Virus record (IMG/VR): IMGVR_UViG_3300033070_001565
Source: a virus
Taxonomy: Duplodnaviria > Heunggongvirae > Uroviricota > Caudoviricetes
DNA length: 64,000 nucleotides
Direction: 5' to 3' (one strand)
Part shown: positions 1 to 64,000 of the stretch, one piece after another
How the letters are laid out: each line of letters starts with the position of its first letter
How positions within the stretch are numbered: the first letter of the stretch is position 1
Notes under the pieces: generated by a model
What the model was told of the DNA's origin: nothing
Database searches by the model: none
The model's input: only the letters and a program-made list of their open reading frames with translations
Made by a program: the position numbers and the translations under genes

Positions 1-694
1 AGAGTATGTAATTGTCTCTGATCCTCCATACGGGAACGTTGTCGATGACCCATGGGATTACTGGCCTAGCGATGATGCAACATTCGCTGCTTGGCTCTTC
101 ACATGTTTCGATGGATGGTCTCGGTGGTTGCCAGATGGCGGAGCAATGTACGTTTGGGGAGGTCTGGGTTCAAAAGGATTCAGACCATTTCCGAAATTTA
201 TCGATCTGATCGAAAGGCATACTGATTTTACTTGTCACAATCAGATTGTTTGGTCAAAGCGTCGAGCGTATGGTGTGAGCCACAATTATCTCTTCACACG
301 TCAGGAGCTCGCGTATTTCGTAAAAGGAGATCCAAAGCATCCAAGAGTGTTCAACGTTCCGCTACTTGACAAACTCAGAGGGTACGAGGGATTCGATCCA
401 GATCACCCTGCAAAGAGCGAATTCTATCGTAGAACGAATGTTTGGACTGATTTCAATGAAATCTTTCAAGGAAAGGTTCACAAGGCTCAGAAACCCGATA
501 AGGCATACGAGATTCCGATCGCTGCGTCTTCGAAAGAGGGAGATGTTATTATCGATCCGTTCGGAGGTTCTGGAGTTGCAGGGTGGGTTTCTGCCAGCAT
601 GGGAAGGAGATTTCTGATTATCGAGAAAGATCCTGTTTCGTGGCAGAATATCTGTAACAGAGTGGGAAAGCAACTTGGAGTACTGAATGTCTGA
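1..694 (+). CDS. DNA methyltransferase (beta-class, N6A/N4C type); 5'-partial, continues upstream of the window
   Basis: The frame is open from nt 2 with no upstream stop. Motif IV VIVSDPPYG lies near nt 14-40 and motif I DPFGGSGVAG lies near the C-terminus, giving the permuted beta order. Confidence 0.75.
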   Translation, partial: EYVIVSDPPYGNVVDDPWDYWPSDDATFAAWLFTCFDGWSRWLPDGGAMYVWGGLGSKGFRPFPKFIDLIERHTDFTCHNQIVWSKRRAYGVSHNYLFTRQELAYFVKGDPKHPRVFNVPLLDKLRGYEGFDPDHPAKSEFYRRTNVWTDFNEIFQGKVHKAQKPDKAYEIPIAASSKEGDVIIDPFGGSGVAGWVSASMGRRFLIIEKDPVSWQNICNRVGKQLGVLNV

Positions 695-1496
695 GGGAGA
701 GAGAGTAGTTGGAGACGCATTCGAATGGATGAGATTTTTCGCGAAACCAGCATCCTACCAGTTTGCGTACATTGATCCGCCATTCAATACTGGTCTCACG
801 CGGGTTGGAGATGCTGGTTCGTATAACGATTACTATGCGCACGAGGATTACCTCATGCAGATGCGCAGAATTCTCGTGTATCTGAGAGAGTGTCTCACCG
901 TCGATGGAGCCGTTGCAGTACATCTCGATTGGAGAGAGTGTCACTATGTCAGAGTGATTCTCGATGAAGTCTTTGGTCGAGATGCATTCATCAACGAGAT
1001 AATCTGGTCTTACGATTTTGGAGGGAGAGGAAAGCGCTGCTGGCCGAGGAAGCACGACAACATTGCTATTTATGCCCGTACACCTGGGAAGCATTATTTC
1101 GACTGGGATTCCGTTCCAAGAGTACCGTACATGATGAAACCCGGAAAAAATCCGAGATTCGTTACTGCTGAAAAGGCAGCAAAGGGAAAGGCTCTCACTG
1201 ATGTGTGGTGGAGATCTGTCATTGGAACCAACTCGTACGAGAGAACGGGATATCCAACACAGAAGCCCGTTGACATTATTCAAAGGCTCATCTCGGTGCA
1301 CTCTGGACCCGGTGGTAAGGTACTTGATGTGTTCGGTGGATCAGGTACAACAGGGGCAGCCTGCGAGGCTCTAGGGCGTCCTTACACTCTGGTTGACAAG
1401 TCCCTCCAGGCTCACGCTGTGATGGAAAAAAGATTGCAGAAATGTGCAAGCGTGACTTATCTGATTGAAAATACTGACGTCGTATCAGATATTTGA
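687..1496 (+). CDS. DNA methyltransferase (beta-class, N6A/N4C type)
   Basis: Motif IV YIDPPFNTG is followed by motif I LDVFGGSGTTG. There is an 8-nt overlap with the upstream MTase. Confidence 0.8.
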   Translation: MSEGERVVGDAFEWMRFFAKPASYQFAYIDPPFNTGLTRVGDAGSYNDYYAHEDYLMQMRRILVYLRECLTVDGAVAVHLDWRECHYVRVILDEVFGRDAFINEIIWSYDFGGRGKRCWPRKHDNIAIYARTPGKHYFDWDSVPRVPYMMKPGKNPRFVTAEKAAKGKALTDVWWRSVIGTNSYERTGYPTQKPVDIIQRLISVHSGPGGKVLDVFGGSGTTGAACEALGRPYTLVDKSLQAHAVMEKRLQKCASVTYLIENTDVVSDI

Positions 1497-1502
1497 TTTG
1501 AA

Positions 1503-1859
1503 ATGACCACCAAAAAGCTCGGTCCCACTGGTAAAAGCGCAGGTCCCAAGCTCACCCCCCGAGAAAGGTGGGCGGTGATGTTGACAGAGAGTTTCGATCG
1601 TGCAAAACGTGCTGGTAGGATCGAGCCTGAAACTGAGTTCGATGGCTTCTTGCAGTGGGTTCGCATGTCGGATGTTGAACGGTTCCAGTCAGCATGGCAA
1701 ACAGCTTGCGATAAGATTGTAGCATGGAAAAATCCTCCCCCGCCTACGACTCCTGGTACTCCCGTGGCAATGGCTGCGTTATATTCGTGGCATGGAGCCA
1801 CTGAATCCAAACGTACCACAGCCGATTCGTTTCGCAGCAAAATACAAAGATGCTGCTGA
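1503..1859 (+). CDS. hypothetical protein
   Basis: ATG ORF of 118 aa that packs tightly after the MTase. Confidence 0.35.
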   Translation: MTTKKLGPTGKSAGPKLTPRERWAVMLTESFDRAKRAGRIEPETEFDGFLQWVRMSDVERFQSAWQTACDKIVAWKNPPPPTTPGTPVAMAALYSWHGATESKRTTADSFRSKIQRCC

Positions 1860-2076
1860 AGGAGAATTCTCGCTCGACGTCGAACTTTACGTTTACGAGC
1901 CAGAGGTTAAGAAACATCTTGGGCACTTTCATGGGGGTGAGATAACGCACATTCCAATCTCTACTGAGACTCCTGTGCTCATTCTCATGCCATACGTTCG
2001 CGTTAACACGCTCGATCTCGAAAAGAAGCGTGTCTTGCGTAGTGCACTGGGCCTTGAAAACAAGACAGTGAAGTGA
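1792..2076 (+). CDS. hypothetical protein
   Basis: ATG ORF of 94 aa. It overlaps the 3' end of the previous ORF in another frame. Confidence 0.3.
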   Translation: MEPLNPNVPQPIRFAAKYKDAAEGEFSLDVELYVYEPEVKKHLGHFHGGEITHIPISTETPVLILMPYVRVNTLDLEKKRVLRSALGLENKTVK

Positions 2077-2384
2077 ACCCTCTCTGGTTTGCTCCCGTTA
2101 TAGCACTGATTGGTACGTGCAGTGCTGTAATCAATTTTTATGTCAGAAATGGTAAACTAGGAATTGCATCGAGCATAATTGCTTCGATTTTTACATCTGC
2201 TCTTTGGGTTTGCATGGTAAAATATGCAAATGGAAAGGTCATAAATACGTCTTTCATATACGATGTGTTTATGACATCGAGCTATGTTGTAGTTCTTTTC
2301 GTGCTTGAGGGAGTAAAACCAATCCAATTTATTGGAATCGCGGTGGCTTGTTTCGGCGTATATTTGATGCAACAAGGAAAATAA
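2073..2384 (+). CDS. small multi-pass membrane protein (SMR/EamA-like size)
   Basis: Strongly hydrophobic protein of 103 aa with about 4 predicted TM segments. The start codon is GTG. Confidence 0.4.
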   Translation: MNPLWFAPVIALIGTCSAVINFYVRNGKLGIASSIIASIFTSALWVCMVKYANGKVINTSFIYDVFMTSSYVVVLFVLEGVKPIQFIGIAVACFGVYLMQQGK

Positions 2385-2614
2385 TGAAACCAAAATACGG
2401 TAATGTCGTTGACATGAACGATGGCAGCGAGATAAAAGTTGTCAGTGTCGAATTTTATCAGAGCATGATTGGCAAGAAATACACTGGTGAGGTCGTATCT
2501 GCATACTCGCAAGATTGTGGAGAGTACATTGATTTCATTGTCATTTCGAAACTTCCTCTCACCACCCGTGCAAGGATCGAGTTCGCAATTGCAAAGGACA
2601 AGTGGAAGAAATGA
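2384..2614 (+). CDS. small protein, paralogue A (EFYxxxxGxKYxG motif)
   Basis: The ATG overlaps the previous TAA. The product is 76 aa and shares an EFYQSMIGKKYTGE core with the next ORF. Confidence 0.45.
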   Translation: MKPKYGNVVDMNDGSEIKVVSVEFYQSMIGKKYTGEVVSAYSQDCGEYIDFIVISKLPLTTRARIEFAIAKDKWKK

Positions 2615-2910
2615 AAAAGATCGCCGATGTACATCTTGTTACCGATTTTTCGAAAGACGGAAAACCAAGAGCGCGTACATTCGTAACCGATGAGTTTTAC
2701 TCAAAGACTTTTGGACGAAAGTATAGTGGAAAGTACGATTATATTACTTTCTACTGTCGCTATGACATGAACTTTGAAAGGCGTAAGGTAATATCGACGA
2801 GCGAAATTCCACAGTGTGATCAAGAGAGACTTCAAAAGTCAATTGAAGTTTACAAGCGGCAGCGCTTGAGCGCGCGCAAGAAGTTACGTTTTAGCTCGCA
2901 AGATCACTGA
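2611..2910 (+). CDS. small protein, paralogue B (EFYxxxxGxKYxG motif)
   Basis: ATGA overlap with the previous gene. The core is DEFYSKTFGRKYSGK. Confidence 0.45.
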   Translation: MKKIADVHLVTDFSKDGKPRARTFVTDEFYSKTFGRKYSGKYDYITFYCRYDMNFERRKVISTSEIPQCDQERLQKSIEVYKRQRLSARKKLRFSSQDH

Positions 2911-2983
2911 ATGGCGGGGATTCCCTGCCATTGCTGCATTTACGAATGAAAATTGATTCTAGCAGGAACGATAATAGAAAAGA

Positions 2984-5900
2984 ATGACCGCCCCAAAACA
3001 ATTTGTTGGTCTTCATGCACACTCGAACTTTTCAACGTTCGATGGGCTTGGATATCCTGATGAGCACCAGGCATTTGCAGTTGAGAACGGACTCGATGCT
3101 CACGCTCTCACAGACCATGGAAACATGAATGGGTTTCCTCATGCTGAGCAAAATGCTCGAGCGCTGAACAAGAAAGGTGTGAAGTTCAAGTTTCTGCCTG
3201 GTGTTGAGGCGTATTACCACCCTGATCTCTCTGACTGGCGCAAGTCTCACGCGGCAGCTGCAGAGGCCCGTAAGGCTGCGAAGAAATCTGAGATTCTCGA
3301 AGAGGACGCCGGCGTCACCGTCGAGAACGAAGAGGAGACGAAGGACACATCTCGCCCCGCTGATCCTATCAGGCGGAGGCATCACATGGTTCTCCTCGCA
3401 AAGTCTCGGCGTGGGTTGCAGAACATGTTTCAGCTCGTCTCACGCTCGTACAATGAGGGATTCTACAAGTTTCCCAGGATTGATCGTGCAATGCTGAAAG
3501 AGCATGGCGAGGATATTGTCGTCACGTCTGCATGCATTGGCGGTGCACTTGCGTACGATGTTAACGAGGCACTCAGGGGCTGCGCAACACGCGGGGCTCA
3601 CGAGCTCGATGATCCTGCAAGGATGGAAGCAGCTCTCAGATCGATTGGAAACACTGTCGATCAGATCACTGATGCTGTTGGCGTTGAGAATTTCTTTCCT
3701 GAGATTCAGTTCAATAAGCTGGACATGCAGCACACTGTGAATCGAGCTCTGCTCGAGTTCTCAAAGCGCAATGGTCTGAAGCCCGTTGCAACTGCAGACT
3801 CTCACTATTGCCGCCCAGAACTCTGGATCGAACGCGAGATCTACAAGAAGCTCGGCAGATTGAAGTTCGAGCAGATCGATCCCTCTCTGATGCCAAAGGA
3901 TAAGTCTCAGCTAAAGTGCGAGCTCTATCCAAAGAACGCACATCAGATGTGGGAAACGTACAACGAGGTGAAGCAAGAATACGATTGGTACGACGATGAA
4001 GTGATCTGCGGTGCAATCGAACGCACGTGGGATATTGCTCACAGTCTGATTGGTAACCCGAGTCCAGATACTTCGATGAAGCTTCCGAAGTTTCTTGTGC
4101 CGGAGGGAATGACTCCCCTCGCATATCTCATCGAACTCTGTAAGACAGGAATCAAAGAGAAAGGTCTTCATACAAAGAAAGAGTATGTTGACCGCTTGCG
4201 CATGGAACTTGAAACGATCAAGACGAAAGACTTTGCTCTCTACTTCATTACGATGAAATCAATCATTGACATTGCAAAGTCAAAGATGATTGTCGGGCCT
4301 GGCCGTGGATCGGCTGCAGGTTCACTGATCTGCTATATATTGGGCATTACGTCAATTGACCCAATTAAGTACAAATTGTTGTTCGAAAGATTCATTTCAC
4401 CTTCGCGAAAAGACTCTCCAGATATTGACAATGACCTATCTGATCGAGATACTCTTGTAAAATCGCTACGTTTGTCATATGGCGAAGAGAACGTGTATCC
4501 AATTCTCAATATCAACACGCTACAATTGAAGTCTCTCGTGAAAGACATCTCAAAGATGCACGGGATACCGTTCGAAGAAGTGAACGAAGCAACGAAGCGC
4601 CTCGATGAAGACGTGCGTCACAAGGCAATGCCAGAGGGTGAGAACAAGTCTCTCTTCATGCTGAAGTACGATGACTGCATGCAGTACTCTGAGCCCTTCC
4701 GCAAATTCATCACTGAGCACCCTGAAGTTGGCGATCATGTCAAAGTACTTTATCGTCAGCCCCGCGGGTTGGGTAAACATGCAGGTGGAGTCATTGTGAC
4801 TCAAGATGCCAGCAAACATATGCCTCTGATTGCAGCTGGAGGTGAAATGCGTACTCCTTGGGTTGAGGGTATGAATAGGAAAGATCTTGAGGTCTATGGG
4901 CTCATCAAATTCGACCTGCTCGGTCTCGAGACTCTGAGAATCATCGAGAACTGCGCGAGACTCATTCTCAAACGTCATGAGGGCGTCAAAAATCCAACAT
5001 GGGATCAGGTGCGTGGATGGGTTGAAAAGAATCTCGATCCCGAGACGATGGATCTCAATGATCAACGCGTTTATGAGAACGTGTTCATTGACGGGAAGTT
5101 TGCCGGCACGTTCCAGTTTACGGCAAAGCACACGCAAAAGTTTATTAAGGCGCTGCAACCGCGTTCGATTGGCGATCTGTCTGTTGCAACTTCGATCTAC
5201 CGGCCCGGTCCTCTTGCGGCAAAGGTCGATAAACTTTATATTGAAAAGAAACGCAGAGCTGAGTCTGGTGAAATTTTCAAGTATGATCACCCTGCGATTG
5301 AGAAAGTACTCGGCCGCACATACGGTTATTTGGTTTTCCAAGAACAGCTCATGCATCTTGCTGCCGAGCTTGCAGGATTCAATCCAGATGAGTGCGATAA
5401 ACTGCGTAAAGTAATCCTTAAGCGTTCAGTACAAGCCCAGGCCGGTCAGAAGGGTGAGGTCCAGATACTTGAGGACAAGTTTATTGACGGCGCTGTTGCA
5501 AACGGACTTAAACGAGAAAAAGCTGTTGCGCTTTTTGACGAAATCGCCGCAATGTGTTCATATGCATTCAACGAAAGTCACGCTGTGTGCTATAGCATTG
5601 ATTCATATCACTGCGCATGGCTCCTAACGTATTACGAGGCCGAATGGCTCTGTGCTTATGCAGAGACAATGATCGGTAATAAAGAGAACCGTGAGATCAT
5701 GATGTCAGAGGTAAAGTCTCTCGGATACACGATTGGAAACGTTGATATCAACCTCTCGTATCCAGAGTGGACAATCGACGATGTGAACAGGCGTCTCATT
5801 CCGTCATTCAAAACAGTCACAGGGATTGGTGATGCTGCAATCGAAGAGATCATGCAAAACCGCCCATACAAGGATCTCAGAGATTTGCTCTGGGAAAATG

Positions 5901-6496
5901 GCGAATGGCGTCATGCGAAGATGAACAAGCGCGTTCTTGATGCTCTGATCAAGATCGGCGGTCTCGAATCGCTGGGAATGATTGGCAAGGGTAAGCTCTT
6001 CGAGCACTCTCGACACTTGCACGAGATCGTGATTGGAAATTTCGATCTTCTACGTAAGAAAAATGGCTTCACGACGCTCATCAATCTCATCGCATCTGAA
6101 CCAGTACCGAAAGATTGGTCTCAGCAAGAGAAGCTAGAAATGATGAGATCGCTCGTCGGAAATGTCAATGTCGACGATCTTGTGTCGCAGTCAATGGTTA
6201 CAAAGCTCGCAGAGAAGGGAATTCCCTCGATTGATGAGCTCGAGCCCGGCGAGAAGCAAATATCTTGGTTCCTTGTTGCAGGATGCGAGGTAAAAAAGAC
6301 AAAAACGGGTAAGAATTACCTTAAGATATCAGCGTACGGTTCGACCTCTACTGCACGCACAATCATGTGCTGGGGTTACAAGTCGGAAGCTCCGCCAGAG
6401 ACGGGTGGTCTCTGGCTTGCAGAGGTAGAACGAAATGAGACCGGGTGGTCAACGGTCGCCTGGCGGATGAGATCAATCACTCAGTCTGCGAATTGA
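2984..6496 (+). CDS. dnaE: DNA polymerase III alpha subunit (DnaE-type, N-terminal PHP domain)
   Basis: The N-terminal PHP motif is GLHAHSNFSTFDG. The core shows PDIDNDLSDRD (catalytic Asp cluster), FDLLGL and FQEQ motifs over 1170 aa. Confidence 0.9.
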   Translation: MTAPKQFVGLHAHSNFSTFDGLGYPDEHQAFAVENGLDAHALTDHGNMNGFPHAEQNARALNKKGVKFKFLPGVEAYYHPDLSDWRKSHAAAAEARKAAKKSEILEEDAGVTVENEEETKDTSRPADPIRRRHHMVLLAKSRRGLQNMFQLVSRSYNEGFYKFPRIDRAMLKEHGEDIVVTSACIGGALAYDVNEALRGCATRGAHELDDPARMEAALRSIGNTVDQITDAVGVENFFPEIQFNKLDMQHTVNRALLEFSKRNGLKPVATADSHYCRPELWIEREIYKKLGRLKFEQIDPSLMPKDKSQLKCELYPKNAHQMWETYNEVKQEYDWYDDEVICGAIERTWDIAHSLIGNPSPDTSMKLPKFLVPEGMTPLAYLIELCKTGIKEKGLHTKKEYVDRLRMELETIKTKDFALYFITMKSIIDIAKSKMIVGPGRGSAAGSLICYILGITSIDPIKYKLLFERFISPSRKDSPDIDNDLSDRDTLVKSLRLSYGEENVYPILNINTLQLKSLVKDISKMHGIPFEEVNEATKRLDEDVRHKAMPEGENKSLFMLKYDDCMQYSEPFRKFITEHPEVGDHVKVLYRQPRGLGKHAGGVIVTQDASKHMPLIAAGGEMRTPWVEGMNRKDLEVYGLIKFDLLGLETLRIIENCARLILKRHEGVKNPTWDQVRGWVEKNLDPETMDLNDQRVYENVFIDGKFAGTFQFTAKHTQKFIKALQPRSIGDLSVATSIYRPGPLAAKVDKLYIEKKRRAESGEIFKYDHPAIEKVLGRTYGYLVFQEQLMHLAAELAGFNPDECDKLRKVILKRSVQAQAGQKGEVQILEDKFIDGAVANGLKREKAVALFDEIAAMCSYAFNESHAVCYSIDSYHCAWLLTYYEAEWLCAYAETMIGNKENREIMMSEVKSLGYTIGNVDINLSYPEWTIDDVNRRLIPSFKTVTGIGDAAIEEIMQNRPYKDLRDLLWENGEWRHAKMNKRVLDALIKIGGLESLGMIGKGKLFEHSRHLHEIVIGNFDLLRKKNGFTTLINLIASEPVPKDWSQQEKLEMMRSLVGNVNVDDLVSQSMVTKLAEKGIPSIDELEPGEKQISWFLVAGCEVKKTKTGKNYLKISAYGSTSTARTIMCWGYKSEAPPETGGLWLAEVERNETGWSTVAWRMRSITQSAN

Positions 6497-6503
6497 GCTA
6501 CAA

Positions 6504-7064
6504 ATGGCAAAGCAAAAGAAAAAATCTTCAGATCCCAATCAGCTTAGAACTCTTGTTGTCGATGCGTCGTACCAACCAATTCGTCTGTGCCCATCAATCA
6601 GGGCGTTCTTGCTCCTCATGAGGAATGCAGGAGAGGTTGTCGAATCTTGGGATGTCGAGCTCGCTCCGGGTATCTATGCGCCCGCCGTTATCCGTCTCAA
6701 GCGTACAGGTGCTGGGATCTGGCTCCGCGCAAAACGTACAAAGTTCCGCCGTGAGGTTGTCTTCACTCGCGATTCGTGGACTTGCCAGTATTGTAGCGCA
6801 AGCGTTACGAACAAGAATGCCACAATCGATCATGTGCTTCCACGTAAACACGGGGGAGATACTTCATGGCAAAACTGTGTCACATGCTGCCTTTCTTGTA
6901 ATTCGAAGAAGGGATCAAAACTTGGAATGCAGCCGCTCAGGAAGCCTGCAACTCCGGATCCTCTTCACTTTCACGGCGCAAAGGGTACAAAACGTCACCC
7001 TGCATGGAAAGATTACGTCAATGAGGATGTACTTAAGGCAGTATGCGGAACAATGACCGTCTGA
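6504..7064 (+). CDS. HNH endonuclease
   Basis: The HNH zinc-finger-like motif is CQYCSA...TIDHVLPRKHGG...WQNCVTCCLSCNSKKG. Confidence 0.8.
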   Translation: MAKQKKKSSDPNQLRTLVVDASYQPIRLCPSIRAFLLLMRNAGEVVESWDVELAPGIYAPAVIRLKRTGAGIWLRAKRTKFRREVVFTRDSWTCQYCSASVTNKNATIDHVLPRKHGGDTSWQNCVTCCLSCNSKKGSKLGMQPLRKPATPDPLHFHGAKGTKRHPAWKDYVNEDVLKAVCGTMTV

Positions 7065-7339
7065 TCGACTCTTACGTGCGAAGAATCGTCGCAGAAGCAG
7101 TCGATACTGATAAGAAATTTTCTAAAGTCGATTACGACAGGGTTGCTCATGAGCTTGTGAGCAAGTATGGCAAGACCACCGAAGTTGGCTGGGAGGTTGT
7201 TGCTGTCAAAACTTTCGTAAAAGCTGAGCACAGCGTTGGCAATGAGTGGGACGAAAAGAAGCTCATTGACGCTGTACGCAAATGCCATGAGGAGAACATG
7301 GAGGCAGTGGCCGATGCCAACGTTCAAAGAATTTATTAA
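7043..7339 (+). CDS. small protein with YVRRIVAEAV N-terminal leader (capsid-targeting-like)
   Basis: N-terminus is MRNNDRLIDSYVRRIVAEAVD, the same leader as the 8-paralogue family. Confidence 0.4.
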   Translation: MRNNDRLIDSYVRRIVAEAVDTDKKFSKVDYDRVAHELVSKYGKTTEVGWEVVAVKTFVKAEHSVGNEWDEKKLIDAVRKCHEENMEAVADANVQRIY

Positions 7340-8042
7340 TGAGATTTCGACGACTCCTGTAAAAGTGCTCGTTCACGATGAGATGAACGATACTGATACT
7401 GAGATCGTTGGATCTGGAGACGATGAAGAATTCAAACTGCCGCTTCCGCAGAGATTCGCAGGTCACCAAGCAAAGTTCGCAGGGTGCGTTTCATCTCATC
7501 TCTGCGTTCTTGCAAGTTTTGCACGTGCAATACATCTTTACGCTCACAGCGCCCACGTGAGCGTAAAGGGACAAACCTTCATGCAAGATCACGAATTTCT
7601 TGGAGATGTATACTCGGCGGCCGGGGATACTGTCGATTCTCTCTTTGAACGTGCGATTGGAACAGGCGGAGACGGTCCCGGTCATGTCCTAGCTCACATG
7701 AAGGTGTGCGCAGAGATACTCAGAGAGCACTGTTGCGACACATGCTGCGGAGTTGGAGTCAATTCGATTCTCTCACGCACCGAGTCTCTCATCAAAGAAT
7801 TCGTTGAGATGATCTCTCACGTCAGAGAATCTTGTGAACTATCTGACGGTACCGATAATCTTCTGTGTGATATCGCAGACAAGTACGAAGTAACTTTGTA
7901 TAAGCTGCAGCAGCGTCTGGCTTTACAGGGATACTCAATCGTTTCCTCCTCGAGCGTTTACCGAGGAGCCCATACTCAATATCGATCGAGCTCAAAGGCG
8001 GCCCGAAGAGCTCAGCCATGTCATATTGAGTCTGCACAATGA
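7314..8042 (+). CDS. Dps/ferritin-like protein (start uncertain)
   Basis: The segment AIHLYAHSAHVSVKGQTFMQDHEFLGDVY resembles the Dps ferroxidase helix pair. The ATG at 7314 is in frame with the longer ORF starting at 7236. Confidence 0.4.
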   Translation: MPTFKEFINEISTTPVKVLVHDEMNDTDTEIVGSGDDEEFKLPLPQRFAGHQAKFAGCVSSHLCVLASFARAIHLYAHSAHVSVKGQTFMQDHEFLGDVYSAAGDTVDSLFERAIGTGGDGPGHVLAHMKVCAEILREHCCDTCCGVGVNSILSRTESLIKEFVEMISHVRESCELSDGTDNLLCDIADKYEVTLYKLQQRLALQGYSIVSSSSVYRGAHTQYRSSSKAARRAQPCHIESAQ

Positions 8043-8073
8043 AAATAAGTGTTTCCATGGAGATAATGTAAGT

Positions 8074-9129
8074 ATGAAAATTGCCATCACGGGTGTTGCA
8101 GGTCTCATTGGTTCTTGGCTTTCTCGTCACGCTCTGGATCTCGGTGACTCTGTCGTTGGATTCGATGACCTTTCTTCTGGCTACCAATCGAACATTGACA
8201 ATAGAGTAAAATTCATCCAGACGAATGTTGCGAGTGCGGCAAACAGTACTCTTTCAAAGGACTTGTTCGGTTGTGATATTGTGTACCACGCCGCTGCAAC
8301 TGCTTATGAGGGCCTGTCTGTTTTCTCTCCAACAACAATTACGAATAACATTATCACCGGCACTACGAATCTCATTACCGCAGCAGTAAATGCCCGAGTT
8401 GGCATGTTCGTGAACATGTCATCAATGGCACGTTATGGACACGGAGATGGTAAATCGTTTTTCAAAGAGACTGATGATTGTCACCCCGTTGATCCGTACG
8501 GAATGGCAAAGTATTTTGCAGAACAGCAAATGCAGATGATTGCATCTCTACACGGGATCAAGTGTATTACTGTTGTGCCTCACTCTGTGAATGGTCCCGG
8601 ACAGAAGTACGATGACCCTTACAGGAATGTTGTGTCGATCATGGCGAACCTCATGCTACAGGGGAGACAGCCATTCATCTATGGCACTGGTGAACAGAAA
8701 CGTGGTTTCTGTGATGTCAGAGATGTCGTGCCAATGATCTATCAGCTTGGATTGTTGAGGTCAGAGATGTCAGATCATGACAACAGCGAAGTGTACAACG
8801 TTGGATTCGACCGACCTGAGGATTTTGTAAGTATCAATGAACTTGCGAGGCTCGTGGCTGCCGAAGTTGGATTTAGTGATCTTAGACCCATTTACATGCC
8901 GGGCCGGCCGGCTGAGGTAAAGATCGCGAATTGCTCATCTGATAAGATCAGAGCGTACTTTCGCGGAAACATCGAGAGAAATATTACTCTCCATGAATCC
9001 GTGCATGATATTGTAGAATCAATCAAAGCGACTGGAGTAAAGCCATTCAGCTACAAGCACATTGGTGTTGAGATTGAGAATTCGAAAAAGCTGAATTGTC
9101 CCGTGACTTGGAAAAATAAGATGTTCTGA
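8074..9129 (+). CDS. NAD-dependent epimerase/dehydratase (extended SDR)
   Basis: Rossmann motif MKIAITGVAGLIGSWL and catalytic YGMAKYFAE (YxxxK). Confidence 0.8.
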   Translation: MKIAITGVAGLIGSWLSRHALDLGDSVVGFDDLSSGYQSNIDNRVKFIQTNVASAANSTLSKDLFGCDIVYHAAATAYEGLSVFSPTTITNNIITGTTNLITAAVNARVGMFVNMSSMARYGHGDGKSFFKETDDCHPVDPYGMAKYFAEQQMQMIASLHGIKCITVVPHSVNGPGQKYDDPYRNVVSIMANLMLQGRQPFIYGTGEQKRGFCDVRDVVPMIYQLGLLRSEMSDHDNSEVYNVGFDRPEDFVSINELARLVAAEVGFSDLRPIYMPGRPAEVKIANCSSDKIRAYFRGNIERNITLHESVHDIVESIKATGVKPFSYKHIGVEIENSKKLNCPVTWKNKMF

Positions 9130-9145
9130 GATATGATGCGAGTAC

Positions 9146-11209
9146 ATGATTATCGGTTACTCGTACCATGGTTTCTGCCAGCACATTACTAATGCGAACG
9201 TAGCAAAAACGCCTGACAGCCAACGTCTCATGCGGATGCAGTTCGTTGATGAGCTAGAGAAGCTCGGATGTAAAATCGTTGCCCTCCAGCCCCAGCGTGA
9301 GGAGGCTGGATCTCTTTACAAGATTACGAACGAGCATGGAAAATTTCCTGAGATTGATGCTCTCTTTCTTGAGTGGCGCTGGCCCACGTGGAAGAACACA
9401 ACAATCAGCGATCCTACCGGGTGGAGCGAGGATCTCGATTCGTTTAAATCGTGTCAAGAGCGTGACTGGGTCGAGCAGAGGAAGCTCATTCAGTACTACA
9501 CAATCGAGCGTGATATTCCGACATTCATTCACGATCTTGATTACAAGTTTACGCAGCAAGATGCAAACGCACTCTTGAATTCGTACTTGAAACATACAAA
9601 TCAGGAGATTAGTTACGAAGCATATCGGCAAGAGATATCGATTCCTAGAATCACGATTCTCGATCCCGGTCTCTCTCCATCATCCCATACCGGACATTTC
9701 AAGCGTATCTCTGTTCCCAATTACAGTAGCTACGATCCTGAGTTTATCAGTGAGTTTCGCAAGTTCTTCCCGCCTGATCCTAACCCACTCATGTACGGGT
9801 ACATTGGAAACAATTACGAAAGAGATCAGCAGTTCGAGCGTTACTATGGTAACCCATCACGTAGGCTGCGTAGAGAGGGAGTGCAGACGATCGTCTACGG
9901 TAACTGGACCTCTCGAAGTCCAGAACGTTGCGATCCCAGCACGACTTTCATCAAGTATCCCAGCATCGCCTTTCCAGGAAGGGTTGGCTTCTCAGATGCA
10001 ATGCACAGGCTCCGTGAGTTTGGATGTGTGACTCACATTGGAAAGGATGAAAAGTTTGCAGAGAATCACGTGATCACAATCAGGTATCACGAGGCGGCTC
10101 TCTGCGGAGTTCCTGCATTCGTTCCCTCTTGTTACAAACATGCAGACATTCTTGGAAAACAGTGGGTTGTGAGCGATGAAAAAGATGTTCTTGACCGCGT
10201 ACGATATGTGAGAGGCATGACGCTTCAAGAACGCCTCCGCGTTGTGGACGATCAAATGGAATCAATGCGTCTCAAGTGTGTTGAACTCAAGACGAGCGTC
10301 GATGTGAGAGACATCACAAAAAGAATTGTACGAATTGTCAATGATGATGATTTCAAGCAGACAATGACGCTATTAGGAGAAAAAAAGATGATAATGCTAT
10401 TCGAAGGTCCTGATCGCTGCGGTAAGACAACAATCGCGAAGTCTGTTTCGCTAGCGACACGCATTCCTTATTTCAAGTCTCGCGGAGAAAGAAAAGCAAT
10501 CTCATCGCGAGATAACGGTGCAGAGTGGTTCAAAAATACGCTTCTCTACTCAGGTCAGTACTTTGCAGATTACATCGAACAAACGAAACCGAGCATTATC
10601 ATTGACCGTGGGTACCCTTCTGAACGCGTGTACTCAAAGTTCTTTGCTCGTGAGACTCTTGAAGACGTACACAAGAAGATTGACGCAGCTTATAACCGCG
10701 CAAACGTTCGGATCATTGTCTGCCGTCGCAAATCTTACAAGGGTATCAAAGACGATGTGCGTCCAGACATTATCAATAGCGAGTCTCTTGAGCGAATCGA
10801 CTCGCTGTACGATGAGTTTGCAAAATGGACAACCTGCCCTGTACACACCGTTTGGGTGGATGATCACGATCTTGCTCGACAGACTGCAGATGTGATCGAG
10901 TTTGCTTGGAATGTGAAGGCATTATGCAAAACGTTCTTGTCACCGGTGGATATGGATTCATCGGCTCTCGCATGTGCAGGTTCCTGTCTCAAAATGGGAT
11001 TCAGTATGACATTGCAGACGATATGTCATTCGCACTGTACAAGCCAAAGTCAGATCACTCGAGCTCGATTAATTTCGGTTCGTGCGATTCTCCGGCTCTT
11101 CTCGCAAGGATTGCATCTGGTTACTACGATACGATCTTTCACTTTGCGGCTTGGGGACGTGTTGGAATGTGCACGAGTCAACCAATCGAGTCTCACGCTT
11201 CGAACGTAA
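9146..11209 (+). CDS. GT-B-like glycosyltransferase fused to a P-loop (dNMP-kinase-like) domain
   Basis: RYHEAALCGVPAFVP is GT-B-like (EAxxxGxPxx). The Walker A motif LFEGPDRCGKTTIAKS lies near residue 410. The tail is low-complexity and overlaps the next gene by about 285 nt. Confidence 0.5.
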   Translation: MIIGYSYHGFCQHITNANVAKTPDSQRLMRMQFVDELEKLGCKIVALQPQREEAGSLYKITNEHGKFPEIDALFLEWRWPTWKNTTISDPTGWSEDLDSFKSCQERDWVEQRKLIQYYTIERDIPTFIHDLDYKFTQQDANALLNSYLKHTNQEISYEAYRQEISIPRITILDPGLSPSSHTGHFKRISVPNYSSYDPEFISEFRKFFPPDPNPLMYGYIGNNYERDQQFERYYGNPSRRLRREGVQTIVYGNWTSRSPERCDPSTTFIKYPSIAFPGRVGFSDAMHRLREFGCVTHIGKDEKFAENHVITIRYHEAALCGVPAFVPSCYKHADILGKQWVVSDEKDVLDRVRYVRGMTLQERLRVVDDQMESMRLKCVELKTSVDVRDITKRIVRIVNDDDFKQTMTLLGEKKMIMLFEGPDRCGKTTIAKSVSLATRIPYFKSRGERKAISSRDNGAEWFKNTLLYSGQYFADYIEQTKPSIIIDRGYPSERVYSKFFARETLEDVHKKIDAAYNRANVRIIVCRRKSYKGIKDDVRPDIINSESLERIDSLYDEFAKWTTCPVHTVWVDDHDLARQTADVIEFAWNVKALCKTFLSPVDMDSSALACAGSCLKMGFSMTLQTICHSHCTSQSQITRARLISVRAILRLFSQGLHLVTTIRSFTLRLGDVLECARVNQSSLTLRT

Positions 11210-11979
11210 CTGCAACACTGAAATTGCTCGATGCATGCTCAAAAGTTGATGGGAAGAAACCGACGGTGATTGTCTCATCCTCTTCTGCTGTGTATGGGAA
11301 TGCACAGTCCGGTGAGCTTGGAGAGGATGGTCCAGTGGGCCCCATTTCACTCTATGGTCACCAGAAACTTACAGTTGAAGGGTATTGCCGTCTCTTTACA
11401 CAAACTCATGGAGTACCAACCGTGTGTCTCCGGTACTTCAATGTGTACGGATCAGGGCAACTTGCAAGAGGACCGTACACGACGGTAATGGCAGCGTGGG
11501 TCGATGCCCATGTAAGAGGTGAGCAGCTCAGGTGGGATGGCGATGGTGAACAGAGACGAGATTACGTGAATGTTGATGATGTCATCAACGCAAACATTCT
11601 CGCTGCAAAGAATCCCACCGGTAAGGTGTACAATGTTGGTACGGGATTTGATTACTCAAATTCTCAGCTGAGAGCAATGCTTGGTGATCTCGGCGTGAGA
11701 TTCGATAACGTCCGCATGGCTCCTGCAAGGATTGGTGACCCAGCAAAGACATGTGCAAATATCGACAGGATAGGTAATGATCTTGGCTGGAGGCCTCTGA
11801 TTCTCCTCAAAGAGGGTCTGAGAAATATGACAGTGATGGCTCTCATGAATAAAAGCCCAAAGAAAGAAGTGTTAAATGGAAGTAACAGGACGAAACTTTA
11901 CAGAAGTTTATGGCAAGCTGGCGAATGCTCTCATCAAATATCGTTACTTGCCCTCTCCAAGGGGATCCGAATCCCGTGA
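10924..11979 (+). CDS. NAD-dependent epimerase/dehydratase (second copy)
   Basis: MQNVLVTGGYGFIGS Rossmann motif, a YGHQK YxxxK motif, and a C-terminal GLRNMT region. Confidence 0.75.
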   Translation: MQNVLVTGGYGFIGSRMCRFLSQNGIQYDIADDMSFALYKPKSDHSSSINFGSCDSPALLARIASGYYDTIFHFAAWGRVGMCTSQPIESHASNVTATLKLLDACSKVDGKKPTVIVSSSSAVYGNAQSGELGEDGPVGPISLYGHQKLTVEGYCRLFTQTHGVPTVCLRYFNVYGSGQLARGPYTTVMAAWVDAHVRGEQLRWDGDGEQRRDYVNVDDVINANILAAKNPTGKVYNVGTGFDYSNSQLRAMLGDLGVRFDNVRMAPARIGDPAKTCANIDRIGNDLGWRPLILLKEGLRNMTVMALMNKSPKKEVLNGSNRTKLYRSLWQAGECSHQISLLALSKGIRIP

Positions 11980-12886
11980 GCTGCTGGGGGTTAATTTCGA
12001 GATCGAAGACCCGCTTGATCGTCTCCCAAGAATCCAGTCAAGGAATTTCAATCTTGCGTACTGTATTGCAGAGATTATCTGGTACCTCTCTGGTTCCAAC
12101 TCTGTCAAATGGATTGCACGGTACTCTCCATTCTGGCTCGGCGTGTCAGATGATGGTGTGACAGCGAATTCGGCTTATGGTAGCAGAATCTTCAGGCAGA
12201 ACGATGCTCTTGGATTCGATATCGTTCAATGGGAGACTGTAAAACAACATCTCATTGATGATCCATTTACACGCAGAGCAGTGATTCACATCAAAACTCC
12301 TGCAGATAATGATCCCTCGAGCAAGGACATTCCTTGCACTCTAGATCTTCAATTCATTTTGAGAGAGGGTCGTCTCAACATGTTTGTCAACATGCGTTCG
12401 AGCGATCTCATCTTTGGGATTGGAAACGACATTCCTGCATTCACATTCTTCCAAGAACTCATGGCAAATGAACTTGGAGTCGAAGTAGGGACGTACTCAC
12501 ACAAGAGCAACTCTCTGCACGTTTACCCGCGTCATTATGCTCTTGTGAATAGCATGGTGAACGAGCTCGATGCTGAGATTCCAACGTTCGTAAGAATGCC
12601 TAAATTGCCTCGAGGCGATGTTCCCATTGTCGATCTTGTGAAGGCTGCAGACGGTCTTGAGAGGAGAGATATCTCTCCCGATGAAGTGAAGGCGATCGTC
12701 GATTATTTCTCGATACTACCGTACTTCAGAGATTGGGTTTCAATCCTTGCTCTGCGGACAATCAAGAGCAGACTTAACAATCTGTCATTCGTGCTTGGCG
12801 CATATGAAATGAGAGCTGATTTTCTGAGTCTCCAGGAAGATCTCATCAAGAGTCTCCATACCGCTTACAGGTGGTATTATGCTTGA
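11876..12886 (+). CDS. thymidylate synthase-fold pyrimidine (hydroxy)methylase (ThyA/dNMP hydroxymethylase family)
   Basis: DIPCTLDLQFIL (catalytic Cys) is followed by MRSSDLIFGIGNDIPAF and SLHVY, matching the ThyA core order. His is absent after the Cys (PCT, not PCH). Confidence 0.6.
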   Translation: MEVTGRNFTEVYGKLANALIKYRYLPSPRGSESRELLGVNFEIEDPLDRLPRIQSRNFNLAYCIAEIIWYLSGSNSVKWIARYSPFWLGVSDDGVTANSAYGSRIFRQNDALGFDIVQWETVKQHLIDDPFTRRAVIHIKTPADNDPSSKDIPCTLDLQFILREGRLNMFVNMRSSDLIFGIGNDIPAFTFFQELMANELGVEVGTYSHKSNSLHVYPRHYALVNSMVNELDAEIPTFVRMPKLPRGDVPIVDLVKAADGLERRDISPDEVKAIVDYFSILPYFRDWVSILALRTIKSRLNNLSFVLGAYEMRADFLSLQEDLIKSLHTAYRWYYA

Positions 12887-13331
12887 TCGTCCGGACTGGG
12901 ACAGCGTGTGGATGCATATGGCACAGACAATTGCTCTGAGGGCCTACGATGAGAAGCTGAAGGTGGGATCCGTAATCGTCTCTGACGATAACACACGGGT
13001 TCTTGCGATCGGGTACAATGGAAATTACAAAGGTGGTCCAAATACCCGAGATTCGTTGGAGCCCGGTCAGAGTGGAATGCTCCACAGCGAGCTAAATGCT
13101 CTGTTGAAACTGAACTATCACGATCCAGTTCGCAAGAAGTTGTATGTGACTTCATCTCCGTGCAAGGACTGTGCAAAATGTATCATACAATCAGCGATTG
13201 ATGAAGTGATATTCTTGAATGTCTTTGCACGAGATCCGAGCGGAATTAGCTTGCTTAGTTCGAACGGGATTAAAGTTAGACAACTGGTGACTACTTACTT
13301 GAGTGATCCTGAACAGAAAGAAGCTCATTGA
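12879..13331 (+). CDS. dCMP deaminase (cytidine/deoxycytidylate deaminase zinc-binding)
   Basis: HSELNAL (HxE) and SPCKDCAKC (PCxxC) motifs. Confidence 0.8.
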   Translation: MLDRPDWDSVWMHMAQTIALRAYDEKLKVGSVIVSDDNTRVLAIGYNGNYKGGPNTRDSLEPGQSGMLHSELNALLKLNYHDPVRKKLYVTSSPCKDCAKCIIQSAIDEVIFLNVFARDPSGISLLSSNGIKVRQLVTTYLSDPEQKEAH

Positions 13332-13560
13332 GGGCATACACACTGCGTACGTTAGCTCAAGGGGGAAACTGCTCGAAGCTCTGTCACTTCAGTCTGACAC
13401 TGCCAAGATTGCTCCAGGCTTGAAAGTATCGCACGAGAGTTCAGGTCTCAGATACGATGTAGTAATCGTCGGATCTGAGGGCGTGAAACTGCGCGCTCCC
13501 GATGGTGGAGAGTTCGTTGTGAGACGTCAAGATTTTGAAAGGGAGTACTCAATTGGCTGA
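13303..13560 (+). CDS. hypothetical protein
   Basis: ORF of 85 aa. Confidence 0.3.
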   Translation: MILNRKKLIEGIHTAYVSSRGKLLEALSLQSDTAKIAPGLKVSHESSGLRYDVVIVGSEGVKLRAPDGGEFVVRRQDFEREYSIG

Positions 13561-14245
13561 TATTAGAGACGTGATAGACATTGAGGAAGTGCTCAGAGAA
13601 GCGGGAGTACCTGTAAAGTCTCGTTCTAAGATTATTACAGAGGCAACTGTTGCGCAGCCGAAGAAATTTCGTGTTGCTAGCGAGTCTGTATCTCAGAATA
13701 CAAAAGACGAGCACGCAGAGCTCTATGAAATGTACGTAAACACGTACAACAAGCTTTCGATCGAACTCGACTCTGAGAAGTCAACAGGCATCAGAAAACG
13801 CGAGTTGAAAATCGATGAGACTTATAACAGAAACGGAATCTACCTCCACGAGCTGTATTTCGCGAATTCGTTTGACGTAAAGTCACAGATATTCGCAGAT
13901 ATGCTATGCTGCGTACGATTTGAGCGTGATTGGGGGAATTTCGACGCATGGCAGAGAGATTTCTTCTCTTGTGCAATGTCTGCGAGAGAGGGCTGGGCAT
14001 GCACTGGATACGGGTTGTGGGAGAAGAAGTACGTAAACTTCTTCATTGATGGTCACGATGCTCATGTTCCGCTAGGCATCATTCCCGTCCTTGTAATCGA
14101 CATGTGGACTCACGCGTCAAAGGATTATGGGAATAACAAGAAAGAGTACTTGACATCACAGCTCAAGGAAATTAATTGGGACGTTGTCGAAGAGCGTGTT
14201 CAAAAATGTGAAAAATTCGAGATCGCATTATGTCATACACTCTAA
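13535..14245 (+). CDS. Fe/Mn superoxide dismutase-like protein (start TTG or GTG, uncertain)
   Basis: DEHAELYEMYVNTYNKL, GIYLHELYFANSF and IDMWTHASKDYGNNKKEYL align with SOD ligand motifs (HHxKHH, HxxFW, DVWEHAYY), with partial ligand conservation. Confidence 0.45.
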   Translation: MKGSTQLADIRDVIDIEEVLREAGVPVKSRSKIITEATVAQPKKFRVASESVSQNTKDEHAELYEMYVNTYNKLSIELDSEKSTGIRKRELKIDETYNRNGIYLHELYFANSFDVKSQIFADMLCCVRFERDWGNFDAWQRDFFSCAMSAREGWACTGYGLWEKKYVNFFIDGHDAHVPLGIIPVLVIDMWTHASKDYGNNKKEYLTSQLKEINWDVVEERVQKCEKFEIALCHTL

Positions 14246-14694
14246 AAAATTTGATAGAAAGGGTTGATCCCGATCTCGGGCAGGGAAACGACTCTCTTGA
14301 TGCAGAGGTAGACCGTCTGCTAACGACATTCTTGCAAGATGCGAAATCAAAGCAGCTAGAATCTCGTTCTCGAATCAAAGAAGCAGAATCACGCAGATTC
14401 GAAAAGCCTGCAGATGGAAAGCAAAAGGGAATCGAGCAAGTCGACTGTGCAAGACTGGCACAGTCAATGCAGCGGCTTATCGAGTCTCCTGAAGATATGC
14501 TCGATCTCAAGGGTCTTGTACTAAGGAGGTGCGTATCTTTCATTTCTCAACGATACGATGAACCGACCGTTGAGGCTCTCAAAAGACAGCTTGCTCAGAG
14601 GGGCATAGATTTCAATGACGTACATGGAAATAATGCAGACCTTGAACATCCTGCTCCTAGGGCAGATCGAGCAGGCCCTGGCGGGGGCTTATGA
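14230..14694 (+). CDS. hypothetical protein
   Basis: ORF of 154 aa, charged and helical. Confidence 0.4.
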   Translation: MSYTLKNLIERVDPDLGQGNDSLDAEVDRLLTTFLQDAKSKQLESRSRIKEAESRRFEKPADGKQKGIEQVDCARLAQSMQRLIESPEDMLDLKGLVLRRCVSFISQRYDEPTVEALKRQLAQRGIDFNDVHGNNADLEHPAPRADRAGPGGGL

Positions 14695-14993
14695 AGCCTG
14701 ATTCGAATCTCGTAGAGGGAAATAAGATACTCAACGTTTCTGTTCCAATAACATGTTACGTTGAAGCACGAAAGAAGCTCGTTGAGAAAAAAATTCCATT
14801 TCAACGCGTCATCGCGCATTTCTTGTACGAGATATCGATCGGATCCTCTGAGGCAAACGAGATAATAGCGAGAACTCACGAAACAAGAGTCGAACAAAAA
14901 ATATCTGAATCAAGATTCAAACTTGATAACATGAATGATGAAGATATGAATTCGCTATATTCGTTGCTTGAAAAAGAACAGAGAAAAAGTTAG
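14691..14993 (+). CDS. hypothetical protein
   Basis: ORF of 100 aa with a 4-nt overlap. Confidence 0.4.
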   Translation: MKPDSNLVEGNKILNVSVPITCYVEARKKLVEKKIPFQRVIAHFLYEISIGSSEANEIIARTHETRVEQKISESRFKLDNMNDEDMNSLYSLLEKEQRKS

Positions 14994-15181
14994 AATACTG
15001 ATATGGCTGCCAAGAAAAAATCAAAAGAAGATACTCAAGTTGAACAGCTCACAGCTGAGATTATCAATCTCAAGGCAAAGATTCTCGCTCTTTTTAATTT
15101 GGCATCGGTCTCACAGCAAAATGATCTCAAACTTCTGCAGCTTTACTCGCAGCAGGCACAATCAAATATGCTGAAAACAAC

Positions 15182-15607
15182 GTGGCCAAAACTTGGTTCT
15201 CTTGGGAAGAGGGAAGAGTACAATTGATTGACTTCATAAAGCTAAAATGGAAACAGATCATGCAATGGGGAATCTTTGTTGCCGGGATTGTCGCTCTAAT
15301 TGCCGCTCGGCTCCTCGTAAAGAAGAGTTCTGATGATTTTAACTCTCAACTTGAAAAAAGCATTGAAAGTCACAGGCTCGAGCTCGAAAATCTGAGAATC
15401 TCTCTCGAGAGAGAGAGGGCAGAAAAAGAGCAAGCGCAGAAGCTATACGAGCAGCAAAAGGCAGACATCGAAAAGAAATACGCCGCAGAACTTGCAAGAT
15501 TGTCAGAAGCTGAGCGTGGAAGAATCGACGATCTCATAAAAGAAAACGCTTCAGATCCCGTGAGTCTTACAAAAAAATTGGCAGACATTTATGGATTCTC
15601 ACAGTGA
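15182..15607 (+). CDS. membrane-anchored coiled-coil protein (i-spanin-like architecture)
   Basis: N-terminal TM segment WGIFVAGIVALIAARLLV followed by a long coiled coil (ELENLRISLERERAEKEQAQ...). Confidence 0.35.
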   Translation: MAKTWFSWEEGRVQLIDFIKLKWKQIMQWGIFVAGIVALIAARLLVKKSSDDFNSQLEKSIESHRLELENLRISLERERAEKEQAQKLYEQQKADIEKKYAAELARLSEAERGRIDDLIKENASDPVSLTKKLADIYGFSQ

Positions 15608-16032
15608 AACGTGTACTTTCTCTGATCATAATTCTTCAAATGCTCGCACTGCCAGTACATGCGCAAGAAAATGGTCGAGCAGTGTACCTTGAGAAGGGCT
15701 CGTCTGCTCCATACACTGGTACGCTGCTCGATGACGCAGCAACAGCAAAGATAATTGCAGATCGAGAGAGACAGGCTGCAGAATCTCGTGCTCTTGCAAA
15801 GAAGCTCGTTGATGAGTCGGCTGCGAAATGGTCGCTTGAGCGAGCAAACCTCATAGCATCACAGAGATCTGATATCAGCATACTCTCAACTCATGCAGCC
15901 GTACTCGAGGAGGATCTCAAGAAACAAAAACAGATCTCAGAGTCCAAATTTTCTTGGACAACTCTTGGACTGACTGGACTTGTTGGCATATCACTTGGGG
16001 TTCTAACAGCACTTTTCGTGCAGAAGAGATAA
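15604..16032 (+). CDS. secreted or membrane protein (N-terminal signal peptide plus C-terminal TM)
   Basis: MKRVLSLIIILQMLALPVHA signal peptide. The C-terminal TM segment is LGLTGLVGISLGVLTALFV. Overlaps neighbours by 4 nt. Confidence 0.35.
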   Translation: MKRVLSLIIILQMLALPVHAQENGRAVYLEKGSSAPYTGTLLDDAATAKIIADRERQAAESRALAKKLVDESAAKWSLERANLIASQRSDISILSTHAAVLEEDLKKQKQISESKFSWTTLGLTGLVGISLGVLTALFVQKR

Positions 16033-16040
16033 TTACAGTT

Positions 16041-16334
16041 ATGAGCGAAGTAACTGAACCGCTGCCAACGCCAGCACCAAGTAGATTTTGGATCAATGAC
16101 TCTGCAGGTCATCCATCAATCACGGTAACATTTCTTACGATTGCATTCGTCGTTACGACAATTGCATACGCTGGAGCGATGTTTGATTCGATTGGACCAC
16201 TACACTTCAGAGCGTTCGATTCTGCTGCATGTGCCGCCTACATGTCTCCTGTAATGGCTCTTTATCTCGGCCGCCGTTACACTGACGCCAGGTATGGAAA
16301 TCCAAATGCTCCACAGGTAGCACCAGGTGGCTGA
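16041..16334 (+). CDS. small TM protein (holin-like size)
   Basis: Product of 98 aa containing ITVTFLTIAFVVTTIAYAGAMF. Confidence 0.3.
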   Translation: MSEVTEPLPTPAPSRFWINDSAGHPSITVTFLTIAFVVTTIAYAGAMFDSIGPLHFRAFDSAACAAYMSPVMALYLGRRYTDARYGNPNAPQVAPGG

Positions 16335-17154
16335 TCACATTAACGATCTCGCATCTGATGTTCTCGATGGTGCAAAACGTAACCCTGTCGTCGGGAATAC
16401 TGCGCCGACAGGAAACGTTCAAAAACCTCGAAATAAGCAAGATGTAAAGAACGCTGTTTCATCTACGCTTGACTCGCAAGAGCTAGATAGTAATGATGCT
16501 CTACGCATATACAATGCAGTACAGCTTGCACTCTCAGACGATAATTCATCAGGTACAGAAATGAAGAACACAAAATCGAATCTCTCAGGCGGAAAAGCCG
16601 CAACACAGTCTTCTTCTCAAAAGAAGCTTGAAGCTCTCGTTCGTGAGAGTGTACGACGTCAACTCAAGAAGTTGAAGGAAGCAGGTCTCTCATTTTCCGG
16701 TTGGGATACGGGATCTGAAGAAGATACGGATGAGTTCGGAACACCAATCCGCGCAAAACGGAAGCACATCGTAGGAAACGAGGAGGAAGGCACATTCGAT
16801 CTTGAATCGATTGGAAAAGAGTTTGGTTGGAAGCCAAGCATGGCGAAGAAAGCCGTGCAACAGGCTCTCGCAAAGCTTCGCTTTCTCGTTGGTGAGATGT
16901 CAGAAGAAGAGAGAGATTCTCTCGTCGCTTCTGCAATCGCGGATTATATCAAGTATCTGAACGCATCTGGTGAGGTCACACCCGAAGAGTTGAAGCTGCT
17001 CAAGGATCACCCTGATCTCGTCAGCGAGCTCGACGGCTTCAGAGAGTTCGCTTCTGATTACATCAAGAAAGAAATGCGCAGAAATGGTGCTCCGGAGATT
17101 ATTGGAAACGCGCCAGGCGACTCAGATATTCCGCTCTTAGTTTGCTCTAATTAG
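16327..17154 (+). CDS. acidic, low-complexity protein (scaffold- or internal-protein-like)
   Basis: Product of 275 aa, rich in D, E and S, with no catalytic motif. Confidence 0.4.
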   Translation: MADHINDLASDVLDGAKRNPVVGNTAPTGNVQKPRNKQDVKNAVSSTLDSQELDSNDALRIYNAVQLALSDDNSSGTEMKNTKSNLSGGKAATQSSSQKKLEALVRESVRRQLKKLKEAGLSFSGWDTGSEEDTDEFGTPIRAKRKHIVGNEEEGTFDLESIGKEFGWKPSMAKKAVQQALAKLRFLVGEMSEEERDSLVASAIADYIKYLNASGEVTPEELKLLKDHPDLVSELDGFREFASDYIKKEMRRNGAPEIIGNAPGDSDIPLLVCSN

Positions 17155-17157
17155 AGC

Positions 17158-17895
17158 ATGATCGTTTCAATCGCTCAGACGCAGCCAATCTCAGACCAGA
17201 GCAAATCAGTTGGTGATGGCTGCAGACTCGTGATTGAGGCTGCGAGAAAAGGAGCTCAGTCAGTTTTTCTGCCTGAGCTTTCGTTCATTTACCGTTTGCC
17301 AACGAACAGACGAGAGGCGGCGGTACTCGCTCACACGAATGAGAGTCTTCCATTCTCGACAATGGCACTTGCATGCACCGGAAAGTGTTATGTTGGATTT
17401 GGATACGTTGGTCTTGAATCGGGCGAACTTTACAATGCTTACAGTATTCTCGACCCTCATGGAAAAATTATCAAAACTTGGAAAGTTGCTGATCTCAAGG
17501 GTCTCGAAGCAAATTGGTGTTCTGTGCCCGTAGTATCGCCAGAGAATGATACTGTGATAATACCAGGGTTGGGCAGGGTTGGATGTCTGATATCAGGACT
17601 GTCAAGAAAAGTCAGATATCAGGATGGTAGTGTTGACACACTTCTGGTGCCAACAAGGGAACGTCACACTGACGCTTGGCCACCAAAGGCTCAATATCTC
17701 TCAAACCTCTTTGATTGCAATCTTATCTATGCGAATATTGTTGATCCTGTCTGCAATGGAGGATCATACGTTAGTAACAGAATGGGCCAGACACAATCAT
17801 ACGGATCGTCTTTTAGCTCAGAAGCGCTAGTCGGAGCAATCATTGAAACATTACACATTCGAGCAATTCAAAAAAGATTCTTCAGAACCGATTGA
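17158..17895 (+). CDS. carbon-nitrogen hydrolase (nitrilase superfamily)-like
   Basis: E-K-C triad candidates in VFLPELSF, GKIIKTWKV and GRVGCLISG, in the canonical order. Confidence 0.45.
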   Translation: MIVSIAQTQPISDQSKSVGDGCRLVIEAARKGAQSVFLPELSFIYRLPTNRREAAVLAHTNESLPFSTMALACTGKCYVGFGYVGLESGELYNAYSILDPHGKIIKTWKVADLKGLEANWCSVPVVSPENDTVIIPGLGRVGCLISGLSRKVRYQDGSVDTLLVPTRERHTDAWPPKAQYLSNLFDCNLIYANIVDPVCNGGSYVSNRMGQTQSYGSSFSSEALVGAIIETLHIRAIQKRFFRTD

Positions 17896-18434
17896 CGTAT
17901 ATCCCGAGAGAGTAAAGCCTCCAATAGAAATTGTGAATCGCTGGGTGCACATTGGAAAATGGATTCAGCAAAGACAGTTTGATCTACCAACGCCAAAAGC
18001 TACTCAAAAATTTGTTCTTGAATGCATGCAAGAACTTGGAATTAAAACAAGCAAAATTACGATCGAGGGGCTCAGGGTCACAGTACAGCTGGGTTCAGAA
18101 CAAAATCCCGATACAGAGTGGTGTTTCTCATCAAGAGAGATCATTGATGATATTTATCGCGACACATTTTACTTGCGGGGCGGTTGAACCGACTAATTTG
18201 AATTATGCATAACGAGATACCAGTAATCGAAGCAGATGATGCAGAGGTTGCTCTGAGAGAGAAGATGATTTTTGAGAGGCTTCTCGGTTTTAGTCTGGAC
18301 TCTCCAGATGAGCCAGAAGTGATCAATGAAACTGTCAAAAAGAAGCCTGTGAAGCAAAAGGAACAACTCACCTGGGCACAAATGCGTGCTAGGAGAATGG
18401 CATCCTGGACTCCTCACGGAATGGAGTACCACAG

Positions 18435-19163
18435 ATGAAGTCAACGCTTTCAATGTCTGAGTGGATTGACAGTATTCTCTGCGAGCAACAGGATACTGAT
18501 ATTCATTCAAGAGAAATGAAAGCGCAAAAGTCTTTTGCAAAACCGCAGAGAGAGGCAGATCTTCCAACACCCCCACGTGGGAATCAGCCAAAACAGCAAA
18601 AGCAGCAAGCGCCAGCTCAGACTCCACCTCCAGCACCTGCAGATCAGCCACAGCAGAATCAAACGGCCCAAACAGAGCAACCGCCTCCGGAGCAGCCTGA
18701 TCAAACAACTGCTCAAAAACCAGAGCAAACATCTCCTGATGTTGATGATGTTGTCGACAAACTGAATCAGATCAGAGCAGGTAAGTCTTTCAAAGACGAT
18801 AACATCAACGCAGCTCTGAGAGTTTACTTCAACGGGCTTCAACCTGATCAGAAAGAAAATCTTCTACAACACCTTAGAGGGATATCACAGATTGTTTCTG
18901 GAGTTGGTGACACTCCAAACGATCAGCAGAACCAATCTCCACCGGCGGATCAGACGGCCCCTGCCCCTCCCGCTGAGCAGCCACAGCAGAATTCTCCCCC
19001 TACGCAGCCTGCGCCGACACCTCCCATTGAGCCGGCTCCACAAGAGAAGCCAAAAGACACGCGTAAGGTTAAAAAAATCAATCCTGCTGTCATTCACAAA
19101 GGAAAATCGCGTGGGATTGAAGACTACAGCCCGCCGACACCGATCTCAATAAAAAAGCGTTGA
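18435..19163 (+). CDS. Pro/Gln-rich intrinsically disordered protein with internal repeat
   Basis: The QTPPPAPADQPQQN and QTAPAPPAEQPQQN blocks are repeated. Confidence 0.45.
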   Translation: MKSTLSMSEWIDSILCEQQDTDIHSREMKAQKSFAKPQREADLPTPPRGNQPKQQKQQAPAQTPPPAPADQPQQNQTAQTEQPPPEQPDQTTAQKPEQTSPDVDDVVDKLNQIRAGKSFKDDNINAALRVYFNGLQPDQKENLLQHLRGISQIVSGVGDTPNDQQNQSPPADQTAPAPPAEQPQQNSPPTQPAPTPPIEPAPQEKPKDTRKVKKINPAVIHKGKSRGIEDYSPPTPISIKKR

Positions 19164-19201
19164 AATAAAGAGTATACTGAAATAAAATGTAAGTAATACT
19201 C

Positions 19202-20383
19202 ATGGGCGGCGCAGCTGGGCACCTCAGTCATGTTGTTGAAGACTATTCTCTAACTTTTTCGCAGGTGTACCAACTGTGCTCGGGAGTTGGGAGGGGAATT
19301 CTTGAGGATGTTAGCGAAAAAATCGACGGAATGAACATCGTGTACACTGTATCAGACAGTGGACAGATTCGCTGTGCAAGGAATGGTGGAGATATCGCTC
19401 GCGGTGGAATGACCGCAGATGAGCTAGCTGCCAAGTTTTCTGGTAGAGGAAATCTTTCGATTGCTTTTAACGAAGGATTTCAGACTCTTTCAGATGTTTG
19501 CTCCGATCTTTCACCTGAGATTATCGATACAGTCTTTCTTGGTGGTAAGAGGTGGTATTCTGCAGAAATCGTATATTCGAATAATCCGAATGTGATCAAT
19601 TACGATGGAAATCACATCGTGTTTCACAGGAGTCCCATTTTCGAATTCAATCCCGAAACAGGTAAAACAGCTCCTGCAGCCGACTCTGCGTGGGCAGATA
19701 AGATTAATCAGCTAGCAAGGAGGTTCGAACAAAAGAAAACATCTACAGGCTGGCATGTGCACTCTGCGCTGAAAACATCACTAAAAGCGATGGCCGATGA
19801 ATCTTCTCTAAATGCTCTTAAGAGCACTCTCAATGAGATGGCTTCTTCTGTTGGAAAGACAGAATCGATTACTCTCGGAGAGTACGTACAGATCTCGCTT
19901 ACTGATATTGTAAAAGGTCGTCTCGGAGATGCAGCGCTGGAGCAGATCGTAAAACGTATGATGGAGATTCCAGGGTGTCTTACGCTGACTCAGATCAAGA
20001 AACTCATCCCTCCAGAAGCATACACGCAAACGAAGGCTCTTGTCGAATCTTCTCCAAAACTCATCAAATCGATTCTAAGACCGCTCGAAATTGCGATTCA
20101 CAAATTCTCTGTTGATCTCCTTAGAGGTATGGGATCCGTCCTCGTAAAGGATCACCGTCAAGAAGTAGAGCGGCTCAGAATGGCCGTTTCTTTCGCTGTC
20201 GATTCAGTAAAAGACAGAATGAATGACAGCATCAAAACTCAGCTTGAAAAGCTTGGTGACATCTCGAACATCTCGTCATCAATGGAGGGCATTGTGGTAA
20301 TGTTCGAGGGTAACGCTTACAAGTTCACAGGAGCATTTGCTCCCGTTAATCAAATTCTAGGAATGGGCCGCTATGCCAAGTGA
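19202..20383 (+). CDS. hypothetical protein (possible nucleotidyltransferase, KxDG-like motif)
   Basis: SEKIDGMNIVY resembles ligase motif I. This is a weak signal. Confidence 0.4.
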   Translation: MGGAAGHLSHVVEDYSLTFSQVYQLCSGVGRGILEDVSEKIDGMNIVYTVSDSGQIRCARNGGDIARGGMTADELAAKFSGRGNLSIAFNEGFQTLSDVCSDLSPEIIDTVFLGGKRWYSAEIVYSNNPNVINYDGNHIVFHRSPIFEFNPETGKTAPAADSAWADKINQLARRFEQKKTSTGWHVHSALKTSLKAMADESSLNALKSTLNEMASSVGKTESITLGEYVQISLTDIVKGRLGDAALEQIVKRMMEIPGCLTLTQIKKLIPPEAYTQTKALVESSPKLIKSILRPLEIAIHKFSVDLLRGMGSVLVKDHRQEVERLRMAVSFAVDSVKDRMNDSIKTQLEKLGDISNISSSMEGIVVMFEGNAYKFTGAFAPVNQILGMGRYAK

Positions 20384-21980
20384 TCAATCGATTCTTTCAA
20401 AAGTACAAGCAAATCAAAAATCTGCACAAACGAATCTTGCTCAAGCAACACAAGAGTACGTTACAGCGCTGATTTCGAGTCTCAATGCAAAACTTCGTAC
20501 AGCGTGGAAGTCGAAATACGATCGATGGTACAGTCAGAACGAAGCAAGTATCAAAGCTCTCAAATCAAATTCAAAATCAAAGAAACTAGTTGATACTGCT
20601 TCGATCAAACGTTCGCTCGATGCATCTTACCCAAAGCTTTATCAGATTCAGCCTCCTGGAGTCTCTGATCGATCGAAAGTTCCACTTAGCGGGGTACAGG
20701 AGAAAATCTATACTCCTGAGCTCTTTACATTCGACGGAATTCGTGTAATGGCGGGTCACATTCCTCCTGCGTTTTGGAGTGCGCCGGCAGTGGAATTTGG
20801 ACCGTCTGATGAAAAGTACGGCTCAGTTCTAAAATCTGATGAGATCAAGCCTTACACTCGTGCGTATCGTCGTAGCTTGGTAGATGTTAAACAGCAGTAT
20901 GATGCAGCACGTGCAGAGGTGCAGTCATTTGTAAAGTATACAAAATCTTCACTTTCAAAGTCTGCCGAAGTTTCACAGACATACGATGCGTCTGTTTACA
21001 TTGACGAGTTGAAATCGCTCGAGAAATATTCTTGGACTGATCCAAGACTTGCCGTAAATCAAGATGCATATGCCGATTACACTGATTTTATTGCAAGAAA
21101 TCCTTACAATCCCGCTCGAGCATCGTCTGGATCTACAGGGACCGGCCCAGGAGAGACTTGGCTCGGAAGACTGTTTGGTGGATCGCTTCAGGGCACGAAG
21201 CAATCTTTTGATCTTGTTCTGCCTACGACTGACGGTCGTAATGTTCGCTATGAAGTAAAGGCGATCGAAAAAGATTCTCGTTCAATCAGAGCTGGTGCTG
21301 CTCACGGCTTGAGAGCGTATCACAGCGTAAGAGAAAAATTGAACGACATATTCAATTCAATGAATGCTTTTTGTTCAATTATTGAGAAACACGAAAGCGC
21401 GTTTAAACTTCTTTCAACAATCAGGCTGCACAAGCTGTATTCAGATGTAAAGAACTTCTATGACGAAAGAAGAGAAAATATGGTGATGAATGGAAACATC
21501 ACAATAGAATCAATCAAGCAGCTTCGCGCAATATTGCATCAGGTTCTTTCAGTACGTTCGCAGATGAGTACTGTAGACTCAGATGTGGAAATTACGTACG
21601 GTGGTAAAACAGTCAAAGTTTCACCACAAAAGCTACGAAGAATTCTTGTTTTGCTTGCAGATGATGACGACGATGGATCATTCGAGTATAATCCAATTCA
21701 GCTTGCATTCGCTGCGATTGGATCATCAGAAGCATTTTCAAATCCTGATGGGTTCATAACCGAGATGATTGATTCTGTTGATATATCAACAGTATTTCCA
21801 GGAGTCGATGGAATCATCGTGGCATCTCCAGATGGATTTACAATCATTAACGCTAAAGATTTCAATTCGGCATTCGTTCTTGGAGGATTTAGAGAAGGCA
21901 GACCTGCATACAACTTTGTTCTATTAGCTTCTCAGAAGCTTCCAGTACGCCACCGGGTCAATACTTGGTGGCGTTCCTGA
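20373..21980 (+). CDS. hypothetical protein
   Basis: Product of 535 aa with an 11-nt overlap with the upstream gene. Confidence 0.45.
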   Translation: MPSDQSILSKVQANQKSAQTNLAQATQEYVTALISSLNAKLRTAWKSKYDRWYSQNEASIKALKSNSKSKKLVDTASIKRSLDASYPKLYQIQPPGVSDRSKVPLSGVQEKIYTPELFTFDGIRVMAGHIPPAFWSAPAVEFGPSDEKYGSVLKSDEIKPYTRAYRRSLVDVKQQYDAARAEVQSFVKYTKSSLSKSAEVSQTYDASVYIDELKSLEKYSWTDPRLAVNQDAYADYTDFIARNPYNPARASSGSTGTGPGETWLGRLFGGSLQGTKQSFDLVLPTTDGRNVRYEVKAIEKDSRSIRAGAAHGLRAYHSVREKLNDIFNSMNAFCSIIEKHESAFKLLSTIRLHKLYSDVKNFYDERRENMVMNGNITIESIKQLRAILHQVLSVRSQMSTVDSDVEITYGGKTVKVSPQKLRRILVLLADDDDDGSFEYNPIQLAFAAIGSSEAFSNPDGFITEMIDSVDISTVFPGVDGIIVASPDGFTIINAKDFNSAFVLGGFREGRPAYNFVLLASQKLPVRHRVNTWWRS

Positions 21981-22472
21981 TTTAAACGATTCAAAATCGT
22001 CATTCATCAGAGCTCTACGCATCTCAGTACCGGAGATTCCACCAGTTTCTTCCCTACTGATATCTTTCACTTCTATCATACCGTTTGAAAGCAGTTCACC
22101 ACCGTGTTTCTGTATGTATGCAGGTCTAAAACGATCGGATGCATCTGCGGGATCTGCATACAGCTTTATTGCCGGATGTCCAGCAGCATTCGCTGACTTG
22201 ATTTTTTCGTACGTTGCTGTCACTGGATTCGCTACGTAATGAACAGAAACATTGTGAGGTAGAGCTGGCAAAATGAGATTTTCCCAAGCACGTCTCATTT
22301 TTTCCCATGTCATTGGAAACTCTCCTGGCTTGACTCTGTTTCCTGTCGAGACATATACAATCACGCTCTCATTCTCCCGTGATGCAATTTCGATAATATG
22401 CTCGTGTCCCTTATGGAAGGGTTTCGCAGCCATTGGTATTATTCCGATTGAATCTTGTACGAATGATGACAT
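21924..22472 (-). CDS. nicotinamide/nicotinate mononucleotide adenylyltransferase-like (cytidylyltransferase fold)
   Basis: PMAAKPFHKGH (HxGH) and GGISGTEMRRAL (ISxT) motifs. The start is an internal Met of the longer track ORF. Confidence 0.55.
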   Translation of the reverse strand: MSSFVQDSIGIIPMAAKPFHKGHEHIIEIASRENESVIVYVSTGNRVKPGEFPMTWEKMRRAWENLILPALPHNVSVHYVANPVTATYEKIKSANAAGHPAIKLYADPADASDRFRPAYIQKHGGELLSNGMIEVKDISREETGGISGTEMRRALMNDDFESFKSGTPPSIDPVAYWKLLRS

Positions 22473-22490
22473 CTGTGATAACCTAATGGT

Positions 22491-23156
22491 ATGAAAACCA
22501 CTATTAAGTACATTGAAGAACACTGTGCCGGGTGCATTGTTCACAGAACTGGTGAAAATGGTACAGAGATCCTCATGATACAGCCTCAAGCAGGATCTGC
22601 ATGGGGACTTCCAAAAGGTCACATTGAAAGAAATGAGTCTTTTGAGACAGCCGCAATCCGAGAAACACGAGAGGAAACCGGTATAAAGGTAAAGATTAGC
22701 GGAACTGTACCGTTTCCGGCAGTGTTTCGAAACAGCAAATTGAAGAAAGAAGTATGGTTCTTTGTAGCAGAGCCCATTGATCCCAACGAAGCACTCGTTA
22801 ACTCTCACGAAACAGTGTGTGTTGCATGGTGGCCAATCTCAGCGCTTCCACCAATCCACGCATACCAACGCGGAGTTGTCGGGTGGTTCCTAGGGCAGCT
22901 CGATGCAAAAGAAATCCCTCATGCTCTTCCGATCGAAATCGAAAAGCAAATGCAAATTGCTGAAAATCTTTTTCCCCCTGACGTGAACTGGATGGAACTC
23001 AAGAAAGAAATCATGTTTCACAGTCCGATCCACGTGAGATGCTTCTTTTCGAGAAGAGATCCGAGAACAAAGAAGCAACGTATGAACTCTTTCGAGAAAT
23101 TGGTATCTGAGGGATGGAAAGCACGTACGGGAGAGTATCCCATATTCAGACCATAA
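22491..23156 (+). CDS. Nudix hydrolase
   Basis: Nudix box GLPKGHIERNESFETAAIRETREETGI. Confidence 0.8.
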   Translation: MKTTIKYIEEHCAGCIVHRTGENGTEILMIQPQAGSAWGLPKGHIERNESFETAAIRETREETGIKVKISGTVPFPAVFRNSKLKKEVWFFVAEPIDPNEALVNSHETVCVAWWPISALPPIHAYQRGVVGWFLGQLDAKEIPHALPIEIEKQMQIAENLFPPDVNWMELKKEIMFHSPIHVRCFFSRRDPRTKKQRMNSFEKLVSEGWKARTGEYPIFRP

Positions 23157-23166
23157 TTTATTTAGC

Positions 23167-24156
23167 ATGCCATCTTTGATCGAACAATACGTAAAAGCCG
23201 TGATCGCTGAGGATAGCGTAGCGGCAGAGGCGGGTGTATCTGGCTACACAGCTGGAGGTGGTATGGGATATGGCGTACAGAGGCTAGGTGGGCCCTCTGT
23301 AGCCCAGATATTTCTCAAACCATTCGCCAATGCATTCAAAGTTGCGGCCTCTGAGGGTGGTCAGACGATCAGCAGAGTGATGTCTCTCATAAAAGCCCAG
23401 GTAGCGACTGTCATATCGAAAGATCTTGCTCTAGAGTACACAAAGATCTGGAAAGATCACGCAACAGCTGTACAGCAATTCAAGCAGAAATACGCGGAGG
23501 CATACAAAGATATCGATCGTGTTACGACAGGAAACGAAGATTTTCTTTTCGTTGCATTCATGCTCGAACCTGGCGCGATGCTTGCAAGTTACATTCTTCC
23601 AAAATCTCCAAAGGTAGGAGTATCAATCGCGAATTGGCTCTCGGGAGGATCTCTTGGGAAGCAATGGGAACGTGAGAAGAGAAATGTGCAGCAAGACATT
23701 GGTCATGCATCGTATCGTTCAAGGAGCGAAGAACTGTCGTTCTATGACTGGCTCAGAAAGAGAATGACGAGAGTATCAGACGTTCTCGATGACAGTCAGG
23801 TTGGATCTGAGATGGCGCACGATGCTCAGAGAATCATCAAAGAGCAAGCTCGAAGAATCAGAGAGATGGTCGTATCTGTCGCAGTTGCACAGACTCCACA
23901 AGATATCGTAAGGGCGCTGCATTCATCAAGACAGATCGATATGAGGGAGATCATCAAGACGCTTAGCGGAAAGATGAATCAGCAACAGATCGACGCTCAG
24001 ATGCTCCATGCAATGAAAGAATCTGTAAAAATGTACGTTCTCACTCAGATCAATACACACATCAAATCAGTTCGTGCAAGTGGAATGTCTGCAGACTCTT
24101 TGTATGTAAAGTCATATACGAAGCTATACCATGAGATTGAACAGGTGAAAATCTAA
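23167..24156 (+). CDS. hypothetical protein with YVKAVIAED N-terminal leader
   Basis: N-terminus is MPSLIEQYVKAVIAEDSV, the same leader class as the 8-paralogue family. Confidence 0.45.
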   Translation: MPSLIEQYVKAVIAEDSVAAEAGVSGYTAGGGMGYGVQRLGGPSVAQIFLKPFANAFKVAASEGGQTISRVMSLIKAQVATVISKDLALEYTKIWKDHATAVQQFKQKYAEAYKDIDRVTTGNEDFLFVAFMLEPGAMLASYILPKSPKVGVSIANWLSGGSLGKQWEREKRNVQQDIGHASYRSRSEELSFYDWLRKRMTRVSDVLDDSQVGSEMAHDAQRIIKEQARRIREMVVSVAVAQTPQDIVRALHSSRQIDMREIIKTLSGKMNQQQIDAQMLHAMKESVKMYVLTQINTHIKSVRASGMSADSLYVKSYTKLYHEIEQVKI

Positions 24157-24425
24157 TGTCAAAAAAGAAAGAATCTCCGCAACTTGATGGTGTGTCTTCC
24201 GAGGATACAAAACGTTACGTTAGAGAGTTTGTTGCTGCAATTGATGCAATCGATAGTGAGATCGAAACTCTGAAGGAAGATCGTAAGGATACGATCGAGG
24301 ATTACAAAGAGAAGCTCGATATGAAGACTCTCAAGGCCGTTCTCTCTGTCATGAAGATCATGAAGCGTGTTGATAATAAGGGAACCTTCGATGAGTACAA
24401 AGAAGCGATCTCAACGGACGTCTGA
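24156..24425 (+). CDS. small acidic coiled-coil protein
   Basis: Product of 89 aa with an ATGA-type overlap. Confidence 0.4.
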   Translation: MSKKKESPQLDGVSSEDTKRYVREFVAAIDAIDSEIETLKEDRKDTIEDYKEKLDMKTLKAVLSVMKIMKRVDNKGTFDEYKEAISTDV

Positions 24426-25119
24426 GACGCTGGTAGGATTGAAGCTTACTAAGAAAGAGCTGAAATTTCTTTATAGGCTTTCATCGGTCTACGTTAATGA
24501 GAGTACTGCTGTGTCAGAGCTGCTTGCGCATTCTTTGAAGTGTACAAAATCAGAGCAAACTCTTGTTAACAAGATCGTCGAAGCATGTAAGAGATCGGGA
24601 ATTCCTGCAGGTCAGTCCGCACCTGATTTCTTGCTCGTTCCTAACGGGATTGTTCCTCTTGGAATCGTACAAGCAAAGAGAGAATTAACAGTGACAGTTC
24701 TGTCAATATCTCCTGGCGAGCTTGTATACGTTTACGAGCTCAAACGTGCTGCAATCATTCTCGGACTCTGTACAGAGCGTATCACACGGGAGAAAAAAGA
24801 TGGCACGCACACGTATCACACAGTTAAATTGCACGATCGTGCTCCGGTCGCACTTGAGGATCTCAAACCAGAAGAATTCTACTGGACGAAGGACAGAGAA
24901 GCATTCACGAATAAAATTCTGAGTATGGTGAAGGAAAAATTGAACGTCACAATAGATACTCAGACAGCTTCACTGAATGTGGGAGAAAACGATCACGAGA
25001 GTGATAATTTAACATGTGCCAAAACCACCAGAAGCCCCAGACGGCGCGCCCCTAGAAAAATGGGCGTGGGCGCCCCAACGCTCAGACGGTGTACCCGAGG
25101 AGGCGAATACCGAACATGA
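24391..25119 (+). CDS. hypothetical protein
   Basis: Internal Met start. The tail reads through a GC-rich island. Confidence 0.35.
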   Translation: MSTKKRSQRTSETLVGLKLTKKELKFLYRLSSVYVNESTAVSELLAHSLKCTKSEQTLVNKIVEACKRSGIPAGQSAPDFLLVPNGIVPLGIVQAKRELTVTVLSISPGELVYVYELKRAAIILGLCTERITREKKDGTHTYHTVKLHDRAPVALEDLKPEEFYWTKDREAFTNKILSMVKEKLNVTIDTQTASLNVGENDHESDNLTCAKTTRSPRRRAPRKMGVGAPTLRRCTRGGEYRT

Positions 25120-25612
25120 GAAACAGCTGCTAGGACAGATAGCAGCTTTTTTGAATTATTCGAAGCCACTTCCTCCAGAGACTATCAAAGAACTCAATAT
25201 GTACCTCAAAAAGGGCTGGTACAGAGGAGTGTTGAAAACGCCTGATTCCAAAAAAGTGTACAGAGGAATTTATTTGCCATCTGATTCATTCAGACAGGCT
25301 TACAGGATTCCTCCGGACGTTTCTGAGGGAGTGATTACAAACAATCAGTGGTACACCGCTCCAAATGGTTGTTCGTCATGGACAACGAATAAAACCGTTG
25401 CATCAATCGGCGCGAAACCAAGACCATTTCGCCCAGCACCAGGTCTTGCTCAGGTAGTTCTGCATGCTTATACAGCACAGAATCAATTCAAGTTCGTCGT
25501 TTGCAGATCGGGTCTCTATAAGATTGCTGGTCTTGATTCGAACGATGAAAAATCAGAGGTCATTGGACTCGGTAGAATCGAAATCTTCAAAATAGAGTAC
25601 GAGATTGGCTGA
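25016..25612 (+). CDS. hypothetical protein (GTG start or later Met)
   Basis: Product of 198 aa, upstream of the paralogue array. Confidence 0.35.
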   Translation: MPKPPEAPDGAPLEKWAWAPQRSDGVPEEANTEHEKQLLGQIAAFLNYSKPLPPETIKELNMYLKKGWYRGVLKTPDSKKVYRGIYLPSDSFRQAYRIPPDVSEGVITNNQWYTAPNGCSSWTTNKTVASIGAKPRPFRPAPGLAQVVLHAYTAQNQFKFVVCRSGLYKIAGLDSNDEKSEVIGLGRIEIFKIEYEIG

Positions 25613-26226
25613 TGTTCGAATCATACGTTCGTTCAATCGTCGAAGCTGCAGTCAAACCAATGCAAGCTGCCGAAAATGGTCTCGCTCTGTGCAAGAAGCA
25701 AGGCAGCATTACTCTGTACGATCCTGCAAAGCTCCTGAGCGATCCCACTGGCTCTCTCCCAAATATCGGTCAGTCTTATTCAAAAATTGTGATGGCTCAC
25801 TTGAAGTACGTAACGAAATCAGCGGGAGGTGAGAAACTCAATCAAGTAAAATCTGCAGCAGCGAAACACGGATACGGGCCCGTGATCTATGACGCTCTGC
25901 TGAATACAGGGTGGACAATGCCAGACAGACTCTCTGTATCTCACGAGGCCCTACGCGTTTGGAACTATTACGCGAATAAACGCGGAGATGTTTCGATGAA
26001 GCCTCTGCCTCCAGCATTCTGTGTACCAGATGATGATGTGTACAATGACGAACAGTTGAAACTCGTAAACTCTGCGTACTTTGTACCAGATCTACAATCG
26101 GGTTACTCTGAACTGATCGATGCGCACGAGGAATTTGTACGCGCTCTCCGTCCGTATCACACAGCAAATTCTGTCGAAACGTACCTGTCAAAGGCAGGAG
26201 ATCTTCTATTCGGTGAGCTGTACTGA
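25612..26226 (+). CDS. tandem paralogue 1 of 8 (YVRSIVEAAV leader; GYGPxxYD / PDRxSVS / RVWxYY core)
   Basis: MFESYVRSIVEAAV...HGYGPVIYD...PDRLSVSHEALRVWNYY. Confidence 0.6.
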   Translation: MFESYVRSIVEAAVKPMQAAENGLALCKKQGSITLYDPAKLLSDPTGSLPNIGQSYSKIVMAHLKYVTKSAGGEKLNQVKSAAAKHGYGPVIYDALLNTGWTMPDRLSVSHEALRVWNYYANKRGDVSMKPLPPAFCVPDDDVYNDEQLKLVNSAYFVPDLQSGYSELIDAHEEFVRALRPYHTANSVETYLSKAGDLLFGELY

Positions 26227-26846
26227 TGATCAACACTTATGTAAAGAGGATCGTAGAAGCAGCTGTACAACCCTCTCGTGCGCTTTCGGAGGGTCTCGCT
26301 CTTTGCTTCTCTCAACCACTTGATATTATCGTGCTGTACAAACCATCCGTGTTTGGAAATCCGGATGAAGGATTGCTGAAGACTTCACACAAGGGAGTTG
26401 TCTTTGGATACCTCTCGTACAGAGATAGAAGCGTTGACGATTATCACATCAGAGAGGTAACGGCCTCAGCAGCAACTCATGGGTATGGTCCGATTCTGTA
26501 CGATACTCTCCTACACAGTGGCTGGGCGATACCTGATCGCGGAAGCGTTTCAAAAGCAGCTCTCAGAGTTTGGGAGTATTACGCAAAATCACGACCCGAA
26601 ACTGTGATCAAGAAGATTCCAGATCCACTCAGAGATACGTCAGACAACTTGCAGTTTGATGAAAGAAAAAATCATCTTCTCAACTCAATGTACTCTCTCC
26701 CAAGCATTGATCAGAGATATGACGATCTGCTCGCAGAACACGAGAAATTCGTTGAGTCAATGCGTCGTTACAGACAACAGATCGTAATAGAGAAGAAGCT
26801 CGACGATCTTGGACAAGACTTCTTTGCGGAGAAATACAGTGGTTGA
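26226..26846 (+). CDS. tandem paralogue 2 of 8
   Basis: MINTYVKRIVEAAV...HGYGPILYD...PDRGSVSKAALRVWEYY, joined by an ATGA overlap. Confidence 0.6.
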   Translation: MINTYVKRIVEAAVQPSRALSEGLALCFSQPLDIIVLYKPSVFGNPDEGLLKTSHKGVVFGYLSYRDRSVDDYHIREVTASAATHGYGPILYDTLLHSGWAIPDRGSVSKAALRVWEYYAKSRPETVIKKIPDPLRDTSDNLQFDERKNHLLNSMYSLPSIDQRYDDLLAEHEKFVESMRRYRQQIVIEKKLDDLGQDFFAEKYSG

Positions 26847-27459
26847 GAGGTATGTACGTGCAATTGTTGAGAAGGCCATTGTACCAGAGAAGGCTCTGCA
26901 ACATGGTCTGTCACTCCTAAAAGGAAAGGACTGTCTGGTCCTCTACAATGGGTGGGAGGCCACCAACAGGGCCCGGGCCTCGAAGGGAGGTATTCCACCT
27001 GCCAGTGTCATTCCCATCATTGGATTCTTGCAGTGGTACGACCGCCTGGGCACTCCGGCAGTGAGAGAGATCAAAGCTTCGTTTGCAGTACACGGATGCG
27101 GACCGCTTCTTTACGATATTGCAATGTCTGGTTGCGAGTGGATGATGGCTGACAGATTTTCAGTTTCTGCAGCTGCAGAGCGTGTTTGGTTGTATTACTA
27201 CTCAAAACGTAGCGATGTTGAGCACGCTCCTCTTCCAGAGAAATATCAGAAAGATCCCGAAGAACTTACTGAGCGGGAGAGAACAGTTCTCAATTCGATG
27301 TATAGAATCAAAGACAAGATCGACTCACACGAACTTGAAGCTGCTCACAGAGATCACTGTGAAGAAATCGCGCGGATTTCTGGTGAGGCAGGAATAAGAA
27401 AATTCGAGAGACAGATTGTCCTCGCTGGCGAACAAAAGTTTTCGGATGCATTCACATGA
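26839..27459 (+). CDS. tandem paralogue 3 of 8 (GTG start)
   Basis: VVERYVRAIVEKAIV...HGCGPLLYD...RVWLYYY. Confidence 0.5.
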   Translation: MVERYVRAIVEKAIVPEKALQHGLSLLKGKDCLVLYNGWEATNRARASKGGIPPASVIPIIGFLQWYDRLGTPAVREIKASFAVHGCGPLLYDIAMSGCEWMMADRFSVSAAAERVWLYYYSKRSDVEHAPLPEKYQKDPEELTERERTVLNSMYRIKDKIDSHELEAAHRDHCEEIARISGEAGIRKFERQIVLAGEQKFSDAFT

Positions 27460-28073
27460 TTATCAAAGAAGCAGCTAGCACAATATCAGACGCAATAGGC
27501 GATGGTCTGGCACTGTACGATTCAGATCCTGGTAACATCAGCGCGAGTATTATTCTGTACGATCCGGTCATCGCTAGACTGAGACCGACCGCAGAGTGTA
27601 TTACTGCTTACGTTGGCGTCGATAATGATCCATACATTGCTGGAAGATTTGGGATGGTTTCGTCATCAGTGGCAGAGTCGGGTTATGGACCTCTGACGTA
27701 CGATTACGCTCTCTCGAGAGGATTCAAAATCATCTCTGACAGATCGTCAGTCTCGTCATCTGCTCAGAGAGTATGGGTGTACTACTATCTCAAGCGTAGC
27801 GATGTCATGAAACAGCGAATCATTGCTCCTGACACGAAACCGGTAATAAAGGCTTGGACATATCCATCTTACAAGATTGAAGATGACGATACGAGAGATG
27901 CTCTCAATCATGCTTACTGGATTCCGAACGGAGAGGAAAAATTCGTAGATCTCCTCGAGGCCCATGATACGCGTTTGAACAGTATCAAAGGTCAGGCAGC
28001 CAAGAGACAGTTCCTGCAGTCTCTCCGTAGTGCGGCACTGTCGTTTTTCCACGCTAATTACAAGGACGAGTGA
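27456..28073 (+). CDS. tandem paralogue 4 of 8 (diverged leader)
   Basis: MIIKEAASTISDAIGDGLALYD...SGYGPLTYD...RVWVYYY. Confidence 0.55.
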   Translation: MIIKEAASTISDAIGDGLALYDSDPGNISASIILYDPVIARLRPTAECITAYVGVDNDPYIAGRFGMVSSSVAESGYGPLTYDYALSRGFKIISDRSSVSSSAQRVWVYYYLKRSDVMKQRIIAPDTKPVIKAWTYPSYKIEDDDTRDALNHAYWIPNGEEKFVDLLEAHDTRLNSIKGQAAKRQFLQSLRSAALSFFHANYKDE

Positions 28074-28732
28074 TGTCTCTCCAAGCGTATGTAAGAAAAA
28101 TTGTCGAGGCGGCGCTGACATCATCTGATGCAGAGAGTTCAGGTCTTGCCCTTTGCGTTGTTAACAGAGACGGTACGCTTGCGATACTTTACAACGTTAG
28201 TAAAATGAAAGACGCTCTTTGGCATCACAAGGGAAGAGACGTTGACGCAATTGTCGGGATGATTCACGTAACTTCGGCTGAGTATAACGTTCATGGACCG
28301 AGTTACGGTGGGCTTGAGGTTGTGGCAGCTGCGGCGGAGAAAGGTTACGGCCCACTACTTTACGATTTTGCACTGAGTTTGGGAAAACCGATTATGCCAG
28401 ATCGTGAGTCGGTTTCGAAAAAAGCTTCTGCAATATGGGATTACTTCTATTCAAAGAGACCAGATGTCAAGAAACTGAGGCTTGACAACAAGTATGATCC
28501 AAAAACGCCAGACCCGTATGATGATTCGTGGTATCACAAAGAGACTGGAAAGGAGAATCCACTAAATTTCGCATACGTTGGCGAGGGAAATCCTTGCACG
28601 TCACTGATTGCTGCTCATGATCGTCTCTGCGAAACATTCGAACGTCTCGGTGTTTGCAAGAAAGAAAACTTTGTCAACCTACTGAAGATTGTTGGAGACA
28701 GATACTTCATTGGGAGATATAGACACGGATGA
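28073..28732 (+). CDS. tandem paralogue 5 of 8
   Basis: MSLQAYVRKIVEAAL...KGYGPLLYDFALS...IWDYFY...LRLDNKYDPKTPDPYDDS. Confidence 0.6.
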   Translation: MSLQAYVRKIVEAALTSSDAESSGLALCVVNRDGTLAILYNVSKMKDALWHHKGRDVDAIVGMIHVTSAEYNVHGPSYGGLEVVAAAAEKGYGPLLYDFALSLGKPIMPDRESVSKKASAIWDYFYSKRPDVKKLRLDNKYDPKTPDPYDDSWYHKETGKENPLNFAYVGEGNPCTSLIAAHDRLCETFERLGVCKKENFVNLLKIVGDRYFIGRYRHG

Positions 28733-29478
28733 TCGCTGAACAGTACATCAAAAGTCTCGTCGAGGCTGCAGTGACAGCAGACGCTGCGCAGTCTGCAGGA
28801 ATGGCTCTCATGATCACTGCCACTGGTGACAAGATGGATATTGTCCTCTATGATCCAAAGAAATTCTTGAGATTTGCGCAAGAGAATCTTCAAGGGGAGG
28901 ACGCGCATTCTGATTCAGACTGTAGCGATTGCATCTATGGCCATGTTCAGATGAGACCTGTACCGCAGAGTTATGGACAGAGCTATGGAGCCTATGTCAT
29001 CAATACGACGTCGTCTCTCAAGGGATACGGTCCTCTCATGTACGATATTGCTCTTGGGCTGGGTCGACCCGTAATACCAGACCGTTCATCTGTTTCTCCC
29101 GCTGCGAAGAAGATCTGGACAGTTTACAAACTCAATCGTTCAGATGTGAAGAAGCTTCCACTGGATAACAAGGACGCTCCAAGAACGCCTGATCCAAAAG
29201 ACGATTCTGTCATTTATCCTGGCGATGACGAGCTCACGAATCCGCTCAACTTTGCGTACATCCGTCCGGGTTCGAACGCACAGTACTCCGGAATGCTCGA
29301 GAAGCACAGGAAAGTTGCGAGAATCGTGACGGCAAAGGTCCCAAGCATCACTGTGAAAGACGTTGAAGAGATGCTGAGACACGGTGGCGGAGAGTTCTTC
29401 TTCAGGAGATACGCAAGTGAAAACTTACGTGAAGCTCATTGTAGAGGCTGCAATGGGAGTCGACTCTGCAGCCTCTGA
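28729..29478 (+). CDS. tandem paralogue 6 of 8 (no stop at the family end, reads about 60 nt into the next copy)
   Basis: MIAEQYIKSLVEAAV...KGYGPLMYD...LPLDNKDAPRTPDPKDDS...FFFRRY, then an extension. Confidence 0.55.
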   Translation: MIAEQYIKSLVEAAVTADAAQSAGMALMITATGDKMDIVLYDPKKFLRFAQENLQGEDAHSDSDCSDCIYGHVQMRPVPQSYGQSYGAYVINTTSSLKGYGPLMYDIALGLGRPVIPDRSSVSPAAKKIWTVYKLNRSDVKKLPLDNKDAPRTPDPKDDSVIYPGDDELTNPLNFAYIRPGSNAQYSGMLEKHRKVARIVTAKVPSITVKDVEEMLRHGGGEFFFRRYASENLREAHCRGCNGSRLCSL

Positions 29479-30079
29479 GGGATACGCCCTCTATTCGAAC
29501 GACTATGGTCGAGGTCAGACAGCACTCCTGTACGATCCCGAATACGTGTGGAGAGTCTCGTCTTCTGGAAAGCTCCCACAACAATCCTCGGGACCCGTAG
29601 TTGCGTATATCAACACGCGGAAGAGAGAGAATATCAAGGGTCACATGTACGGAGCTCGCGCAATTGCGTCTGCAGCTGCTCGTAAGGGATGGGGACCCAT
29701 GCTGTACGATTTCATCATCTCTTCAGGAAAAGTCGCACCAGATCGTCTCTCTGTTTCATCTAGCGCAGAGTCTGTTTGGTCGTATTACAAAAACAAGCGT
29801 CCTGATGTAGAAAAAGAGAAGATAGACAATGTTCTCGCACCGAAGACACCGACACCAGTCGACGATGGCGAGGTCTATGATAAGGGAAGTGATGAGAATC
29901 CTCTCAATTACGTGTACTCAATGAAATCAGATATCGCGAGTCAGTACTCTCCGCTCATCAGATCTCACAGCGAATTTTGCGATAGGATGCAGCAGAAGAG
30001 AGGAATCTCACGAGATGATCTCGAAGCGTACCTCAAGAAGTGCGGAAGCATGTTCTTCATGAAGAAATACGAAGGATAA
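29417..30079 (+). CDS. tandem paralogue 7 of 8 (GTG start)
   Basis: VKTYVKLIVEAAMG...KGWGPMLYD...VWSYYKNKRPDV. Confidence 0.5.
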   Translation: MKTYVKLIVEAAMGVDSAASEGYALYSNDYGRGQTALLYDPEYVWRVSSSGKLPQQSSGPVVAYINTRKRENIKGHMYGARAIASAAARKGWGPMLYDFIISSGKVAPDRLSVSSSAESVWSYYKNKRPDVEKEKIDNVLAPKTPTPVDDGEVYDKGSDENPLNYVYSMKSDIASQYSPLIRSHSEFCDRMQQKRGISRDDLEAYLKKCGSMFFMKKYEG

Positions 30080-30080
30080 A

Positions 30081-30773
30081 ATGATCGGGTCTTATGTCAA
30101 ACGTCTCGTTGAAGCTGCACTCGGAATCGACTCTGCACTAGCTGCAGGTCTTGCACTCTGTGTAAATAAAGGTTCAGGTGGAGCTTACATTGTGCTTTAC
30201 GATGCAAAGGAGTACGTTAAACACGCTCTTGCGAATGCGAAACACATTGGCGAAATGACAGATCCCCGTACGGCTGAATGTGTGTACGGGTTTATCAGAA
30301 TGCATGTGGTCGATCCAAGCAACGGAGAGAGTTACGGTTCATACGAGATTGCGAACTCAGTTGCAAGGAAAGGGTACGGACCGTTCATGTACGATGTTGC
30401 AATGAGTCTTGGAAAACCCGTCATATCAGATCGCGGATCTGTTTCTCCAGATGCACAAAAAATTTGGAAATACTACAAAGATAACAGATCTGACGTGAAG
30501 AAGCTTCCGCTCGATAACAAATCTGCACCGAGAACACCAGAAACTTTTGATGACTCGATTGTATTTGACGCCGGAAAGGAATCTGAACTCACGAACCCTC
30601 TTAATTTTGCATATAAGAGTGGTGGAATCGATTTTTCAAAATTGACTCAGAGACACGAAAAAGTCTTGCAGCTGCTGAAAACGAAAATACCAGAACTGAC
30701 TCCTGACAGAGTAGAGTCAAGTCTTAATCATTTTGCTGAAGATTACTTCATCAAGAGATATCACGGAGTCTGA
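30081..30773 (+). CDS. tandem paralogue 8 of 8
   Basis: MIGSYVKRLVEAAL...KGYGPFMYD...LPLDNKSAPRTPETFDDS. Confidence 0.6.
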   Translation: MIGSYVKRLVEAALGIDSALAAGLALCVNKGSGGAYIVLYDAKEYVKHALANAKHIGEMTDPRTAECVYGFIRMHVVDPSNGESYGSYEIANSVARKGYGPFMYDVAMSLGKPVISDRGSVSPDAQKIWKYYKDNRSDVKKLPLDNKSAPRTPETFDDSIVFDAGKESELTNPLNFAYKSGGIDFSKLTQRHEKVLQLLKTKIPELTPDRVESSLNHFAEDYFIKRYHGV

Positions 30774-30809
30774 GCAACTTTTCTGATTTGTCTCTCCATA
30801 CTTACGTGT

Positions 30810-31853
30810 ATGGGAACAAAAGTAACGCCTGAAAAGATACAGTGGGGATCTTATGGGGGAACGTCTGGTCCAATGCACTTGGGTTTGCTACGTTATGAGC
30901 TTCCAAAGACTGCAGATGTTCAAGATCGCTGTCTCTATGTCGTTACGTCGACAGAGGGTGCAACGTACGATGCCGTGAACATGTACGATCAGTGTATTGT
31001 ATCTCTCGGTCTCATTCAGTGGGCAGGTGCGTCTGTCGATAGGTTGCTGGGACAGATCGTGGACAGCTGCGGATACTCTGTAATCGATTCTGCGCTGGGC
31101 GAGACCTTCCATGAGTATGGAGTTGGTTTCGTGAAACATGGAGACGGTAAGTGGGGCTTCATAGAATCTGAAACAGGTAAGGCCATTGTCACTAAGCAAG
31201 ACAGGCAGAGAGTGTTCTGGGGCTGCGATGGAGTCTCGTGGACACCAGATGCAAAGAAGAGAGCAAAGTCCTGGGCTGCGGCTTTTGCTAACGTGTGGCT
31301 CGATCCCGGAGCAAGACAGATCCAAGTACAGTGGACAAAACCGAAGCTAAAAGATTTTCTTCTTCCTCAAGTGGAAAAAGTCTTGTTTGACGGTTCACAG
31401 GGACCTGATCGCGATGCTTTCAGAGCTGCTTGCATGTCTTATGCAGCAAATAACCCCGCAAAGCTAGGAGAGATGTTTGCTGCTGGCCTCAAGAGAGCAG
31501 AGTCTGCAGAGCTCGCGAAATGGTCTCACGATTGGATTTGCAGCATTTTGAAATCGATTGTCGTCGAATCAACTTGGAAAATCTGGCCGGCTCGGTGGAC
31601 AAAGGTTCAGCCTGCGTGTAAAATAGCGTTTGGAATTGAACTTCCACTCTTTGAGCTGATCAAAGAGTGGAATCCTCCAGCAAAAGAAGAAGAGAAAAAG
31701 TCACCAGACCCAGTGAAAGAGACCGTCGTTGAGATTCCCGTTACGGTCGAGCCTCCACCACCCACTGAGGTAATAGTCACGCCAGAGCCCGTACAGTCTC
31801 AGGGCTGGGTAACACGGTTGCTAAAGTGGATCGCTTCTCTTTTTTCGAAATAA
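30810..31853 (+). CDS. hypothetical protein (C-terminal Pro/Glu/Val-rich linker)
   Basis: Product of 347 aa. Confidence 0.45.
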   Translation: MGTKVTPEKIQWGSYGGTSGPMHLGLLRYELPKTADVQDRCLYVVTSTEGATYDAVNMYDQCIVSLGLIQWAGASVDRLLGQIVDSCGYSVIDSALGETFHEYGVGFVKHGDGKWGFIESETGKAIVTKQDRQRVFWGCDGVSWTPDAKKRAKSWAAAFANVWLDPGARQIQVQWTKPKLKDFLLPQVEKVLFDGSQGPDRDAFRAACMSYAANNPAKLGEMFAAGLKRAESAELAKWSHDWICSILKSIVVESTWKIWPARWTKVQPACKIAFGIELPLFELIKEWNPPAKEEEKKSPDPVKETVVEIPVTVEPPPPTEVIVTPEPVQSQGWVTRLLKWIASLFSK

Positions 31854-32597
31854 TCGATTCATCATCAGAGTCCCGCGCGGGCCTCTCTTCGGCTTCTGAT
31901 TCTGAAGCGGAAGTGCCGTGTTTGTGCGCGTTTGTGCTGCGCCTGCTTGCTGTGTTGACGAAACGGGTGCCTCTGCTGACTTCTGAGCACCGGGGCCCAT
32001 TGTCTGCGCATTCGGATCATTGACTGGAGGAGTTGCTCCCGTTCGGCTGAGCTGATTCTTTGCTCTATTCGCTTTCGCTGTGTTACCTACAGAGTTGCCT
32101 CCCTTCTGATGAGTGATCGCATCTTGCTTCAGAGTTTGCATCTGCTGAGGAGTCTTTCTCTGCATGTACGTGTCGCATGCCATGTTGATTGCAGATACTG
32201 CAGATAGGACAGCACCGTAAGCTGTGAACTCAGGGCTTGGGTGACCGTTCTTCTGTGCATGCGCAAGCGCAATACCGTGGACTTGATCGAGCAGTTTGAC
32301 GAGATATTTTGTTGTCTGACCCCTGAGTGTCTGAGTCATGTTCACGTATTCAGATTCCTGCTCATCTTTTAGATTTGCCTTCACTTGTTGCGAGAATTCA
32401 TCTGCGGCTTGTTTTACACTGCTGGTTGCCTTCTGAGCAATTGCTTTGACACCCTTTACGAGAGCTGATGGGGCAGCTGTCGCTTTCTGTCCAAGGGTCT
32501 TGAGCATTGCGCCAATGACAGACGCCTCGTTAAGCTCTTCGTAACCCTCGTCGAGTTTGATCTCGTTGAGAATATCCTCGAGAGTATAATCGTTCAT
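31821..32597 (-). CDS. hypothetical protein (Gln/Ala-rich C-terminus)
   Basis: Product of 258 aa on the minus strand. Confidence 0.4.
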   Translation of the reverse strand: MNDYTLEDILNEIKLDEGYEELNEASVIGAMLKTLGQKATAAPSALVKGVKAIAQKATSSVKQAADEFSQQVKANLKDEQESEYVNMTQTLRGQTTKYLVKLLDQVHGIALAHAQKNGHPSPEFTAYGAVLSAVSAINMACDTYMQRKTPQQMQTLKQDAITHQKGGNSVGNTAKANRAKNQLSRTGATPPVNDPNAQTMGPGAQKSAEAPVSSTQQAGAAQTRTNTALPLQNQKPKRGPRGTLMMNRLFRKKRSDPL

Positions 32598-33139
32598 AAC
32601 TTGCTCCTCATCGGTACTGTTTTATTCTGCTTCTTTGGCATTACCGTCGTCTTTGCGGCGGGTTGCTTAATACGCTCCTGTACTGGAGCTCGCGATTTTA
32701 CGGGATCGGCTGGTGGTTGACCGGGACCGTGAGGCGTTTCAGGTACCGGTTTTTCCATGGCAGGGTGTGGCTCTTTTGTCTGAGTTGGCGTCGCCTCTGT
32801 CGAATCTTCTGCAGGGGCGTGATTCACTGCATGCGCCCTGTATGCTAGCGCGAATGCGTAGAGCGCATCATCAGCCGTTCCACCCAGCTTTTCAAATTCT
32901 GCAGTGTACTTTGCTATGAGCTTATCAATCTCTGCAGTCATCTTCTTCGCGGCATTCGAACGAGCTCGCGAGACATACTTGTTTTGCATGTCAACGTGCA
33001 GTCCTCGTACCATGTCTGACGCCGCACCGAGAAGCGCTCTGACATCGAATTCTTTGATGAGCTGAGCTCTCGCAGCTTCTCTTATGATCTGTTCGACACT
33101 CGGTTCGAGTTTGTGCATGTATTTATGTATATGACACAA
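32594..33139 (-). CDS. hypothetical protein
   Basis: Product of 181 aa with a 4-nt overlap with the downstream minus-strand gene. Confidence 0.4.
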   Translation of the reverse strand: MCHIHKYMHKLEPSVEQIIREAARAQLIKEFDVRALLGAASDMVRGLHVDMQNKYVSRARSNAAKKMTAEIDKLIAKYTAEFEKLGGTADDALYAFALAYRAHAVNHAPAEDSTEATPTQTKEPHPAMEKPVPETPHGPGQPPADPVKSRAPVQERIKQPAAKTTVMPKKQNKTVPMRSKL

Positions 33140-33922
33140 CCTGTGCTAGGTGGGTATAAAAGTGATTCAGCGTCAGCAACTGGTTCTGGCGGTCTATATA
33201 CGAGCGCGACAGAGCTAGCTCCGCTTGCAAGCTCGATTGATGGAGCAGAAATCGATCTCCGCAAGTGGGACTCTCCCGTAGAGAGACAGTTGAGGACGAG
33301 CTCTTGCACTGCGAATGCAACAGTTGCAGATCTCGAGCATCTCAGAATTGCGGCAGGAAAGTCGCACGTTGATCTCTCGAGACTCTTTCTCTATTACAAT
33401 GCTCGAGCGCAGCATCAGGCCACGTCGATTGACGATGGAACGTACATCTCGCTCGCATTTGACACACTGAGAACTCTTGGAACCTGTAGAGAGGCAACGT
33501 GGGCATTCGATCAGAGCAGAGTGAATGTGAGACCCTCATGGGACTCGTACAGAGAGGCCTACACGCACAAGATCTCTGAATTCTACAGAATTCAGGACAC
33601 AGACTCTGAGAAATTCAGACTCATTGATGAGTCACTTCGCCGGGGCCATCCGATTGTATTCGGGTGCACAGTCGATGAGGTCTTCATCAAGGGCACTGGG
33701 TCATCCGGTATTGTCGCTCCTCCCGCAAAGGTCAGAGTGAACACAGGAGGGCACGCAATGCTCATTGTTGGTAAGCTTAGATCCGGATGCTACATTGTCA
33801 AGAACTCATGGGGGACTGACTGGGGTGACGAGGGATACTGCTACATGCCTCAGGCATACCTATCAGAGGAGAATGCACATGATTTTTGGGTTTCGACAAT
33901 CGGATGGGAAAATGCTTCGTAA
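33113..33922 (+). CDS. papain-like (C1 family) cysteine peptidase
   Basis: Cys candidate in RTSSCTANATVADLEHL. The His/Asn region GGHAMLIVGKL...IVKNSWGTDWGDEGYCYM matches the papain signature. Confidence 0.65.
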   Translation: MHVFMYMTQPVLGGYKSDSASATGSGGLYTSATELAPLASSIDGAEIDLRKWDSPVERQLRTSSCTANATVADLEHLRIAAGKSHVDLSRLFLYYNARAQHQATSIDDGTYISLAFDTLRTLGTCREATWAFDQSRVNVRPSWDSYREAYTHKISEFYRIQDTDSEKFRLIDESLRRGHPIVFGCTVDEVFIKGTGSSGIVAPPAKVRVNTGGHAMLIVGKLRSGCYIVKNSWGTDWGDEGYCYMPQAYLSEENAHDFWVSTIGWENAS

Positions 33923-34235
33923 GTTTATTGCTCTCGTTGCATTCTGCATAGTCTTCATTGTGCAGATTGGATGCTCTGGCTGCTCTGGTAGCAAGATCAC
34001 CCCCGTACCGAATCCAGCTGTGATCTCTGACACGAACATGTGCGAGCCGGCATGCAATCATTTGAGAGAGCTGCACTGCGCGCAGGGAGAGCCGCTCTCT
34101 GACGGAACATCTTGTGAGACCGTCTGTGTGAATACTCAGAAACACGGTGTCTGGCTCAATCCAACATGTGTGATCACACTGAAAACATGCGAACAGCTCG
34201 AGCCGGTGTGCGCTGAGAGTCATCCACTAGAATAA
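33912..34235 (+). CDS. Cys-rich small lipoprotein
   Basis: MLRKFIALVAFCIVFIVQIGC lipobox-like signal and 10 Cys in 107 aa. Confidence 0.45.
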   Translation: MLRKFIALVAFCIVFIVQIGCSGCSGSKITPVPNPAVISDTNMCEPACNHLRELHCAQGEPLSDGTSCETVCVNTQKHGVWLNPTCVITLKTCEQLEPVCAESHPLE

Positions 34236-34275
34236 AGAGGGTGCAAAAAATCTGGGTTGGTGGTATAACTGTTAT

Positions 34276-35148
34276 ATGCCAATCCCACCTGACACTGGGT
34301 TCACGCCCCCACAGTCCCCTGAGCCTCTCTTGCAGGAGCTCTTTGTGGGTTCGGAGGCATGGCCTTGGCGCATTCTCGTTCTCTGTGTGATGCTTAATCA
34401 GACATCACGCAAGCAAGTTGAGCCCGTGTGTCACAAGTTCTTCGCTGCATTTCCGAATCCCGAGTCTCTGCTTAGCGCTGACCACGAGGACATTCACAAG
34501 ATTGTCCGCCCGCTCGGGTTTGGTAATAAGCGTGCGAAGACGATCAAGAAGATGTCGATCGAGTATCTCACAGACGCCTGGGAGGATGTGAGCGAGCTCT
34601 TCGGGGTTGGCAAGTACGCAGTCGATGCGTGGAGAATCTTTGTCGAGGGACGGTGGAATGACGTCACTCCCGATGATCACGCCCTCTGTGATTATCACCG
34701 CTGGGTCACTGGAGCGAAACCCAAGCCGAAAGTCGATCCCGATGATGTCTCTTGGGATGAGATGATCCGCGCGAAGCGAGAGTGGTGGAGTCAATTCAGC
34801 GAAGATGATCAGCCAAACCGTACATGGTCCTCTGGCGCGACTCTCTGGTTGAGCTCTCAGCAGTATCTCGCGAACGTCGGTCTCGCTCACTCAGATGAGT
34901 GGGTTGAGTCTCTCAGAATCGCTTGCGATAGCAAACTGCGCCGCGCTGTTCCAAGCGAGATTCCTCCCGGTACTCCCGTTTTCATTCTGCTCCCGCACGA
35001 GAGGAGACTTGCAGAGGCAGTGTGGTTTGGTAAACCCCCGCACGATTCATGGGGTGCCTGGCGCGATATCGGCACTGGCGAGATCTACACTCTCATTGAG
35101 AGAATCGTGAAAGATGTGGGAGTGCAGGTCTGGTACAAAGAGTGTTGA
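34276..35148 (+). CDS. HhH-GPD DNA glycosylase, MBD4-like (mismatch/uracil-type)
   Basis: PWRILVLCVMLNQTSRKQV...GFGNKRAKTIKKMSIEYL...GVGKYAVDAWRIFVEGRWNDVTPDDHAL parallels the MBD4 glycosylase domain. Confidence 0.65.
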   Translation: MPIPPDTGFTPPQSPEPLLQELFVGSEAWPWRILVLCVMLNQTSRKQVEPVCHKFFAAFPNPESLLSADHEDIHKIVRPLGFGNKRAKTIKKMSIEYLTDAWEDVSELFGVGKYAVDAWRIFVEGRWNDVTPDDHALCDYHRWVTGAKPKPKVDPDDVSWDEMIRAKREWWSQFSEDDQPNRTWSSGATLWLSSQQYLANVGLAHSDEWVESLRIACDSKLRRAVPSEIPPGTPVFILLPHERRLAEAVWFGKPPHDSWGAWRDIGTGEIYTLIERIVKDVGVQVWYKEC

Positions 35149-35261
35149 AAATAAAAGATCGGCGACTTACAAATAACACATGATCGAAACTCGAAGCGAA
35201 AAAAGATGAGGGTACCCATATCACACAAGCGGATCTCAAGACAGCTCTCGCAGGTGCAGCT

Positions 35262-35759
35262 GTGACAGTGACCCGGTTGACAGACCGTACAACTGATGAT
35301 GAGTGGCCGACTGGATATCGTGGTCCGCGTGATCACGGTATGATTGTTGCAATGTATGGGATCCCTCCCACGCCGAATTTCGATTACCCGGAAACTCCAT
35401 GGGCTCCTGTACCCGTTGCTCCTGTGCAGCCTCTCATTCCACGTCCAAAGAAAGATTTGCTAGACAAGCTTGTTCCCGAGGACAAGAAAGACACAGATCC
35501 ACCTCCCACTGATCCCAACGGTTATCACAAGCGCAAGATTGCTCGTGGTAAGCTCGGCGAGATCTCGAAGGTGAAGGAGGAGTGCGAAGAGTTCGAGGAT
35601 GCGATCGAACAGGGAATTGTCATCATGGCTCACGCAGAGCTGGCAGATATCTACGGTGCACTGAAAGCTCTCGCAGCTGCACACGGTCTCAAGATGTCTG
35701 ATCTCGAGAAGATGGATTCAGCGACTGAACGAGCGTTCAATTCGGGCCGGAGGAAGTGA
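35262..35759 (+). CDS. MazG-like nucleotide pyrophosphohydrolase (start uncertain)
   Basis: KEECEEFEDAIEQG...AHAELADIYGAL gives the EExxE...ExxD pattern. Confidence 0.4.
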   Translation: MTVTRLTDRTTDDEWPTGYRGPRDHGMIVAMYGIPPTPNFDYPETPWAPVPVAPVQPLIPRPKKDLLDKLVPEDKKDTDPPPTDPNGYHKRKIARGKLGEISKVKEECEEFEDAIEQGIVIMAHAELADIYGALKALAAAHGLKMSDLEKMDSATERAFNSGRRK

Positions 35760-36326
35760 ATGAAAGATATTCGCTGGGATCTCATTACACAAGCTGTCAC
35801 ATTCTACAAGATAAAATCGTGGGACTACTACGAGCTCCCATGGCACATTCAAGAGAGCACTCACTCTCTTATTTCGCAAAAGACTCCTCACCGCACAGTT
35901 GATGGGTGCTTTGTCGGTTCTGCTGAGCAGTCATTCGTTCAGCTCATGATCGATGGAAAGCTCCCGACTGTGCACGGGATGGGAGTCACACCTTGTCTGA
36001 GAGATGACACTCCTGATCCTCTACACAAGAGAGAGTTCATGAAAGTTGAACTCTTCTGTGGAGGATTGAGAGAGCATTTCGATACGGGAAGTTGCATTCC
36101 GCTCTCTTGGCTCGAGATGATTCTCCGTAGCGCAAAAGAGTTTTTCTACGAGATAGACACACAGAAGCTTCGTGTTGAAGAGACTGAAGAAGGGTACGAT
36201 ATCACTTCGAACGGAATTGAGATTGGCTCTTACGGGATTCGAAGGAGCGAAAAGTATGTCTGGGCCTATGGTACTGGACTTGCTGAGCCACGGTGGTCGA
36301 CGGCTCAAAAGGAGATTACTTACTAA
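35760..36326 (+). CDS. hypothetical protein
   Basis: Product of 188 aa with a 1-nt gap after the previous gene. Confidence 0.4.
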   Translation: MKDIRWDLITQAVTFYKIKSWDYYELPWHIQESTHSLISQKTPHRTVDGCFVGSAEQSFVQLMIDGKLPTVHGMGVTPCLRDDTPDPLHKREFMKVELFCGGLREHFDTGSCIPLSWLEMILRSAKEFFYEIDTQKLRVEETEEGYDITSNGIEIGSYGIRRSEKYVWAYGTGLAEPRWSTAQKEITY

Positions 36327-36877
36327 TGATTACCGTTTGGTGGATGATAGCAACTGCGATCATTACCTTCATCGCGACAAGTCATTTTTTCGATTTTTGG
36401 AAGAATCGAAAAGAATCAAAAGATAATGTCCGCGCGCAACTCAGACGCGCTCTCGAGTCAGATGATCACAAGCAGATCAGGGCCGCAGCGGTGCAGCACA
36501 AACCAGATATCGAAAAAGAGACGTTCATTTTCATGATCAATCGTGCAGATTCTCTCGAAGCAGGAGCCGTGTTCGCTCGTGAAGATCACAGTAAATTACT
36601 CGCTCACGTGTTCGACTGGAAGTTACTCAGCAAAGATCGATGGCGATCAGGTTCAGGTGCCATTCAGAATCGCATCTCTTGCACGTCATTTCTCGAAGCG
36701 TGATGATGCTGATGTGTTCATCGTAGCTGCATACAGTTTCCCGAGCACTGTTGCAGAGCATACCGGGTGGACAGACAGAGAAGTTGCTCGAGCAAATCAA
36801 GAGCTCTACGATACCCTGAGACCTCATCTGAGTTCAGAGTGTCAGTCAATGATCAACCTCGCAAAACTCAAAGCAAA

Positions 36878-37180
36878 ATGACAAAACAAGAACGCATTGC
36901 TGTTGTAAAACAAAAAATTTCGAACGTTGAGCCAGAATACGAACGTTTGAGAGTTCAACTCGCATCTCTTAGAGATGAACTCGAATGCGAGAAAAATTCG
37001 TTTGATGTCGGAGAAAGCGTATATCTCATCGTGAGTTCTTGTGATCGTGGGTGTTGTAACAACACGTACCCTTGCAAAATTCTCAAAAGAATCGACATCA
37101 AAAATTACTTGATTGCTCTCGATAAAATTGGAACAGAGCGAGATGCAAGTTACAAAGAGCTCTCGCGTTATAACTGCTGA
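36878..37180 (+). CDS. hypothetical protein
   Basis: Product of 100 aa with an internal ATG start. Confidence 0.35.
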   Translation: MTKQERIAVVKQKISNVEPEYERLRVQLASLRDELECEKNSFDVGESVYLIVSSCDRGCCNNTYPCKILKRIDIKNYLIALDKIGTERDASYKELSRYNC

Positions 37181-37211
37181 AATCTAAAACATAGAGACAT
37201 ACACTAAGAAC

Positions 37212-38129
37212 ATGAATATCCGATCAAATCTGATTGCGGCCATTCTCGCTATCTCGTCTCTCATGACAGCTGGCTGCGATACAGACGATGTTCCTGCCTC
37301 ACATGTTGGCAGGAAGTTTGCGCGTACTGGTGCAGCTGCACTGTACCTTGGCGATACTGGCTTCGTAGGAGGCATTCTTCCTCCTGGAACCTATTACACG
37401 GGTCTGTACGATGAGATTCGTCTCGTGGAATGCGGTCAGCAGACGAAGAAAGAGACAATGCAAGCCCTCACAAAGGATGGGGTGCAGTTCAACATTGATC
37501 TCTATATCTCATTTGGGATTAAGTGCGATGATCCTAAAACTGTCGCAAAGCTCTTCTCGACTGTTGGACCTGCGCCCACTCAAGCTGGAAATCCTTCGAA
37601 GTACATTATGGGCAGTCAGATGTACGATATCTTCTTGAAGCCATCGCTTTCTGAAGCCGTACGCTCTGCTGTGTCTCCCTACATTGCAAATGCGATCAAT
37701 GCCTCACGCGAGGAGATCTTCAAGTCAATCCGCGATCAGTTCACACTTTCTCTCAAAACTCGTGGAGATGAATTCGTAACCGTACACCAGATCTCGATGT
37801 CGAATCTCGATTTTCCAGATGCAATGGACACTGCGAATACAGATCGTGCCGTTCAAGATGTTCTGAAAGACAAAGCCGTTGCAGAACGTGCGAGGGTCGA
37901 GGCAGAGATTGAGACGACCGTCATGAGGAAGAAGCTCTCTGCATCAAAGGGCGAAGCCATTGCAGCTGAGATTGACGCTGTTGGTGCTGCCCTCTCACGT
38001 CACCCTGAGTACACAAACTACATGCTCTACCAATCTCTACCTGATGTCTACATCAAAGCAGCAGAAAAGGGGAACATGGTGATCGCCGCTCCAAATCCGT
38101 ATACCATTACACCGAAGGTGAAGTTATGA
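37212..38129 (+). CDS. SPFH/band-7-like lipoprotein
   Basis: LMTAGC lipobox and an Ala/Glu-rich coiled-coil tail KAVAERARVEAEIE. Confidence 0.45.
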   Translation: MNIRSNLIAAILAISSLMTAGCDTDDVPASHVGRKFARTGAAALYLGDTGFVGGILPPGTYYTGLYDEIRLVECGQQTKKETMQALTKDGVQFNIDLYISFGIKCDDPKTVAKLFSTVGPAPTQAGNPSKYIMGSQMYDIFLKPSLSEAVRSAVSPYIANAINASREEIFKSIRDQFTLSLKTRGDEFVTVHQISMSNLDFPDAMDTANTDRAVQDVLKDKAVAERARVEAEIETTVMRKKLSASKGEAIAAEIDAVGAALSRHPEYTNYMLYQSLPDVYIKAAEKGNMVIAAPNPYTITPKVKL

Positions 38130-38470
38130 TCCGCGTCGTCGAAATAATCGTTTTCCTGTCAATCGCTTATTTCGGCGTTGGCGGAATGAGAGCGTTTTTC
38201 GCATATCTCTCATCGAGAACTAGCAAGAAGCAGAGTGCATACAACGAGTGCGCTGCGGCTCTCTCTTCAAAAGATCCAATGGAAATCTGTTCAGTTGCAA
38301 CACGAAATGCTGAGATCGTGAATTCTCAAACACTCTCACACATGTATGCAGAAGCAGCTCGATTGTCAGATAATCTTGAGAGAGAATCTCTTTATGAGAG
38401 AGCTCGCCAAGTTCACTTGCAGATTGATAGCAAATTCGAAACCCGAAAGAAAGAGATTCTTCATCAATGA
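38126..38470 (+). CDS. small membrane protein
   Basis: N-terminal TM segment VEIIVFLSIAYFGVGG with an ATGA overlap. Confidence 0.4.
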   Translation: MIRVVEIIVFLSIAYFGVGGMRAFFAYLSSRTSKKQSAYNECAAALSSKDPMEICSVATRNAEIVNSQTLSHMYAEAARLSDNLERESLYERARQVHLQIDSKFETRKKEILHQ

Positions 38471-39840
38471 GTGATCTGAAAAATTTGTACTCGTCCCTGC
38501 GCTCGAAGCTTGCTACGATCAATCGTTCAAAACTGTTTAGTAGTGCTCAGCAAGTGGGAGACATTTTCAATTCCGTTTCGGATTTCAGAGATAGCCCTGG
38601 ATTCCTTACGGGCGGGCAGGCAGCATTCAGGCTGATTGCGTTTGCCGATCAGATGCTGCAGCCTGACGATGCAGACGAGTTCTTCAAGAATGAATTCAAA
38701 GGAAAGACCTGGGTACAGATCTACTCTAATGACGTTCAGTCTCTGATCGCAAAAATGCTTGCAAAACACGTTGTCGAGCAGCATACGACAAAATGGACTT
38801 GGCAAATGGTTGACATTGCTCAAGTCAATGGGATCACATTCGGCTGGCTCCGTGAACAATCTTTCGCAAGCGGGAATGAGAAGTATCAGATGCTTCACGT
38901 TCTGCACGACGAAGTGCAACAAGCGAAAGACATCGTCAAGTCAATGGTGTGGAAGGCCGCTGGCTGCGATAACATAATCGCGTACAAGCTGAATGTACCA
39001 ACGAGCGAGTACGATGACGGCGATCAGATGAACGTCAGAAGGGATGATGAATATGAGTGTCACGAGAGTCTCCGTGCAACTCGTTGTGCAGCAAGGATCA
39101 AGAAATACATCTCGAATGGTAAGACTCGTTCGATCATGTTTTACGGTCCTCCGGGTACTGGCAAATCGACCCTCATCAGAACAATCGTAGCGAAGCTCAA
39201 GCTCAGAACTCTCAGAATCAACGTCGAACACATTAGAAATACAGAGACAATTCGTCAGCTCTGCGAGCTCTTCATGCCAGATGCCATCATCTTTGATGAT
39301 ATCGACAGAACAAACACGAGCGCAAGCTTGCTTGCACTCCTTGAGCAGCTGAGACATATCGTGAAGGTAATGCTCACATCTGCGAACTGGACATCCGAGT
39401 TTGATTGTGCCACCATCCGCCCTGGTCGAATTGACGAAATCGTACCAGTGATCAGGCTTGATAAGATTGCTCTGATGAAAATCTTGGGTGAGGAGAACAT
39501 CGATCTTTACTCGAGAGTGAGACGGTGGCCCATGGCTTACATCCAAGAAGCCTGTCTCCGGAGGAAGATCGAATCTGCAAAAGCGTTCGAACGTTCAATG
39601 AGCGAACTTGCACAGAGATGTGCTCATGATACCGAAATCTTTGAAGAAAAAGATCCCATTGGCCTAGGTACGAATCCTGCACGCAGGAAGCTCGCAAAGA
39701 AGCGCGCAAAAGAAAAGAAGCTCGTCGCTAGCGCTCCAAAAAATGGAACTTTCACGAGTGAACCACCAGGAAGAATTGCAAGACGCGGGGCTGCAATGCG
39801 TAGACTAGAGCGTATCAATCGGCGCCGCCTCTTACGATAA
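38467..39840 (+). CDS. AAA+ ATPase
   Basis: Walker A motif FYGPPGTGKSTL and Walker B motif IIFDDIDR. Confidence 0.75.
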   Translation: MSDLKNLYSSLRSKLATINRSKLFSSAQQVGDIFNSVSDFRDSPGFLTGGQAAFRLIAFADQMLQPDDADEFFKNEFKGKTWVQIYSNDVQSLIAKMLAKHVVEQHTTKWTWQMVDIAQVNGITFGWLREQSFASGNEKYQMLHVLHDEVQQAKDIVKSMVWKAAGCDNIIAYKLNVPTSEYDDGDQMNVRRDDEYECHESLRATRCAARIKKYISNGKTRSIMFYGPPGTGKSTLIRTIVAKLKLRTLRINVEHIRNTETIRQLCELFMPDAIIFDDIDRTNTSASLLALLEQLRHIVKVMLTSANWTSEFDCATIRPGRIDEIVPVIRLDKIALMKILGEENIDLYSRVRRWPMAYIQEACLRRKIESAKAFERSMSELAQRCAHDTEIFEEKDPIGLGTNPARRKLAKKRAKEKKLVASAPKNGTFTSEPPGRIARRGAAMRRLERINRRRLLR

Positions 39841-39881
39841 TGGTTCGGTGCAACACTCCTTACGAGGTGGTATGATGTCAT

Positions 39882-40793
39882 ATGGGCCTAGGTCTTGTAT
39901 GTCACCATGTCACTCTAGTGCGCGGTAAGCCTGTTAATTCGCTGTCTCCTCGTGCATTGCGAGTTTGTGACTTGCGAAGCGGCAAGCTTACAACAAACCA
40001 GATTCTTGCTGTCTGGCACGAGAATATCTCGTCTCACCGCGGCCTGCCAGCCAAGCTCTCTGCTTGCGGTGCTTCCACGTATCGCATTTCATCATCTCTG
40101 CTCCCGCTGTGGGATCTTGTTGACGATTCTGTGAAATACGATGCATCTGTCTCGGCTGCGCTAGCGCAAATTGGCTCAGAACTGGCTGGCATCCGCTGCG
40201 TCATGCATCCTGGCCAGTTCGTCTCGCTTTCATCTCAAGATCCCCGTGTGCAAGCATCGTCTCTTGGCGATCTCGCAATGCACGCGTACATTCTTGACTG
40301 TATGGGTTTTCCACGGTCTCAGCACGCTGCGATCAATATCCACGGTGGCTCGAAAGCTGGTCTCTTCGACACTATCGATGCTATCAACCGGCTGCCCGCT
40401 TCCATCAAGTCTCGCATTACTCTCGAGAACGACGAGCTCTGCTTCGCTACCGAACATCTCTTGTTTGCTCATTCCGAGACTGGCTGCCCCATCGTTTTCG
40501 ATTCTCACCACCACTCTCTCAATCCTGGCCGGCTCTCCACGCAGGATGCCTACGATGTTGCAGTATCGACTTGGCCATCTGGTATCCGCCCTCTTCAGCA
40601 CATCTCGTCATCCCGTCCCGAGTCAGTTGGCGGTACTCTGTCTCAACTCCGCGCGCACGGTGATTACATTACACACATCTACGAGTGTCAGGCGGCCGGT
40701 GTTATCTCGAACTCGATCGACCTCGAGATCGAGGCGAAAGCCAAGAATTTTGCCGTTGCCCGTGTACGTGATAATCTCTTTCCGGGAGCATAA
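39882..40793 (+). CDS. uvdE: UV damage endonuclease (UvdE family)
   Basis: LGLVCHHVTL N-terminus and VMHPGQFVSLSS...AAINIHGGS, typical of UvdE TIM-barrel nucleases. Confidence 0.65.
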   Translation: MGLGLVCHHVTLVRGKPVNSLSPRALRVCDLRSGKLTTNQILAVWHENISSHRGLPAKLSACGASTYRISSSLLPLWDLVDDSVKYDASVSAALAQIGSELAGIRCVMHPGQFVSLSSQDPRVQASSLGDLAMHAYILDCMGFPRSQHAAINIHGGSKAGLFDTIDAINRLPASIKSRITLENDELCFATEHLLFAHSETGCPIVFDSHHHSLNPGRLSTQDAYDVAVSTWPSGIRPLQHISSSRPESVGGTLSQLRAHGDYITHIYECQAAGVISNSIDLEIEAKAKNFAVARVRDNLFPGA

Positions 40794-40802
40794 TATGGGT
40801 GT

Positions 40803-42413
40803 ATGCAAGAACATGAAACAGAGCTCCCGAGCCAGAACACGGCACAGGGACCAACCCGTGTGCTCTTTGGAGACGAAGCTCGCGCAGCAGTACTCGTTGG
40901 CGTTGAGATTGCTGGCCGCGCAGTCGGCGCGACCATGGGCCCCGGTGGCCGCACAGTCATCATCGAAAATAAGGGGAAGTCACCAACCGTAACAAAGGAC
41001 GGAGTGACAGTATGTGGGTTTGTGAACCCCAGAGACCCCTTTGCGCGGCTTGGGGCTGACTTGGTGAAGGAAGCAGCGCAGAAGACGAATGAGATTGCGG
41101 GAGATGGAACGACGACGGCATCTGTCCTTGCCTCTGCACTCTGTACCCGTGCGAGGAAGCATCTCTCTGTTGGAGTAGATCCCGTTGCTCTGAGAACAGG
41201 ATACGAGAAGGCTGCTCAAATCGCTCTCGAATATGTTGAGAAGCTAGCTCGACCCGTACAGACGAATGAGGATCTTGCACACGTTGCGAGGATCTCTGCG
41301 AATGGTGATAAGTTCGTCGGAGATCTCGTTGCACGTGCTCTTGCAAGGGTTGGAGCTCACGGAATCGTCACTGTAGAAGAATCACGTGGGGTACAGACAG
41401 AGCTCGAGGTTGTTGCGGGTACCCGGATTGATAGAGGGTATGCATCGCCGTATTTTGTGACATCTGGATCCGATCGTACGGCGAGACTTGAGCAGCCATT
41501 CGTCTTTCTCACAGACAGAAAGATCACGTCTTTCAAGGAGATTATGACAATTCTCGAGCACGTGAATAACTCGAGACGCTCCCTTCTCATTGTCGCAGAT
41601 GATTACGATTCTGATGTTTTGCAGGCTCTCGTTCTCAACAAAACACGTGGGGGATTGAAGGTATGCGCGATTAAGGCCCCCGCGGCTGGAGTGATCAGAG
41701 CCCAGCTTCTCGAGGATCTTGCGGTGCTTACTGGAGCTACAGTACTCATGGGGTCTGATAGCTGGGAGAGTCTAAAGCCCGATCACCTGGGTCAGTGCGA
41801 AACAGTCGTTGTCGATGCAAAGAAAACGACATTCATAAGAGGAAAGGGTACTCCAGAAGCGATTGCAGGAAGAGTTGCCGATCTCACTCTCAGAGTGAAT
41901 AATCCTGTTCTTACAGACATGGAGAGGAACTTTGTGAGAGGCAGACTTGCAGGATTGACTGCGGGAATTGGAGTTATCAAAGTCGGAGGGTACACTGATG
42001 TTGAGATCGGTGAACTCAAGCATCGCATTGAGGATGCTCTCAATGCAGCTCTCGGTGCTGCTGCTCAGGGAGTTGTTCCTGGAGGTGGAAGAGTACTCCA
42101 GCTCGCTTCAGGGGTCGTAAGTGCAGCGCGCAGACTGAACGATAACGAGGATGAGGCACTCGGAATGGCACAGTTTGCAGATGCTCTCCTCGATCCTGCA
42201 CGCAAGATTCTTGAAAATGCCGGGATGAAGACGATCGTATTTGACACTGAAGATGAGTGGTCGACTTACGATATCTCAGCAAAGAAAGCCGTGAATGCCT
42301 ACACTGCAGGTCTTCTCGATTCTGCGCGGGTTACTCTGGCTGCAATTGCAAATGCAACATCGGTTGCAAAGGCATTCGTATCTCTCGATGTTGCAATCAT
42401 CTCAGAGACATAA
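40803..42413 (+). CDS. groL: chaperonin GroEL (Cpn60)
   Basis: ATMGPGGRTVII, TKDGVTV and AGDGTTTASVLA motifs. Full length is 536 aa and the GGM tail is absent. Confidence 0.9.
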   Translation: MQEHETELPSQNTAQGPTRVLFGDEARAAVLVGVEIAGRAVGATMGPGGRTVIIENKGKSPTVTKDGVTVCGFVNPRDPFARLGADLVKEAAQKTNEIAGDGTTTASVLASALCTRARKHLSVGVDPVALRTGYEKAAQIALEYVEKLARPVQTNEDLAHVARISANGDKFVGDLVARALARVGAHGIVTVEESRGVQTELEVVAGTRIDRGYASPYFVTSGSDRTARLEQPFVFLTDRKITSFKEIMTILEHVNNSRRSLLIVADDYDSDVLQALVLNKTRGGLKVCAIKAPAAGVIRAQLLEDLAVLTGATVLMGSDSWESLKPDHLGQCETVVVDAKKTTFIRGKGTPEAIAGRVADLTLRVNNPVLTDMERNFVRGRLAGLTAGIGVIKVGGYTDVEIGELKHRIEDALNAALGAAAQGVVPGGGRVLQLASGVVSAARRLNDNEDEALGMAQFADALLDPARKILENAGMKTIVFDTEDEWSTYDISAKKAVNAYTAGLLDSARVTLAAIANATSVAKAFVSLDVAIISET

Positions 42414-42662
42414 TGATCTCACCTGGCTCTCTCGTAAGCTCGACACTGCGTGATGGTCATGGTGGATTTGGTATGGGACCTGTTTTCAAGTGCGGAATCG
42501 TTTACTGCATGCGGCCTTCTCCTCGGTCTGTACTTGAGCAGATGTACTGTTATGTCATCACACACAACAACATATACTGGTTGCCAATGACACCGGGAGA
42601 GCTTCACGCTATTGTGTTAAAAGCATTGAAAATTGTGCACGTTTTGATAAGAATGTGGTTAC

Positions 42663-44225
42663 ATGGCACGCGATTGGACTGCATTCTTTCCACATCCCAC
42701 TCCTCGCCCGGAACAGATCAAGACGCTAGACGCAATTGCAGATGCCTATGAGGCTGGTCACACGCATTTTATTGCAGCGCTGCCGACAGGAACAGGCAAG
42801 TCTGCAATTGCGCTTGCCTTTGCTCGGTGGTTCGACTCCCGTACAGCGGGTGGTGCTCACATTCTCACATCCCAGAGAATCTTGCAGGATCAGTATGCAA
42901 AAGAATTTACCGGAGCTGTCTCTGACATGAGATCGTCCGGAAATTTTACTTGCAATGGAAAACCCGATCACACGTGCGGTCAAGTTTCTCGCTTGAGGCA
43001 GTCGCTCCCTAAGGTTGGCTGGGTGAAGGGAATCTCTTGCAAAGTTTGTCCCTATCAGGTCAAAAAAGAGGAGTACATCAACAATCCGATTGGCTGCACA
43101 AATTACTCGTTCTTCCTCTCAGAAAGAGTCTATGCCGGTAAGCTCCCCCTGCGCGGACTCATGATCTGCGATGAGGCTCACAATGTCGAGGATGAGGTTC
43201 GTCGTTGGGCAACAGTGAGTATTAACAGGAAGTTCGCCGTTGGAAAGCTAAAACTTGACTGGCCCACCGAAGCAGATCTCCCTGCGTGGATTCTCGATGT
43301 GTACCGGCCGGCAGTCATGAAGTACTACGAGAAGCTTGTTCTCAAGGTCAAGAAAACTGGTGAAGGACCTCACCAGGCAAACATGCCCTCTCTCGTAGCG
43401 GAACTCGATTTCATGGACAAGCATCGGTGTCAGCTGAACCGAATGGATCTCGTCGATGTATCTTATGTGTACACGTACGGATTCGATGAGGCTTCTGCGA
43501 TTCCTCTCGATGTCACTGTCGAGATTAACGAGAATCTTTGGAAGGGTACTTCGTTCGTTCTCTTGATGACAGCGACAGCCCTAGATCGACGTCTGTTCAT
43601 CCAATCAACTGCGGTACCTGATACCACACCATATTTTGAGCTGCCCTCTCCATTCGAGGCCTGGAGGTACGGAATCACATATACGGCAACGGCAAGGATG
43701 TCCGGTGGTGGGATCAAGCTTCACGGAGACAAGATCAAACGCGCAATCAAGGAGATTCTGCGTCTCCACCCGAACGATAAGGGAATTATCCACGCAAACA
43801 GCTACGAGATCACTCGAGTGATCGAAGAGCTCAGGGATCCGAGGTTGCTCATTCAAAAGACGGGAGCAGATCGAGAGGGAATGCTCGAGAGACACAAGAT
43901 GAGCTCTCAGCCAACAGTGCTCGTATCTCCCGGTATGACAGAGGGAGTTGATCTCAGGGGAGACATGGGAAGGTTTCAGGTGATTGCAAAGATCCCTTAC
44001 CCGTACTTTGGAGATCCCGTTGTATCTGCTCACGTAAAATCAGACCGTGAGTGGTATGCATGGCAGACAATTATGACGCTTGTTCAGGCGGTTGGCCGCT
44101 GCGTGAGGAACAAGGAAGACTGGGCAAAAACGTACATTCTCGATCAGTGCTTTGTCGATCTTCTCAATCAACACCCGAAATTCTTTCCTGAATACTTCGA
44201 ACATCTGGAAGTGATCAGCTTGTAA
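42663..44225 (+). CDS. SF2 DEAH-box helicase (DinG/Rad3-like)
   Basis: Walker A motif LPTGTGKSAIALA and Walker B motif LMICDEAHNVED. Confidence 0.7.
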   Translation: MARDWTAFFPHPTPRPEQIKTLDAIADAYEAGHTHFIAALPTGTGKSAIALAFARWFDSRTAGGAHILTSQRILQDQYAKEFTGAVSDMRSSGNFTCNGKPDHTCGQVSRLRQSLPKVGWVKGISCKVCPYQVKKEEYINNPIGCTNYSFFLSERVYAGKLPLRGLMICDEAHNVEDEVRRWATVSINRKFAVGKLKLDWPTEADLPAWILDVYRPAVMKYYEKLVLKVKKTGEGPHQANMPSLVAELDFMDKHRCQLNRMDLVDVSYVYTYGFDEASAIPLDVTVEINENLWKGTSFVLLMTATALDRRLFIQSTAVPDTTPYFELPSPFEAWRYGITYTATARMSGGGIKLHGDKIKRAIKEILRLHPNDKGIIHANSYEITRVIEELRDPRLLIQKTGADREGMLERHKMSSQPTVLVSPGMTEGVDLRGDMGRFQVIAKIPYPYFGDPVVSAHVKSDREWYAWQTIMTLVQAVGRCVRNKEDWAKTYILDQCFVDLLNQHPKFFPEYFEHLEVISL

Positions 44226-44236
44226 TTATCCACAGC

Positions 44237-45004
44237 GTGGAAAAGAAAATAAAGCTGTTTCGTAGGCTTGAGATTGAAACGCAATCGACTTGTAACCGTC
44301 ACTGTGTTACATGCTTGCGTAATTCAATACCAGACAGGGAGTCTGTAGCTCCATGGTTCACGAAGAACCAGCTCTCGCTGCAAGATATCGAAAGGATCTT
44401 GCAAGAATCCAAGGCGATTGGATTCAGCGGAGAGGTGTGCCTGTCTCATTACAATGAGCCTCTGCAAGACGAGAGAATTATCGACATAGCAAAACTCGTG
44501 AGGTCTCTTGGCTTCTCGAGACTTTTCTTTTGTACGAATGGCGATTATCTCACAGACGAGATTGCAGAGAGCCTCGATGGTCTCTTGAACGACATCGGTG
44601 TTGCGCTATACATGGAAGATCCCGTACGTGGGAAGCGCGAGAAATGGATCAGAGGTCTTTTCAAGAAAACTCGTCTCAATCTCTCACACGGTGAGCACAT
44701 GGTCACACACTATAGTCCGCTCATCGAAACTGGAAATCTCGTCAAATCGAACAGGGGTAATCCGTGTCACCATCCGACGGTACGTATGATTGTGAATCAC
44801 AGGGGTCAGATGCTCCTATGCTGTGATGATCTGACTGGTAACTTTGATCTTGGAACGATCCATGAGAAATCGGTCGAAGAGCTCTGGTTCGGCGAGAAGC
44901 ACCAAAATTATGTGATCGAGCTCTCACAGAGGGGAGGAAGAAAGATTCATCCTCACTGTCTCTCTTGTCCGAGGGCTGGATTATGGGCACACCAAGAAAG
45001 CTAG
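44237..45004 (+). CDS. radical SAM protein with a C-terminal Cys cluster (SPASM/twitch-like)
   Basis: CNRHCVTC (CX3CX2C) plus C-terminal CHHP...LLCCDD...HPHCLSCP. Confidence 0.6.
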   Translation: MEKKIKLFRRLEIETQSTCNRHCVTCLRNSIPDRESVAPWFTKNQLSLQDIERILQESKAIGFSGEVCLSHYNEPLQDERIIDIAKLVRSLGFSRLFFCTNGDYLTDEIAESLDGLLNDIGVALYMEDPVRGKREKWIRGLFKKTRLNLSHGEHMVTHYSPLIETGNLVKSNRGNPCHHPTVRMIVNHRGQMLLCCDDLTGNFDLGTIHEKSVEELWFGEKHQNYVIELSQRGGRKIHPHCLSCPRAGLWAHQES

Positions 45005-45564
45005 CGAGAAGATCAGACAAGAAAGAAGTGAGAGTTGGTACTCATGTTCCTGTTCTTGAGATCTGTTTTAAATCTGCAAACATACGGAGAGTACTCGAAC
45101 ACGGAATGGGTAAGGTGAGCACAGGATTCTTTCATGAAATGCGAGGTCTTGATCTCGTACTGTCTCTCGAGGATGATCCCGCATGGAAGAAGTGCGATCA
45201 CTGCGGTCTTTTGAGTCCATTCCACACAGTTGCGAGTTACACGAACAAAAGTGATATGGAGCTCCTCATGGCGACTGCATTCGATCCAGCCGAGACTCTC
45301 GTTTTCTTGGACGGCCCTCACAAACAGAGAGGAGAAATATTCGAGCTAGCGATCTCAATGGGATTCGAAAACATTGTCGAGCACGATACAGAGTCTCTGA
45401 GCGATACGGAGATGAGACAGAGATGTAAGATTGCCGGCGATGCTGGTTACGAGTCTCTTGCATACATCCAGCTCAACCCCGAAACCACCCTCTACACGCT
45501 GAGTGGAATCTCTCACGAGCACCTCATTCCAGTACACAAAATAAGGTCGTTAGTTGGCCACTGA
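44983..45564 (+). CDS. hypothetical protein
   Basis: Product of 193 aa. Confidence 0.35.
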   Translation: MGTPRKLARRSDKKEVRVGTHVPVLEICFKSANIRRVLEHGMGKVSTGFFHEMRGLDLVLSLEDDPAWKKCDHCGLLSPFHTVASYTNKSDMELLMATAFDPAETLVFLDGPHKQRGEIFELAISMGFENIVEHDTESLSDTEMRQRCKIAGDAGYESLAYIQLNPETTLYTLSGISHEHLIPVHKIRSLVGH

Positions 45565-45681
45565 GTGTCACCAGGACACACCACAGTACACTTTCTAAAA
45601 GTCAGTGCCAGTCCCTAATGAAAGTGTACGTAGACAGTCCAATGTGAACTAAGCCAGCAAGAGCGCTCCATACATATACTC

Positions 45682-47412
45682 ATGAGAGCGCTTCGTGAGT
45701 ATATTCGTCTTCATATTCAAGATATCCTTGTGGAGGGACGACTTGAAGATGCAAAGAAGAAGTACGCAGATCGTGTTGACGATCAGATATTTCAACTGAT
45801 TGTTGCGAATGATCCATCTGGAAATCACAAGTATCTCGATTGGGCATGCAGAGAGATTGTCGCAGGAGCGAAACCAGATGATGTCATCCCAACGTTTAAC
45901 GAATGGGAAAGAGTCGGAAAAAATCTGCCTCAAAAAGACATCTATAAGTTCTCAGCAAAACAAGCAGAGGATGCTCTCAAGGATTACGATGCAAAGCAAG
46001 CTGGTAAGAGAAAACAGAAATATGGGAACATTTCAGGTGCCACACCGATTGGAGAGACTGAGAGATATCTTGTCTACAGAATTACATCGCATGAGGCATC
46101 ACAAACGCTTGGATCTGGTACGAAGTGGTGTATCACAATGAGTACCGATCGATACTGGAACATGTATACTGAAGAGAAGGGTGGAAAGTTTCACTTCTTC
46201 ATACCAAAGAGTTCATCTAACGAAAAGCTTGCATGTCTGACTTACAGAAATGGTTCTCAAGAAGTTTATGCCGAAGATGATTCGATTGTAGATCTTGCGC
46301 TGACGCCTCAGCAAGAGTGTCGTATTGCGTGGACTGATGTTGACAATAGCGTCAGAAAACTTTTTCTGTCTCAAGATATCGAGAAATACGATAGTAATAC
46401 TCTGAGATGGATTCTCAGCGGAGATCATCTAAAAGATCAGCAAATCGTCGACGAACTCATCAAGGCTCTCTACGATGACAGTCTTGATCTCAACGATGCG
46501 AAAAATATTGTTGACGCTCTCTCGAAGTCACAGGGCAACATTCAACGTTTGCGAGAATTGCTGAGAAATGAACGTATCAATACATCACGTATGATGGCAC
46601 TCTGTTCGCTGATTATCAAGCATCTCGGTGATGATCTGCTTGAAGACGTTGCACTCCATGATGAACTATCTCGTGGAGCAAGATTCGCATTTTCGCATGT
46701 TTACGAGAAACTTGCTAGAAAAGCAGACCAGAATAACGATGAGCATCTCAAACGAGCTCTTATCTCGATGCTCGATAAGCCAGGAATGAACTCATCTGCA
46801 ATCGTTCAAATTTCGTTGTTGCTTCCAGCAGAGACTCTTCTCAAAATTGCTAGCGATCCATCCGCCGAAGTGTTCTCTCTTATCGCAGCGTCGAAATACT
46901 ATCCAAAACAAGTCGTTAACAATCCTGCATTCAAAAAAATAGTTGAGGCCGACCGTGTAGACCTCTGGCACACGATATCACAGCGAGAATTGATCCGCCA
47001 AAACGTAATGCTCAACGAGGACACGTCAATGCTTCTCATCGAGAATAGCAATGAACCTGTTTGGTTTGATGAAATAATCTACACAGATAGAACTGTAACT
47101 GCAACTCTCGAACGGTGGCCAGAGGTGCTCCGTTATGCGACTAATGATGCAATCGAAAGATTGAAAAAATCAAATATTTCTTGGAATACGTGGAAATACG
47201 TCATTGAAAACTCTCAAAGCTTTCAAAATCAATTCAAGAATGCATCTGTCCTCCTTAAAAAGGGTCTCGTATCACAATCTGACATCATGCAGTGGATGCA
47301 TTCTATTCCTGTGAGAAATGTACAGAACATGCTACTTGCATGGCACAAGTACGGGATTAACGACGCTGCTATGAAATCACTAGCGCAGCAATATGCTGAG
47401 TCTGCTGACTAA
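45682..47412 (+). CDS. large paralogue 1 (LREYIRLxIxxILxEGRLEDAK leader)
   Basis: Product of 576 aa. Shares MRALREYIRLHIQDILVEGRLEDAKKKY and KDYDAKQAGKRKQKY with the next gene. Confidence 0.55.
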   Translation: MRALREYIRLHIQDILVEGRLEDAKKKYADRVDDQIFQLIVANDPSGNHKYLDWACREIVAGAKPDDVIPTFNEWERVGKNLPQKDIYKFSAKQAEDALKDYDAKQAGKRKQKYGNISGATPIGETERYLVYRITSHEASQTLGSGTKWCITMSTDRYWNMYTEEKGGKFHFFIPKSSSNEKLACLTYRNGSQEVYAEDDSIVDLALTPQQECRIAWTDVDNSVRKLFLSQDIEKYDSNTLRWILSGDHLKDQQIVDELIKALYDDSLDLNDAKNIVDALSKSQGNIQRLRELLRNERINTSRMMALCSLIIKHLGDDLLEDVALHDELSRGARFAFSHVYEKLARKADQNNDEHLKRALISMLDKPGMNSSAIVQISLLLPAETLLKIASDPSAEVFSLIAASKYYPKQVVNNPAFKKIVEADRVDLWHTISQRELIRQNVMLNEDTSMLLIENSNEPVWFDEIIYTDRTVTATLERWPEVLRYATNDAIERLKKSNISWNTWKYVIENSQSFQNQFKNASVLLKKGLVSQSDIMQWMHSIPVRNVQNMLLAWHKYGINDAAMKSLAQQYAESAD

Positions 47413-47420
47413 TTTACTAT

Positions 47421-49148
47421 ATGAGCTATCTCCGTGAGTATATTCGTCTTTGCATTCCAGAAATTCTGATAGAGGGTCGGCTCGAGGATGCAAAGGCGAA
47501 GTATCGCAAGAGACTCAGTCCTTCAACAATCGACGGTCTTGCAAGTCACGATCCAACTCCAAACAAGAAATATCTTGATTGGATGTGTAGAGAGCTAGCT
47601 CTTGCAGGAGAAGCATCAGGCAGAGTATTCGACATTACAGCGACTGCAAACGAGTGGGAGAGGGTTGGAAGCAATCTTCCAGAACGAGACATTTACAAGC
47701 TCACTGCAAAAGAAGCAGAGGATGCTCTCAAGGATTACGATGCAAAGCAAGCCGGCAAGAGAAAGCAGAGATACAAAGATGTTTCAGGAGCTGCTTTCGT
47801 AGGCGAGACCGACGAGCACATTGTGTATCACATTACCACTCACGCGGCAGCCCAGGCGCTTGGAACTGGAACGAAGTGGTGCATCACAATGTCTACAGAT
47901 CAGTACTGGAAGATGTATACAAACGGATCGAATGGCGACGCAAGATTTTATTTCTTGATACCCAAATCAAGCACTGCTGTCAAGTACGCACTGCTCGTTG
48001 AACGGTATCCAACAGACCCGCCAATCTTCAGATTCGAAGCGTACAATCCTCCAGATGAGAATCTTGGAGACAGCGAGCTACCAGAGATTGTAGCTGCAAA
48101 ACCAATTGTGCGGAGACACTTCGCTGCAACGGGAGGACCTCTCAAACTGACTTCGATGGAAGCAGCTGAGAAGACGATCTACCGTGCAAGCGAGCAAGGA
48201 TACGATATTACGTTCGATGCTCTCAACACCGTCGAGCCCTCACCAAATGAATCGCCTTCTCGCATGTATAGTGTTGGAATCGCAATCAACAACAAAGTTC
48301 ACACGCTCGATGATAGAAAGGCGATGCTTGATCGTGCAAAGACTCCCGAGGCCAGAAGGATCATCGAATTCTATCTTACGCACACAAAGAAAAATGATCT
48401 CATAAACATTGTAGGAGTTGAGAGACTCAATGCACTGCTCGCGAATCCCGATACTCTGAAGGCTCTAAAGGCAGTAGGGCTAGCTGAGCAGATGATGAGT
48501 GCGAACGAACTCATTACGGGTGAGCTCATTCCATTCGTGACAGCTGTCGATGATTTCCCAAGTCAGAGAGTGAACGAGCTCGTTCTTGAGTACGCAGCTT
48601 CAAGTATTCCTCAGCTTAACTGGATTGCTGCTGCATATCTTCCTGTGTGTAGGGACATATGGAAACAGTGCAGAACTGTAACAGACTCGCCGGCAGTTAA
48701 GGGCTGCGCAGATATGCTCATCAATGCTCGACTTGGTGATCTCCCTGATTGCATCCCGCCAGTTGAGGATTATTTCAGAGACACAATTATGAACTCGCGA
48801 GTTGCTCTCATGCACCAGAAGCTACCAAAGCATGCAATGTCAGTTCGCGCATTCGCGGCAAATGTTGCGAATGTTTACTTTCAGCGTGTTAACGAACTGT
48901 ACACGCCGGCAGATGCACTAGCGACAGTAAATGATGCAATGGTACACTTCAGGAAGAACCCACGTACAATTGAGTACTTCAACTATTTCGCGGACATTCA
49001 GCAGAGATACATTGCGGCCTGGAAGGCCGGCCACAAGTACGGATTAGTGCTGCATCTTTCTGCGCCAGAAAGCATCCTCGGCACGTTGAGCCAGTTTCGC
49101 GTTCAGGGCTCCGATCGGATTTCCTCCGCCCCATCCCGATTTTGCTAG
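47421..49148 (+). CDS. large paralogue 2
   Basis: MSYLREYIRLCIPEILIEGRLEDAKAKY...EAEDALKDYDAKQAGKRKQRY. Confidence 0.55.
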   Translation: MSYLREYIRLCIPEILIEGRLEDAKAKYRKRLSPSTIDGLASHDPTPNKKYLDWMCRELALAGEASGRVFDITATANEWERVGSNLPERDIYKLTAKEAEDALKDYDAKQAGKRKQRYKDVSGAAFVGETDEHIVYHITTHAAAQALGTGTKWCITMSTDQYWKMYTNGSNGDARFYFLIPKSSTAVKYALLVERYPTDPPIFRFEAYNPPDENLGDSELPEIVAAKPIVRRHFAATGGPLKLTSMEAAEKTIYRASEQGYDITFDALNTVEPSPNESPSRMYSVGIAINNKVHTLDDRKAMLDRAKTPEARRIIEFYLTHTKKNDLINIVGVERLNALLANPDTLKALKAVGLAEQMMSANELITGELIPFVTAVDDFPSQRVNELVLEYAASSIPQLNWIAAAYLPVCRDIWKQCRTVTDSPAVKGCADMLINARLGDLPDCIPPVEDYFRDTIMNSRVALMHQKLPKHAMSVRAFAANVANVYFQRVNELYTPADALATVNDAMVHFRKNPRTIEYFNYFADIQQRYIAAWKAGHKYGLVLHLSAPESILGTLSQFRVQGSDRISSAPSRFC

Positions 49149-49769
49149 CAACTTACCAGCTTGTTGCAGCGTCTGCTTGTGTGCAGCTTGAAAACTCTGA
49201 AGCGCTTCTTTATCTCCTGGCATGCTATACGAGTAGTTTAGAGAGTCGCTTCCCTGCCCACCGTAGAGGCGAGAATCATCATTGGGATCCTTTGTCTTGG
49301 GAGCCTGCATGTTATCAAGAGCTTTCTTTGGAGTGTTGTCCTGAAACCTCTTCTGCCAGTGAGACTTTGCATCTCCTGTCATTGACGCTCTGTCAGAGAT
49401 CAGAGTTCCATTTGGAGCTAGAGCGAATGCAAGTGCATACATTCCTCCGATCTCGTTCGTTGTCTTTGCGATCTTGGTAACCTCCCAAGCACCATTCGAT
49501 GGACCGTCTCCGGCAGACTTTGCAAGCGTTATTTCGATTGCTCCCCGCATGCACTCTAGAGCACAGTCTTCAATAGCTTCTGCAATATCTGCTTTTGACT
49601 GAATTGCCCGTTGGATGCCCTGAAGAAGCACCTTCGGATCATACAGAGCGCAGATTCTCTGATTTCCCCCGTTCTGAAATGCAACATAGGCGGCGAGACC
49701 CTCGCCACCCTTGATAGCTTCTGTCAGAACGATTGTTCTGACGAACTTTGCCAGATTCGTAAGTTTCAC
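49044..49769 (-). CDS. diverged ninth member of the 8-paralogue family (reverse strand, GTG start)
   Basis: KFVRTIVLTEAIKG leader-like N-terminus plus GMYALAFALA...SDRASMTGDAKSHWQKRF...KKALDNMQAPKTKDPNDDS. Confidence 0.45.
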   Translation of the reverse strand: MKLTNLAKFVRTIVLTEAIKGGEGLAAYVAFQNGGNQRICALYDPKVLLQGIQRAIQSKADIAEAIEDCALECMRGAIEITLAKSAGDGPSNGAWEVTKIAKTTNEIGGMYALAFALAPNGTLISDRASMTGDAKSHWQKRFQDNTPKKALDNMQAPKTKDPNDDSRLYGGQGSDSLNYSYSMPGDKEALQSFQAAHKQTLQQAGKLLAKSGWGGGNPIGALNAKLAQRAEDAFWRRKMQH

Positions 49770-50695
49770 ATCATAAATAACTTACCCGGTACCCTTGTGA
49801 GGATCGTTGTATCATCTGCGTAAGATACGAACTCACGGATTGCGTCATTACCCAGTGCATCTGCAAGTGCAGTAAGATCGAAGTCGCAGATCTCATCGAT
49901 CCAATCTCCGATGATGTAAAGCTTGTTCTGACCGCGAAGCACTCCAAACAGGATGGGATCTTTCTTTGCTTGTTTCTGTGCATTCGTGAGTTCGAATGAC
50001 TTTCCATCGGGATCAAAATGTAGCACACAGTAGTTATCGAAGAGTCCGAGTTCGTCTGCTCTCTGCTTCTTCGCAAGAATAGCATCAGGAATCATCCGCG
50101 TGTAATTCTTGACCCAATCGAGTCTAAGAGCACCGATCTTTCTCTGCGAGTATCGTTTCGTAACAGGAGAGAGCTTGTACAGTCGTATCATATCGTCTTC
50201 CGTGACATATTTCGTGATTCCGACTGAAATCATCTGCGACTCATATTTGTATGCCCTTAGCGCATCCGTGAGTCTCTCGTACAAAGCTTTCTGGCCGGAA
50301 GACTTTGCAGCCACCAGAGCACGCTCATATCCATCTGCTCGAGCAGTGATGATCTCAAGTTCTTTTACAGAAGCTTTTACGTTTGAAAAATACTCTTGTA
50401 TCGTAAACTTTCTTCGAAAAATGCGATCGTAAGTGAACCCTAGAAACTCCGCAATTCGCATGAAGATACGTCTGAAGAATGGAAGCCGCCGTTCTCTCGG
50501 CGAAAGCATTACTCTTCCGTCAGAAGAGACATCGAAATCTGCTGCACCTCCCATTGACATGTCGTCATCGAATTCTTCTCCTGGAAAGCGAACGAGAGTG
50601 GCGCCCTTCCTCTTCTTCTTGTCTTCTGCAAACTTTGGAAGACTTCTGTCTGTGACGAAGTTTTCAAGAATGCTGAGTCGATTTCCATCAAGCAT
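49766..50695 (-). CDS. hypothetical protein (RNA-ligase neighbour)
   Basis: Product of 309 aa with an internal Met start. The 8-nt overlap with the ligase suggests translational coupling. Confidence 0.45.
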   Translation of the reverse strand: MLDGNRLSILENFVTDRSLPKFAEDKKKRKGATLVRFPGEEFDDDMSMGGAADFDVSSDGRVMLSPRERRLPFFRRIFMRIAEFLGFTYDRIFRRKFTIQEYFSNVKASVKELEIITARADGYERALVAAKSSGQKALYERLTDALRAYKYESQMISVGITKYVTEDDMIRLYKLSPVTKRYSQRKIGALRLDWVKNYTRMIPDAILAKKQRADELGLFDNYCVLHFDPDGKSFELTNAQKQAKKDPILFGVLRGQNKLYIIGDWIDEICDFDLTALADALGNDAIREFVSYADDTTILTRVPGKLFMM

Positions 50696-51728
50696 ATTCA
50701 ACACCGGCTTCCACTTGTTCGAGATACCAAACTTTTGCGTATTTCTGCGCAGTCGAGATTGCGACTTTCTGATTGCAGCCCGATGCCTCGATCTCTGCTT
50801 GCGTTTCACGCTCGAGATCAGCCGCCAGCCACTTCATGAATGCACCGATATGTTTCATTGAGATTGAACCATCCGACGAGGCGGCTGCAGCTCCCTGCCT
50901 CAAGCGAGAAATCGTACACACGAGCTTTGCGTACTCATTTGCACCCTCTGTTTTTGTGGCATCGGCTTGAGCTGGTTTCGTATGAGCAACAACCTGATGC
51001 TCTTCACCTTTTGCCTTGAAGGCATAGGATTCGAAGTGCTCGTAATCGCTGAGAGTCGGATTGCACGGGTAGAACACGAGACCCTCTCCAATCCCAGAGA
51101 TCCCGTATGTCTCTTTCACCCAGGGATCGCACGCTTCGACGAGCTTCACTTGTTCATTGATCCAATCAATCTCTGATTGGAGATCTTCTGCTGGCGAGTC
51201 CCAACTGATATCGACCTCGCTTCCACCATCGTACCAGGGAAGAACATGAAGCTGCGGGCAGACTGCCTTGTACTGTGAGTGCTTCAGATAGAGCTCAATC
51301 TCACGTGGATCTTTGATGAAGATCTCGTGATTCCCCCTGTATAGTCTCATTGCAAAGACGGCAAAGATCTTGTGAGGAAGCTGAGATACTGCGACTCCAC
51401 GTTGAATCTTTGGACCTGCCCACTCGCCAAACACGATCAGCTTCTCATCACTGTGTAGAGAGTTCGATATCTCATTGAACGTGGCACGATTCTGCTCAAC
51501 CCACCCAGCAAAGCCCATGTTATCCACCGCAGGAGTGAGAATCGAATCTCGAGACTGCACCACAGGAGGCTTTCCATTCTCGAGCTGGATTGCTGCATTC
51601 GATCCATGCAACTTCACTTTTGCCATGTACCGCACGCAGACGGGAGGGAGCCACTCGGGATTCTTTTTCAAATCCCGCCTGAGCGTATGAAAGTTTCTGA
51701 TGGATGCCCAACGTACGTGATTTGCCAT
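50688..51728 (-). CDS. RNA ligase (Rnl2-like nucleotidyltransferase)
   Basis: Motif I AKVKLHGSN (KxHGxN), motif III IVFGEWAG, motif IV GEGLVFYP and motif V AFKAKG. Confidence 0.6.
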   Translation of the reverse strand: MANHVRWASIRNFHTLRRDLKKNPEWLPPVCVRYMAKVKLHGSNAAIQLENGKPPVVQSRDSILTPAVDNMGFAGWVEQNRATFNEISNSLHSDEKLIVFGEWAGPKIQRGVAVSQLPHKIFAVFAMRLYRGNHEIFIKDPREIELYLKHSQYKAVCPQLHVLPWYDGGSEVDISWDSPAEDLQSEIDWINEQVKLVEACDPWVKETYGISGIGEGLVFYPCNPTLSDYEHFESYAFKAKGEEHQVVAHTKPAQADATKTEGANEYAKLVCTISRLRQGAAAASSDGSISMKHIGAFMKWLAADLERETQAEIEASGCNQKVAISTAQKYAKVWYLEQVEAGVEYA

Positions 51729-51776
51729 TTGATTCAAATCTATATTTGTTGTTGCGTGTTTTCAGCTAATTGATTT

Positions 51777-51977
51777 ATGAAGATCGAAAGGATACCAGTG
51801 AAGGGACCCCTGTCAAAGGGAACGCTCGCTGGTGTGAGAGCAGAGGCTGCCGGCAAGCCGTACGACAGATTCGGTGTTGTTCTCAGTGTAGAGAACGGCA
51901 GACTGTTTTTGATAACTGCAGCAGGACCAACGTGGTGGCCCTGGCGTATGTCCTACGTGGCTCTTGGCATGTCATAG
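51777..51977 (+). CDS. small ORF, possibly related to the microgene family
   Basis: ATG ORF of 66 aa. IPVKGPL...VVLSVENGRLFLI...WWPW resembles the family. Confidence 0.2.
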   Translation: MKIERIPVKGPLSKGTLAGVRAEAAGKPYDRFGVVLSVENGRLFLITAAGPTWWPWRMSYVALGMS

Positions 51978-52144
51978 TGCCACCGCGCGTACCTTCTGAT
52001 TGAACTAGCAGCCATCCATTTAGAAAATTCGTTGAAATGGGCGTCAATCCTACGAGTACGTTCGCAGACTGCAATTGCAATATACAAGTAATACGAATCG
52101 TCAAGACTGTCTGCAAAAAGAGTTCCCGGTGTTACGGCTTCCAC
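51953..52144 (-). CDS. microgene array member (MET-PG...WKP family), most downstream copy
   Basis: GTG-EAVTPGTLF. The junction GTGGAAGCCGTAA is shared with the upstream copy. Confidence 0.4.
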   Translation of the reverse strand: MEAVTPGTLFADSLDDSYYLYIAIAVCERTRRIDAHFNEFSKWMAASSIRRYARWHYDMPRAT

Positions 52145-52317
52145 AATACCTCGCGATTCATGAGATCAGCTCTTTCAAAGAACAATCCCATGTGAACGTA
52201 TCCATCGTTATCAATGATATACGTCCCTCTTATACAGCATGACACGATGATTCTTATCTTATCTCGATCGATTTGAGCTCTGTACACGCAGCCTGGAATG
52301 AGATCAGCTCGTTTCAC
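52132..52317 (-). CDS. microgene array member
   Basis: MKRADLIPGCVY...IRIIVSC...VLWKP*. Confidence 0.5.
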   Translation of the reverse strand: MKRADLIPGCVYRAQIDRDKIRIIVSCCIRGTYIIDNDGYVHMGLFFERADLMNREVLWKP

Positions 52318-52321
52318 AGGA

Positions 52322-52519
52322 TTAAGTACATTTCCACAGAGTTACTCGTTTATAGGCGCCGTTAGAGTCTATCGAATCTGGCGTACGGACGATCTTGCCA
52401 GCGATAAACACGTAACGAGTTCCGATTAGAACAGATATTGAACTGAGCATTTCCTCGTAAAAGAAATCAGCTCTCAGAGATCCTGATACATCACACTCTC
52501 GCGAATCTGATCGACTCAT
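52322..52519 (-). CDS. microgene array member
   Basis: ...VSGSL...ISVLIG...TLWKCT*. Confidence 0.4.
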   Translation of the reverse strand: MSRSDSRECDVSGSLRADFFYEEMLSSISVLIGTRYVFIAGKIVRTPDSIDSNGAYKRVTLWKCT

Positions 52520-52742
52520 GAGTGTATCTCAAGTTTCTTTTTGCAATTTTTGATCGTGCTGTGAGAGTTTTGCCATTCACACCTCTACCTGGGTAGTACA
52601 AAACGATCTGCACTGTTATTTGCGGGTCAACGGTTGGCCATACTTGAACTCTCAGATCTCCTACGCCTGGAGCAATATCAATCGCCTCCTCTGTGTGGGT
52701 TTTGAGAATTTGTTTCATTTCCTGAATTGCGATTTTTCTCAT
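52491..52742 (-). CDS. microgene array member (diverged)
   Basis: IAPGVGDLRVQVW...ITVQIVLY. Confidence 0.3.
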   Translation of the reverse strand: MRKIAIQEMKQILKTHTEEAIDIAPGVGDLRVQVWPTVDPQITVQIVLYYPGRGVNGKTLTARSKIAKRNLRYTHESIRFARV

Positions 52743-52972
52743 GCCGGCTCGATGTAATAGCAGTGTGGAGTCCTACGACACACGAGATACATTTTTGTTT
52801 CGCATACGATTCCCGTTGAGACGAGATGTATCAATTCTTCATTGTGAATTGAAAGTGTCACGCCCATGTAATACCTGATGAATCTGTCCCCTGGGCGCAG
52901 CGACTTTTCCTTGCTTACGAGAAGCGATCCATTTGGAATCTTGTTTGCAGAGAGTTCGTCAATGATGAGCAT
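52739..52972 (-). CDS. microgene array member
   Basis: KIPNGSLLV...VTLSIHN, with an ATGA junction. Confidence 0.4.
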   Translation of the reverse strand: MLIIDELSANKIPNGSLLVSKEKSLRPGDRFIRYYMGVTLSIHNEELIHLVSTGIVCETKMYLVCRRTPHCYYIEPA

Positions 52973-53225
52973 TCTTTTTTGGGTTCCAGATGAGCTTGTG
53001 TTGTGCTACATAGTAGATTCTTACTGGCAAAAAAACATAATTTTCGATTGCGTGCTGAGACAGGGTACGAATTTCACCCTCTTTGAAATTTACGCCAATA
53101 ATCGCAGAAACACGTAGTGATCTAACATGTTTGCAAACAGAGAGCTGGCCTGGCTGCGGTGTCGGAGTCCATTTCGGACGATCCTGTCTTACAGCACGAT
53201 CAAGATCTTCTACAATATCTCTCAT
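52959..53225 (-). CDS. microgene array member
   Basis: PQPGQLSV...LRVSAIIGV...LIWNP plus an extension. Confidence 0.4.
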   Translation of the reverse strand: MRDIVEDLDRAVRQDRPKWTPTPQPGQLSVCKHVRSLRVSAIIGVNFKEGEIRTLSQHAIENYVFLPVRIYYVAQHKLIWNPKKNAHH

Positions 53226-53452
53226 ATCTTTGGAGCAAAGATAACACGTGGCAAGCAGAATTGAGTTTGAAGCATGCTACCAATCTTCACTTCTGTGCTT
53301 GCGAGCTCAACGAGTCCTCCTTGCACAGTGATCTCGAGTCTCACGGAGTTGGCTCCTTGCTTGTAACCAGGCAGAAACTGGAGAAGCGACCCTGGCAGTG
53401 ACATGTCATGCATCTGAGTCAGAAATGACAATTTGGTATTCATCATAGCCAC
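53222..53452 (-). CDS. microgene array member
   Basis: MSLPGSLLQF...VRLEITVQ, with an ATGA junction. Confidence 0.4.
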   Translation of the reverse strand: MAMMNTKLSFLTQMHDMSLPGSLLQFLPGYKQGANSVRLEITVQGGLVELASTEVKIGSMLQTQFCLPRVIFAPKI

Positions 53453-53545
53453 CTGATGTTAGCTGTTTTACTGATGCAATGTCGTCATCAAGATCTACGT
53501 GCCAGCCTACGAGAATGTAAACATTTGCTACACCGTTATCGTGCG

Positions 53546-53770
53546 TTAGCCAACCGATGGTACCCGGTAGCTTAACTTGCATGTGTACAATACATTGGCA
53601 TCGCGCGAGATAATTCTATTTCTCAGTCCGTCTGAAGTCAGAGTAATAGTGTGCGCTTGTACACACTCTACAATACTAGAACTGATGATAATGTGGAGCA
53701 GACGATTAGTACTGGCCGGATGATATGCGTAACGTCTTATATTTCCTGGATGCATGTAGCTATTTTCCAT
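53546..53770 (-). CDS. microgene array member
   Basis: MENSYMHPGNIRRYAY...LLHIIISSS. Confidence 0.45.
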   Translation of the reverse strand: MENSYMHPGNIRRYAYHPASTNRLLHIIISSSIVECVQAHTITLTSDGLRNRIISRDANVLYTCKLSYRVPSVG

Positions 53771-53993
53771 TTGTCAGTTCCTCGAGCGTTGTGATACCTT
53801 TCTTCCACATTGAATATGATATTGAAAATCCGACAACGCCATGAACGTTCTGCAGAACAGTGACCCAGAAATCTTTCTTTTTGTGACGTTTTATAGCTAT
53901 GCACAGCATTGGCATACAAGAGTTGTTGATCTTGTTATAGCGCATAGCAAGTCTTAGCTGTCCAGTTACAGGCCCACGATATTTTGTTTGCAT
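53760..53993 (-). CDS. microgene array member
   Basis: GPVTGQLRLAM...MLCIAI...SMWKKG. Confidence 0.35.
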   Translation of the reverse strand: MQTKYRGPVTGQLRLAMRYNKINNSCMPMLCIAIKRHKKKDFWVTVLQNVHGVVGFSISYSMWKKGITTLEELTNGK

Positions 53994-54172
53994 ATCAGAG
54001 CTTTATGTTCGTACCAGGGAATCGAGAGATTTACATTTTTTGCAACACCTTCGGCTGACAGCATGTAAGCATCGAAAGATGTCTGCGATTTCTGTTTGCA
54101 CGATATGATAATGAACGGATACTTCGTAACGATCGCATATAGGCAGCCAGACTCAATTTTCATGGGTGTCAT
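53966..54172 (-). CDS. microgene array member
   Basis: MKIESGCLYAIVTKYPFIIISC...IPWYE. Confidence 0.4.
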   Translation of the reverse strand: MTPMKIESGCLYAIVTKYPFIIISCKQKSQTSFDAYMLSAEGVAKNVNLSIPWYEHKALICKQNIVGL

Positions 54173-54587
54173 GATTGAGTCTCTCCTCGACGAGGCGTAG
54201 ATGCTCAGATGGGAATGTCACATGAACTACTTGCTTGAAATCATCGTGAACAAGCTTCCACCGCCAGGCTTTGCTCTTTCGTGTTCCAAATCCTTGCATC
54301 CAATCTTTGACACGATCGGAATCAGAGTCTCTCTTCACAAGCTTGAGAAATTTTTGTGCTGATCGTGAGTCGGAGAATACGATCCAGATCCTGTCTCGGC
54401 ACGCCAGCGGCACTCGATGCTTGTGACTCACTCCGCAGATTCCTCCGCAGCTTCCCTGACAAGAATTACGGGTCGCACATCCCAGTTCGTTTAGTAGAAC
54501 AATGAGCTTCGATATTTTCTTATCGACACTCACGATCTGGCCACCGAGAGCGATCTTGTCTTTTCTGTGACGCTTCAATTGCACCAT
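54153..54587 (-). CDS. array-embedded larger Cys-rich ORF (144 aa)
   Basis: LGGQIVSV...CATRNSCQGSCGGIC...WRWKL. The N-terminal junction is ATGGTGCAATTGA. Confidence 0.35.
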   Translation of the reverse strand: MVQLKRHRKDKIALGGQIVSVDKKISKLIVLLNELGCATRNSCQGSCGGICGVSHKHRVPLACRDRIWIVFSDSRSAQKFLKLVKRDSDSDRVKDWMQGFGTRKSKAWRWKLVHDDFKQVVHVTFPSEHLRLVEERLNHDTHEN

Positions 54588-54757
54588 ACTTCTTCGAATC
54601 CAGTGAAATGGTGAGAAAATTCGATAAATTTCGGACCAGCCATAATTCGAAGTTGTTTTCCGTATGCTATGCTGATCACGATTAGAATTTGACGTTTGTG
54701 ACCGTTGAGGCCGGCTGTCACTTCAATGTTTCCCGGGGCCGGCGAGATCTTATTCAC
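54575..54757 (-). CDS. microgene array member
   Basis: MNKISPAPGNIEV...ILIVISIA...EEVWCN*. Confidence 0.5.
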   Translation of the reverse strand: MNKISPAPGNIEVTAGLNGHKRQILIVISIAYGKQLRIMAGPKFIEFSHHFTGFEEVWCN

Positions 54758-54930
54758 GATTTTACTTCTATGTAATGTTGCTTACGGCACCACAAGTCAC
54801 TGCTAAATCCAGCAGACGAGAGTCCCTGAAATGTGTACAAATACTGATTTATTGAGAAATTCAAATGTTTCTCAGCTAGCGCGATTCTTACGCACGTAAA
54901 CGTTTCTCCTTCAACATTCCTGACATAGAA

Positions 54931-55167
54931 TCATAATTTCATATTACACCGAGTTGAGCCTGGTTGCACCAACGTACGGAGTGATCGGAATTCTCGTGTT
55001 TCCCACCAAGTGTTGTTGCTAAATTCGGTGGAACCAATCCATGAGATTGTGTGATCGGGAGAGTACTCTGACATTCGACTTTTTTTATGACTTGTTATCG
55101 TTGAAAGAGTAATGAAATACCTATTGCCGATTTCAACAAGGCACCCTGGTACAGGATCACAGTTCAT
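54931..55167 (-). CDS. microgene array member
   Basis: MNCDPVPGCLVEI...FITLSTI...ISWIGS plus an extension. ATGA overlap with the upstream copy. Confidence 0.45.
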   Translation of the reverse strand: MNCDPVPGCLVEIGNRYFITLSTITSHKKSRMSEYSPDHTISWIGSTEFSNNTWWETREFRSLRTLVQPGSTRCNMKL

Positions 55168-55349
55168 TGTGGACTCCACAGAACATCACGTGCAGAGTTA
55201 CGGTACCTGTCATCTAGTCTCGTGCAAGTACCATTTGAAAATATTACAAGGTTGAGATGATTTTTTCTATGAATCGTAATATACGTTTGAGTCGTCCACC
55301 GACTTTCGTAGTGTATGATCGAACCTGGCAGAATATTCGTGTCAGACAT
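55164..55349 (-). CDS. microgene array member
   Basis: MSDTNILPGSIIHY...YITIH...VLWSPQ*. Confidence 0.5.
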   Translation of the reverse strand: MSDTNILPGSIIHYESRWTTQTYITIHRKNHLNLVIFSNGTCTRLDDRYRNSARDVLWSPQ

Positions 55350-55352
55350 ATC

Positions 55353-55553
55353 TTATGTGATACTATATTTTTTCACAGTGTCGTGAAATAGCGTCGTACG
55401 TCGAATCGTACCTTCAGAATGAAGAAAGATAAATTTTTTTCTTTTGTAGCCAGTAACATCTTCGCAACTCAATACCACTGAGAGTTTAAGTTCGTTTCCG
55501 GAAAATTCATTGTATAGAGATCCAATCGTCCCTAGAGGAATAAACGTGACCAT
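55353..55553 (-). CDS. microgene array member
   Basis: MVTFIPLGTIGSLY...LKLSVVLSC. Confidence 0.4.
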   Translation of the reverse strand: MVTFIPLGTIGSLYNEFSGNELKLSVVLSCEDVTGYKRKKFIFLHSEGTIRRTTLFHDTVKKYSIT

Positions 55554-55741
55554 ATCAATTCCTTTCTCATGCTCAGATGTGGAAAATCTGAGAACGAGTT
55601 ATCAATCCCGTGTGGTGTAATGTATTTTGATTGTGAATCTGTTGATGATAGAACGATTGCAAGAATTTCGAACGATTCATCTCCGCTGATCGCGCCAGCA
55701 AAGCAGATCGAATCTTTCATCAGTGCGCCTGGACGATTCAT
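55532..55741 (-). CDS. microgene array member
   Basis: MNRPGALM...FEILAIVLSS...ELIWSR. Confidence 0.45.
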   Translation of the reverse strand: MNRPGALMKDSICFAGAISGDESFEILAIVLSSTDSQSKYITPHGIDNSFSDFPHLSMRKELIWSRLFL

Positions 55742-55944
55742 ACGAGAATTTTCACTCCGCTTACATCACCTTTTAGACTGATTCTTTCGAATTTGTGAGA
55801 TTGCAGAAAGTAAAAATATCTGTAATCAGGATTATCAGACGGCGTGATTGCAACCGTCAACCAAAGATTTGCTGTCATTCCTTTGGATCGAACGTTTGAT
55901 TTGAAGATTATCACGCATCCCAACCCGAGCCCAAGAACACTCAT
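55738..55944 (-). CDS. microgene array member
   Basis: LGLGCVIIF...LWLTVAIT, with an ATGA junction. Confidence 0.4.
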   Translation of the reverse strand: MSVLGLGLGCVIIFKSNVRSKGMTANLWLTVAITPSDNPDYRYFYFLQSHKFERISLKGDVSGVKILV

Positions 55945-56147
55945 GTTACAGAATGGCTTGCAAAGCAGTCAAATTCATCATCGTCCATTCGTGATACCCT
56001 TACACGATGATTTCCACCGATCGTAACGATTTCGTAAATCTTCTCATCTTCGAGATAGACGAATGAAAGCAAGATTCTCGAGTAACAAGGATTATCTTGT
56101 TTGATGTCTCGATATGTGTAAAGCCGGCCGATCGTTACATCGCTCAA
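55941..56147 (-). CDS. microgene array member
   Basis: MSDVTIGRLYTY...ILLSFVYL...IVTIGG, with an ATGA junction. Confidence 0.4.
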   Translation of the reverse strand: MSDVTIGRLYTYRDIKQDNPCYSRILLSFVYLEDEKIYEIVTIGGNHRVRVSRMDDDEFDCFASHSVT

Positions 56148-56410
56148 TAGAGAATCTTTCTTCCGCCTCGCGGTCCAACTGCGTACAGGGATGTAGCGTA
56201 ATTCTCGACTCCTCCCAATCTCAAAAGCTTCTCTAGAATTGTTTTCATAAACTCCCGTGCTTCCGGCTCGCTATCGAATGAGTACTCACGTACGTTTTCA
56301 TCAGCGTTTGGATCGAGCCAATCATCGTGGTACGTACCGTCTGTCATCATGTCTGCAAATTCATCACGATTCTGGTACACGCCGACAATATACGATTTTA
56401 CATTCTTCAC
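56144..56410 (-). CDS. array-embedded acidic ORF (non-family, 88 aa, GTG start)
   Basis: Rich in D and E, with no PG or WKP motif. ATGA overlap with the downstream member. Confidence 0.35.
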   Translation of the reverse strand: MKNVKSYIVGVYQNRDEFADMMTDGTYHDDWLDPNADENVREYSFDSEPEAREFMKTILEKLLRLGGVENYATSLYAVGPRGGRKILY

Positions 56411-56450
56411 TTTTGAATTGTACGCTTTCGTGACAGTGATTACACGTCAG

Positions 56451-56609
56451 TTACATCACAAGTTTCGTGAGTCTGTTGTTAGTTCTGAGGCATAGGAAGT
56501 ATCGCACGCCGCTAATGTTAACACAAGATAGAACGATTGCGCTGTAAGAAATCTCAGCATGATAGTCGATTTCAATGATTTTGCCGGGCTCCATCACTAC
56601 ACGCTCCAT
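56451..56609 (-). CDS. microgene array member (52 aa, below the ORF-track cutoff)
   Basis: My translation gives MERVVMEPGKIIEIDYHAEISYSAIVLSCVNISGVRYFLCLRTNNRLTKLVM*. The upstream 13-nt junction is ATGGAGCGTGTAG. Confidence 0.45.
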   Translation of the reverse strand: MERVVMEPGKIIEIDYHAEISYSAIVLSCVNISGVRYFLCLRTNNRLTKLVM

Positions 56610-56794
56610 GTACACATTTTTGTATACTCTCGTTGCAAATCAAGAATGACCCCGCGGGCTGAAACTTTAAAACAACGTTTCCATGATCTTGGAGATCTGT
56701 AATCATTCACAGATATGATGACGTCAACATACGAACGTTTCTGTTCCTTCGAGAATGTTGACACCAGAATTCCCTGCACTGTCAGAGCTTCCAT
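56597..56794 (-). CDS. microgene array member
   Basis: MEALTVQGILVS...YVDVIISV...CTWSV*. Confidence 0.45.
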   Translation of the reverse strand: MEALTVQGILVSTFSKEQKRSYVDVIISVNDYRSPRSWKRCFKVSARGVILDLQREYTKMCTWSV

Positions 56795-57000
56795 TCTGCT
56801 GTTATCCCAAAGGGAAGTTTGAATTCGTAGGCGCTCAGAGCAATCGCTCTCTTTTGCATTCCGTGGTACGAAATATACTTGTAGTATCTGAATCGCTCGT
56901 CTGAGTCAGCTGACAAAACGATTGACAGTGAGAGAAAATTGTCATGTTCCTCTCGTGCAAAAGACACGATCGAACCCGGGTTACTCAAGCAGGAATCCAC
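56782..57000 (-). CDS. microgene array member
   Basis: MDSCLSNPGSIVSF...LSLSIVLSA...AEWKL*. Confidence 0.5.
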   Translation of the reverse strand: MDSCLSNPGSIVSFAREEHDNFLSLSIVLSADSDERFRYYKYISYHGMQKRAIALSAYEFKLPFGITAEWKL

Positions 57001-57215
57001 CGTGCTTCTATCGCCGATAGTTCGAATGAGTCATGAGGAAGTTCGCTCGGCTCTGATACGCCCTCAGGAAATGCCACAGAGATAATATCAAATTTGTCGC
57101 AAAACTTTACAGACACTACAATTCGAATCTGAGCTGAATTATCATGTGGGAGCAAGTCATAGCTATAGATCATCCCAGGACAAGATAGCTTTCTTTCGAA
57201 GTTCACGGTTTCCAT
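56985..57215 (-). CDS. microgene array member
   Basis: METVNFERKLSCPGMIYSY...IRIVVSV...ARWIPA*. Confidence 0.5.
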   Translation of the reverse strand: METVNFERKLSCPGMIYSYDLLPHDNSAQIRIVVSVKFCDKFDIISVAFPEGVSEPSELPHDSFELSAIEARWIPA

Positions 57216-57418
57216 ATCACACGCTGTCCTTCTAGCGCTTCAGTACTCCATCTGGATTGACTCAGCCTATGTGGGCCCAAAAATGTGAATATCGAAACGT
57301 TCCCTCTGTATGTATCCCTATTTTTCTTGTTCTGCACGACAACGTAAATGTGTATTTGAGATGTACCTGAACAGTTCGCAGATGTGAAATTGCTTATGAA
57401 CACCGTGCCAGGATTCAT
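57203..57418 (-). CDS. microgene array member
   Basis: MNPGTVFISNF...IHIYVVVQ...RVIWKP*. Confidence 0.5.
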   Translation of the reverse strand: MNPGTVFISNFTSANCSGTSQIHIYVVVQNKKNRDTYRGNVSIFTFLGPHRLSQSRWSTEALEGQRVIWKP

Positions 57419-57624
57419 CTACGCTTCCACACAACGAGAGTTTCGTTGATATTCGGTATAACATTCAGTTCGCGTATTTCAGAGTCAGATCCAATCATAT
57501 ATGCACGGTTTTGTGCATCAACGCAGATTGACAACCATATCACCGGTGCATCTGGATAATGCGCATTCATCAGCATTCCAAACCACAACGTATTGTGTAC
57601 TTTTCCATCCATTCTGATCTCCAA
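57415..57624 (-). CDS. microgene array member (diverged, no PG)
   Basis: ...PVIWLSICV...LVVWKRR*. Confidence 0.4.
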   Translation of the reverse strand: MEIRMDGKVHNTLWFGMLMNAHYPDAPVIWLSICVDAQNRAYMIGSDSEIRELNVIPNINETLVVWKRR

Positions 57625-57767
57625 TGCTGAGATTTCGGTCTACCATCTGACTCAAGCGTTATCAATTTGTAATCGTACGAGATCAGATCAGATACTTGGA
57701 TCGATAGAATTATCGAAGGATATGTTCCGACGAATATGATCATCCCTGGACTTTGTTTGCACTCCAT
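57570..57767 (-). CDS. microgene array member (stop lost at the junction)
   Basis: MECKQSPGMIIFV...IILSIQV...HWRSEW, then reads into the next copy. Confidence 0.4.
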   Translation of the reverse strand: MECKQSPGMIIFVGTYPSIILSIQVSDLISYDYKLITLESDGRPKSQHWRSEWMEKYTIRCGLEC

Positions 57768-57913
57768 ATCAGAGATCTCTCTATTCTTGCATTTGAAATT
57801 TCGAAAGAAATCGATATTCCGCGCGTTTCGAGCATTCTGAGCTCCATGATTGTATCATTCATCACTGATTTTGCGCTGATGATGATTCCTCCGCAAGAGA
57901 GGCTTCCGATCAT
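57740..57913 (-). CDS. microgene array member
   Basis: (VEP)MIGSLSCGGIIISA...SLIWSAN. Confidence 0.45.
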   Translation of the reverse strand: MIGSLSCGGIIISAKSVMNDTIMELRMLETRGISISFEISNARIERSLIWSANKVQG

Positions 57914-58077
57914 GGGTTCCACACGCTTTTCGCTGATGCACCCTTACTCTTAAGCATCTTCTCAAATCCAATTTTGTTACGTGAAACTCCGGTCGACCAC
58001 CCTCCAGAAAGAAAAATGTTATCCGTACCGAGTCTGATTTGGAGTTTCATGAAGAAGCTCTGACTGATCATGATCAT
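57910..58077 (-). CDS. microgene array member (55 aa, missing from the ORF track)
   Basis: My translation gives MIMISQSFFMKLQIRLGTDNIFLSGGW...KSVWNP*. ATGA overlaps with both neighbours. Confidence 0.45.
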   Translation of the reverse strand: MIMISQSFFMKLQIRLGTDNIFLSGGWSTGVSRNKIGFEKMLKSKGASAKSVWNP

Positions 58078-58277
58078 TTCACCTGGCATGGTGACTCATC
58101 ATAGTATCGTATAATCTCATTTTCATGTATCTTTACGATAGAATCGTGATCAAGAATCATGCAATGCGACCCCATTCCTCCGAGGTCAATACGAGATATG
58201 ACGATCATGAGTCCGCGAGATATTGCGTTAACCCAACGTATCTGACCAGGAGCAGGCCGATTCAGTGACTTTTCCAT
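58074..58277 (-). CDS. microgene array member
   Basis: MEKSLNRPAPGQIRWV...LMIVISRI. Confidence 0.5.
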   Translation of the reverse strand: MEKSLNRPAPGQIRWVNAISRGLMIVISRIDLGGMGSHCMILDHDSIVKIHENEIIRYYDESPCQVK

Positions 58278-58430
58278 ACAGATTTCATTTGAATTTTAAT
58301 AAATTCACCTTGCACTGAGAAAATCTTTGATCCTGAGCCTATGACTGAATATTCCATTTTTGCTGCGATAGAACGAAATACATCATTGCAGAAGTTCCAA
58401 GGTAATCTTTGATGCAGATCAGATCTCCGC

Positions 58431-58637
58431 TCATTGACATTCTGAATTCCACACTTCTTCGAAGAACACGCTCATTGATAGATCAGAAAACCAGCCCAAC
58501 GACTTCCCGTTCAATACGACTTGAGTAATCGGACCATTTGAAATGTACTTTGCGATTACAATTCTGAAATCTTTTTTGTGATCGCCAGAAGCAATACTTC
58601 CGGGTGCATAGTTCACACTGTCCACACGACCTCCCAC
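58431..58637 (-). CDS. microgene array member
   Basis: MGGRVDSVNYAPGSIA...FRIVIAKY...EEVWNSECQ*. Confidence 0.5.
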   Translation of the reverse strand: MGGRVDSVNYAPGSIASGDHKKDFRIVIAKYISNGPITQVVLNGKSLGWFSDLSMSVFFEEVWNSECQ

Positions 58638-58843
58638 TTGTCCGTAACGTACGCTACTGAAATTCTCTTCTCAAATCCGTTTACCTGAAGAATTCCAACG
58701 TACGCTCGTTCGAATCTTGAGATGATAATGACAGGGTAACCGTAATCGCTTGAACTCATATCGAAGTGTGTTATGAGATCTCCCGGTTTGGGATCACTGC
58801 ACGTAGTCACTTGTCGTGCTCCAAAAAGTTTCATGTTTGGCAT
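58613..58843 (-). CDS. microgene array member
   Basis: KPGDLITHF...YPVIIISR...KWEVVWTV*. Confidence 0.45.
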   Translation of the reverse strand: MPNMKLFGARQVTTCSDPKPGDLITHFDMSSSDYGYPVIIISRFERAYVGILQVNGFEKRISVAYVTDKWEVVWTV

Positions 58844-58951
58844 CGATGAGCAACTCAGTTACAATTCTGTGAACTGTTTTCGATGTGAGTGTGTTTTCGG
58901 TCCGCATTGAGCGAGATCGAAATATAGAAAAGATTGCCAGTGTAATTCATA

Positions 58952-59176
58952 TCACCCGGGATGTGCTGAGGCTTCTTCAACTGACCACTCCAGCAGATTG
59001 TAACGAGAGTATATGGACCCTGTACCAACAGTCGTCCCTCGTACAGAGAGAATCATGTACTTGTTCTCGTATCGACCAAGTGCAATGTACAGTCTTTTAC
59101 CCACGCTGGTCTCAGTTGAGAGCACGATTCCGGGTATCACGCTGATGTATATACCGCTATTAGAATAGTCTGACAA
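58952..59176 (-). CDS. microgene array member (TTG/GTG start)
   Basis: VIPGIVLST...RLYIALG...LLEWSV. Confidence 0.4.
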   Translation of the reverse strand: MSDYSNSGIYISVIPGIVLSTETSVGKRLYIALGRYENKYMILSVRGTTVGTGSIYSRYNLLEWSVEEASAHPG

Positions 59177-59333
59177 TCTCGGCCCCCGCGCTTTTCATGT
59201 TCTCTCTCCAAGCAAAACTGTGCAAAAATATACCATTCGTATAAAGAAATTTATTTTCTCCAATGTGAATGTGAATCGTTCTGCTTGCTCTAATCTTTGT
59301 GTGCTCGAGTGTCCCAGGCTCGTCGTCTTGCAT
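59160..59333 (-). CDS. microgene array member (57 aa, missing from the ORF track)
   Basis: My translation gives MQDDEPGTLEH...TIHIHIGE...FAWREN...LF*. Confidence 0.4.
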   Translation of the reverse strand: MQDDEPGTLEHTKIRASRTIHIHIGENKFLYTNGIFLHSFAWRENMKSAGAEIVRLF

Positions 59334-59376
59334 GCTGATTCGATAAAATGTACGTTTTACTACCGTTGATTACACA

Positions 59377-59562
59377 TCATCGTGGCTGCCAAATCGCAAT
59401 TGCAGCAATTTTTTCTGTTAGCGATCGAGCGATGTGTCCGCGTTCGTGGAGACTCAGAAATGAACTGTCATTGCGCAAATACTGATTCGATAGTGCAACG
59501 TGCAAGATTCCTGATTCGAAAAATTTGAAAATCTGTCCTGGCGGGATTCTAATGGAGTCCAT
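59377..59562 (-). CDS. microgene array member
   Basis: MDSIRIPPGQIFKF...ILHVALS...AIWQPR*. Confidence 0.5.
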   Translation of the reverse strand: MDSIRIPPGQIFKFFESGILHVALSNQYLRNDSSFLSLHERGHIARSLTEKIAAIAIWQPR

Positions 59563-59744
59563 AGCGCTCCCTCACTAATCATGTAAGATTTTCTGAGATC
59601 TATTTTAGAGACGCCATCATATGAAATCAATCTCAGTGTGCTCCACTCTTTCTGCTCTGAATCTCGGCAAGATATCACCAGTCGTATTCGACAACCTGCG
59701 AATGAGAATGCGACTCCCGGTACGAATGACTTAACGGTTTCCAC
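59454..59744 (-). CDS. microgene array member with read-through (stop TGA to TTA)
   Basis: VETVKSFVPGVAFSF...IRLVISC...ALWTP-L, then an extension. Confidence 0.45.
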   Translation of the reverse strand: METVKSFVPGVAFSFAGCRIRLVISCRDSEQKEWSTLRLISYDGVSKIDLRKSYMISEGALWTPLESRQDRFSNFSNQESCTLHYRISICAMTVHF

Positions 59745-59944
59745 TGCACTCCTGCACCCGCGGCCGGCGCGTAATCGAACCCAATCCCGATGTCTTCGAT
59801 TCTGAATACAGACACAGAGAAAACACGATTCATGTTATTATTCTCGTCTCTGATGACCGCAAGAATCGCGTAAAGAGTACCGTGTTTTCTGAATGTGAAG
59901 ACTCCTCCTGGGACGAGATCAGCTTTCACTATTTGCATCTCCAC
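59675..59944 (-). CDS. microgene array member with read-through
   Basis: (VE)MQIVKADLVPGGVFTF...LYAILAV...VQWKP-L, then an extension. Confidence 0.45.
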   Translation of the reverse strand: MEMQIVKADLVPGGVFTFRKHGTLYAILAVIRDENNNMNRVFSVSVFRIEDIGIGFDYAPAAGAGVQWKPLSHSYRESHSHSQVVEYDW

Positions 59945-60180
59945 AAGAGATTTTCATTTTCATTTTCACTGTCATTGTCAGTAGAATCGTGTTTTACGTG
60001 CCATATCTTCATGCCAGTATACGAGATCATTGTCTTTTTGAGGAGATCATCCCACCGATCATGTACACGTACTGCTATTGATACGAATAGCGAGTCTCCG
60101 AGAGACACGATATCGCCTGGAATATGACGTACGTTAACGGAATCCAAGATATCTCTCCACTGTCTGAGAGTCGTCTCCAC
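59929..60180 (-). CDS. microgene array member (TTG start at the junction; N-terminally fused frame)
   Basis: ...LDSVNVRHIPGDIVSL...VSIAVRV...LLWRCK*. Confidence 0.4.
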   Translation of the reverse strand: METTLRQWRDILDSVNVRHIPGDIVSLGDSLFVSIAVRVHDRWDDLLKKTMISYTGMKIWHVKHDSTDNDSENENENLLWRCK

Positions 60181-60359
60181 AGTTTACGTGTTATTCCGTT
60201 AGACTGCAGACGTAGTACTGAATCTATCATTCTGTTCGGATCTCTTGTCGATATCCTGCAAGGAGATAGAGTGATGTAACAGCTGGTCACTCTACAATCG
60301 TGCGTGACAAAATAAATGCCACCGTGAATTGTGTCGAATCTATCGCTCATGGTGACCAT
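60075..60359 (-). CDS. microgene array member with read-through
   Basis: MVTMSDRFDTIHGGIYFV...EISWIP-L, then an extension. Confidence 0.45.
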   Translation of the reverse strand: MVTMSDRFDTIHGGIYFVTHDCRVTSCYITLSPCRISTRDPNRMIDSVLRLQSNGITRKLWRRLSDSGEISWIPLTYVIFQAISCLSETRYSYQ

Positions 60360-60538
60360 GAAACGTCATCATCGCAGATCATTCCCTCTTTTCCTTCGTA
60401 AACGCTACGATTGCTAATTCTCACGAAATTTTGCTCTCCACGTTGCGCTACGAGAATGTGTGCAGAGAACACGACGTCTCCGGCCAGCAAGAACCGAATT
60501 GTGCCAGATACTCTCTTGTGGTGCTTCAAGGTTTCCAT
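60347..60538 (-). CDS. microgene array member
   Basis: METLKHHKRVSGTIRF...VSWSP*. The junction ATGGAAACCTTGA was verified. Confidence 0.55.
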   Translation of the reverse strand: METLKHHKRVSGTIRFLLAGDVVFSAHILVAQRGEQNFVRISNRSVYEGKEGMICDDDVSWSP

Positions 60539-60717
60539 ATTGCTTGCGGTACTCTATTCGTCGTTATGCGTTTCTTGATACCACAGCTGTACAGCACGAG
60601 TACGATGTTGTTGCTCGCCAGCCCTGTGAACGCATCCAGAGATCTTCCGATAGATATCGAACACACTCCGTTTGCGTTTTCAAAAAGACACCCTGGAATC
60701 TTGTTAACGAGTTCCAT
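60526..60717 (-). CDS. microgene array member
   Basis: MELVNKIPGCLF...VCSISIG...AIWKP*. Confidence 0.55.
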   Translation of the reverse strand: MELVNKIPGCLFENANGVCSISIGRSLDAFTGLASNNIVLVLYSCGIKKRITTNRVPQAIWKP

Positions 60718-60902
60718 TTGTAGCGACTGATGTGCAATTTCTTTTGCATCTCTCTATCGTAGAACCCATGTACTGTACCGAAGCTCCACAATCTCATGCA
60801 ATGCGTGTACCCTTCCTCGATTCCACCAGATAGAAAAAGTACAACATATGGGTGATTCTCCCAAGTTACGAGTTCTCCAGGAGTAAGATCTGCGGATTCC
60901 AC
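60564..60902 (-). CDS. microgene array member with read-through
   Basis: MESADLTPGELVTW...YVVLFLSG...RYKWNS-L, then an extension. Confidence 0.45.
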   Translation of the reverse strand: MESADLTPGELVTWENHPYVVLFLSGGIEEGYTHCMRLWSFGTVHGFYDREMQKKLHISRYKWNSLTRFQGVFLKTQTECVRYLSEDLWMRSQGWRATTSYSCCTAVVSRNA

Positions 60903-61093
60903 ACGATATCCTTTTGCATCTCGTGATACACATAAGACTTTCGAACTCTAAGTTGCTCGCCAAGCCTAAAATGAGAGCCGACATACAGTGATTGTAGGTG
61001 ACCGTGACCGAATACGATGTAAAGCGCAGTTGATCGATCGTTTCTTCGGCCATAACTGTAAATGCTTCCTGATATCATCGTTACTGACTCCAT
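60866..61093 (-). CDS. microgene array member with read-through
   Basis: MESVTMISGSIYSY...ALYIVFG...IVWNP, then an extension. Confidence 0.45.
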   Translation of the reverse strand: MESVTMISGSIYSYGRRNDRSTALYIVFGHGHLQSLYVGSHFRLGEQLRVRKSYVYHEMQKDIVWNPQILLLENS

Positions 61094-61269
61094 TTGATGA
61101 AATTCTTCTCTTCAGACGCCCATATCATGTACAGATGCGCAGCTCTCGAATTTAGTGTGAGAGATGGTTTGCCCGATGAGACTCTCGAGATGATAACGTA
61201 AGGGTACGTTGAGCAATCAACAGTGAAGCCAGCGTGAGAAATCAAGCAACCAGGAGTAATGATCTCCAT
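61081..61269 (-). CDS. microgene array member
   Basis: MEIITPGCLISH...YVIISRV...IKWSQ*. Confidence 0.5.
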   Translation of the reverse strand: MEIITPGCLISHAGFTVDCSTYPYVIISRVSSGKPSLTLNSRAAHLYMIWASEEKNFIKWSQ

Positions 61270-61311
61270 TCGTTCTAATATCATCATACAAAATTTGTGA
61301 AATCTATACAA

Positions 61312-61494
61312 TCACGCGTGTGTCCATATCATTCCATCTTTGCTAGCCCATCTGAGACCACATACACCACTTTTCGTTAGTTGACGAACTGTCTGAGTGA
61401 ACTTTCCATATGAAACGAAGATCGGAATGTACACGAAGCAAGATCCGTTAAACTTTTTAACTGAATGAAGACACCCTGGCGTAACGGTTCCCAT
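61312..61494 (-). CDS. microgene array member
   Basis: MGTVTPGCLHSV...FVYIPIFV...MIWTHA*. Confidence 0.5.
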   Translation of the reverse strand: MGTVTPGCLHSVKKFNGSCFVYIPIFVSYGKFTQTVRQLTKSGVCGLRWASKDGMIWTHA

Positions 61495-61676
61495 TCGTTC
61501 ACCGCGTCGTCATCGTCCCACACTGATTCTTCTTGTATCGTACCATCAGAGAGCGTGAACAGCGCAGATGCAATACTGAGATGCGAAGATGATATCACGA
61601 CCCTTAGCCACAGTGTTCCTCTGGGCCGGTAGCAGACACCACTCAAGATCGCTCCTACTTTCACTGTGAGCTCCAT
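61377..61676 (-). CDS. microgene array member with read-through
   Basis: MELTVKVGAILSGVCY...LRVVISS...NEWEP-L, then an extension. Confidence 0.45.
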   Translation of the reverse strand: MELTVKVGAILSGVCYRPRGTLWLRVVISSSHLSIASALFTLSDGTIQEESVWDDDDAVNEWEPLRQGVFIQLKSLTDLASCTFRSSFHMESSLRQFVN

Positions 61677-61915
61677 ATTTCATCACCGTGGATGAGAACG
61701 CATATGTGAACCCCAGTATGATCGAGTTTGTATCTCAACTGAAATCTCATCGCTTCGTACACTTCATTTTTTACGTAAGAAATACAAATCTGTACGTGAG
61801 AAGAATTTTCGCCGAGTATTGAATACATGCATCCGGGAATTATCTTTTCCATAGTCTTATGTCGTACTTCGTAACCTTTCACCCGCCCGGGCTGGTACAT
61901 AAATTTGGTACCCAC
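61661..61915 (-). CDS. microgene array member (two N-terminal modules: MGTKFMYQPG and MEKIIPGCMY)
   Basis: ...VQICISYV...EIWSSQ*. Confidence 0.45.
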   Translation of the reverse strand: MGTKFMYQPGRVKGYEVRHKTMEKIIPGCMYSILGENSSHVQICISYVKNEVYEAMRFQLRYKLDHTGVHICVLIHGDEIWSSQ

Positions 61916-62252
61916 AGGACTGGATCGTCTTTGGGATCGAATCTGATGCAGTGACGATAACCCACCGATGTGATTCGATTCTCGGATTCAAAAGCAATCT
62001 GAATCGACATACGAACAATTCCGTTTTGATCTGTTCTCGGACGGATATTTCGGAGCGTGCCAGACGTAATTGCTGTTCCCAAAGTATCCACGGTTCAATC
62101 AGCTCCCTGTCCCATGATTCGATCTCGTTTACACCACGATGAGTGAGAATGGCTGTATTTTCTTTTTGCTTCCATGAGATTGTCACATTCACCGCAGCAG
62201 AACACTCCGTGAGTTCGAACGATACAAGCATACCTGGAGTTACGGTTTCCAT
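61857..62252 (-). CDS. microgene array member with long read-through
   Basis: METVTPGMLVSF...AAVNVTIS...PWILWEQQ, then an extension. Confidence 0.45.
   Translation of the reverse strand: METVTPGMLVSFELTECSAAVNVTISWKQKENTAILTHRGVNEIESWDRELIEPWILWEQQLRLARSEISVREQIKTELFVCRFRLLLNPRIESHRWVIVTASDSIPKTIQSCGYQIYVPARAGERLRSTT
61879..62091 (-). CDS. microgene array member (GTG start)
   Basis: VDTLGTAITSGTL...IVRMSIQIA...VLWVP, then an extension. Confidence 0.4.
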   Translation of the reverse strand: MDTLGTAITSGTLRNIRPRTDQNGIVRMSIQIAFESENRITSVGYRHCIRFDPKDDPVLWVPNLCTSPGG

Positions 62253-62422
62253 GCAATGATCTTTCCGTCGATCACCACGTAAGCATCGATTGTACCGATT
62301 CTGTATTTCGAAAGAGTCGTGACATCGTTAAACTGATGAGCATGTTTCAGCACAAAGCAGAGATGTCGCTTGCCTTGAAAGCTAGAGAAACATAGGAGAC
62401 TTCCGGGTGGAACTGGATTCAT
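62240..62422 (-). CDS. microgene array member
   Basis: MNPVPPGSLLCF...HLCFVLK...IIAWKP*. Confidence 0.55.
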   Translation of the reverse strand: MNPVPPGSLLCFSSFQGKRHLCFVLKHAHQFNDVTTLSKYRIGTIDAYVVIDGKIIAWKP

Positions 62423-62610
62423 GATCCCTTTGGACAGTACAAGATACACTCTTTGTAACCTTGCGTCCACGAGTGAAAACCGACAGAGCACAGTCTTACG
62501 GATACATTTTTTACAATGCTCTTGTGCTGTACAAGTATTGTTAGCTTTGCGCATTTATCGTGCTTGATGTTGACCCTTGCGATAATCGATCCTGGCAACA
62601 CACTTTTCAT
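62419..62610 (-). CDS. microgene array member
   Basis: (ME)MKSVLPGSIIAR...KLTILVQ. The ATGA overlap was verified at 62607-62610. Confidence 0.55.
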   Translation of the reverse strand: MKSVLPGSIIARVNIKHDKCAKLTILVQHKSIVKNVSVRLCSVGFHSWTQGYKECILYCPKGS

Positions 62611-62798
62611 TTCCATATAACTTTATCTCCTTTTGCAAATGTCCACGTGAAAATTCCAACCTGTGAGATTCCCACGTACCGAAACGTATTTTCACTCTCA
62701 CGTGAGATGTACAGTTCAACGTTGCTGATATTTGCTCTCAAATTAGAATTGTTGTACAGAGATATCAGCGAGCCTGAAAGGAATGCGTTATCACTCAT
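62607..62798 (-). CDS. microgene array member
   Basis: MSDNAFLSGSLISL...VELYISR...KVIWK*. Confidence 0.5.
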   Translation of the reverse strand: MSDNAFLSGSLISLYNNSNLRANISNVELYISRESENTFRYVGISQVGIFTWTFAKGDKVIWK

Positions 62799-62961
62799 CT
62801 TGAGCACTCCAAACGATTCGATCGCTATCACTGCAAATCCATGTACGAACTTGCCCCCGCACGAAGTATTTGTAGTCTCCGAGATACAATACGGGTACTT
62901 CGTGACTCATGAACCACGGACACACGAGAGCTCCTGACGTTGGAAATTTTACGGTTTCCAC
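62791..62961 (-). CDS. microgene array member (GTG start)
   Basis: VETVKFPTSGALVC...PVLYLGD...IVWSAQDE*. Confidence 0.45.
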   Translation of the reverse strand: METVKFPTSGALVCPWFMSHEVPVLYLGDYKYFVRGQVRTWICSDSDRIVWSAQDE

Positions 62962-62966
62962 ATGAC

Positions 62967-63131
62967 TCAATCGTTCTCCCACAGTATCCATTGTTCGATT
63001 CCCTCTGACGAAATACACGTAAATTTGAAGCGCTTCCCAGCTTTAAATTCTGAGAGATATATGCAAGCTTTTGCTTGATTTTCTATATCTGTGACTGCTT
63101 CGAACAGCATACCTGGTACGCAGCCTTTCAT
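62967..63131 (-). CDS. microgene array member
   Basis: MKGCVPGMLFEAV...ACIYLSE...WILWEND*. A remnant MWKP* follows immediately. Confidence 0.4.
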   Translation of the reverse strand: MKGCVPGMLFEAVTDIENQAKACIYLSEFKAGKRFKFTCISSEGIEQWILWEND

Positions 63132-63147
63132 CTGATGAGGTGCTATT

Positions 63148-63327
63148 TTAGCCACTCTGCGACCTCCATATGGCCCGTACGGGCATCTTTGATGACCAGA
63201 TGCCAACTCCTCCGACGCTAATGCACAGTGTACCAGAACTCAACCTGGGTGTCAGAAATATGAGCAGTTTTCCATTAAAATCAGCCCATACGGCCGGTGG
63301 AGAAATGGAAAAAAGACCTCCGATCAT
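63148..63327 (-). CDS. microgene array member
   Basis: MIGGLFSISPP...LLIFLTP...AIWRSQSG*, with an ATGA junction. Confidence 0.5.
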   Translation of the reverse strand: MIGGLFSISPPAVWADFNGKLLIFLTPRLSSGTLCISVGGVGIWSSKMPVRAIWRSQSG

Positions 63328-63551
63328 GGTTTCCACAGTGCACCTCTCATTCCAATCTGTCTGTGATGCCATGTGTAGCACCCATCCCAAGAGAGTCTCA
63401 AGTCTCCTCCCTCCCATCCTGAAAGTACAATCACGAGAAAGATCTTACCTATTCTTTCTTTTACGGGAGAAGAAGAAACGAGACACCCTGGAATATCGTA
63501 AACTGAACGGTTGTTCATCTTTATCTCCCCAGAGCAGACCAAGATCTCCAA
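63324..63551 (-). CDS. microgene array member
   Basis: ...SVYDIPGCLVSS...IFLVIVLS...ALWKP*. Confidence 0.5.
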   Translation of the reverse strand: MEILVCSGEIKMNNRSVYDIPGCLVSSSPVKERIGKIFLVIVLSGWEGGDLRLSWDGCYTWHHRQIGMRGALWKP

Positions 63552-63744
63552 TTGTCCTGTTGTACCATAGCTGCATACATCTTGTATGAAGTCTCAGATC
63601 GCCAATTATCTCGCTACCTGGAATACTCTTAGGACCAAGCACAATCGCTAGCACCGGTGCTCCTTGCGATTCGCTGTACCAAGAAATAGAGATCAGATTT
63701 CCAGGAATATCATACACAGACGGTCCGATCACGTGGCTCGCCAT
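63445..63744 (-). CDS. microgene array member with read-through
   Basis: MASHVIGPSVYDIPGNLISI...VLAIVLG...LLWG, then an extension. Confidence 0.4.
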   Translation of the reverse strand: MASHVIGPSVYDIPGNLISISWYSESQGAPVLAIVLGPKSIPGSEIIGDLRLHTRCMQLWYNRTIGDLGLLWGDKDEQPFSLRYSRVSRFFFSRKRKNR

Positions 63745-63926
63745 AGTACCCTCTCCAGAACGCTTTTCCCATAGATGTATGACACACCCTTTACTGAAAT
63801 CCTGTAATGTGCGTCAGATGCCCAGATGGGAGAAGATGAGATGACAACCGAGAGCTCGATCTTCTTTCTATTGCCTATATGTTTGAACTCAAGCAGTATC
63901 ACGCTTCCAGGAGTCATGTTTCCCAT
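63729..63926 (-). CDS. microgene array member
   Basis: MGNMTPGSVILLEF...ELSVVISS...VLWRAT*. Confidence 0.5.
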   Translation of the reverse strand: MGNMTPGSVILLEFKHIGNRKKIELSVVISSSPIWASDAHYRISVKGVSYIYGKSVLERVLWRAT

Positions 63927-64000
63927 ACGATCATCTGAGTTTTATCTGAAAATGTTCCTATTCCAACTCTTCTATACGTGAGCATGGTATGCTCGTACCA
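63914..64000 (-). CDS. microgene array member, 5'-partial (continues beyond the window)
   Basis: Open frame from the window edge. ...VGIGTF...MIVWET* with the junction ATGGGAAACATGA into the next copy. Confidence 0.35.
   Translation of the reverse strand, partial: WYEHTMLTYRRVGIGTFSDKTQMIVWET

Follow-up and report, generated by a model that had tools for sequence, protein, structure and literature searches.

On the minus strand of the 64,000-nucleotide stretch of DNA analysed here (the window; IMG/VR virus record IMGVR_UViG_3300033070_001565), positions 51953-63926 are tiled by 62 consecutive small ORFs (u1-u62; Table 1) whose starts lie 193 nt apart on average. The family architecture is common to 60 of them; the other two, u42 and u51, are unrelated inserts. 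The analysis confirms the position, the strand and the very large head-to-tail family of genes for ~60-aa proteins in the original prediction, as well as its statement that the array runs off the end of the window: in locus L015, which is 99.9% identical to the window end, the array goes on for at least 2.6 kb past position 64000. Copy number amounts to about 72 microgenes in the window's strain and about 90 in the sister strain L008, where the array spans ~17.7 kb. At the other end, u61 and u62 lie directly upstream, in transcription order, of the gene for an Rnl2-type RNA ligase, which in all related loci delimits the array on its downstream side (annotated there as PF09414 in L006-L012). 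The neighbours are the RNA ligase, a helicase, GroEL and DnaE, a setting of replication, nucleotide-metabolism and RNA-repair genes. Because we saw no genes for virion components in the window, we call the source a phage on the strength of its replication and nucleotide-metabolism genes with PHROG matches.

Table 1. Array units, example features and downstream flank, with positions in the window, decoys (of 724) outscoring each unit in the leave-one-out test, and dN/dS.
Feature	Span	Strand	Units or description	Decoys outscoring unit	dN/dS
Array portion within the window	51953-64000	-	From ORF list, tiling with junction distances, codon-phased substitutions, leave-one-out profile test, continuation in L015 and L008		
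u1-u9	62240-63926	-	63729-63926, 63445-63744, 63324-63518, 63148-63336, 62967-63131, 62791-62961, 62607-62798, 62419-62616, 62240-62422	0 (u1, u2, u3, u5, u7, u8, u9); 4 (u4); 18 (u6)	
u10-u20	60075-62252	-	61857-62252, 61879-62091, 61661-61852, 61377-61676, 61312-61494, 61081-61269, 60866-61093, 60564-60902, 60526-60717, 60347-60538, 60075-60359	mostly 0-3; 18-22 (u17, u19, u20)	0.06-0.36 in each unit with an alignment (vs L011)
Example read-through tail	61857-62072	-	the stop at the junction is lost in u10, which reads on for 71 codons into u11		
u21-u32	58074-60180	-	59929-60180, 59675-59944, 59454-59744, 59377-59562, 59160-59333, 58952-59176, 58855-59028, 58613-58843, 58431-58625, 58339-58452, 58262-58357, 58074-58277	49 (u27)	0.11-0.39; 0.84 (u30)
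u33-u41	56451-58089	-	57910-58089, 57740-57922, 57570-57767, 57415-57624, 57203-57418, 56985-57215, 56782-57000, 56597-56794, 56451-56609	0-3; 98 (u36)	0.07-0.25
Example canonical 13-nt junction	57203-57215	-	ATGGAAACCGTGA; ATG GAA ACC GTG = M-E-T-V of u38; one base on, TGG AAA CCG TGA = W-K-P-stop of u37		
u42	56144-56410	-	88-aa acidic ORF, non-family insert	512	
u43-u50	54575-56147	-	55941-56147, 55738-55944, 55532-55741, 55353-55553, 55164-55349, 54931-55179, 54754-54915 (start codon uncertain), 54575-54757	mostly 0-5; 38 (u44); 22 (u49)	0.21-0.43
u51	54153-54587	-	144-aa Cys-rich ORF, non-family insert	329	
u52-u57	52959-54172	-	53966-54172, 53760-53993, 53546-53770, 53406-53582, 53222-53413, 52959-53225	0-1 (u52-u56); 12 (u57)	0.10-0.24; 0.98 (u54)
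u58-u60	52322-52972	-	52739-52972, 52491-52742, 52322-52519; small conserved ORFs in the chain, family membership without sequence support	100, 619, 133	0.12, 0.07, 0.12
u61, u62	51953-52317	-	52132-52317, 51953-52144; last two clear family members	0, 0	0.18, 0.08
Rnl2-type RNA ligase	50688-51737	-	phrog_548 at 3.8e-39; same strand as the array		0.06

Paralogy was assessed by a leave-one-out profile test against 724 decoys, in which at most 5 higher-scoring decoys correspond to an empirical p<0.01 and at most 25 to p<0.035. Among the 60 units, 31 beat all decoys, 45 had at most 5 decoys above them and 53 at most 25, so that the profile self-similarity on which the original prediction hinged is supported for 45 to 53 of the 60. 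Judged by strict statistics, its count of at least 55 copies is therefore a little high for the window but holds for the whole locus: a profile built from the 45 best units matched, at E<0.01, 55 ORFs in L008, 39 in L011 and 11 in L015, on the array strand only, and nothing outside the array on either strand of the rest of the window. Seven family-like ORFs could not be distinguished from decoys (u27, u31, u36, u44, u58, u59 and u60). The C-terminal Trp is absent from u27, and u31 is shortened to 31 aa (as is u30, to 37 aa); u58-u60 are nonetheless under strong purifying selection. As for the two inserts, u42 has no PHROG match, is present in L008 and is absent from L011 and L012, while u51 has no Pfam or PHROG match and is likewise absent from L011 and L012, which have about 225 nt in place of about 714 nt of the window.

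Common to the family members are a Pro-Gly turn ahead of strand 1, a second strand with an alternating hydrophobic pattern (hhIVhS), a turn at Gly and, in the final strand, a Trp; PG occurs in the first 30 residues of 40 of the 60 units (18 more have an xG variant) and Trp within the last 10 residues of 41. Outside these features, loops and surface residues vary freely. AlphaFold models of u14 (pLDDT 80.7) and u39 (pLDDT 71.3) are both six-stranded, and each gene is predicted to encode a ~60-residue all-beta protein of the SH3/Tudor-like type. We found no homologues of the family in Pfam, PHROGs or BFVD, and an exhaustive profile search of 1.84 billion protein representatives returned only same-clade orthologues and repetitive false positives; none of these searches revealed homology to characterised anti-defence or takeover proteins. 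Paralogues are 12-30% identical, no DNA-level tandem repeats were found in the array, and unit order is colinear between strains; hence, the copies are old and maintained. We conclude that the region is a lineage-specific expansion in an uncultured large phage, one unbroken same-strand chain of 60 to 90 overlapping protein-coding microgenes that are diverged copies of a previously unseen protein with a predicted beta-barrel fold. The anatomy of the array as a whole, i.e. the expansion, coding units, fold type, purifying selection and unit turnover, we regard as practically certain.

Neighbouring genes overlap at 51 of the 61 junctions and are separated by a gap at the other 10. Overlaps of 13 nt (12 junctions), 16 nt (7) and 4 nt (ATGA; 8) recur, and in the canonical string, [AG]TGGAAACCGT[AG]A, the start of the next gene overlaps the Trp codon and stop of the preceding one, as in the junction GTGGAAGCCGTAA shared by u61 and u62. 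The next start codon overlaps the TGG in 31 of the 41 units with a terminal Trp. Thus, M-E-T(V) and W-K-P-stop, described in the original prediction as the N- and C-terminal ends of the proteins, are not two independent protein motifs but the same nucleotides read in two frames; nor are the boundaries rigidly conserved as had been claimed, since the canonical 13-nt overlap occurs at 12 junctions only and the information content of the motif is modest. This junction motif (families D1 and D8) was the only recurrent DNA repeat recovered. All ORFs but u49 (61 of 62) begin with ATG, GTG or TTG. Given the near-absence of gaps, and with neither promoter-like sites (23 vs 25.5 expected) nor terminator-like sites (5 vs 9.1 expected) enriched in the array, the units would be co-transcribed as a single operon. 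Shine-Dalgarno motifs are rare throughout the window, and translation would proceed by coupling, the next start lying inside or against the end of the preceding gene at the overlapping junctions, most often within the canonical string.

To measure selection, we used loci L011 and L012, whose DNA is ~80% identical to the window; u1-u9 fall outside this set, there being no L011 alignment, and their orthologues in L008 are 75-100% identical in amino acid sequence. Mismatches fall on the third codon positions of exactly the annotated array frames, for which pooled dN/dS is 0.19 compared with 1.15 and 1.57 for the two shifted frames and with 0.06 for the RNA ligase as control. Of 45 testable units, 43 have a dN/dS of 0.06-0.43; the values of u30 and u54 are higher (Table 1), and the L011 counterpart of u54 is merely 31% identical. 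On the plus strand, just 14 ORFs over the array reach 55 aa or more, with a pooled dN/dS of 0.54 and 10 stop codons in orthologous sequence, so that the antisense strand does not have the better coding statistics that, according to the original prediction, would have refuted it. The proposal of a diversifying family is not supported either; orthologous units are under purifying selection.

Between strains, units are colinear at 54-93% amino acid identity, while the number of units differs: L008 has an extra ~1.7 kb and, in addition, a unit of ~200 nt that the window lacks, between its positions 54003 and 54004. Seven units are "hot" between near-identical strains, with 10-25% nucleotide divergence and a dS of 0.26-0.75 on a background that is mostly 1-3% divergent; the hot alleles relative to L008 include u37, u43 and u50. 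Because dS is raised along with dN, this indicates imported alleles rather than positive selection in place. We conclude that each unit is individually kept by purifying selection in an order conserved between strains and that the array changes by gaining and losing whole units and by exchanging individual ones for divergent alleles.

Several known systems resemble the array in part. The T5 pre-early region, the SPO1 host-takeover module and the T4 early small ORFs comprise dozens of short, tightly packed same-strand genes beside replication genes, presumably co-transcribed and acting on host proteins; the packing and setting are the same here, but those genes are mostly unrelated and their early expression is demonstrated, whereas the array is one paralogous family. 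Integron cassette arrays are also long, same-oriented series of small, mostly promoterless ORFs that turn over by cassette gain, loss and replacement. Their cassettes are unrelated genes, while the array units are paralogues, no integron integrase is present and the overlapping junctions leave no room for attC-like repeats, which are absent between units. Polyimmunity loci of bacterial polymorphic toxin systems, which Zhang, Iyer and Aravind (in 2011) and Zhang et al. (in 2012) are said to have described, with related domains reportedly recruited by DNA viruses, likewise encode numerous small paralogous binding proteins in tandem, each presumed to neutralise a partner of its own; the present array is far longer, its genes overlap, no toxin gene is adjacent, and no unit matched SUKH or any other Pfam immunity family. 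The MGF families of ASFV are tandem paralogue arrays in a large eukaryotic DNA virus. Poxvirus K3L arrays are described as gene "accordions" (PMC6115191). Like the array, these are viral tandem paralogue arrays of strain-variable copy number shaped by recombination, with a link to host range or immune evasion that is putative in the case of the array; the viruses differ in having larger proteins and a eukaryotic host, and the accordion copies are recent and near-identical while those of the array are old. Closest in size is the lineage-specific zinc-ribbon expansion of Bacillus phage G, termed "unprecedented" at ~35 copies and suggested to encode specific transcription factors or DNA-binding proteins (Iyer, Anantharaman, Krishnan, Burroughs and Aravind 2021, PMC7824862). 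There, too, a very small single-domain protein has multiplied within one large phage genome; the array differs in its predicted beta-barrel, in its 60 copies in the window and about 90 in L008, and in its unbroken, overlapping head-to-tail chain, and we found no sequence relationship between the two families. At about twice the largest gene-family expansion that we found reported for any phage, the array is, as originally predicted, beyond ordinary phage clusters.

What the proteins do can be addressed only with caution. The most likely role, which we favour tentatively and at less than even confidence, would be that of small binding modules expressed together, a battery directed at host takeover or anti-defence. 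Each product would be specialised for a target of its own among the macromolecules of the host (or of a competitor), and encounters with many host variants would be what keeps the repertoire in the genome. In large lytic phages, clusters of numerous small genes on one strand, such as the T4, T5 and SPO1 early regions, typically have such early functions, and in large eukaryotic DNA viruses tandem paralogue families act in host range and immune evasion. The varied surfaces of the units (pI 4.1-10.3, differing loop lengths) and their exchange and turnover one unit at a time (hot alleles, extra units in L008, inserts absent from L011) also argue for a binding battery. An arms-race repertoire might, on the other hand, be predicted to evolve more adaptively than the purifying selection on orthologues indicates, although allele swapping could take the place of such change.

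It is less probable that the units are nucleic-acid- or RNA-polymerase-binding regulators (Tudor/KOW/Sm-like barrels) that target transcription, RNA or DNA of the phage itself, e.g. as specific transcription factors or chromatin-like proteins. The genes around the array and the roles proposed for the phage G zinc ribbons (PMC7824862) are consistent with this; however, with a median pI of 7.8 and 12 acidic units the family lacks a uniform nucleic-acid-binding character, and no known RNA- or DNA-binding motif is conserved in its alignment. Still more doubtful is a place in the virion as decoration, internal or ejected proteins, or tail or baseplate accessory modules. Near-equal co-translation from a coupled operon would suit assembly, and small beta-barrel, Ig-like and SH3-like modules are common in phage virions; yet a repeated structural role needs no 60-90 distinct, individually conserved paralogues so diverged from one another, the genes nearby include none for capsid, portal, terminase or tail, and close strains gain, lose and swap units. 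Decoration is the least likely of the three functions that the original prediction had named, the others being host takeover and anti-defence.

We also considered that programmed -1 frameshifting might join units into multi-domain "beads on a string" proteins, the microgenes not being true products, as could be suspected from the regular -1 offset of the 13- and 16-nt overlaps and from the loss of the junction stop in seven units (u10 and, like it, u2, u13, u17, u20, u22 and u23). The read-through tails evolve neutrally: in the six aligned to L011/L012 (u2 has no alignment), pooled dN/dS is 1.05 in the tail frame vs 0.21 in the frame of the downstream unit, and four of the six have a stop in the tail frame of orthologous sequence. 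Moreover, read in the zero frame, the canonical junction (TGG AAA CCG TGA) offers no slippery heptamer of the form X XXY YYZ, the sequence around the junction has little information content, the plain ATGA overlaps and the gapped junctions do not fit, and nearly every unit has its own start codon, making this explanation very improbable. Slighter still is the chance that there is no protein family at all but a regulatory, packaging-related or structured-RNA repeat, a decaying functionless duplication with incidental ORFs, or plus-strand coding: the junction motif as sole recurrent DNA string and the units that are truncated (u30, u31) or lack a valid start (u49) or a stop codon might suggest it, and it is contradicted by the codon-phased substitutions and dN/dS in the annotated frames, by unit order conserved at ~80% DNA identity, by searches that found no tandem DNA repeat, Rfam match or tRNA in the array, and by plus-strand ORFs that are few, do not tile the region and meet stops in orthologous sequence.

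ORFs of 50-100 codons are densely packed on the minus strand of the window between 51 and 64 kb, and the sign of the GC skew flips at ~48 kb, consistent with a switch of gene strand (coordinates are collected in the table). We tiled the array by hand from stop-to-stop segments and then set the coordinates by script, which gave 62 consecutive ORFs (u1-u62, numbered from the window end downward) arranged head to tail along a single strand; on average, successive starts are 193 nt apart. The start codons are ATG in 41 ORFs, GTG in 16, TTG in four and uncertain in one, and 51 of the 61 junctions overlap.

Coordinates of the array and of associated features
Sequence	Feature	Position	Strand	Remark
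Window	Microgene array	51953-64000	-	Continues past window end
Window	Tiled ORFs u1-u62	63926 down to 51953	-
Window	Stub directly upstream of u12	61853-61915	-	21 codons
Window	Insert u42	56144-56410	-	88 aa, acidic
Window	Segment missing from L007	54723-54795		73 nt
Window	Insert u51	54153-54587	-	144 aa, Cys-rich
Window	Extra unit in L008	54003/54004		~200 nt
Window	Segment between last unit and RNA ligase	51740-51952	-
Window	Rnl2-type RNA ligase gene	50688-51737	-	Downstream end of array in every related locus
Window	ORF adjoining RNA ligase	49766-50809	-	347 aa
Window	Change of GC-skew sign	~48 kb
Window	Second tandem paralogue array	25612-30773	+	Eight adjacent ORFs of ~205-250 aa
L008	Array	17-17720		~17.7 kb
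L015	Two closely similar units	1-860

To assess the coding status of these ORFs, we took advantage of the same locus in other samples, obtained by a profile search of a large protein collection and contig look-ups. At the DNA level, these loci are identical or nearly identical to the window (L006 and L007), ~95-97% identical (L008-L010) or ~78-84% identical (L011-L014). Mismatches relative to L011 and L012 concentrate on third codon positions, and the frames concerned are exactly those of the tiling, while ORFs in overlapping alternative frames have a shifted mismatch pattern, and in a sliding-window analysis the frame call switches frame in blocks of ~180-210 nt. Nei-Gojobori estimates, when pooled, give a dN/dS of 0.19 for the annotated frames versus 1.15 and 1.57 for the two shifted frames; individually, 43 of the 45 testable units have values of 0.06-0.43, the exceptions being u54 (0.98) and the truncated u30 (0.84). 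The flanking RNA ligase gene, which served as a control, has a dN/dS of 0.06. Judged by these substitution patterns, the units are real coding genes under a constraint approximately three times weaker than that on the ligase. The original prediction had placed the microgenes on the minus strand, and the plus strand does not have better coding statistics: plus-strand ORFs that reach 55 aa number only 14 in the array and fail to tile it. Pooled, they have a dN/dS of 0.54, where a value below 1 is expected because third positions are common to the sense frame and one of the antisense frames, and they are interrupted by 10 stops in orthologous sequence. Standard gene callers recover the array only partly (~35 of ~62 ORFs were called in L006), and the locus is, whatever its function, a clean example of ~60 overlapping microgenes that such callers partly miss.

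We then asked how many of these ORFs belong to one family. A profile built from a 14-sequence seed recruited four non-seed ORFs with E<0.01, all of them on the minus strand and within the array. In a leave-one-out HMM test, each ORF in turn was left out of the profile and then scored against it, with 724 decoys for comparison; 414 of these were ORFs of comparable length lying elsewhere in the window, and 310 were shuffled units. Thirty-one units scored above all decoys, 45 had at most five decoys above them (empirical p<0.01), and 53 had at most 25 (p<0.035). Seven ORFs (u27, u31, u36, u44, u58, u59, and u60) have the general layout, yet are indistinguishable from decoys in this test; all alignable members of this set are under purifying selection. 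The inserts u42 and u51 are clearly unrelated to the family. Thus, coding sequences under selection, mutual similarity in 45-53 units, and the head-to-tail order on one strand bear out the proposal of a tandem paralogous family of microgenes. In the alignment, the start codon is followed by 2-25 variable residues, a Pro-Gly (40 of the 60 units with family architecture) or an xG variant (18 of 60), and x-L/I; next come an alternating-hydrophobic strand (hhIVhS) and a hairpin in which a Gly is conserved, and the unit closes with a variable segment and h-h-Trp near the end. The paralogues share 12-30% identity, TRF detected no unit-length period in the array, and a DNA repeat search returned only junction fragments of 20-29 nt. 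Because paralogues this divergent occur without a unit-length DNA repeat, we conclude that they are old, diverged copies, and we rejected recent gene amplification ('accordion'), given that near-identical tandem DNA copies are absent.

The original prediction also described two conserved protein termini with rigid boundaries. When every [AGT]TGG[AG] site was printed in both reading frames, it turned out that W-K-P-stop, which recurs at the C-terminus, and M-E-T-V, which recurs at the N-terminus, are the same nucleotides: in ATGGAAACCGTGA, the downstream gene reads ATG GAA ACC GTG and the upstream gene, one base later, TGG AAA CCG TGA. The two termini are, therefore, one DNA motif in two frames, and the array is an example of how such a motif can resemble a pair of conserved protein termini. 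The motif has modest information content past the start codon, and the canonical 13-nt overlap (-13) occurs at only 12 junctions, while the -16 class occurs seven times and plain ATGA (-4) eight times. The terminal TGG is overlapped by the next start codon in 31 of the 41 units that have a Trp within the last ten residues and is free of overlap in the other 10, suggesting that the C-terminal Trp is probably a real structural residue and that its apparent rigidity owes much to the overlap.

Our working hypothesis for expression is that the units would form a single operon in transcription, with their translation coupled by termination and reinitiation. The corresponding features are present in that starts overlap or abut the preceding stops, and neither promoter-like sites (23 versus 25.5 expected from shuffled sequence) nor terminator-like sites (5 versus 9.1 expected) are enriched in the array. 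A candidate upstream motif, ATTTGCCACAT, was not enriched either. Shine-Dalgarno motifs are rare in the whole window, even upstream of large well-supported genes; their absence at the junctions is, therefore, not special to the array, and their rarity hints at a host with SD-independent initiation. Two small features accompany the tiled ORFs. A stub, VGTKFMYQPGRVKGYEVRHKT, in frame with u12 (MEKIIPG...) resembles the N-terminus of another unit and may be the remnant of a deletion or fusion between units. The segment between the last unit and the RNA ligase has 0, 4, and 13 mismatches by codon position in one minus-strand frame and is without a convincing start codon; it may be a further small gene or a degraded unit.

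The array extends beyond the window. L015, which is 99.9% identical to the window end, continues it by at least 2.6 kb with approximately ten more units, a non-coding spacer of ~230 nt with hairpins (for example GGGAGGGA…TCCCTCCC), and two closely related units up to the contig start. A recent duplication seems to have given rise to these two units (…GGLYEGIRSSRGSVHLYI… and …GSLYEYTRSSRGSVHIYI…). We also searched the sister strain L008 with a profile built from the 45 best window units: 55 ORFs of its array match at E<0.01, and the number rises to 68 when the threshold is relaxed to E<1, at which the opposite strand yields a single match. At the stricter level, all profile matches in L008, L011, and L015 are on the array strand. 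L015 and L008 start within 20 nt of each other upstream of the paired units, while L009-L011 and L013 start elsewhere inside the array; strain heterogeneity, a repeat or a genome end could be the cause. Exact-pattern scans of metagenome and viral collections returned no further upstream sequence or complete genome.

Unit order is colinear across strains, and variation occurs at the level of single units. Relative to the window, L008 carries an extra ~1.7 kb and an extra unit, and u21, u37, and u54 are only ~31-34% identical to their L011 counterparts. The inserts u42 and u51 are present in the window and L008 lineages and absent from the L011/L012 lineage and, therefore, look like strain-specific insertions; the 144-aa insert had no match in PHROGs and Pfam and the 88-aa insert none in PHROGs. 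L007 is 99.99% identical to the window except for one missing segment, across which a 210-aa gene is called that may be a fusion of u50 with the 144-aa ORF. Most of the background diverges by 1-3% when the window is compared with L008, while seven units (u1, u16, u17, u37, u43, u50, and u59) diverge by 10-25%. Because dS is raised in these units (0.26-0.75) along with dN, and their dN/dS is 0.31 versus 0.28 in the background, we favor unit-scale recombination with other alleles and rejected positive selection in place. Together with the pooled dN/dS of 0.19, this leaves the original interpretation standing as to a real, large tandem microgene family, but neither as to rigid protein termini nor as to diversifying selection in place.

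Next, we searched for relatives. No DNA match among 50,697 phage records was obtained by megablast with the array and 25 kb of its flank as queries, and the best protein identities to cultured phages were at most ~30% for DnaE and ~34% for the RNA ligase. Ten representative units had no Pfam match above the cut-off, and 59 alignment members searched against PHROGs gave one weak match (phrog_10625, E 2.3e-4); with 59 queries, this match lacks significance, and we rejected it as a multiple-testing artefact. By these tests, the array is not a member of any known protein family. A word-indexed search matched eight proteins, all same-clade orthologues. An exhaustive profile search of 1.84 billion representatives gave 13 matches, nine of which are small same-clade orthologues of window units; the other four are long proteins of repetitive sequence, in which the score adds up from one repeat to the next, and we rejected them as false positives. 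No profile match or comparable array was found in the more distant loci that share GroEL or the RNA ligase (L001-L005 and L017-L020, with L018 inspected directly). As far as these tools can see, the family appears confined to the phage clade of the window; because true members score only 5-25 bits, remote relatives would be undetectable in databases of such size. An integron cassette array was rejected as an explanation because attC-like inter-unit repeats are lacking and the junctions overlap; in the test for an integrase near the array, the 347-aa ORF matched only a transposase-annotated PHROG and not Pfam.

The closest described case that we found in the literature is the zinc-ribbon expansion of ~35 copies in Bacillus phage G, termed 'unprecedented' by Iyer et al. 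among 224 jumbo phages (PMC7824862). The array differs in having another predicted fold, approximately twice the copy number, and the form of a single overlapping head-to-tail chain. Among the lineage-specific expansions of large phages that we found in the literature, the largest copy number was ~35 (PMC7824862), which the array approximately doubles. In kind, it is a further case of the lineage-specific expansions and multigene families of large viruses.

We predicted the structure of two units with AlphaFold2 on paralogue alignments. The models of u14 (pLDDT 80.7) and u39 (pLDDT 71.3) both have six strands and no helices. From these predictions, the units would be compact five- or six-stranded all-beta barrels of ~60 residues in the SH3/Tudor/KOW-like class, so that the SH3- or KOW-like small beta fold originally expected holds as a fold class only. 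The BFVD structure library contained no significant match to the units. The conserved residues would form the structural core; variation is found in the loops, in length, and in charge (pI 4.1-10.3), a combination to be expected of a common scaffold that carries many binding specificities.

The anatomy of the array is solid and unusual; the phage is uncultured, and any function of the units is putative. Large lytic phages have early blocks of small genes, and other viruses have multigene families; by analogy with both, we tentatively suggest a battery of host-directed binders, for takeover or anti-defence, as the most likely role; no homology of the units to characterised anti-defence or host-takeover proteins was detected in Pfam, PHROGs, BFVD, and the exhaustive profile search. 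The fuller version, in which 70-90 individually conserved miniature beta-barrel binders in one translationally coupled chain would be reshuffled unit by unit between strains and serve as a broad-spectrum counter-defence or host-range library, is more doubtful. If true, such a library would be to bacterial viruses what multigene families are to the large DNA viruses of eukaryotes and, to our knowledge, the largest tandem paralogue expansion in any phage. If the units are host-directed binders, phages too, and not just giant eukaryotic viruses, could build and maintain large families of tiny binders, and the array would provide dozens of natural ~60-residue scaffolds with different specificities and a route to the host targets and defence systems of an uncultured host-phage pair.

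Among the alternatives, nucleic-acid- or RNA-polymerase-binding regulators seem unlikely to us. A role as virion components is distinctly less plausible; no virion gene lies within the window, so that even the term 'phage' is inferred. It is very improbable that the units are frameshift-fused polyproteins. Seven units (u2, u10, u13, u17, u20, u22, and u23) have lost the junction stop, and their tails run 19-71 codons into the next gene; for the six tails alignable to L011/L012, the pooled dN/dS is 1.05 in the tail frame versus 0.21 for the same DNA in the frame of the downstream unit, and the tail frame of four of the six is interrupted by a stop in orthologous sequence. The read-through tails are thus incidental, and we rejected them as functional extensions given their neutral evolution. 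Least probable of all is a non-coding element or artefact, which stands against the third-position pattern in the tiled frames; the array had no Rfam match and the 64-kb window contains no tRNA genes.

The rest of the window resembles the part of a large uncultured phage genome that is devoted to replication and nucleotide metabolism: its PHROG matches comprise a DnaE-type polymerase, a helicase, a clamp-loader-like ATPase, GroEL, thymidylate synthase, an endonuclease, and the Rnl2-type RNA ligase. The 347-aa ORF adjoining the ligase matches phrog_10081 (annotated transposase; E 7e-15) without a Pfam match, and a mobile-element gene adjoining the array could be relevant to its dynamics. A second tandem array of paralogues lies on the plus strand; three of its members had no match when searched in Pfam. 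Its ORFs share 28-47% mutual identity (BLASTP E 1e-9 to 1e-72), and the phage of the window seems prone to tandem family expansion.

Follow-up and report, generated by a model that had tools for sequence, protein, structure and literature searches.

The microgene array and its surroundings

The window, a stretch of 64,000 nucleotides of viral DNA (Caudoviricetes), belongs to a large, jumbo-phage-like genome and contains on its minus strand a long tandem array of very short genes, followed by a gene for an RNA ligase:

51953..64000, minus strand: microgene array, one orphan family with at least 61 units, continuing beyond 64000
50688..51737, minus strand: Rnl-type RNA ligase gene (phrog_548, PF09414), directly downstream of the array

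The units are all co-oriented and encode about 55–75 amino acids each. In the same haplotype (L080), the array extends about 1.8 kb past the end of the window, and the total in the phage is about 70 tandem copies. The RNA ligase gene marks the flank and lies outside the microgene family. Alignment of the units (A1) gave the pattern M-x(3-8)-PG-x-hydrophobic, followed by l.IvIS, G and (V/I)W-x-P, and every unit starts with ATG, GTG or TTG. Promoter-like and terminator-like matches in the array showed no excess over shuffled sequences.

Comparison with a 95–97% identical haplotype placed 110, 75 and 215 substitutions at codon positions 1, 2 and 3 of the array, respectively (chi2 = 84, p = 5e-19), with the third-position excess present in all three thirds of the array. 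This concentration indicates that the open reading frames are real genes, and a non-coding reading of the array is refuted by it. The dN/dS ratio of about 0.3 indicates purifying, not diversifying, selection overall.

The units are predicted to encode SH3-like beta-barrels of about 60 amino acids, and AF2 models of members gave a consistent barrel. The predicted fold was likened to SH3-like, Tudor or KOW-type domains, such as a TraI subdomain, ribosomal protein L19, FeoA and the C-terminal Tudor domain of UvrD/PcrA. No Pfam match was found for the array family, and a PHROGs scan of 48 members returned one weak match to phrog_10625 and one to phrog_28638. An exhaustive HMM search of 1.84 billion representatives recovered only orthologues of the same lineage and spurious repeat proteins.

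Layout of the junctions

The general feature of the junctions is that the TG of a gene's RTG start also belongs to the conserved C-terminal Trp codon of the gene upstream. In the curated chain of 61 units within the window, the start lies on an in-frame TGG of the upstream open reading frame at 32 of 61 junctions (20 ATG and 12 GTG). Overlapping open reading frames bear out the original prediction that the same bases are read in two frames. At 13 of these junctions the overlap is 13 nt (all on the minus strand; the first coordinate is that of the upstream stop):

63914..63926, minus strand: ATGGGAAACATGA, W-E-T-stop over M-G-N; ATGA alternative start chosen by another pipeline (P0016)
63324..63336, minus strand: GTGGAAACCATGA, L-W-K-P-stop over V(M)-E-T-M; GTG start and ATGA alternative
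62240..62252, minus strand: ATGGAAACCGTAA, TAA stop; also the site of a 165-nt, one-unit indel relative to haplotype L006
61081..61093, minus strand: ATGGAGTCAGTAA, K-W-S-Q-stop over M-E-S-V
60526..60538, minus strand: ATGGAAACCTTGA, exact motif, I-W-K-P-stop over M-E-T-L
60347..60359, minus strand: ATGGTCACCATGA, S-W-S-P-stop over M-V-T-M
58613..58625, minus strand: GTGGACAGTGTGA, V-W-T-V-stop over V(M)-D-S-V
57910..57922, minus strand: GTGGAACCCATGA, V-W-N-P-stop over V(M)-E-P-M
57203..57215, minus strand: ATGGAAACCGTGA, exact motif, I-W-K-P-stop over M-E-T-V; GTGA alternative start
56782..56794, minus strand: ATGGAAGCTCTGA, E-W-K-L-stop over M-E-A-L
56597..56609, minus strand: ATGGAGCGTGTAG, T-W-S-V-stop over M-E-R-V
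54575..54587, minus strand: ATGGTGCAATTGA, V-W-C-N-stop over M-V-Q-L; leads to the atypical 144-aa member
52132..52144, minus strand: GTGGAAGCCGTAA, L-W-K-P-stop over V(M)-E-A-V; precedes the last array unit

The overlap is 16 nt at six other start-on-Trp junctions, and the remainder include overlaps of 10, 19, 22, 28, 37 and 43 nt. Eight further junctions retain the start on Trp but have lost the upstream stop, so that the upstream open reading frame continues 22–77 codons into the next unit. Examples of these relics are:

59732..59744, minus strand: GTGGAAACCGTTA, upstream open reading frame continuing 22 codons into the next unit
59550-59562, 61482-61494, 60705-60717 and 62949-62961, minus strand: similar relic junctions

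Plain 4-nt NTGA overlaps, which had been expected at other boundaries in the form ATGA, were found at nine junctions of the chain. Gene calls made by an independent pipeline in the sister haplotype L006 gave overlaps of 13 nt (seven), 16 nt (five) and 4 nt (eight), and 31 of its 37 overlaps are congruent to 1 modulo 3. The overlap of starts with Trp codons is thus genuine and far beyond chance expectation.

At 8 of the 13 junctions with 13-nt overlaps, an NTGA start also overlaps the stop. It was preferred by another pipeline in P0016, and P0008 likewise uses an internal ATG; therefore, the start used at these eight junctions is ambiguous. At least 10 units have no start codon other than the Trp-embedded one ahead of the conserved PG motif. 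In the downstream third of the array (52–56 kb), junctions are mostly of the ATGA or other types, and the genes there are equally constrained.

The 13-nt motif and the protein termini

The original prediction placed an exact 13-nt motif at many boundaries. While the start-on-Trp layout and the 13-nt overlap recur as described above, the literal sequence ATGGAAACCNTGA occurs only twice, at 57203-57215 and 60526-60538 on the minus strand (0.00 expected from shuffles). Both copies encode W-K-P-stop over M-E-T, as had been proposed, and the reading of 63914-63926 was likewise correct. The junction at 62240-62252 also encodes W-K-P-stop and M-E-T but ends in TAA, not TGA, and the one at 56782-56794 has the predicted 13-nt overlap but not the predicted W-K-P and M-E-T, encoding W-K-L-stop over M-E-A instead. 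When up to two mismatches are allowed, the array has 12 sites on its minus strand, about one per kb, compared to about 0.07 per kb in the rest of the window. In the junction logo, conservation centres on RTGG and an A directly after it, and the remaining consensus, AAACCNTGA, is weak (0.2–0.55 bits per position). Since a change at any position of the 13-mer alters the protein in one of the two frames, a logo cannot separate nucleotide constraint from protein constraint.

Embedding a start in a Trp codon makes G obligatory as the first base of codon 2, whereas this base is G at only 5 of 29 non-Trp starts. The base following that G is A at 26 of the 32 Trp-embedded starts. The base after TGG is A in 24 of 28 units whose Trp codon carries a start and in 7 of 16 units without one (Fisher p = 0.006, a comparison among paralogous units that are not phylogenetically independent). 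Because the non-Trp starts lack M-E, the M-E N-terminus looks like a by-product of the overlapping W-K/N/S. The proposal that the conserved termini are partly a consequence of the junction therefore holds in one direction, from the absence of M-E at non-Trp starts and the bias toward A after TGG.

The further proposal of a conserved nucleotide-level element was not supported by the comparison of haplotypes. Substitutions amount to 3.2% in the short overlaps versus 3.9% in the whole array, and to 4.3% at junction positions +3 to +12. Haplotype L006 has lost the stop at 61081, where the junction 61081..61093 reads GTGGAGGCAGGAG, and the start at 58357. Between haplotypes the junction keeps pace with the remainder of the array, and stops are gained and lost there; it therefore looks like an inherited dual-coding unit boundary rather than a strongly constrained element.

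Translation of the array

SD-like pairing (dG <= -4 kcal/mol) was found upstream of 38% of array starts, modestly above background (19–21%) and with no excess over other phage genes (37%), so the suggested complementarity within upstream 3' ends did not set the array apart. Local RNA structure at the junctions did not differ from that of mid-gene positions and gave no signal of open structure.

Gene pairs that overlap are known to be expressed by termination-reinitiation (PMC6728339, PMC10666635), and translational coupling across the array junctions is plausible, in line with the shared orientation of all units and the lack of excess promoter-like or terminator-like matches. Like known coupled pairs, which overlap in NTGA, TGATG or NTGNNTGA, the array genes point the same way and begin at, or shortly before, the stop of the preceding gene; their overlaps share the phase of the -4 and -1 classes, and the nine NTGA junctions are of the -4 type. 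Unlike in those pairs, the modal overlaps in the array, 13 and 16 nt, belong to a class reported to be at least ten times less common than -4 and usually depleted (PMC10666635). The start also lies within a conserved Trp codon, and about 30 repetitions of this layout occur in a single array. Across 2.66 million gene pairs from prokaryotes, overlaps of -10 nt or longer were at least an order of magnitude rarer than those of -4, -1 and -8, and measured reinitiation drops steeply with distance, as tested for downstream spacings (PMC10666635); for these reasons, coupling at -13 or -16 may not be efficient. The nine junctions at -4 lie within the canonical coupling window of about -8 to +6 nt, and the 13 at -13 and six at -16 fall outside it. 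Because NTGA offers a canonical -4 route at 8 of the 13 junctions with 13-nt overlaps, the Trp-embedded start may not be used there.

Gain and loss of units

The suggestion that the boundary serves recombination or duplication, and that relatives would differ in copy number by whole units, agreed with the comparison of two 95–97% identical haplotypes. Four unit-scale indels (165, 199, 976 and 1710 nt) were found, each breaking no more than about 35 nt from a unit boundary, and the array measures about 13.9 kb in one haplotype and about 16.9 kb in the other. Relative to the unit start, the breakpoints lie at +13..+18, about -25, +11..+35 and -8..+3 nt for the 165-, 199-, 976- and 1710-nt indels, respectively, and two of the four fall inside the junction sequence itself. 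In the 165-nt indel, the crossover lies inside ATGGAAACNGTNACTCCNGG, common to both ends of the unit, at 62240-62252, with a 20-nt near-identity at the breakpoint. In the 1710-nt indel, homology switches exactly after the 9-nt GTACTATGG, common to both segment ends, and in the 199-nt indel only 3–5 nt are shared. Two of these breakpoints are located as follows:

63729..63749, minus strand: 16-nt junction ATGGCGAGCCACGTGA, breakpoint of the 1710-nt (about nine units) indel relative to L006
53995..54015, minus strand: breakpoint of the 199-nt (one-unit) indel relative to L006, lying in the C-terminal tail some 12 nt past the Trp codon

The longest DNA repeats between units (D1, D2, D5 and D7) are all at junctions. 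The copies have a mean identity of 14%. A paralog was found by BLAST for only 5 of the 61 units, and similarity, where it survives, is almost always between adjacent units (four of five best matches). The breakpoints in these four indels support in-register recombination at the junctions. Alternatively, the placement of breakpoints at boundaries could result from selection against chimeric, misfolding proteins, without any mechanistic preference.

Poxvirus K3L is an example of a genomic accordion. Like this system and the dmd-tifA amplification of phage T4 (PMC9391042), the array consists of tandem copies in the same orientation, and relatives differ by whole units with breakpoints at short shared sequences. 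The array differs from them in that its copies are ancient and extremely diverged rather than fresh identical repeats, and in that the coding overlap of each unit itself contains the microhomology. In phage T4, recombination at microhomologies of 6–10 bp yields tandem amplifications (PMC9391042).

Origin and possible role of the junction

The explanation that we favor, with a probability of roughly 0.6, is that the motif is the boundary of an old, tandemly duplicated microgene and not a free-standing signal, with consequences for polycistronic expression and for recombination. In the ancestral unit, the start of the next copy would have been embedded in the Trp codon (xxR-TGG read as RTG-G), with the stop about three codons later, and all copies would have inherited this layout. 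RTGG could not drift while the proteins diverged to about 14% identity, because ATG and TGG specify single-codon residues that are both needed. The flanking bases, being dual-coding, would have drifted more slowly across paralogs, leaving the weak consensus, and the M-E(-T) N-terminus would mostly reflect W-K/N/S(-P) being read in the other frame. The units are probably all transcribed into a single long polycistronic message, on which a terminating ribosome would have the next start 1–16 nt behind it, within its own footprint, and cistrons without ribosome-binding sites of their own could be translated as a termination-reinitiation chain. The boundary and first codons (M-E-T-V-T-P-G) form the longest DNA identity across otherwise unrecognisable units and, at the level of the sequence, act as microhomology for unequal recombination in register, so that whole units are added or removed in a birth-and-death or accordion dynamic. 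The inherited layout fits overlaps that are nearly all 1 modulo 3, and the relics keep RTGGA after loss of the stop.

A selected cis-acting coupling element, comparable to the calicivirus termination-upstream element, would instead have its nucleotides kept for ribosome retention, with the protein termini as passengers. On the coding strand, the motif is enriched about 14-fold within the array, Trp codons that serve as starts tend to be followed by A, purines are mildly enriched at -5, -8, -9 and -14, and weak SD use genome-wide would make another initiation aid useful. Nevertheless, we regard such an element as quite unlikely, given that there are only two exact copies, and given the low information content beyond RTGGA, start-to-stop distances ranging from 4 to 43 nt, junctions that evolve no more slowly between haplotypes and lose stops, SD-like pairing no better than in other phage genes, and the lack of a structure signal.

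Pure phylogenetic inertia, in which changes in RTGG destroy either the Trp or the start and the overlap has no present function in translation or recombination, is unlikely as well. The unreduced divergence of junctions, the free loss of stops and the equally constrained genes of the 52–56 kb third are what inertia would leave, but all four unit-scale indels lie at or near boundaries, two of them inside shared junction sequence, the top inter-unit DNA repeats are junctional, and prokaryotes normally purge long overlaps of this phase (PMC10666635), which here are a modal class. That the open reading frames are not genes, and form a non-coding or RNA-level repeat or a polyprotein made by programmed -1 frameshifting at the junction, is very improbable. 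The units are very short, lack database homologues outside the lineage and change frame at nearly every junction; against this stand the strong third-position excess in the annotated frames, the start codon of every unit, the consistent AF2 barrel and the lack of Rfam or tRNA matches. In addition, inspection of the junction codons, xxR-TGG-AAA-CCN, revealed no slippery heptamer (X-XXY-YYZ) in the upstream frame, and the junctions showed no excess of structure that could stimulate frameshifting.

The most fitting reading of the junction is a layout of gene boundaries that was inherited and that also marks where copies are gained and lost, and not a special new signal. A bolder proposal, which we put forward tentatively and consider doubtful, is that the start-in-Trp junction is a selected connector, allowing chain translation of about 70–87 SD-poor cistrons by ribosomes stepping back 1–16 nt and providing in-register microhomology for whole-unit turnover. 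If true, this would be a phage "gene accordion" with its hinge written into the coding overlap, allowing a fast-turnover repertoire of SH3-like microproteins, which might be, for example, a counter-defence or host-interaction arsenal, to grow and shrink by whole units.

Junction layout of the microgene array

The recurring feature of the minus-strand microgene array is a start codon inside a conserved Trp codon, at a variable distance from the upstream stop. The best explanation for this layout is that it marks the unit boundary, inherited and dual-coding, in a tandem microgene family of ancient origin; the boundary incidentally fixes part of both protein termini, probably supports chain translation, and is the place where whole units come and go. 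The original prediction had described a literal 13-nt motif encoding W-K-P-stop in the upstream frame and M-E-T in the downstream one; the junction phenomenon is real, and the motif was over-specified. Overlapping coupled genes and tandem arrays with microhomology recombination are both known phenomena, of which this layout would be a variant.

Short ORFs tile the minus strand from 51953 to the window end, and the curated chain comprises 61 consecutive units within the window. Of the 61 junctions, 32 have a downstream start (20 ATG, 12 GTG) whose TG also belongs to an in-frame TGG of the upstream ORF, the codon of its conserved C-terminal Trp, and the length of the overlap is set by the position of the upstream stop. 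The general rule is broader than, and different from, the literal 13-nt motif, as the junction classes illustrate:

13-nt overlap: 13 junctions
16-nt overlap: 6 junctions
10, 19, 22, 28, 37 or 43-nt overlaps: other junctions
Upstream stop lost and RTGGA start kept: 8 junctions, with the upstream ORF running on through 22-77 codons of the next unit (e.g. GTGGAAACCGTTA at 59744, ATGGACTCCATTA at 59562)
Plain NTGA: 9 junctions

The exact motif, ATGGAAACCNTGA, occurs twice, at 57203 and 60526, against 0 expected. Among the other proposed sites, the junction at 63914 matches its description, the one at 62240 is a 13-nt junction with TAA as its stop, and the one at 56782, said to encode W-K-P over M-E-T, encodes W-K-L-stop over M-E-A. 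Independent pipeline gene calls on L006, a contig of the sister haplotype, included overlaps of 13 nt (seven), 16 nt (five) and 4 nt (eight), and 31 of 37 overlaps were congruent to 1 mod 3. The 32 Trp-embedded starts give a sequence logo in which RTGG is invariant and A comes next in 26 of 32; elsewhere the consensus is weak (C in 18-19/32 at +7 and +8, T in 19/32 at +10, A in 21/32 at +12), at 0.2-0.55 bits.

Because position 10 makes an NTGA start, the choice of start is ambiguous at eight of the 13 junctions that overlap by 13 nt, and other pipelines call shorter products there (P0016, also P0008, both from the exhaustive HMM search). In at least 10 units, the Trp-embedded codon is the sole start upstream of the conserved PG motif.

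The 131-aa ORF at window 61857-62252 (minus strand) consists of a normal unit (METVTPG...ILWEQQ) minus its stop, and reads through a complete overlapping unit at 61879-62091 (minus strand; VDTLGTAITSG...VLWVP) in another frame. Such long ORFs of the array represent the normal unit after stop loss and are not distinct genes; the lesson for annotation is to treat such read-through ORFs accordingly and to expect gene callers to disagree over starts.

Family membership and coding status

Forty-eight of the 61 units align as one very divergent family (alignment A1; mean column identity 14%) with the pattern M-x(3-8)-P-G-x-hydrophobic, a hydrophobic strand (l.IvIS), a Gly and a C-terminal (V/I)-W-x-P. 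The encoded proteins are predicted SH3-like barrels. BLASTP found a paralog for only five of the 61 units, and in four of these five the best match was the adjacent unit. Contigs L080 and L081, from the window's own haplotype and 99.9% identical to the window, carry the array 1.8 kb past 64000 to its start, while the sister haplotype is represented by three contigs (L005, L006 and L007) that are 95-97% identical to the window. The array is ~13.9 kb long in the window's haplotype and ~16.9 kb in the sister haplotype.

Between the haplotypes, 400 substitutions in single-gene-model regions only (~3313 sites per codon position) were distributed 110/75/215 over codon positions 1/2/3 (chi2 = 84, p = 5e-19), alike in each third of the array, and the synonymous to non-synonymous ratio was 197:201. 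The excess at third positions and a dN/dS of roughly 0.3 indicate that the microgenes are real and under purifying selection. With ~70-87 copies over 14-17 kb, this very large orphan multigene family joins the few tandem expansions known in phages; the literature searched yielded no described counterpart of so large an orphan gene array and nothing specific on comparable phage microgene arrays.

Nucleotide-level element or protein read-out

A conserved nucleotide-level element had been proposed at the junctions, with synonymous positions as its test. That test is inapplicable, as no position of the 13-mer is synonymous in both frames, and divergence between haplotypes and comparisons of overlap with non-overlap units were used as substitutes. 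Short overlaps carried 17 substitutions in 532 sites (3.2%) versus 3.9% for the whole array, which speaks against such an element; the rate was 4.3% at positions +3 to +12 after the start and low, 1.7%, at the start codon alone. At 61081-61093, ATGGAGTCAGTAA in the window corresponds to GTGGAGGCAGGAG in L006, where the stop is lost, and the window's ATG at 58357 is ATT in L006. Since junction substitution rates are near that of the array and junction states change between haplotypes, no constraint is seen beyond RTGG. Few substitutions fell inside the long read-through overlaps in the codon-position comparison. Across paralogs, the longest DNA repeats of the whole array (D1, D2, D5 and D7) are nonetheless junctional, which is notable given how few units still match a paralog by BLASTP.

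The suggestion that the conserved termini are partly a by-product of the overlap was borne out for the N-terminal Glu, M-E being missing at starts off Trp codons, where G is the first base of codon 2 in 5 of 29. Because these starts do not encode M-E, the N-terminal Glu is largely TGG-A read in the other frame. A follows TGG in 24 of 28 units with a start-hosting Trp versus 7 of 16 without (Fisher p = 0.006, confounded by the relatedness of the units), a bias that is a hint of the downstream frame or initiation region exerting some pressure.

Gain and loss of units

Copy number was compared between relatives, and the two haplotypes were found to differ by four unit-scale indels:

165-nt indel: one unit (METVTPGTLL...DIVWKQ), exactly at the predicted junction 62240-62252
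1710-nt indel: ~9 units, window 63741-63749
976-nt indel: ~5 units, breakpoint 11-35 nt past a Trp-embedded ATG
199-nt indel: one unit, ~54003, breakpoint ~12 nt past a Trp codon and ~25 nt before the next start

The 165-nt extra unit has ATGGAAAC(C/A)GT(A/T)ACTCC(T/A)GG at both ends, and the window holds the recombinant sequence, with the switch within ACTCC. For the 1710-nt indel, the homology switch comes directly after GTACTATGG, a sequence that L006 carries at both ends of the indel. None of the four breakpoints is more than ~35 nt away from a boundary; with units of ~195 nt, the probability of this under a uniform null is roughly 0.01. The idea of a recombination or duplication boundary is upheld as to where the breakpoints lie, and a mechanistic preference for these sites is supported, if unproven; selection against chimeric proteins could also leave breakpoints at boundaries. 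In phage T4, microhomologies of 6-10 bp are documented to give rise to tandem amplification (PMC9391042). The array also illustrates how an overlap in coding sequence can set the register in which the units of a tandem gene family recombine.

The array also holds decayed units and two genes that differ from the rest:

54754-55179, minus strand: unit broken by an in-frame TGA at 54931 and continuing in the same frame (...LVQPGSTRCNMKL*FYVRNVEGETF...), with a 14-nt insertion in the sister haplotype; probably a decaying copy
58262-58452, minus strand: truncated units of 31 aa and 37 aa
58855-59176, minus strand: degenerate stretch, with a poor family match at 58855-59028
54153-54587, minus strand: atypical 144-aa gene entered through a 13-nt Trp-embedded junction, with a family-like N-terminus (KIALGGQIVSV...LIVLL), then a Cys-rich segment (CATRNSCQGSCGGICGVSHKH) and a basic tail; no Pfam match
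56144-56410, minus strand: 88-aa acidic protein mid-array, unlike the family and without a Pfam match

Over 58262-58452 and 58855-59176, L006 has 1-nt and 8-nt indels and has lost the start codon at 58357, and much of the stretch is without pipeline gene calls. The TGA at 54931, the 31-aa and 37-aa truncations and the frameshifting indels between haplotypes (8, 1 and 14 nt) indicate birth-and-death turnover.

Translation across the junctions

Shine-Dalgarno complementarity, which had been proposed as a check on translational coupling, does not set the junctions apart: SD-like pairing (dG <= -4 kcal/mol with ACCUCCUUA) was found at 38% of array starts versus 37% of 30 other phage genes, and the background of random or unused RTG positions gave 19-21%. 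The junctions equalled mid-gene controls in local folding energy and unpaired probability, and promoter-like and terminator-like matches showed no excess over shuffles. We infer that the data fit one long polycistronic message, on which downstream cistrons would rely on ribosomes handed on by the cistron upstream. Across the whole window, a recognisable Shine-Dalgarno sequence is missing from most plus-strand genes (37% at <= -4 kcal/mol), which suggests a host with weak SD usage.

Termination-reinitiation is established for -4 and -1 overlaps and drops steeply with downstream spacing; overlaps that reach -10 nt or more are rarer by a factor of at least ten, and the long ones in this phase are depleted (PMC6728339, PMC10666635, PMC12548453). 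Because such overlaps are rare or depleted in published surveys, the abundance of -13/-16 overlaps in the array is unusual. Published reinitiation measurements cover downstream spacings only, and long overlaps of this phase have been treated as rare leftovers. If the Trp-embedded starts are used, the array would be a natural system for gauging the distance upstream of a stop at which bacterial ribosomes can still reinitiate, with ~30 natural variants (4 to 43 nt overlaps) on one message.

Genome setting and relatives

With the following genes, the window resembles a section of a jumbo-phage genome:

2984-6496: DnaE-type polymerase (phrog_405)
40803-42413: GroEL
within the window: helicase
50688-51737, minus strand: Rnl-type RNA ligase

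Among 50,697 phage records, megablast found no close DNA relative of the array or of the replication module, and relatives of the DnaE-type polymerase were below 31% identity. A tblastn search with one family member gave no match, and no tRNA genes or Rfam families were found in the window. By HMM, family members were absent from the relatives sharing the RNA-ligase flank (viral contigs L001-L004 and metagenome contigs L061-L079) and from the GroEL-based relatives L056-L060, and an IMG/VR pattern scan for TGGAAACCNTNACNCCNGG returned 48 single chance matches and 0 arrays. The long multi-stretch matches of the exhaustive HMM search (P0003, P0005, P0007, P0009 and P0012) were rejected as unrelated repeat proteins.

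Tandem expansion has affected at least two gene families of the phage. The second paralog array, at window 25612-30773 (plus strand), comprises eight consecutive genes of 204-249 aa with 28-47% pairwise identity (E down to 2e-72); no Pfam match was found among the three members scanned, and its junctions are mostly ordinary overlaps of 1 nt and 4 nt. Among the 50 best-ranked structural matches in BFVD, all weak, nine proteins of 60-140 aa come from the accession block A0A516L/A0A516M, which may represent a multi-copy small-barrel family of another phage.

Follow-up and report, generated by a model that had tools for sequence, protein, structure and literature searches.

Poxvirus gene 'accordions' and the MGF arrays of African swine fever virus are tandem multigene families shaped by birth-and-death evolution. 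The locus described here, in a 64,000-nt stretch of Caudoviricetes DNA (the window), resembles them in being a long single-locus array of diverged paralogues, with a copy number that varies between close lineages and with occasional broken copies, but it belongs to a bacterial virus and consists of ~85 copies of ~65-codon genes whose ends overlap. Unidirectional gene overlaps mostly form by 3' elongation following stop codon disruption (PMC3887535; PMC2268670). Long co-directional overlaps are usually dismissed as artefacts, and no real one above 60 bp was found among 715 (Palleja et al., 2008, PMC2478687). In the present array, by comparison, six reproducible overlaps of 70-235 nt have lasted across lineages, and the extra coding part is apparently functionless.

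Two further systems are relevant. Coupled gene pairs of the NTGA type (Brown and Wade, 2025, PMC12548453) share with the array a head-to-tail arrangement and a start codon placed inside the preceding gene end, without any excess of internal promoters or terminators. The array differs in its modal overlap, which is 13 or 16 nt rather than 4 or 1 nt; in addition, its stop-less junctions terminate 70-235 nt beyond the next start, outside the range in which coupling has been seen. Programmed -1 frameshifting, as in the phage tail assembly chaperone G/GT (PMC5009743), likewise gives a C-terminal part in another frame that overlaps the next gene; sites of this kind, however, have a slippery heptamer and a functional extension, both conserved, and the array junctions have neither.

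The window holds 61 of the array genes (Table 1), and the array continues past the window end, its 17 kb comprising ~85 orphan beta-barrel genes in all. A single orphan family of ~65 aa accounts for 59 of the 61, and matches to its home-made HMM are confined here to the minus strand. The family is predicted to adopt a small, five-stranded beta-barrel of the SH3-like or Tudor-like type, and its C-terminus lies 2-4 residues past a conserved Trp. Because the paralogues share only ~20% identity, the array must be old, and Tandem Repeats Finder returned nothing on it, the DNA of the copies having diverged too far. In their own frame the genes show dN/dS values of 0.19-0.25, and the array appears to consist of genuine protein genes of very small size, set one after another; we infer translation of these genes, and of the tails described below, from sequence evolution only.

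Ten array members searched against Pfam and PHROGs matched no family. A word-indexed protein search and a full HMMER search (1.84 billion protein clusters) gave matches only in the same phage lineage, the sole other protein match (P0006) being discarded as a spurious repeat protein. No isolate phage was matched by the array in Megablast, and a literature search for comparable phage arrays yielded nothing useful. Promoter and terminator scans of the array gave counts at or below chance, and an Rfam scan matched no RNA family. An alternative genetic code was rejected because code 11 leaves DnaE, GroEL and other long genes uninterrupted, and because each of the three stop codons is used to end array genes.

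In most cases, neighbouring array genes share 13 or 16 nt. The downstream start is the N-TG of the upstream gene's conserved C-terminal Trp codon (TGG, giving N-TG-G), and the upstream stop sits 10-13 nt further on, within downstream codons 4-5. This stop is composed of positions 2-3 of downstream codon 4 and the first base of codon 5, as in GTA-A (TAA) and GTG-A (TGA). The junction sequence, TGGAAACC, is conserved across the array because its bases encode both W-K-P and M-E-T-V, each a conserved protein end. With few exceptions, crossing a junction means a shift of -1 from the frame of the upstream gene to that of the downstream gene. Some junctions are of a 4-nt NTGA type, in which the start codon protects the stop, and all of these lie outside the 59454-62252 stretch. 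Of 59 array starts, 20 are preceded by an SD-like 4-mer core.

Between 62252 and 59454, seven junctions lack the stop expected at the canonical position, defined as the fourth codon when the start-overlapping Trp codon is counted as the first. The codon there is TTA (five junctions), TGG (one) or CAG (one), and in five of the seven cases downstream codon 4 is NTT, which yields TTA. These changes are substitutions in register with the TAA or TGA of canonical junctions, with no alignment gaps at those positions relative to the related lineages B and C introduced below. Six run-on ORFs carry 19-70 codons beyond the family C-terminus and overlap the next gene by 235, 118, 154, 73, 70 and 109 nt (23-78 codons), always out of frame with it; an additional 37-nt overlap (60866..60902) joins M16 and M17. 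Long overlaps are clustered, occurring at 7 of 15 junctions here but at only 3 of the remaining 45 in the array (Fisher p = 0.0013).

An earlier note on this DNA had pointed to six long read-through ORFs, to point changes replacing the stops and to the use of GTG or TTG as some of the downstream starts, and each of these was recovered (GTG at 62091, 60902, 59944 and 59744; TTG at 60147). Its size range of 94-131 aa holds for five of the ORFs, the one at 59675..59944 having 89 aa. It was right that the ORFs enter the next copy in a different frame, and its estimate of 30-70 codons gives way to the measured overlaps given above. The positions it listed for the altered stops mark the junction motif, ~5-10 nt from the altered codon, and the TTA codons at 60707..60705 and 59552..59550 had not been separately listed.

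Table 1. Coordinates of the array, an example of its canonical junction and the members around the stop-less junctions.
Feature	Position	Strand	Basis or comparison
Tandem array of 61 small head-to-tail genes	51953..64000	minus	Gene tiling and home-made HMM
Canonical junction example, ATGGAAACCGTAA, 13-nt overlap	62240..62252	minus	Upstream W-K-P-stop, downstream M-E-T-V
M10, 131 aa; core end near 62077, ~70-codon tail spanning the whole next gene	61857..62252	minus	131/131/89 aa in A/B/C
TGG at the canonical stop position of M10	62079..62081	minus	Codon register
M11, GTG start (62091; ATG in lineage C), fully overlapped by the M10 tail	61879..62091	minus	Own-frame dN/dS 0.33 vs tail frame 0.97
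M13, 99 aa; core ends W-E-P, 35-codon tail	61377..61676	minus	99 aa in all three lineages
TTA replacing the M13 stop (M14 codon 4, GTT, plus the next A)	61482..61484	minus	Codon register
M14, ATG start; 5' part under the M13 tail	61312..61494	minus	ORF tiling, lineage comparison
M16, 75 aa; 8-codon tail, CAG at stop position 60892..60890	60866..61093	minus	Tail length equal in all lineages
M17, 112 aa; GTG start (ATG in B and C), 48-codon tail, TTA at 60707..60705	60564..60902	minus	112/112/101 aa in A/B/C
M18, under the M17 tail; own end canonical, W-K-P-TGA	60526..60717	minus	ORF tiling
M20, 94 aa; 20-codon tail, TTA at 60137..60135	60075..60359	minus	94/94/85 aa in A/B/C
M21, TTG start at 60147 (GTG in B, ATG in C)	59929..60147	minus	No separate gene in lineage C
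M22, 89 aa; GTG start (59944), 19-codon tail, TTA at 59734..59732	59675..59944	minus	89 vs 75 aa between lineages
M23, 96 aa; GTG start (59744), 32-codon tail, TTA at 59552..59550	59454..59744	minus	96 aa in all lineages
M24, under the M23 tail; own TGA stop kept here, TTA in lineage C	59377..59562	minus	Lineage comparison

The stop-less junctions are genuine and old sequence. The window's lineage (A) was compared with two related lineages (B and C), ~96% and 82% identical. Within lineage A, a Logan contig from an independent assembly (L001) matches 13.5 kb of the window at 100% identity, all junctions included, and two contigs from other samples (L011 and L012) are 99.9% identical over the covered part. 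Lineage B is represented by four identical assemblies and lineage C by five, and both also have no stop at the canonical position of every one of these junctions, which predate a split of ~18% nucleotide divergence. Errors of sequencing or assembly across repeats, one of the explanations offered in the earlier note, can practically be dismissed as the cause of the lost stops: the other assemblies are identical, the junctions are kept in two more lineages (nine assemblies), the changes are substitutions rather than homopolymer indels, and as DNA the array is not repetitive, no nucleotide repeat in it exceeding the ~29 nt above which an assembler might be confused.

Selection on the tails was assessed between lineage A and C1 over 203 pooled codons. 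The tail frame has a dN/dS of 1.25 (77 nonsynonymous and 19 synonymous changes; p = 0.55 vs neutral), similar to the +1 frames of gene cores used as controls (1.05 and 1.14), whereas the overlapped genes' own frame in the same regions has 0.18 (p = 3e-12). For M13, the tail frame carries 12 nonsynonymous and no synonymous changes, compared with 1 and 11 in the frame of the overlapped M14. The tails thus appear to evolve like non-coding frames, with no sign of purifying selection, and the comparison of extension and overlapped frames that had been suggested earlier returned a neutral result for the former. The cores of the tail-bearing members have dN/dS values of 0.06-0.37 (0.19 array-wide), and these genes do not look like pseudogenes since their cores are under purifying selection. 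Indels measure 3, 3, 6, 9 and 12 nt in coding parts, and 1 and 4 nt in spacers. Synonymous divergence (pS) is 0.40 in the overlapped parts, equal to the array-wide value of 0.40 (p = 1) and lower than the 0.52 of neighbouring non-overlapped cores (p = 0.025).

Between lineages A and C the ORF length differs for four of the six tailed genes (131 vs 89, 112 vs 101, 94 vs 85 and 89 vs 75 aa); only the M13 and M23 tails are constant in length across the three lineages, and the M23 tail is identical at 28 of 32 positions between A and C. Stop density in the tail frame is 0.051 per codon, and run-on tail lengths are no greater than chance (7 tails vs 41 'virtual' tails, one-sided Mann-Whitney p = 0.087). 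The M10 tail is predicted with pLDDT < 40, which is weak evidence given the low overall confidence of the full 131-aa model.

We consider it likely that the stop-less junctions are an ordinary by-product of overlapping gene ends, generated by 3' elongation after stop loss and by drift. The upstream stop depends on the wobble base of the neighbouring gene's codon 4, and drift in that codon (synonymous in the case of GTA to GTT; other forms seen are ATT, GCA and TTG-G) deletes it. The upstream gene would then continue in the +1 frame to the first chance stop, on average ~20 codons on, and the product would be a core domain with a meaningless C-terminal tail, probably tolerated because it is appended at the end of a small beta-barrel. 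Loss of the stop may also abolish termination-reinitiation coupling to the next gene, which would initiate independently. The GTG and TTG starts could arise likewise, because the first base of the start is also the last base of the upstream codon preceding the Trp, and this base toggles between lineages.

Overlap formation by stop loss is a known route, and it recurs here through the design of the junction, because the stop is built from the next gene's wobble base. As in the described cases (Fonseca, Harris and Posada, 2013, PMC3887535; Palleja et al., 2008, category iii, PMC2478687; PMC2268670), a point change leads to run-on to an out-of-frame stop in a co-directional neighbour, and the length tracks chance stop density without any need for selection. 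The ORFs extend past the family C-terminus by substitution rather than indel and in genuine sequence, and the fit of tail lengths to the chance stop density supports drift. The array differs from these cases in the recurrence of the event at seven of 15 adjacent junctions. Neutral drift alone does not predict the clustering of stop-less junctions within a 3-kb stretch, for which the placement of all stop-protected NTGA junctions elsewhere is a partial explanation; the length constancy of the M13 and M23 tails, the 28/32 identity of the M23 tail and the pS, which is lower than in local cores though equal to the array-wide value, also count against drift.

The tail-bearing members and their downstream neighbours could instead be turning into pseudogenes, with stop loss breaking the coupling and marking the decaying copies of a birth-and-death family, much as the earlier note proposed ongoing pseudogenisation of a young array. 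Some copies are indeed decaying: in lineage A, a 1-nt deletion splits the member at 58452..58262 and an 8-nt deletion truncates that at 58980..58855, both of which have the disrupted core of a pseudogene; lineage C has one member with a premature stop and one without a start; and lineages differ by the gain and loss of entire members. Coupling is also abolished by overlaps above ~25 nt in tested systems (PMC12548453). However, the tail-bearing and overlapped cores are intact in three lineages and constrained across ~18% nucleotide divergence, their indels are in-frame, and the stop-less state persists in all three lineages, so decay is an unlikely account of these junctions, and the proposal holds only for members elsewhere in what is an old array. 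It is also improbable that some or all tails are functional C-terminal extensions, with dual coding maintained by selection. The unvarying lengths of M13 and M23, the similarity of the M23 tail, the reduced synonymous divergence relative to local cores and the clustering would be compatible with such a role, but the pooled tails behave like the non-coding control frames, four of six vary in length between lineages with lengths that fit chance, and, as weak evidence, no fold is predicted for the M10 tail. Both frames of the M23/M24 overlap have equally low divergence, which a recently exchanged or generally conserved tract explains equally well. Dual coding implies purifying selection in both frames, which was not found, and extensions conserved in length and sequence across lineages, whereas only M13 and M23 have tails of constant length.

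The earlier note had further raised designed stop suppression or frameshifting that would make two-domain products. There is no stop at the canonical position of the named junctions that could be partly suppressed, and the tail enters the next copy in the wrong frame for a second domain. A programmed -1 frameshift at or after the junction, fusing neighbouring barrels into two- or poly-domain products, would be in keeping with the -1 relation of the downstream frame and with the conserved junction sequence, and the tails do contain two chance heptamers (CCCAAAG at 61935, AAATTTT at 59526). Nevertheless, an X XXY YYZ heptamer occurs at none of the junctions and just 15 in-frame heptamers are scattered over the 61 genes, no Rfam element was matched, the conserved junction is accounted for by two overlapping protein ends, and the tail frame is neutral; recoding of this kind is therefore highly improbable. 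One in-frame stop separates the members of each of the pairs 61312/61269 and 55353/55349, and a 4-nt indel in lineage C destroys the frame relation of the former pair; in-frame readthrough between members was rejected. A broader reading is that the array is a diversifying library of ~85 small beta-barrel binders (e.g. for host takeover or counter-defence), with junctions that serve translational chaining and cassette recombination; the stop-less junctions would then be deliberate breakpoints into separately regulated blocks, or overprinting in progress with functional extensions in at least M13 and M23. We regard this reading as improbable.

On the preferred explanation of stop loss and drift, the 89-131-aa ORFs should be annotated as ~60-70-aa family members with probably accidental tails, neither fusion or two-domain proteins nor errors, and the small genes beneath the tails should still be called. 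The built-in 13- or 16-nt overlap ties a gene's stop to its neighbour's wobble base, so that long co-directional overlaps may arise repeatedly and persist unselected. The whole array is a more interesting object than its stop-less junctions and is found in one phage lineage only among the protein clusters searched. The polymerase and GroEL of the phage have relatives that are all at or below 40% identity. Outside the stop-less junctions, the lineage A 1-nt deletion, which lies in an A-run at ~58362, could be a sequencing error.

The window appears to be a section of the large genome of an uncultivated phage, encoding a DnaE-type polymerase, GroEL, helicases and an RNA ligase; no close relative was found for it among isolate phages. 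Adjoining the RNA ligase, a 347-aa ORF (49766-50809, minus strand) matches the transposase-annotated phrog_10081 (E = 7e-15) and has no Pfam hit. On the minus strand, 61 small head-to-tail genes tile the window from 51953 to its end, and 59 of them fall into one family of ~60-75 residues with an N-terminal M-E-x-V...P-G-x-[LIV] motif, a hydrophobic 'IVIS' strand and a near-invariant Trp 2-4 residues before the end. Matches to a profile built from the clear members are confined to the array strand and array region. The family is predicted to adopt an SH3-like small beta-barrel fold, and is an orphan: among 1.84 billion protein cluster representatives it matches this phage lineage only. The remaining two genes of the array (Table) have no above-threshold database family. 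The array of the related lineage B comprises ~85 genes over 17.6 kb (contig L002, 71-17714); the 58 significant profile hits there share a single strand.

At a canonical junction, the upstream Trp codon overlaps the next start and the upstream stop follows a few codons on. At 62252..62240 (ATGGAAACCGTAA, a 13-nt overlap), the upstream frame reads TGG AAA CCG TAA (W-K-P-stop) and the downstream frame, one base earlier, reads ATG GAA ACC GTA A.. (M-E-T-V). Downstream codon 4 (positions 2-3) and codon 5 (position 1) together supply the upstream stop. Codon 4 usually specifies Val, Leu or Ile (NTN), all hydrophobic, and when its wobble base is A or G and the next base is A, the upstream frame reads TAA or TGA. 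Overlaps of 13 and 16 nt, each moving the reading frame back by one, are the commonest class (~23 of 60 junctions), the usual 4 or 1 nt not being the mode. In the 4-nt NTGA junctions (n = 7), the start codon protects two of the three stop bases. Relic junction codons persist at sites where the upstream gene now ends sooner (Table). Two neighbouring pairs lie in frame and are split by one stop, at 61269-61314 (TGA, 61314..61312) and 55349-55355 (TAA, 55355..55353); at the former, lineage C has a 4-nt indel and does not keep the in-frame relation.

Between 62252 and 59454, seven junctions carry a non-stop codon at the stop position (Table), and all seven resulting overlaps are out of frame with the next gene. 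The six run-on ORFs described in an earlier note all exist in the window. The stops listed there are indeed replaced; the positions given are those of the junction motif and miss the altered codon by a few bases, and two of the seven junctions had not been itemized. Downstream codon 4 is GTT or ATT, yielding TTA, in five of the seven. Drift of the codon 4 wobble base would remove the stop of the upstream gene and, where codon 4 is Val, would do so without residue change downstream. The GTG and TTG starts noted earlier are real in lineage A, that of the window, and arise because each start takes its first base from the third position of the codon preceding the upstream Trp, a base that toggles between lineages. 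At 62091, A and B start with GTG and the more distant lineage C with ATG; at 60902, A has GTG and the other two have ATG; at 60147, A, B and C have TTG, GTG and ATG, respectively. Member 59562..59377 ends in TGA (59377-59379) in A and has TTA in lineage C, where the 80-aa protein P0005 runs into the spacer. From this comparison the loss is lineage-specific and recent, so that stop loss is a continuing process.

Stop-less junctions, non-family genes and relic junctions of the array
Feature	Position	Strand	Detail
Stop-less junction	62081..62079	minus	TGG; 235-nt overlap with next gene
Stop-less junction	61484..61482	minus	TTA; 118-nt overlap with next gene
Stop-less junction	60892..60890	minus	CAG; 37-nt overlap with next gene
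Stop-less junction	60707..60705	minus	TTA; 154-nt overlap with next gene
Stop-less junction	60137..60135	minus	TTA; 73-nt overlap with next gene
Stop-less junction	59734..59732	minus	TTA; 70-nt overlap with next gene
Stop-less junction	59552..59550	minus	TTA; 109-nt overlap with next gene
Non-family gene, 144 aa	54153-54587	minus	Family-type junction at start (ATGG over upstream Trp); missing in lineage C
Non-family gene, 88 aa	56144-56410	minus	
Relic junction	61851	minus	TGG AAA AGA TAA
Relic junction	62966..62949	minus	V-M-W-K-P-stop, downstream of actual stop 62969..62967

The lost stops had been attributed to sequencing or assembly error, to pseudogenization or to designed recoding into two-domain products. 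Error is contradicted by independent assemblies: a Logan contig from SRR32380197 matches the window at 100% identity through 13,475 bases that take in every junction, and contigs from SRR32380195 and JGI 3300020576 are 99.9% identical across the covered part. Lineages B (~96% identity; identical in four assemblies, two Logan and two JGI) and C (~82%; five Logan assemblies) also miss the canonical-position stop at each of the seven junctions. The array contains no DNA repeat above ~29 imperfect bases, so mis-assembly is not expected. Against pseudogenization, the cores of tail-bearing genes, that is, the members without their out-of-frame C-terminal run-ons (tails), show dN/dS of 0.06-0.37, like their neighbours; by this measure the genes are not decaying. 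As for recoding, the stop-less junctions hold no stop to suppress, and an X XXY YYZ slippery heptamer is absent from every junction (15 in-frame heptamers are scattered across the 61 genes); an Rfam scan gave no match.

Rather, the tails behave as non-functional in sequence comparisons. Purifying selection on the extension frames, a check proposed earlier, was assessed between A and C1, a lineage-C sequence, over 203 tail codons lying downstream of codon 5 of the overlapped gene. Read in the tail frame, the differences number 77 nonsynonymous and 19 synonymous (dN/dS 1.25), and the nonsynonymous fraction of 0.80 does not depart from the neutral expectation of 0.77 (p = 0.55). For the same bases, the overlapped gene's frame has 43.5 and 57.5, respectively (dN/dS 0.18, p = 3e-12). 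The clearest case is M13 (61377..61676) over M14 (61312..61494): the tail frame has 12 nonsynonymous differences and 0 synonymous ones, and the M14 frame has 1 nonsynonymous and 11 synonymous. In the overlapped parts, synonymous divergence (0.40) is the same as for the array as a whole (0.40) and a little lower than in neighbouring cores (0.52, p = 0.025), so any extra constraint would be weak. The lengths of four of the six tail-bearing ORFs differ between A and C (131/89, 112/101, 94/85 and 89/75), and no fold is predicted for the tail of M10 (61857..62252), itself weak evidence. The lengths of M13 (99) and M23 (59454..59744; 96) are constant across lineages, and their tails merit re-examination with further lineages.

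In the relevant frame of family genes, stops occur at a density of 0.051 per codon, which corresponds to a mean run of ~20 codons. 'Virtual' tails, obtained by skipping the junction stop in 41 canonical genes, have a median of 22 and a maximum of 112 codons; all 18 open runs (median 20) are comparable (p = 0.72), and the seven tails of the stretch are not significantly longer (p = 0.087). Stop-less junctions nevertheless cluster beyond chance (7 of 15 in the stretch vs 3 of 45 elsewhere, p = 0.0013), in part because all seven NTGA junctions lie outside 62252-59454. Common descent from one duplicated GTT-bearing unit is a possible contributor; the paralogues are only ~20% identical.

Co-directional overlaps classically originate through loss of the upstream stop, and their length distribution requires no selection (PMC3887535, PMC2268670). 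Unlike the long co-directional overlaps of annotated genomes, which are mostly artefacts (PMC2478687), those of the array are genuine sequence and their extra part behaves as non-functional; they therefore represent a new, well-documented case of a known process. Stop loss is made recurrent here by the unusual junction design, in a gene array that is otherwise novel and orphan.

Promoter- and terminator-like sites in the array are at or under chance level, and the array is thus probably transcribed as a single long unit. Only 20 of 59 starts are preceded by an SD-like 4-mer core. Termination-reinitiation coupling at canonical junctions is a reasonable guess. In tested systems such coupling drops sharply as the overlap lengthens and has vanished at ~25 nt (PMC12548453), which would leave the stop-less junctions uncoupled.

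Compared across lineages, the array overall does show birth and death of members. Lineage B has an additional family member (METVTPGTLLALKDPHG...; L002, 7040-7267) between the gene whose end is at 62240 and the one that starts at 62252. This member opens with a METVTPG junction identical to its neighbour's, which suggests that whole units are gained or lost through recombination at junctions, and its own stop is replaced too (CAG TTA). Lineage C misses ~209 nt (59920-60128) and has a hybrid gene combining the N-terminus of 60147..59929 with the body of 59944..59675, two genes in A and B. In place of member 61852..61661 (window 61661-61870), C has unrelated, longer sequence (~293 vs 188 nt) with flanks that align. 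At 58262-58452, a 1-nt deletion in a run of As, relative to B and C, breaks up a 63-aa member into fragments 58452..58339 (37 aa) and 58357..58262 (31 aa), which makes it a genuine frameshift pseudogene unless the deletion is a homopolymer error. An 8-nt deletion of one copy of the direct repeat ACTCACAT cuts member 58980..58855 to 41 aa, versus 64 aa in B. Divergence between A and B is mosaic at 60930-61018 and elsewhere in 59300-62300, with long identical tracts and short patches in which at least one-third of positions differ, suggestive of recombination or gene conversion. The array head upstream of the window end is ~1.1 kb shorter in A than in B (854-2742 of L011, a contig from another sample 99.9% identical to the window across the covered part, vs 605-3660 of L002), a further copy-number difference.
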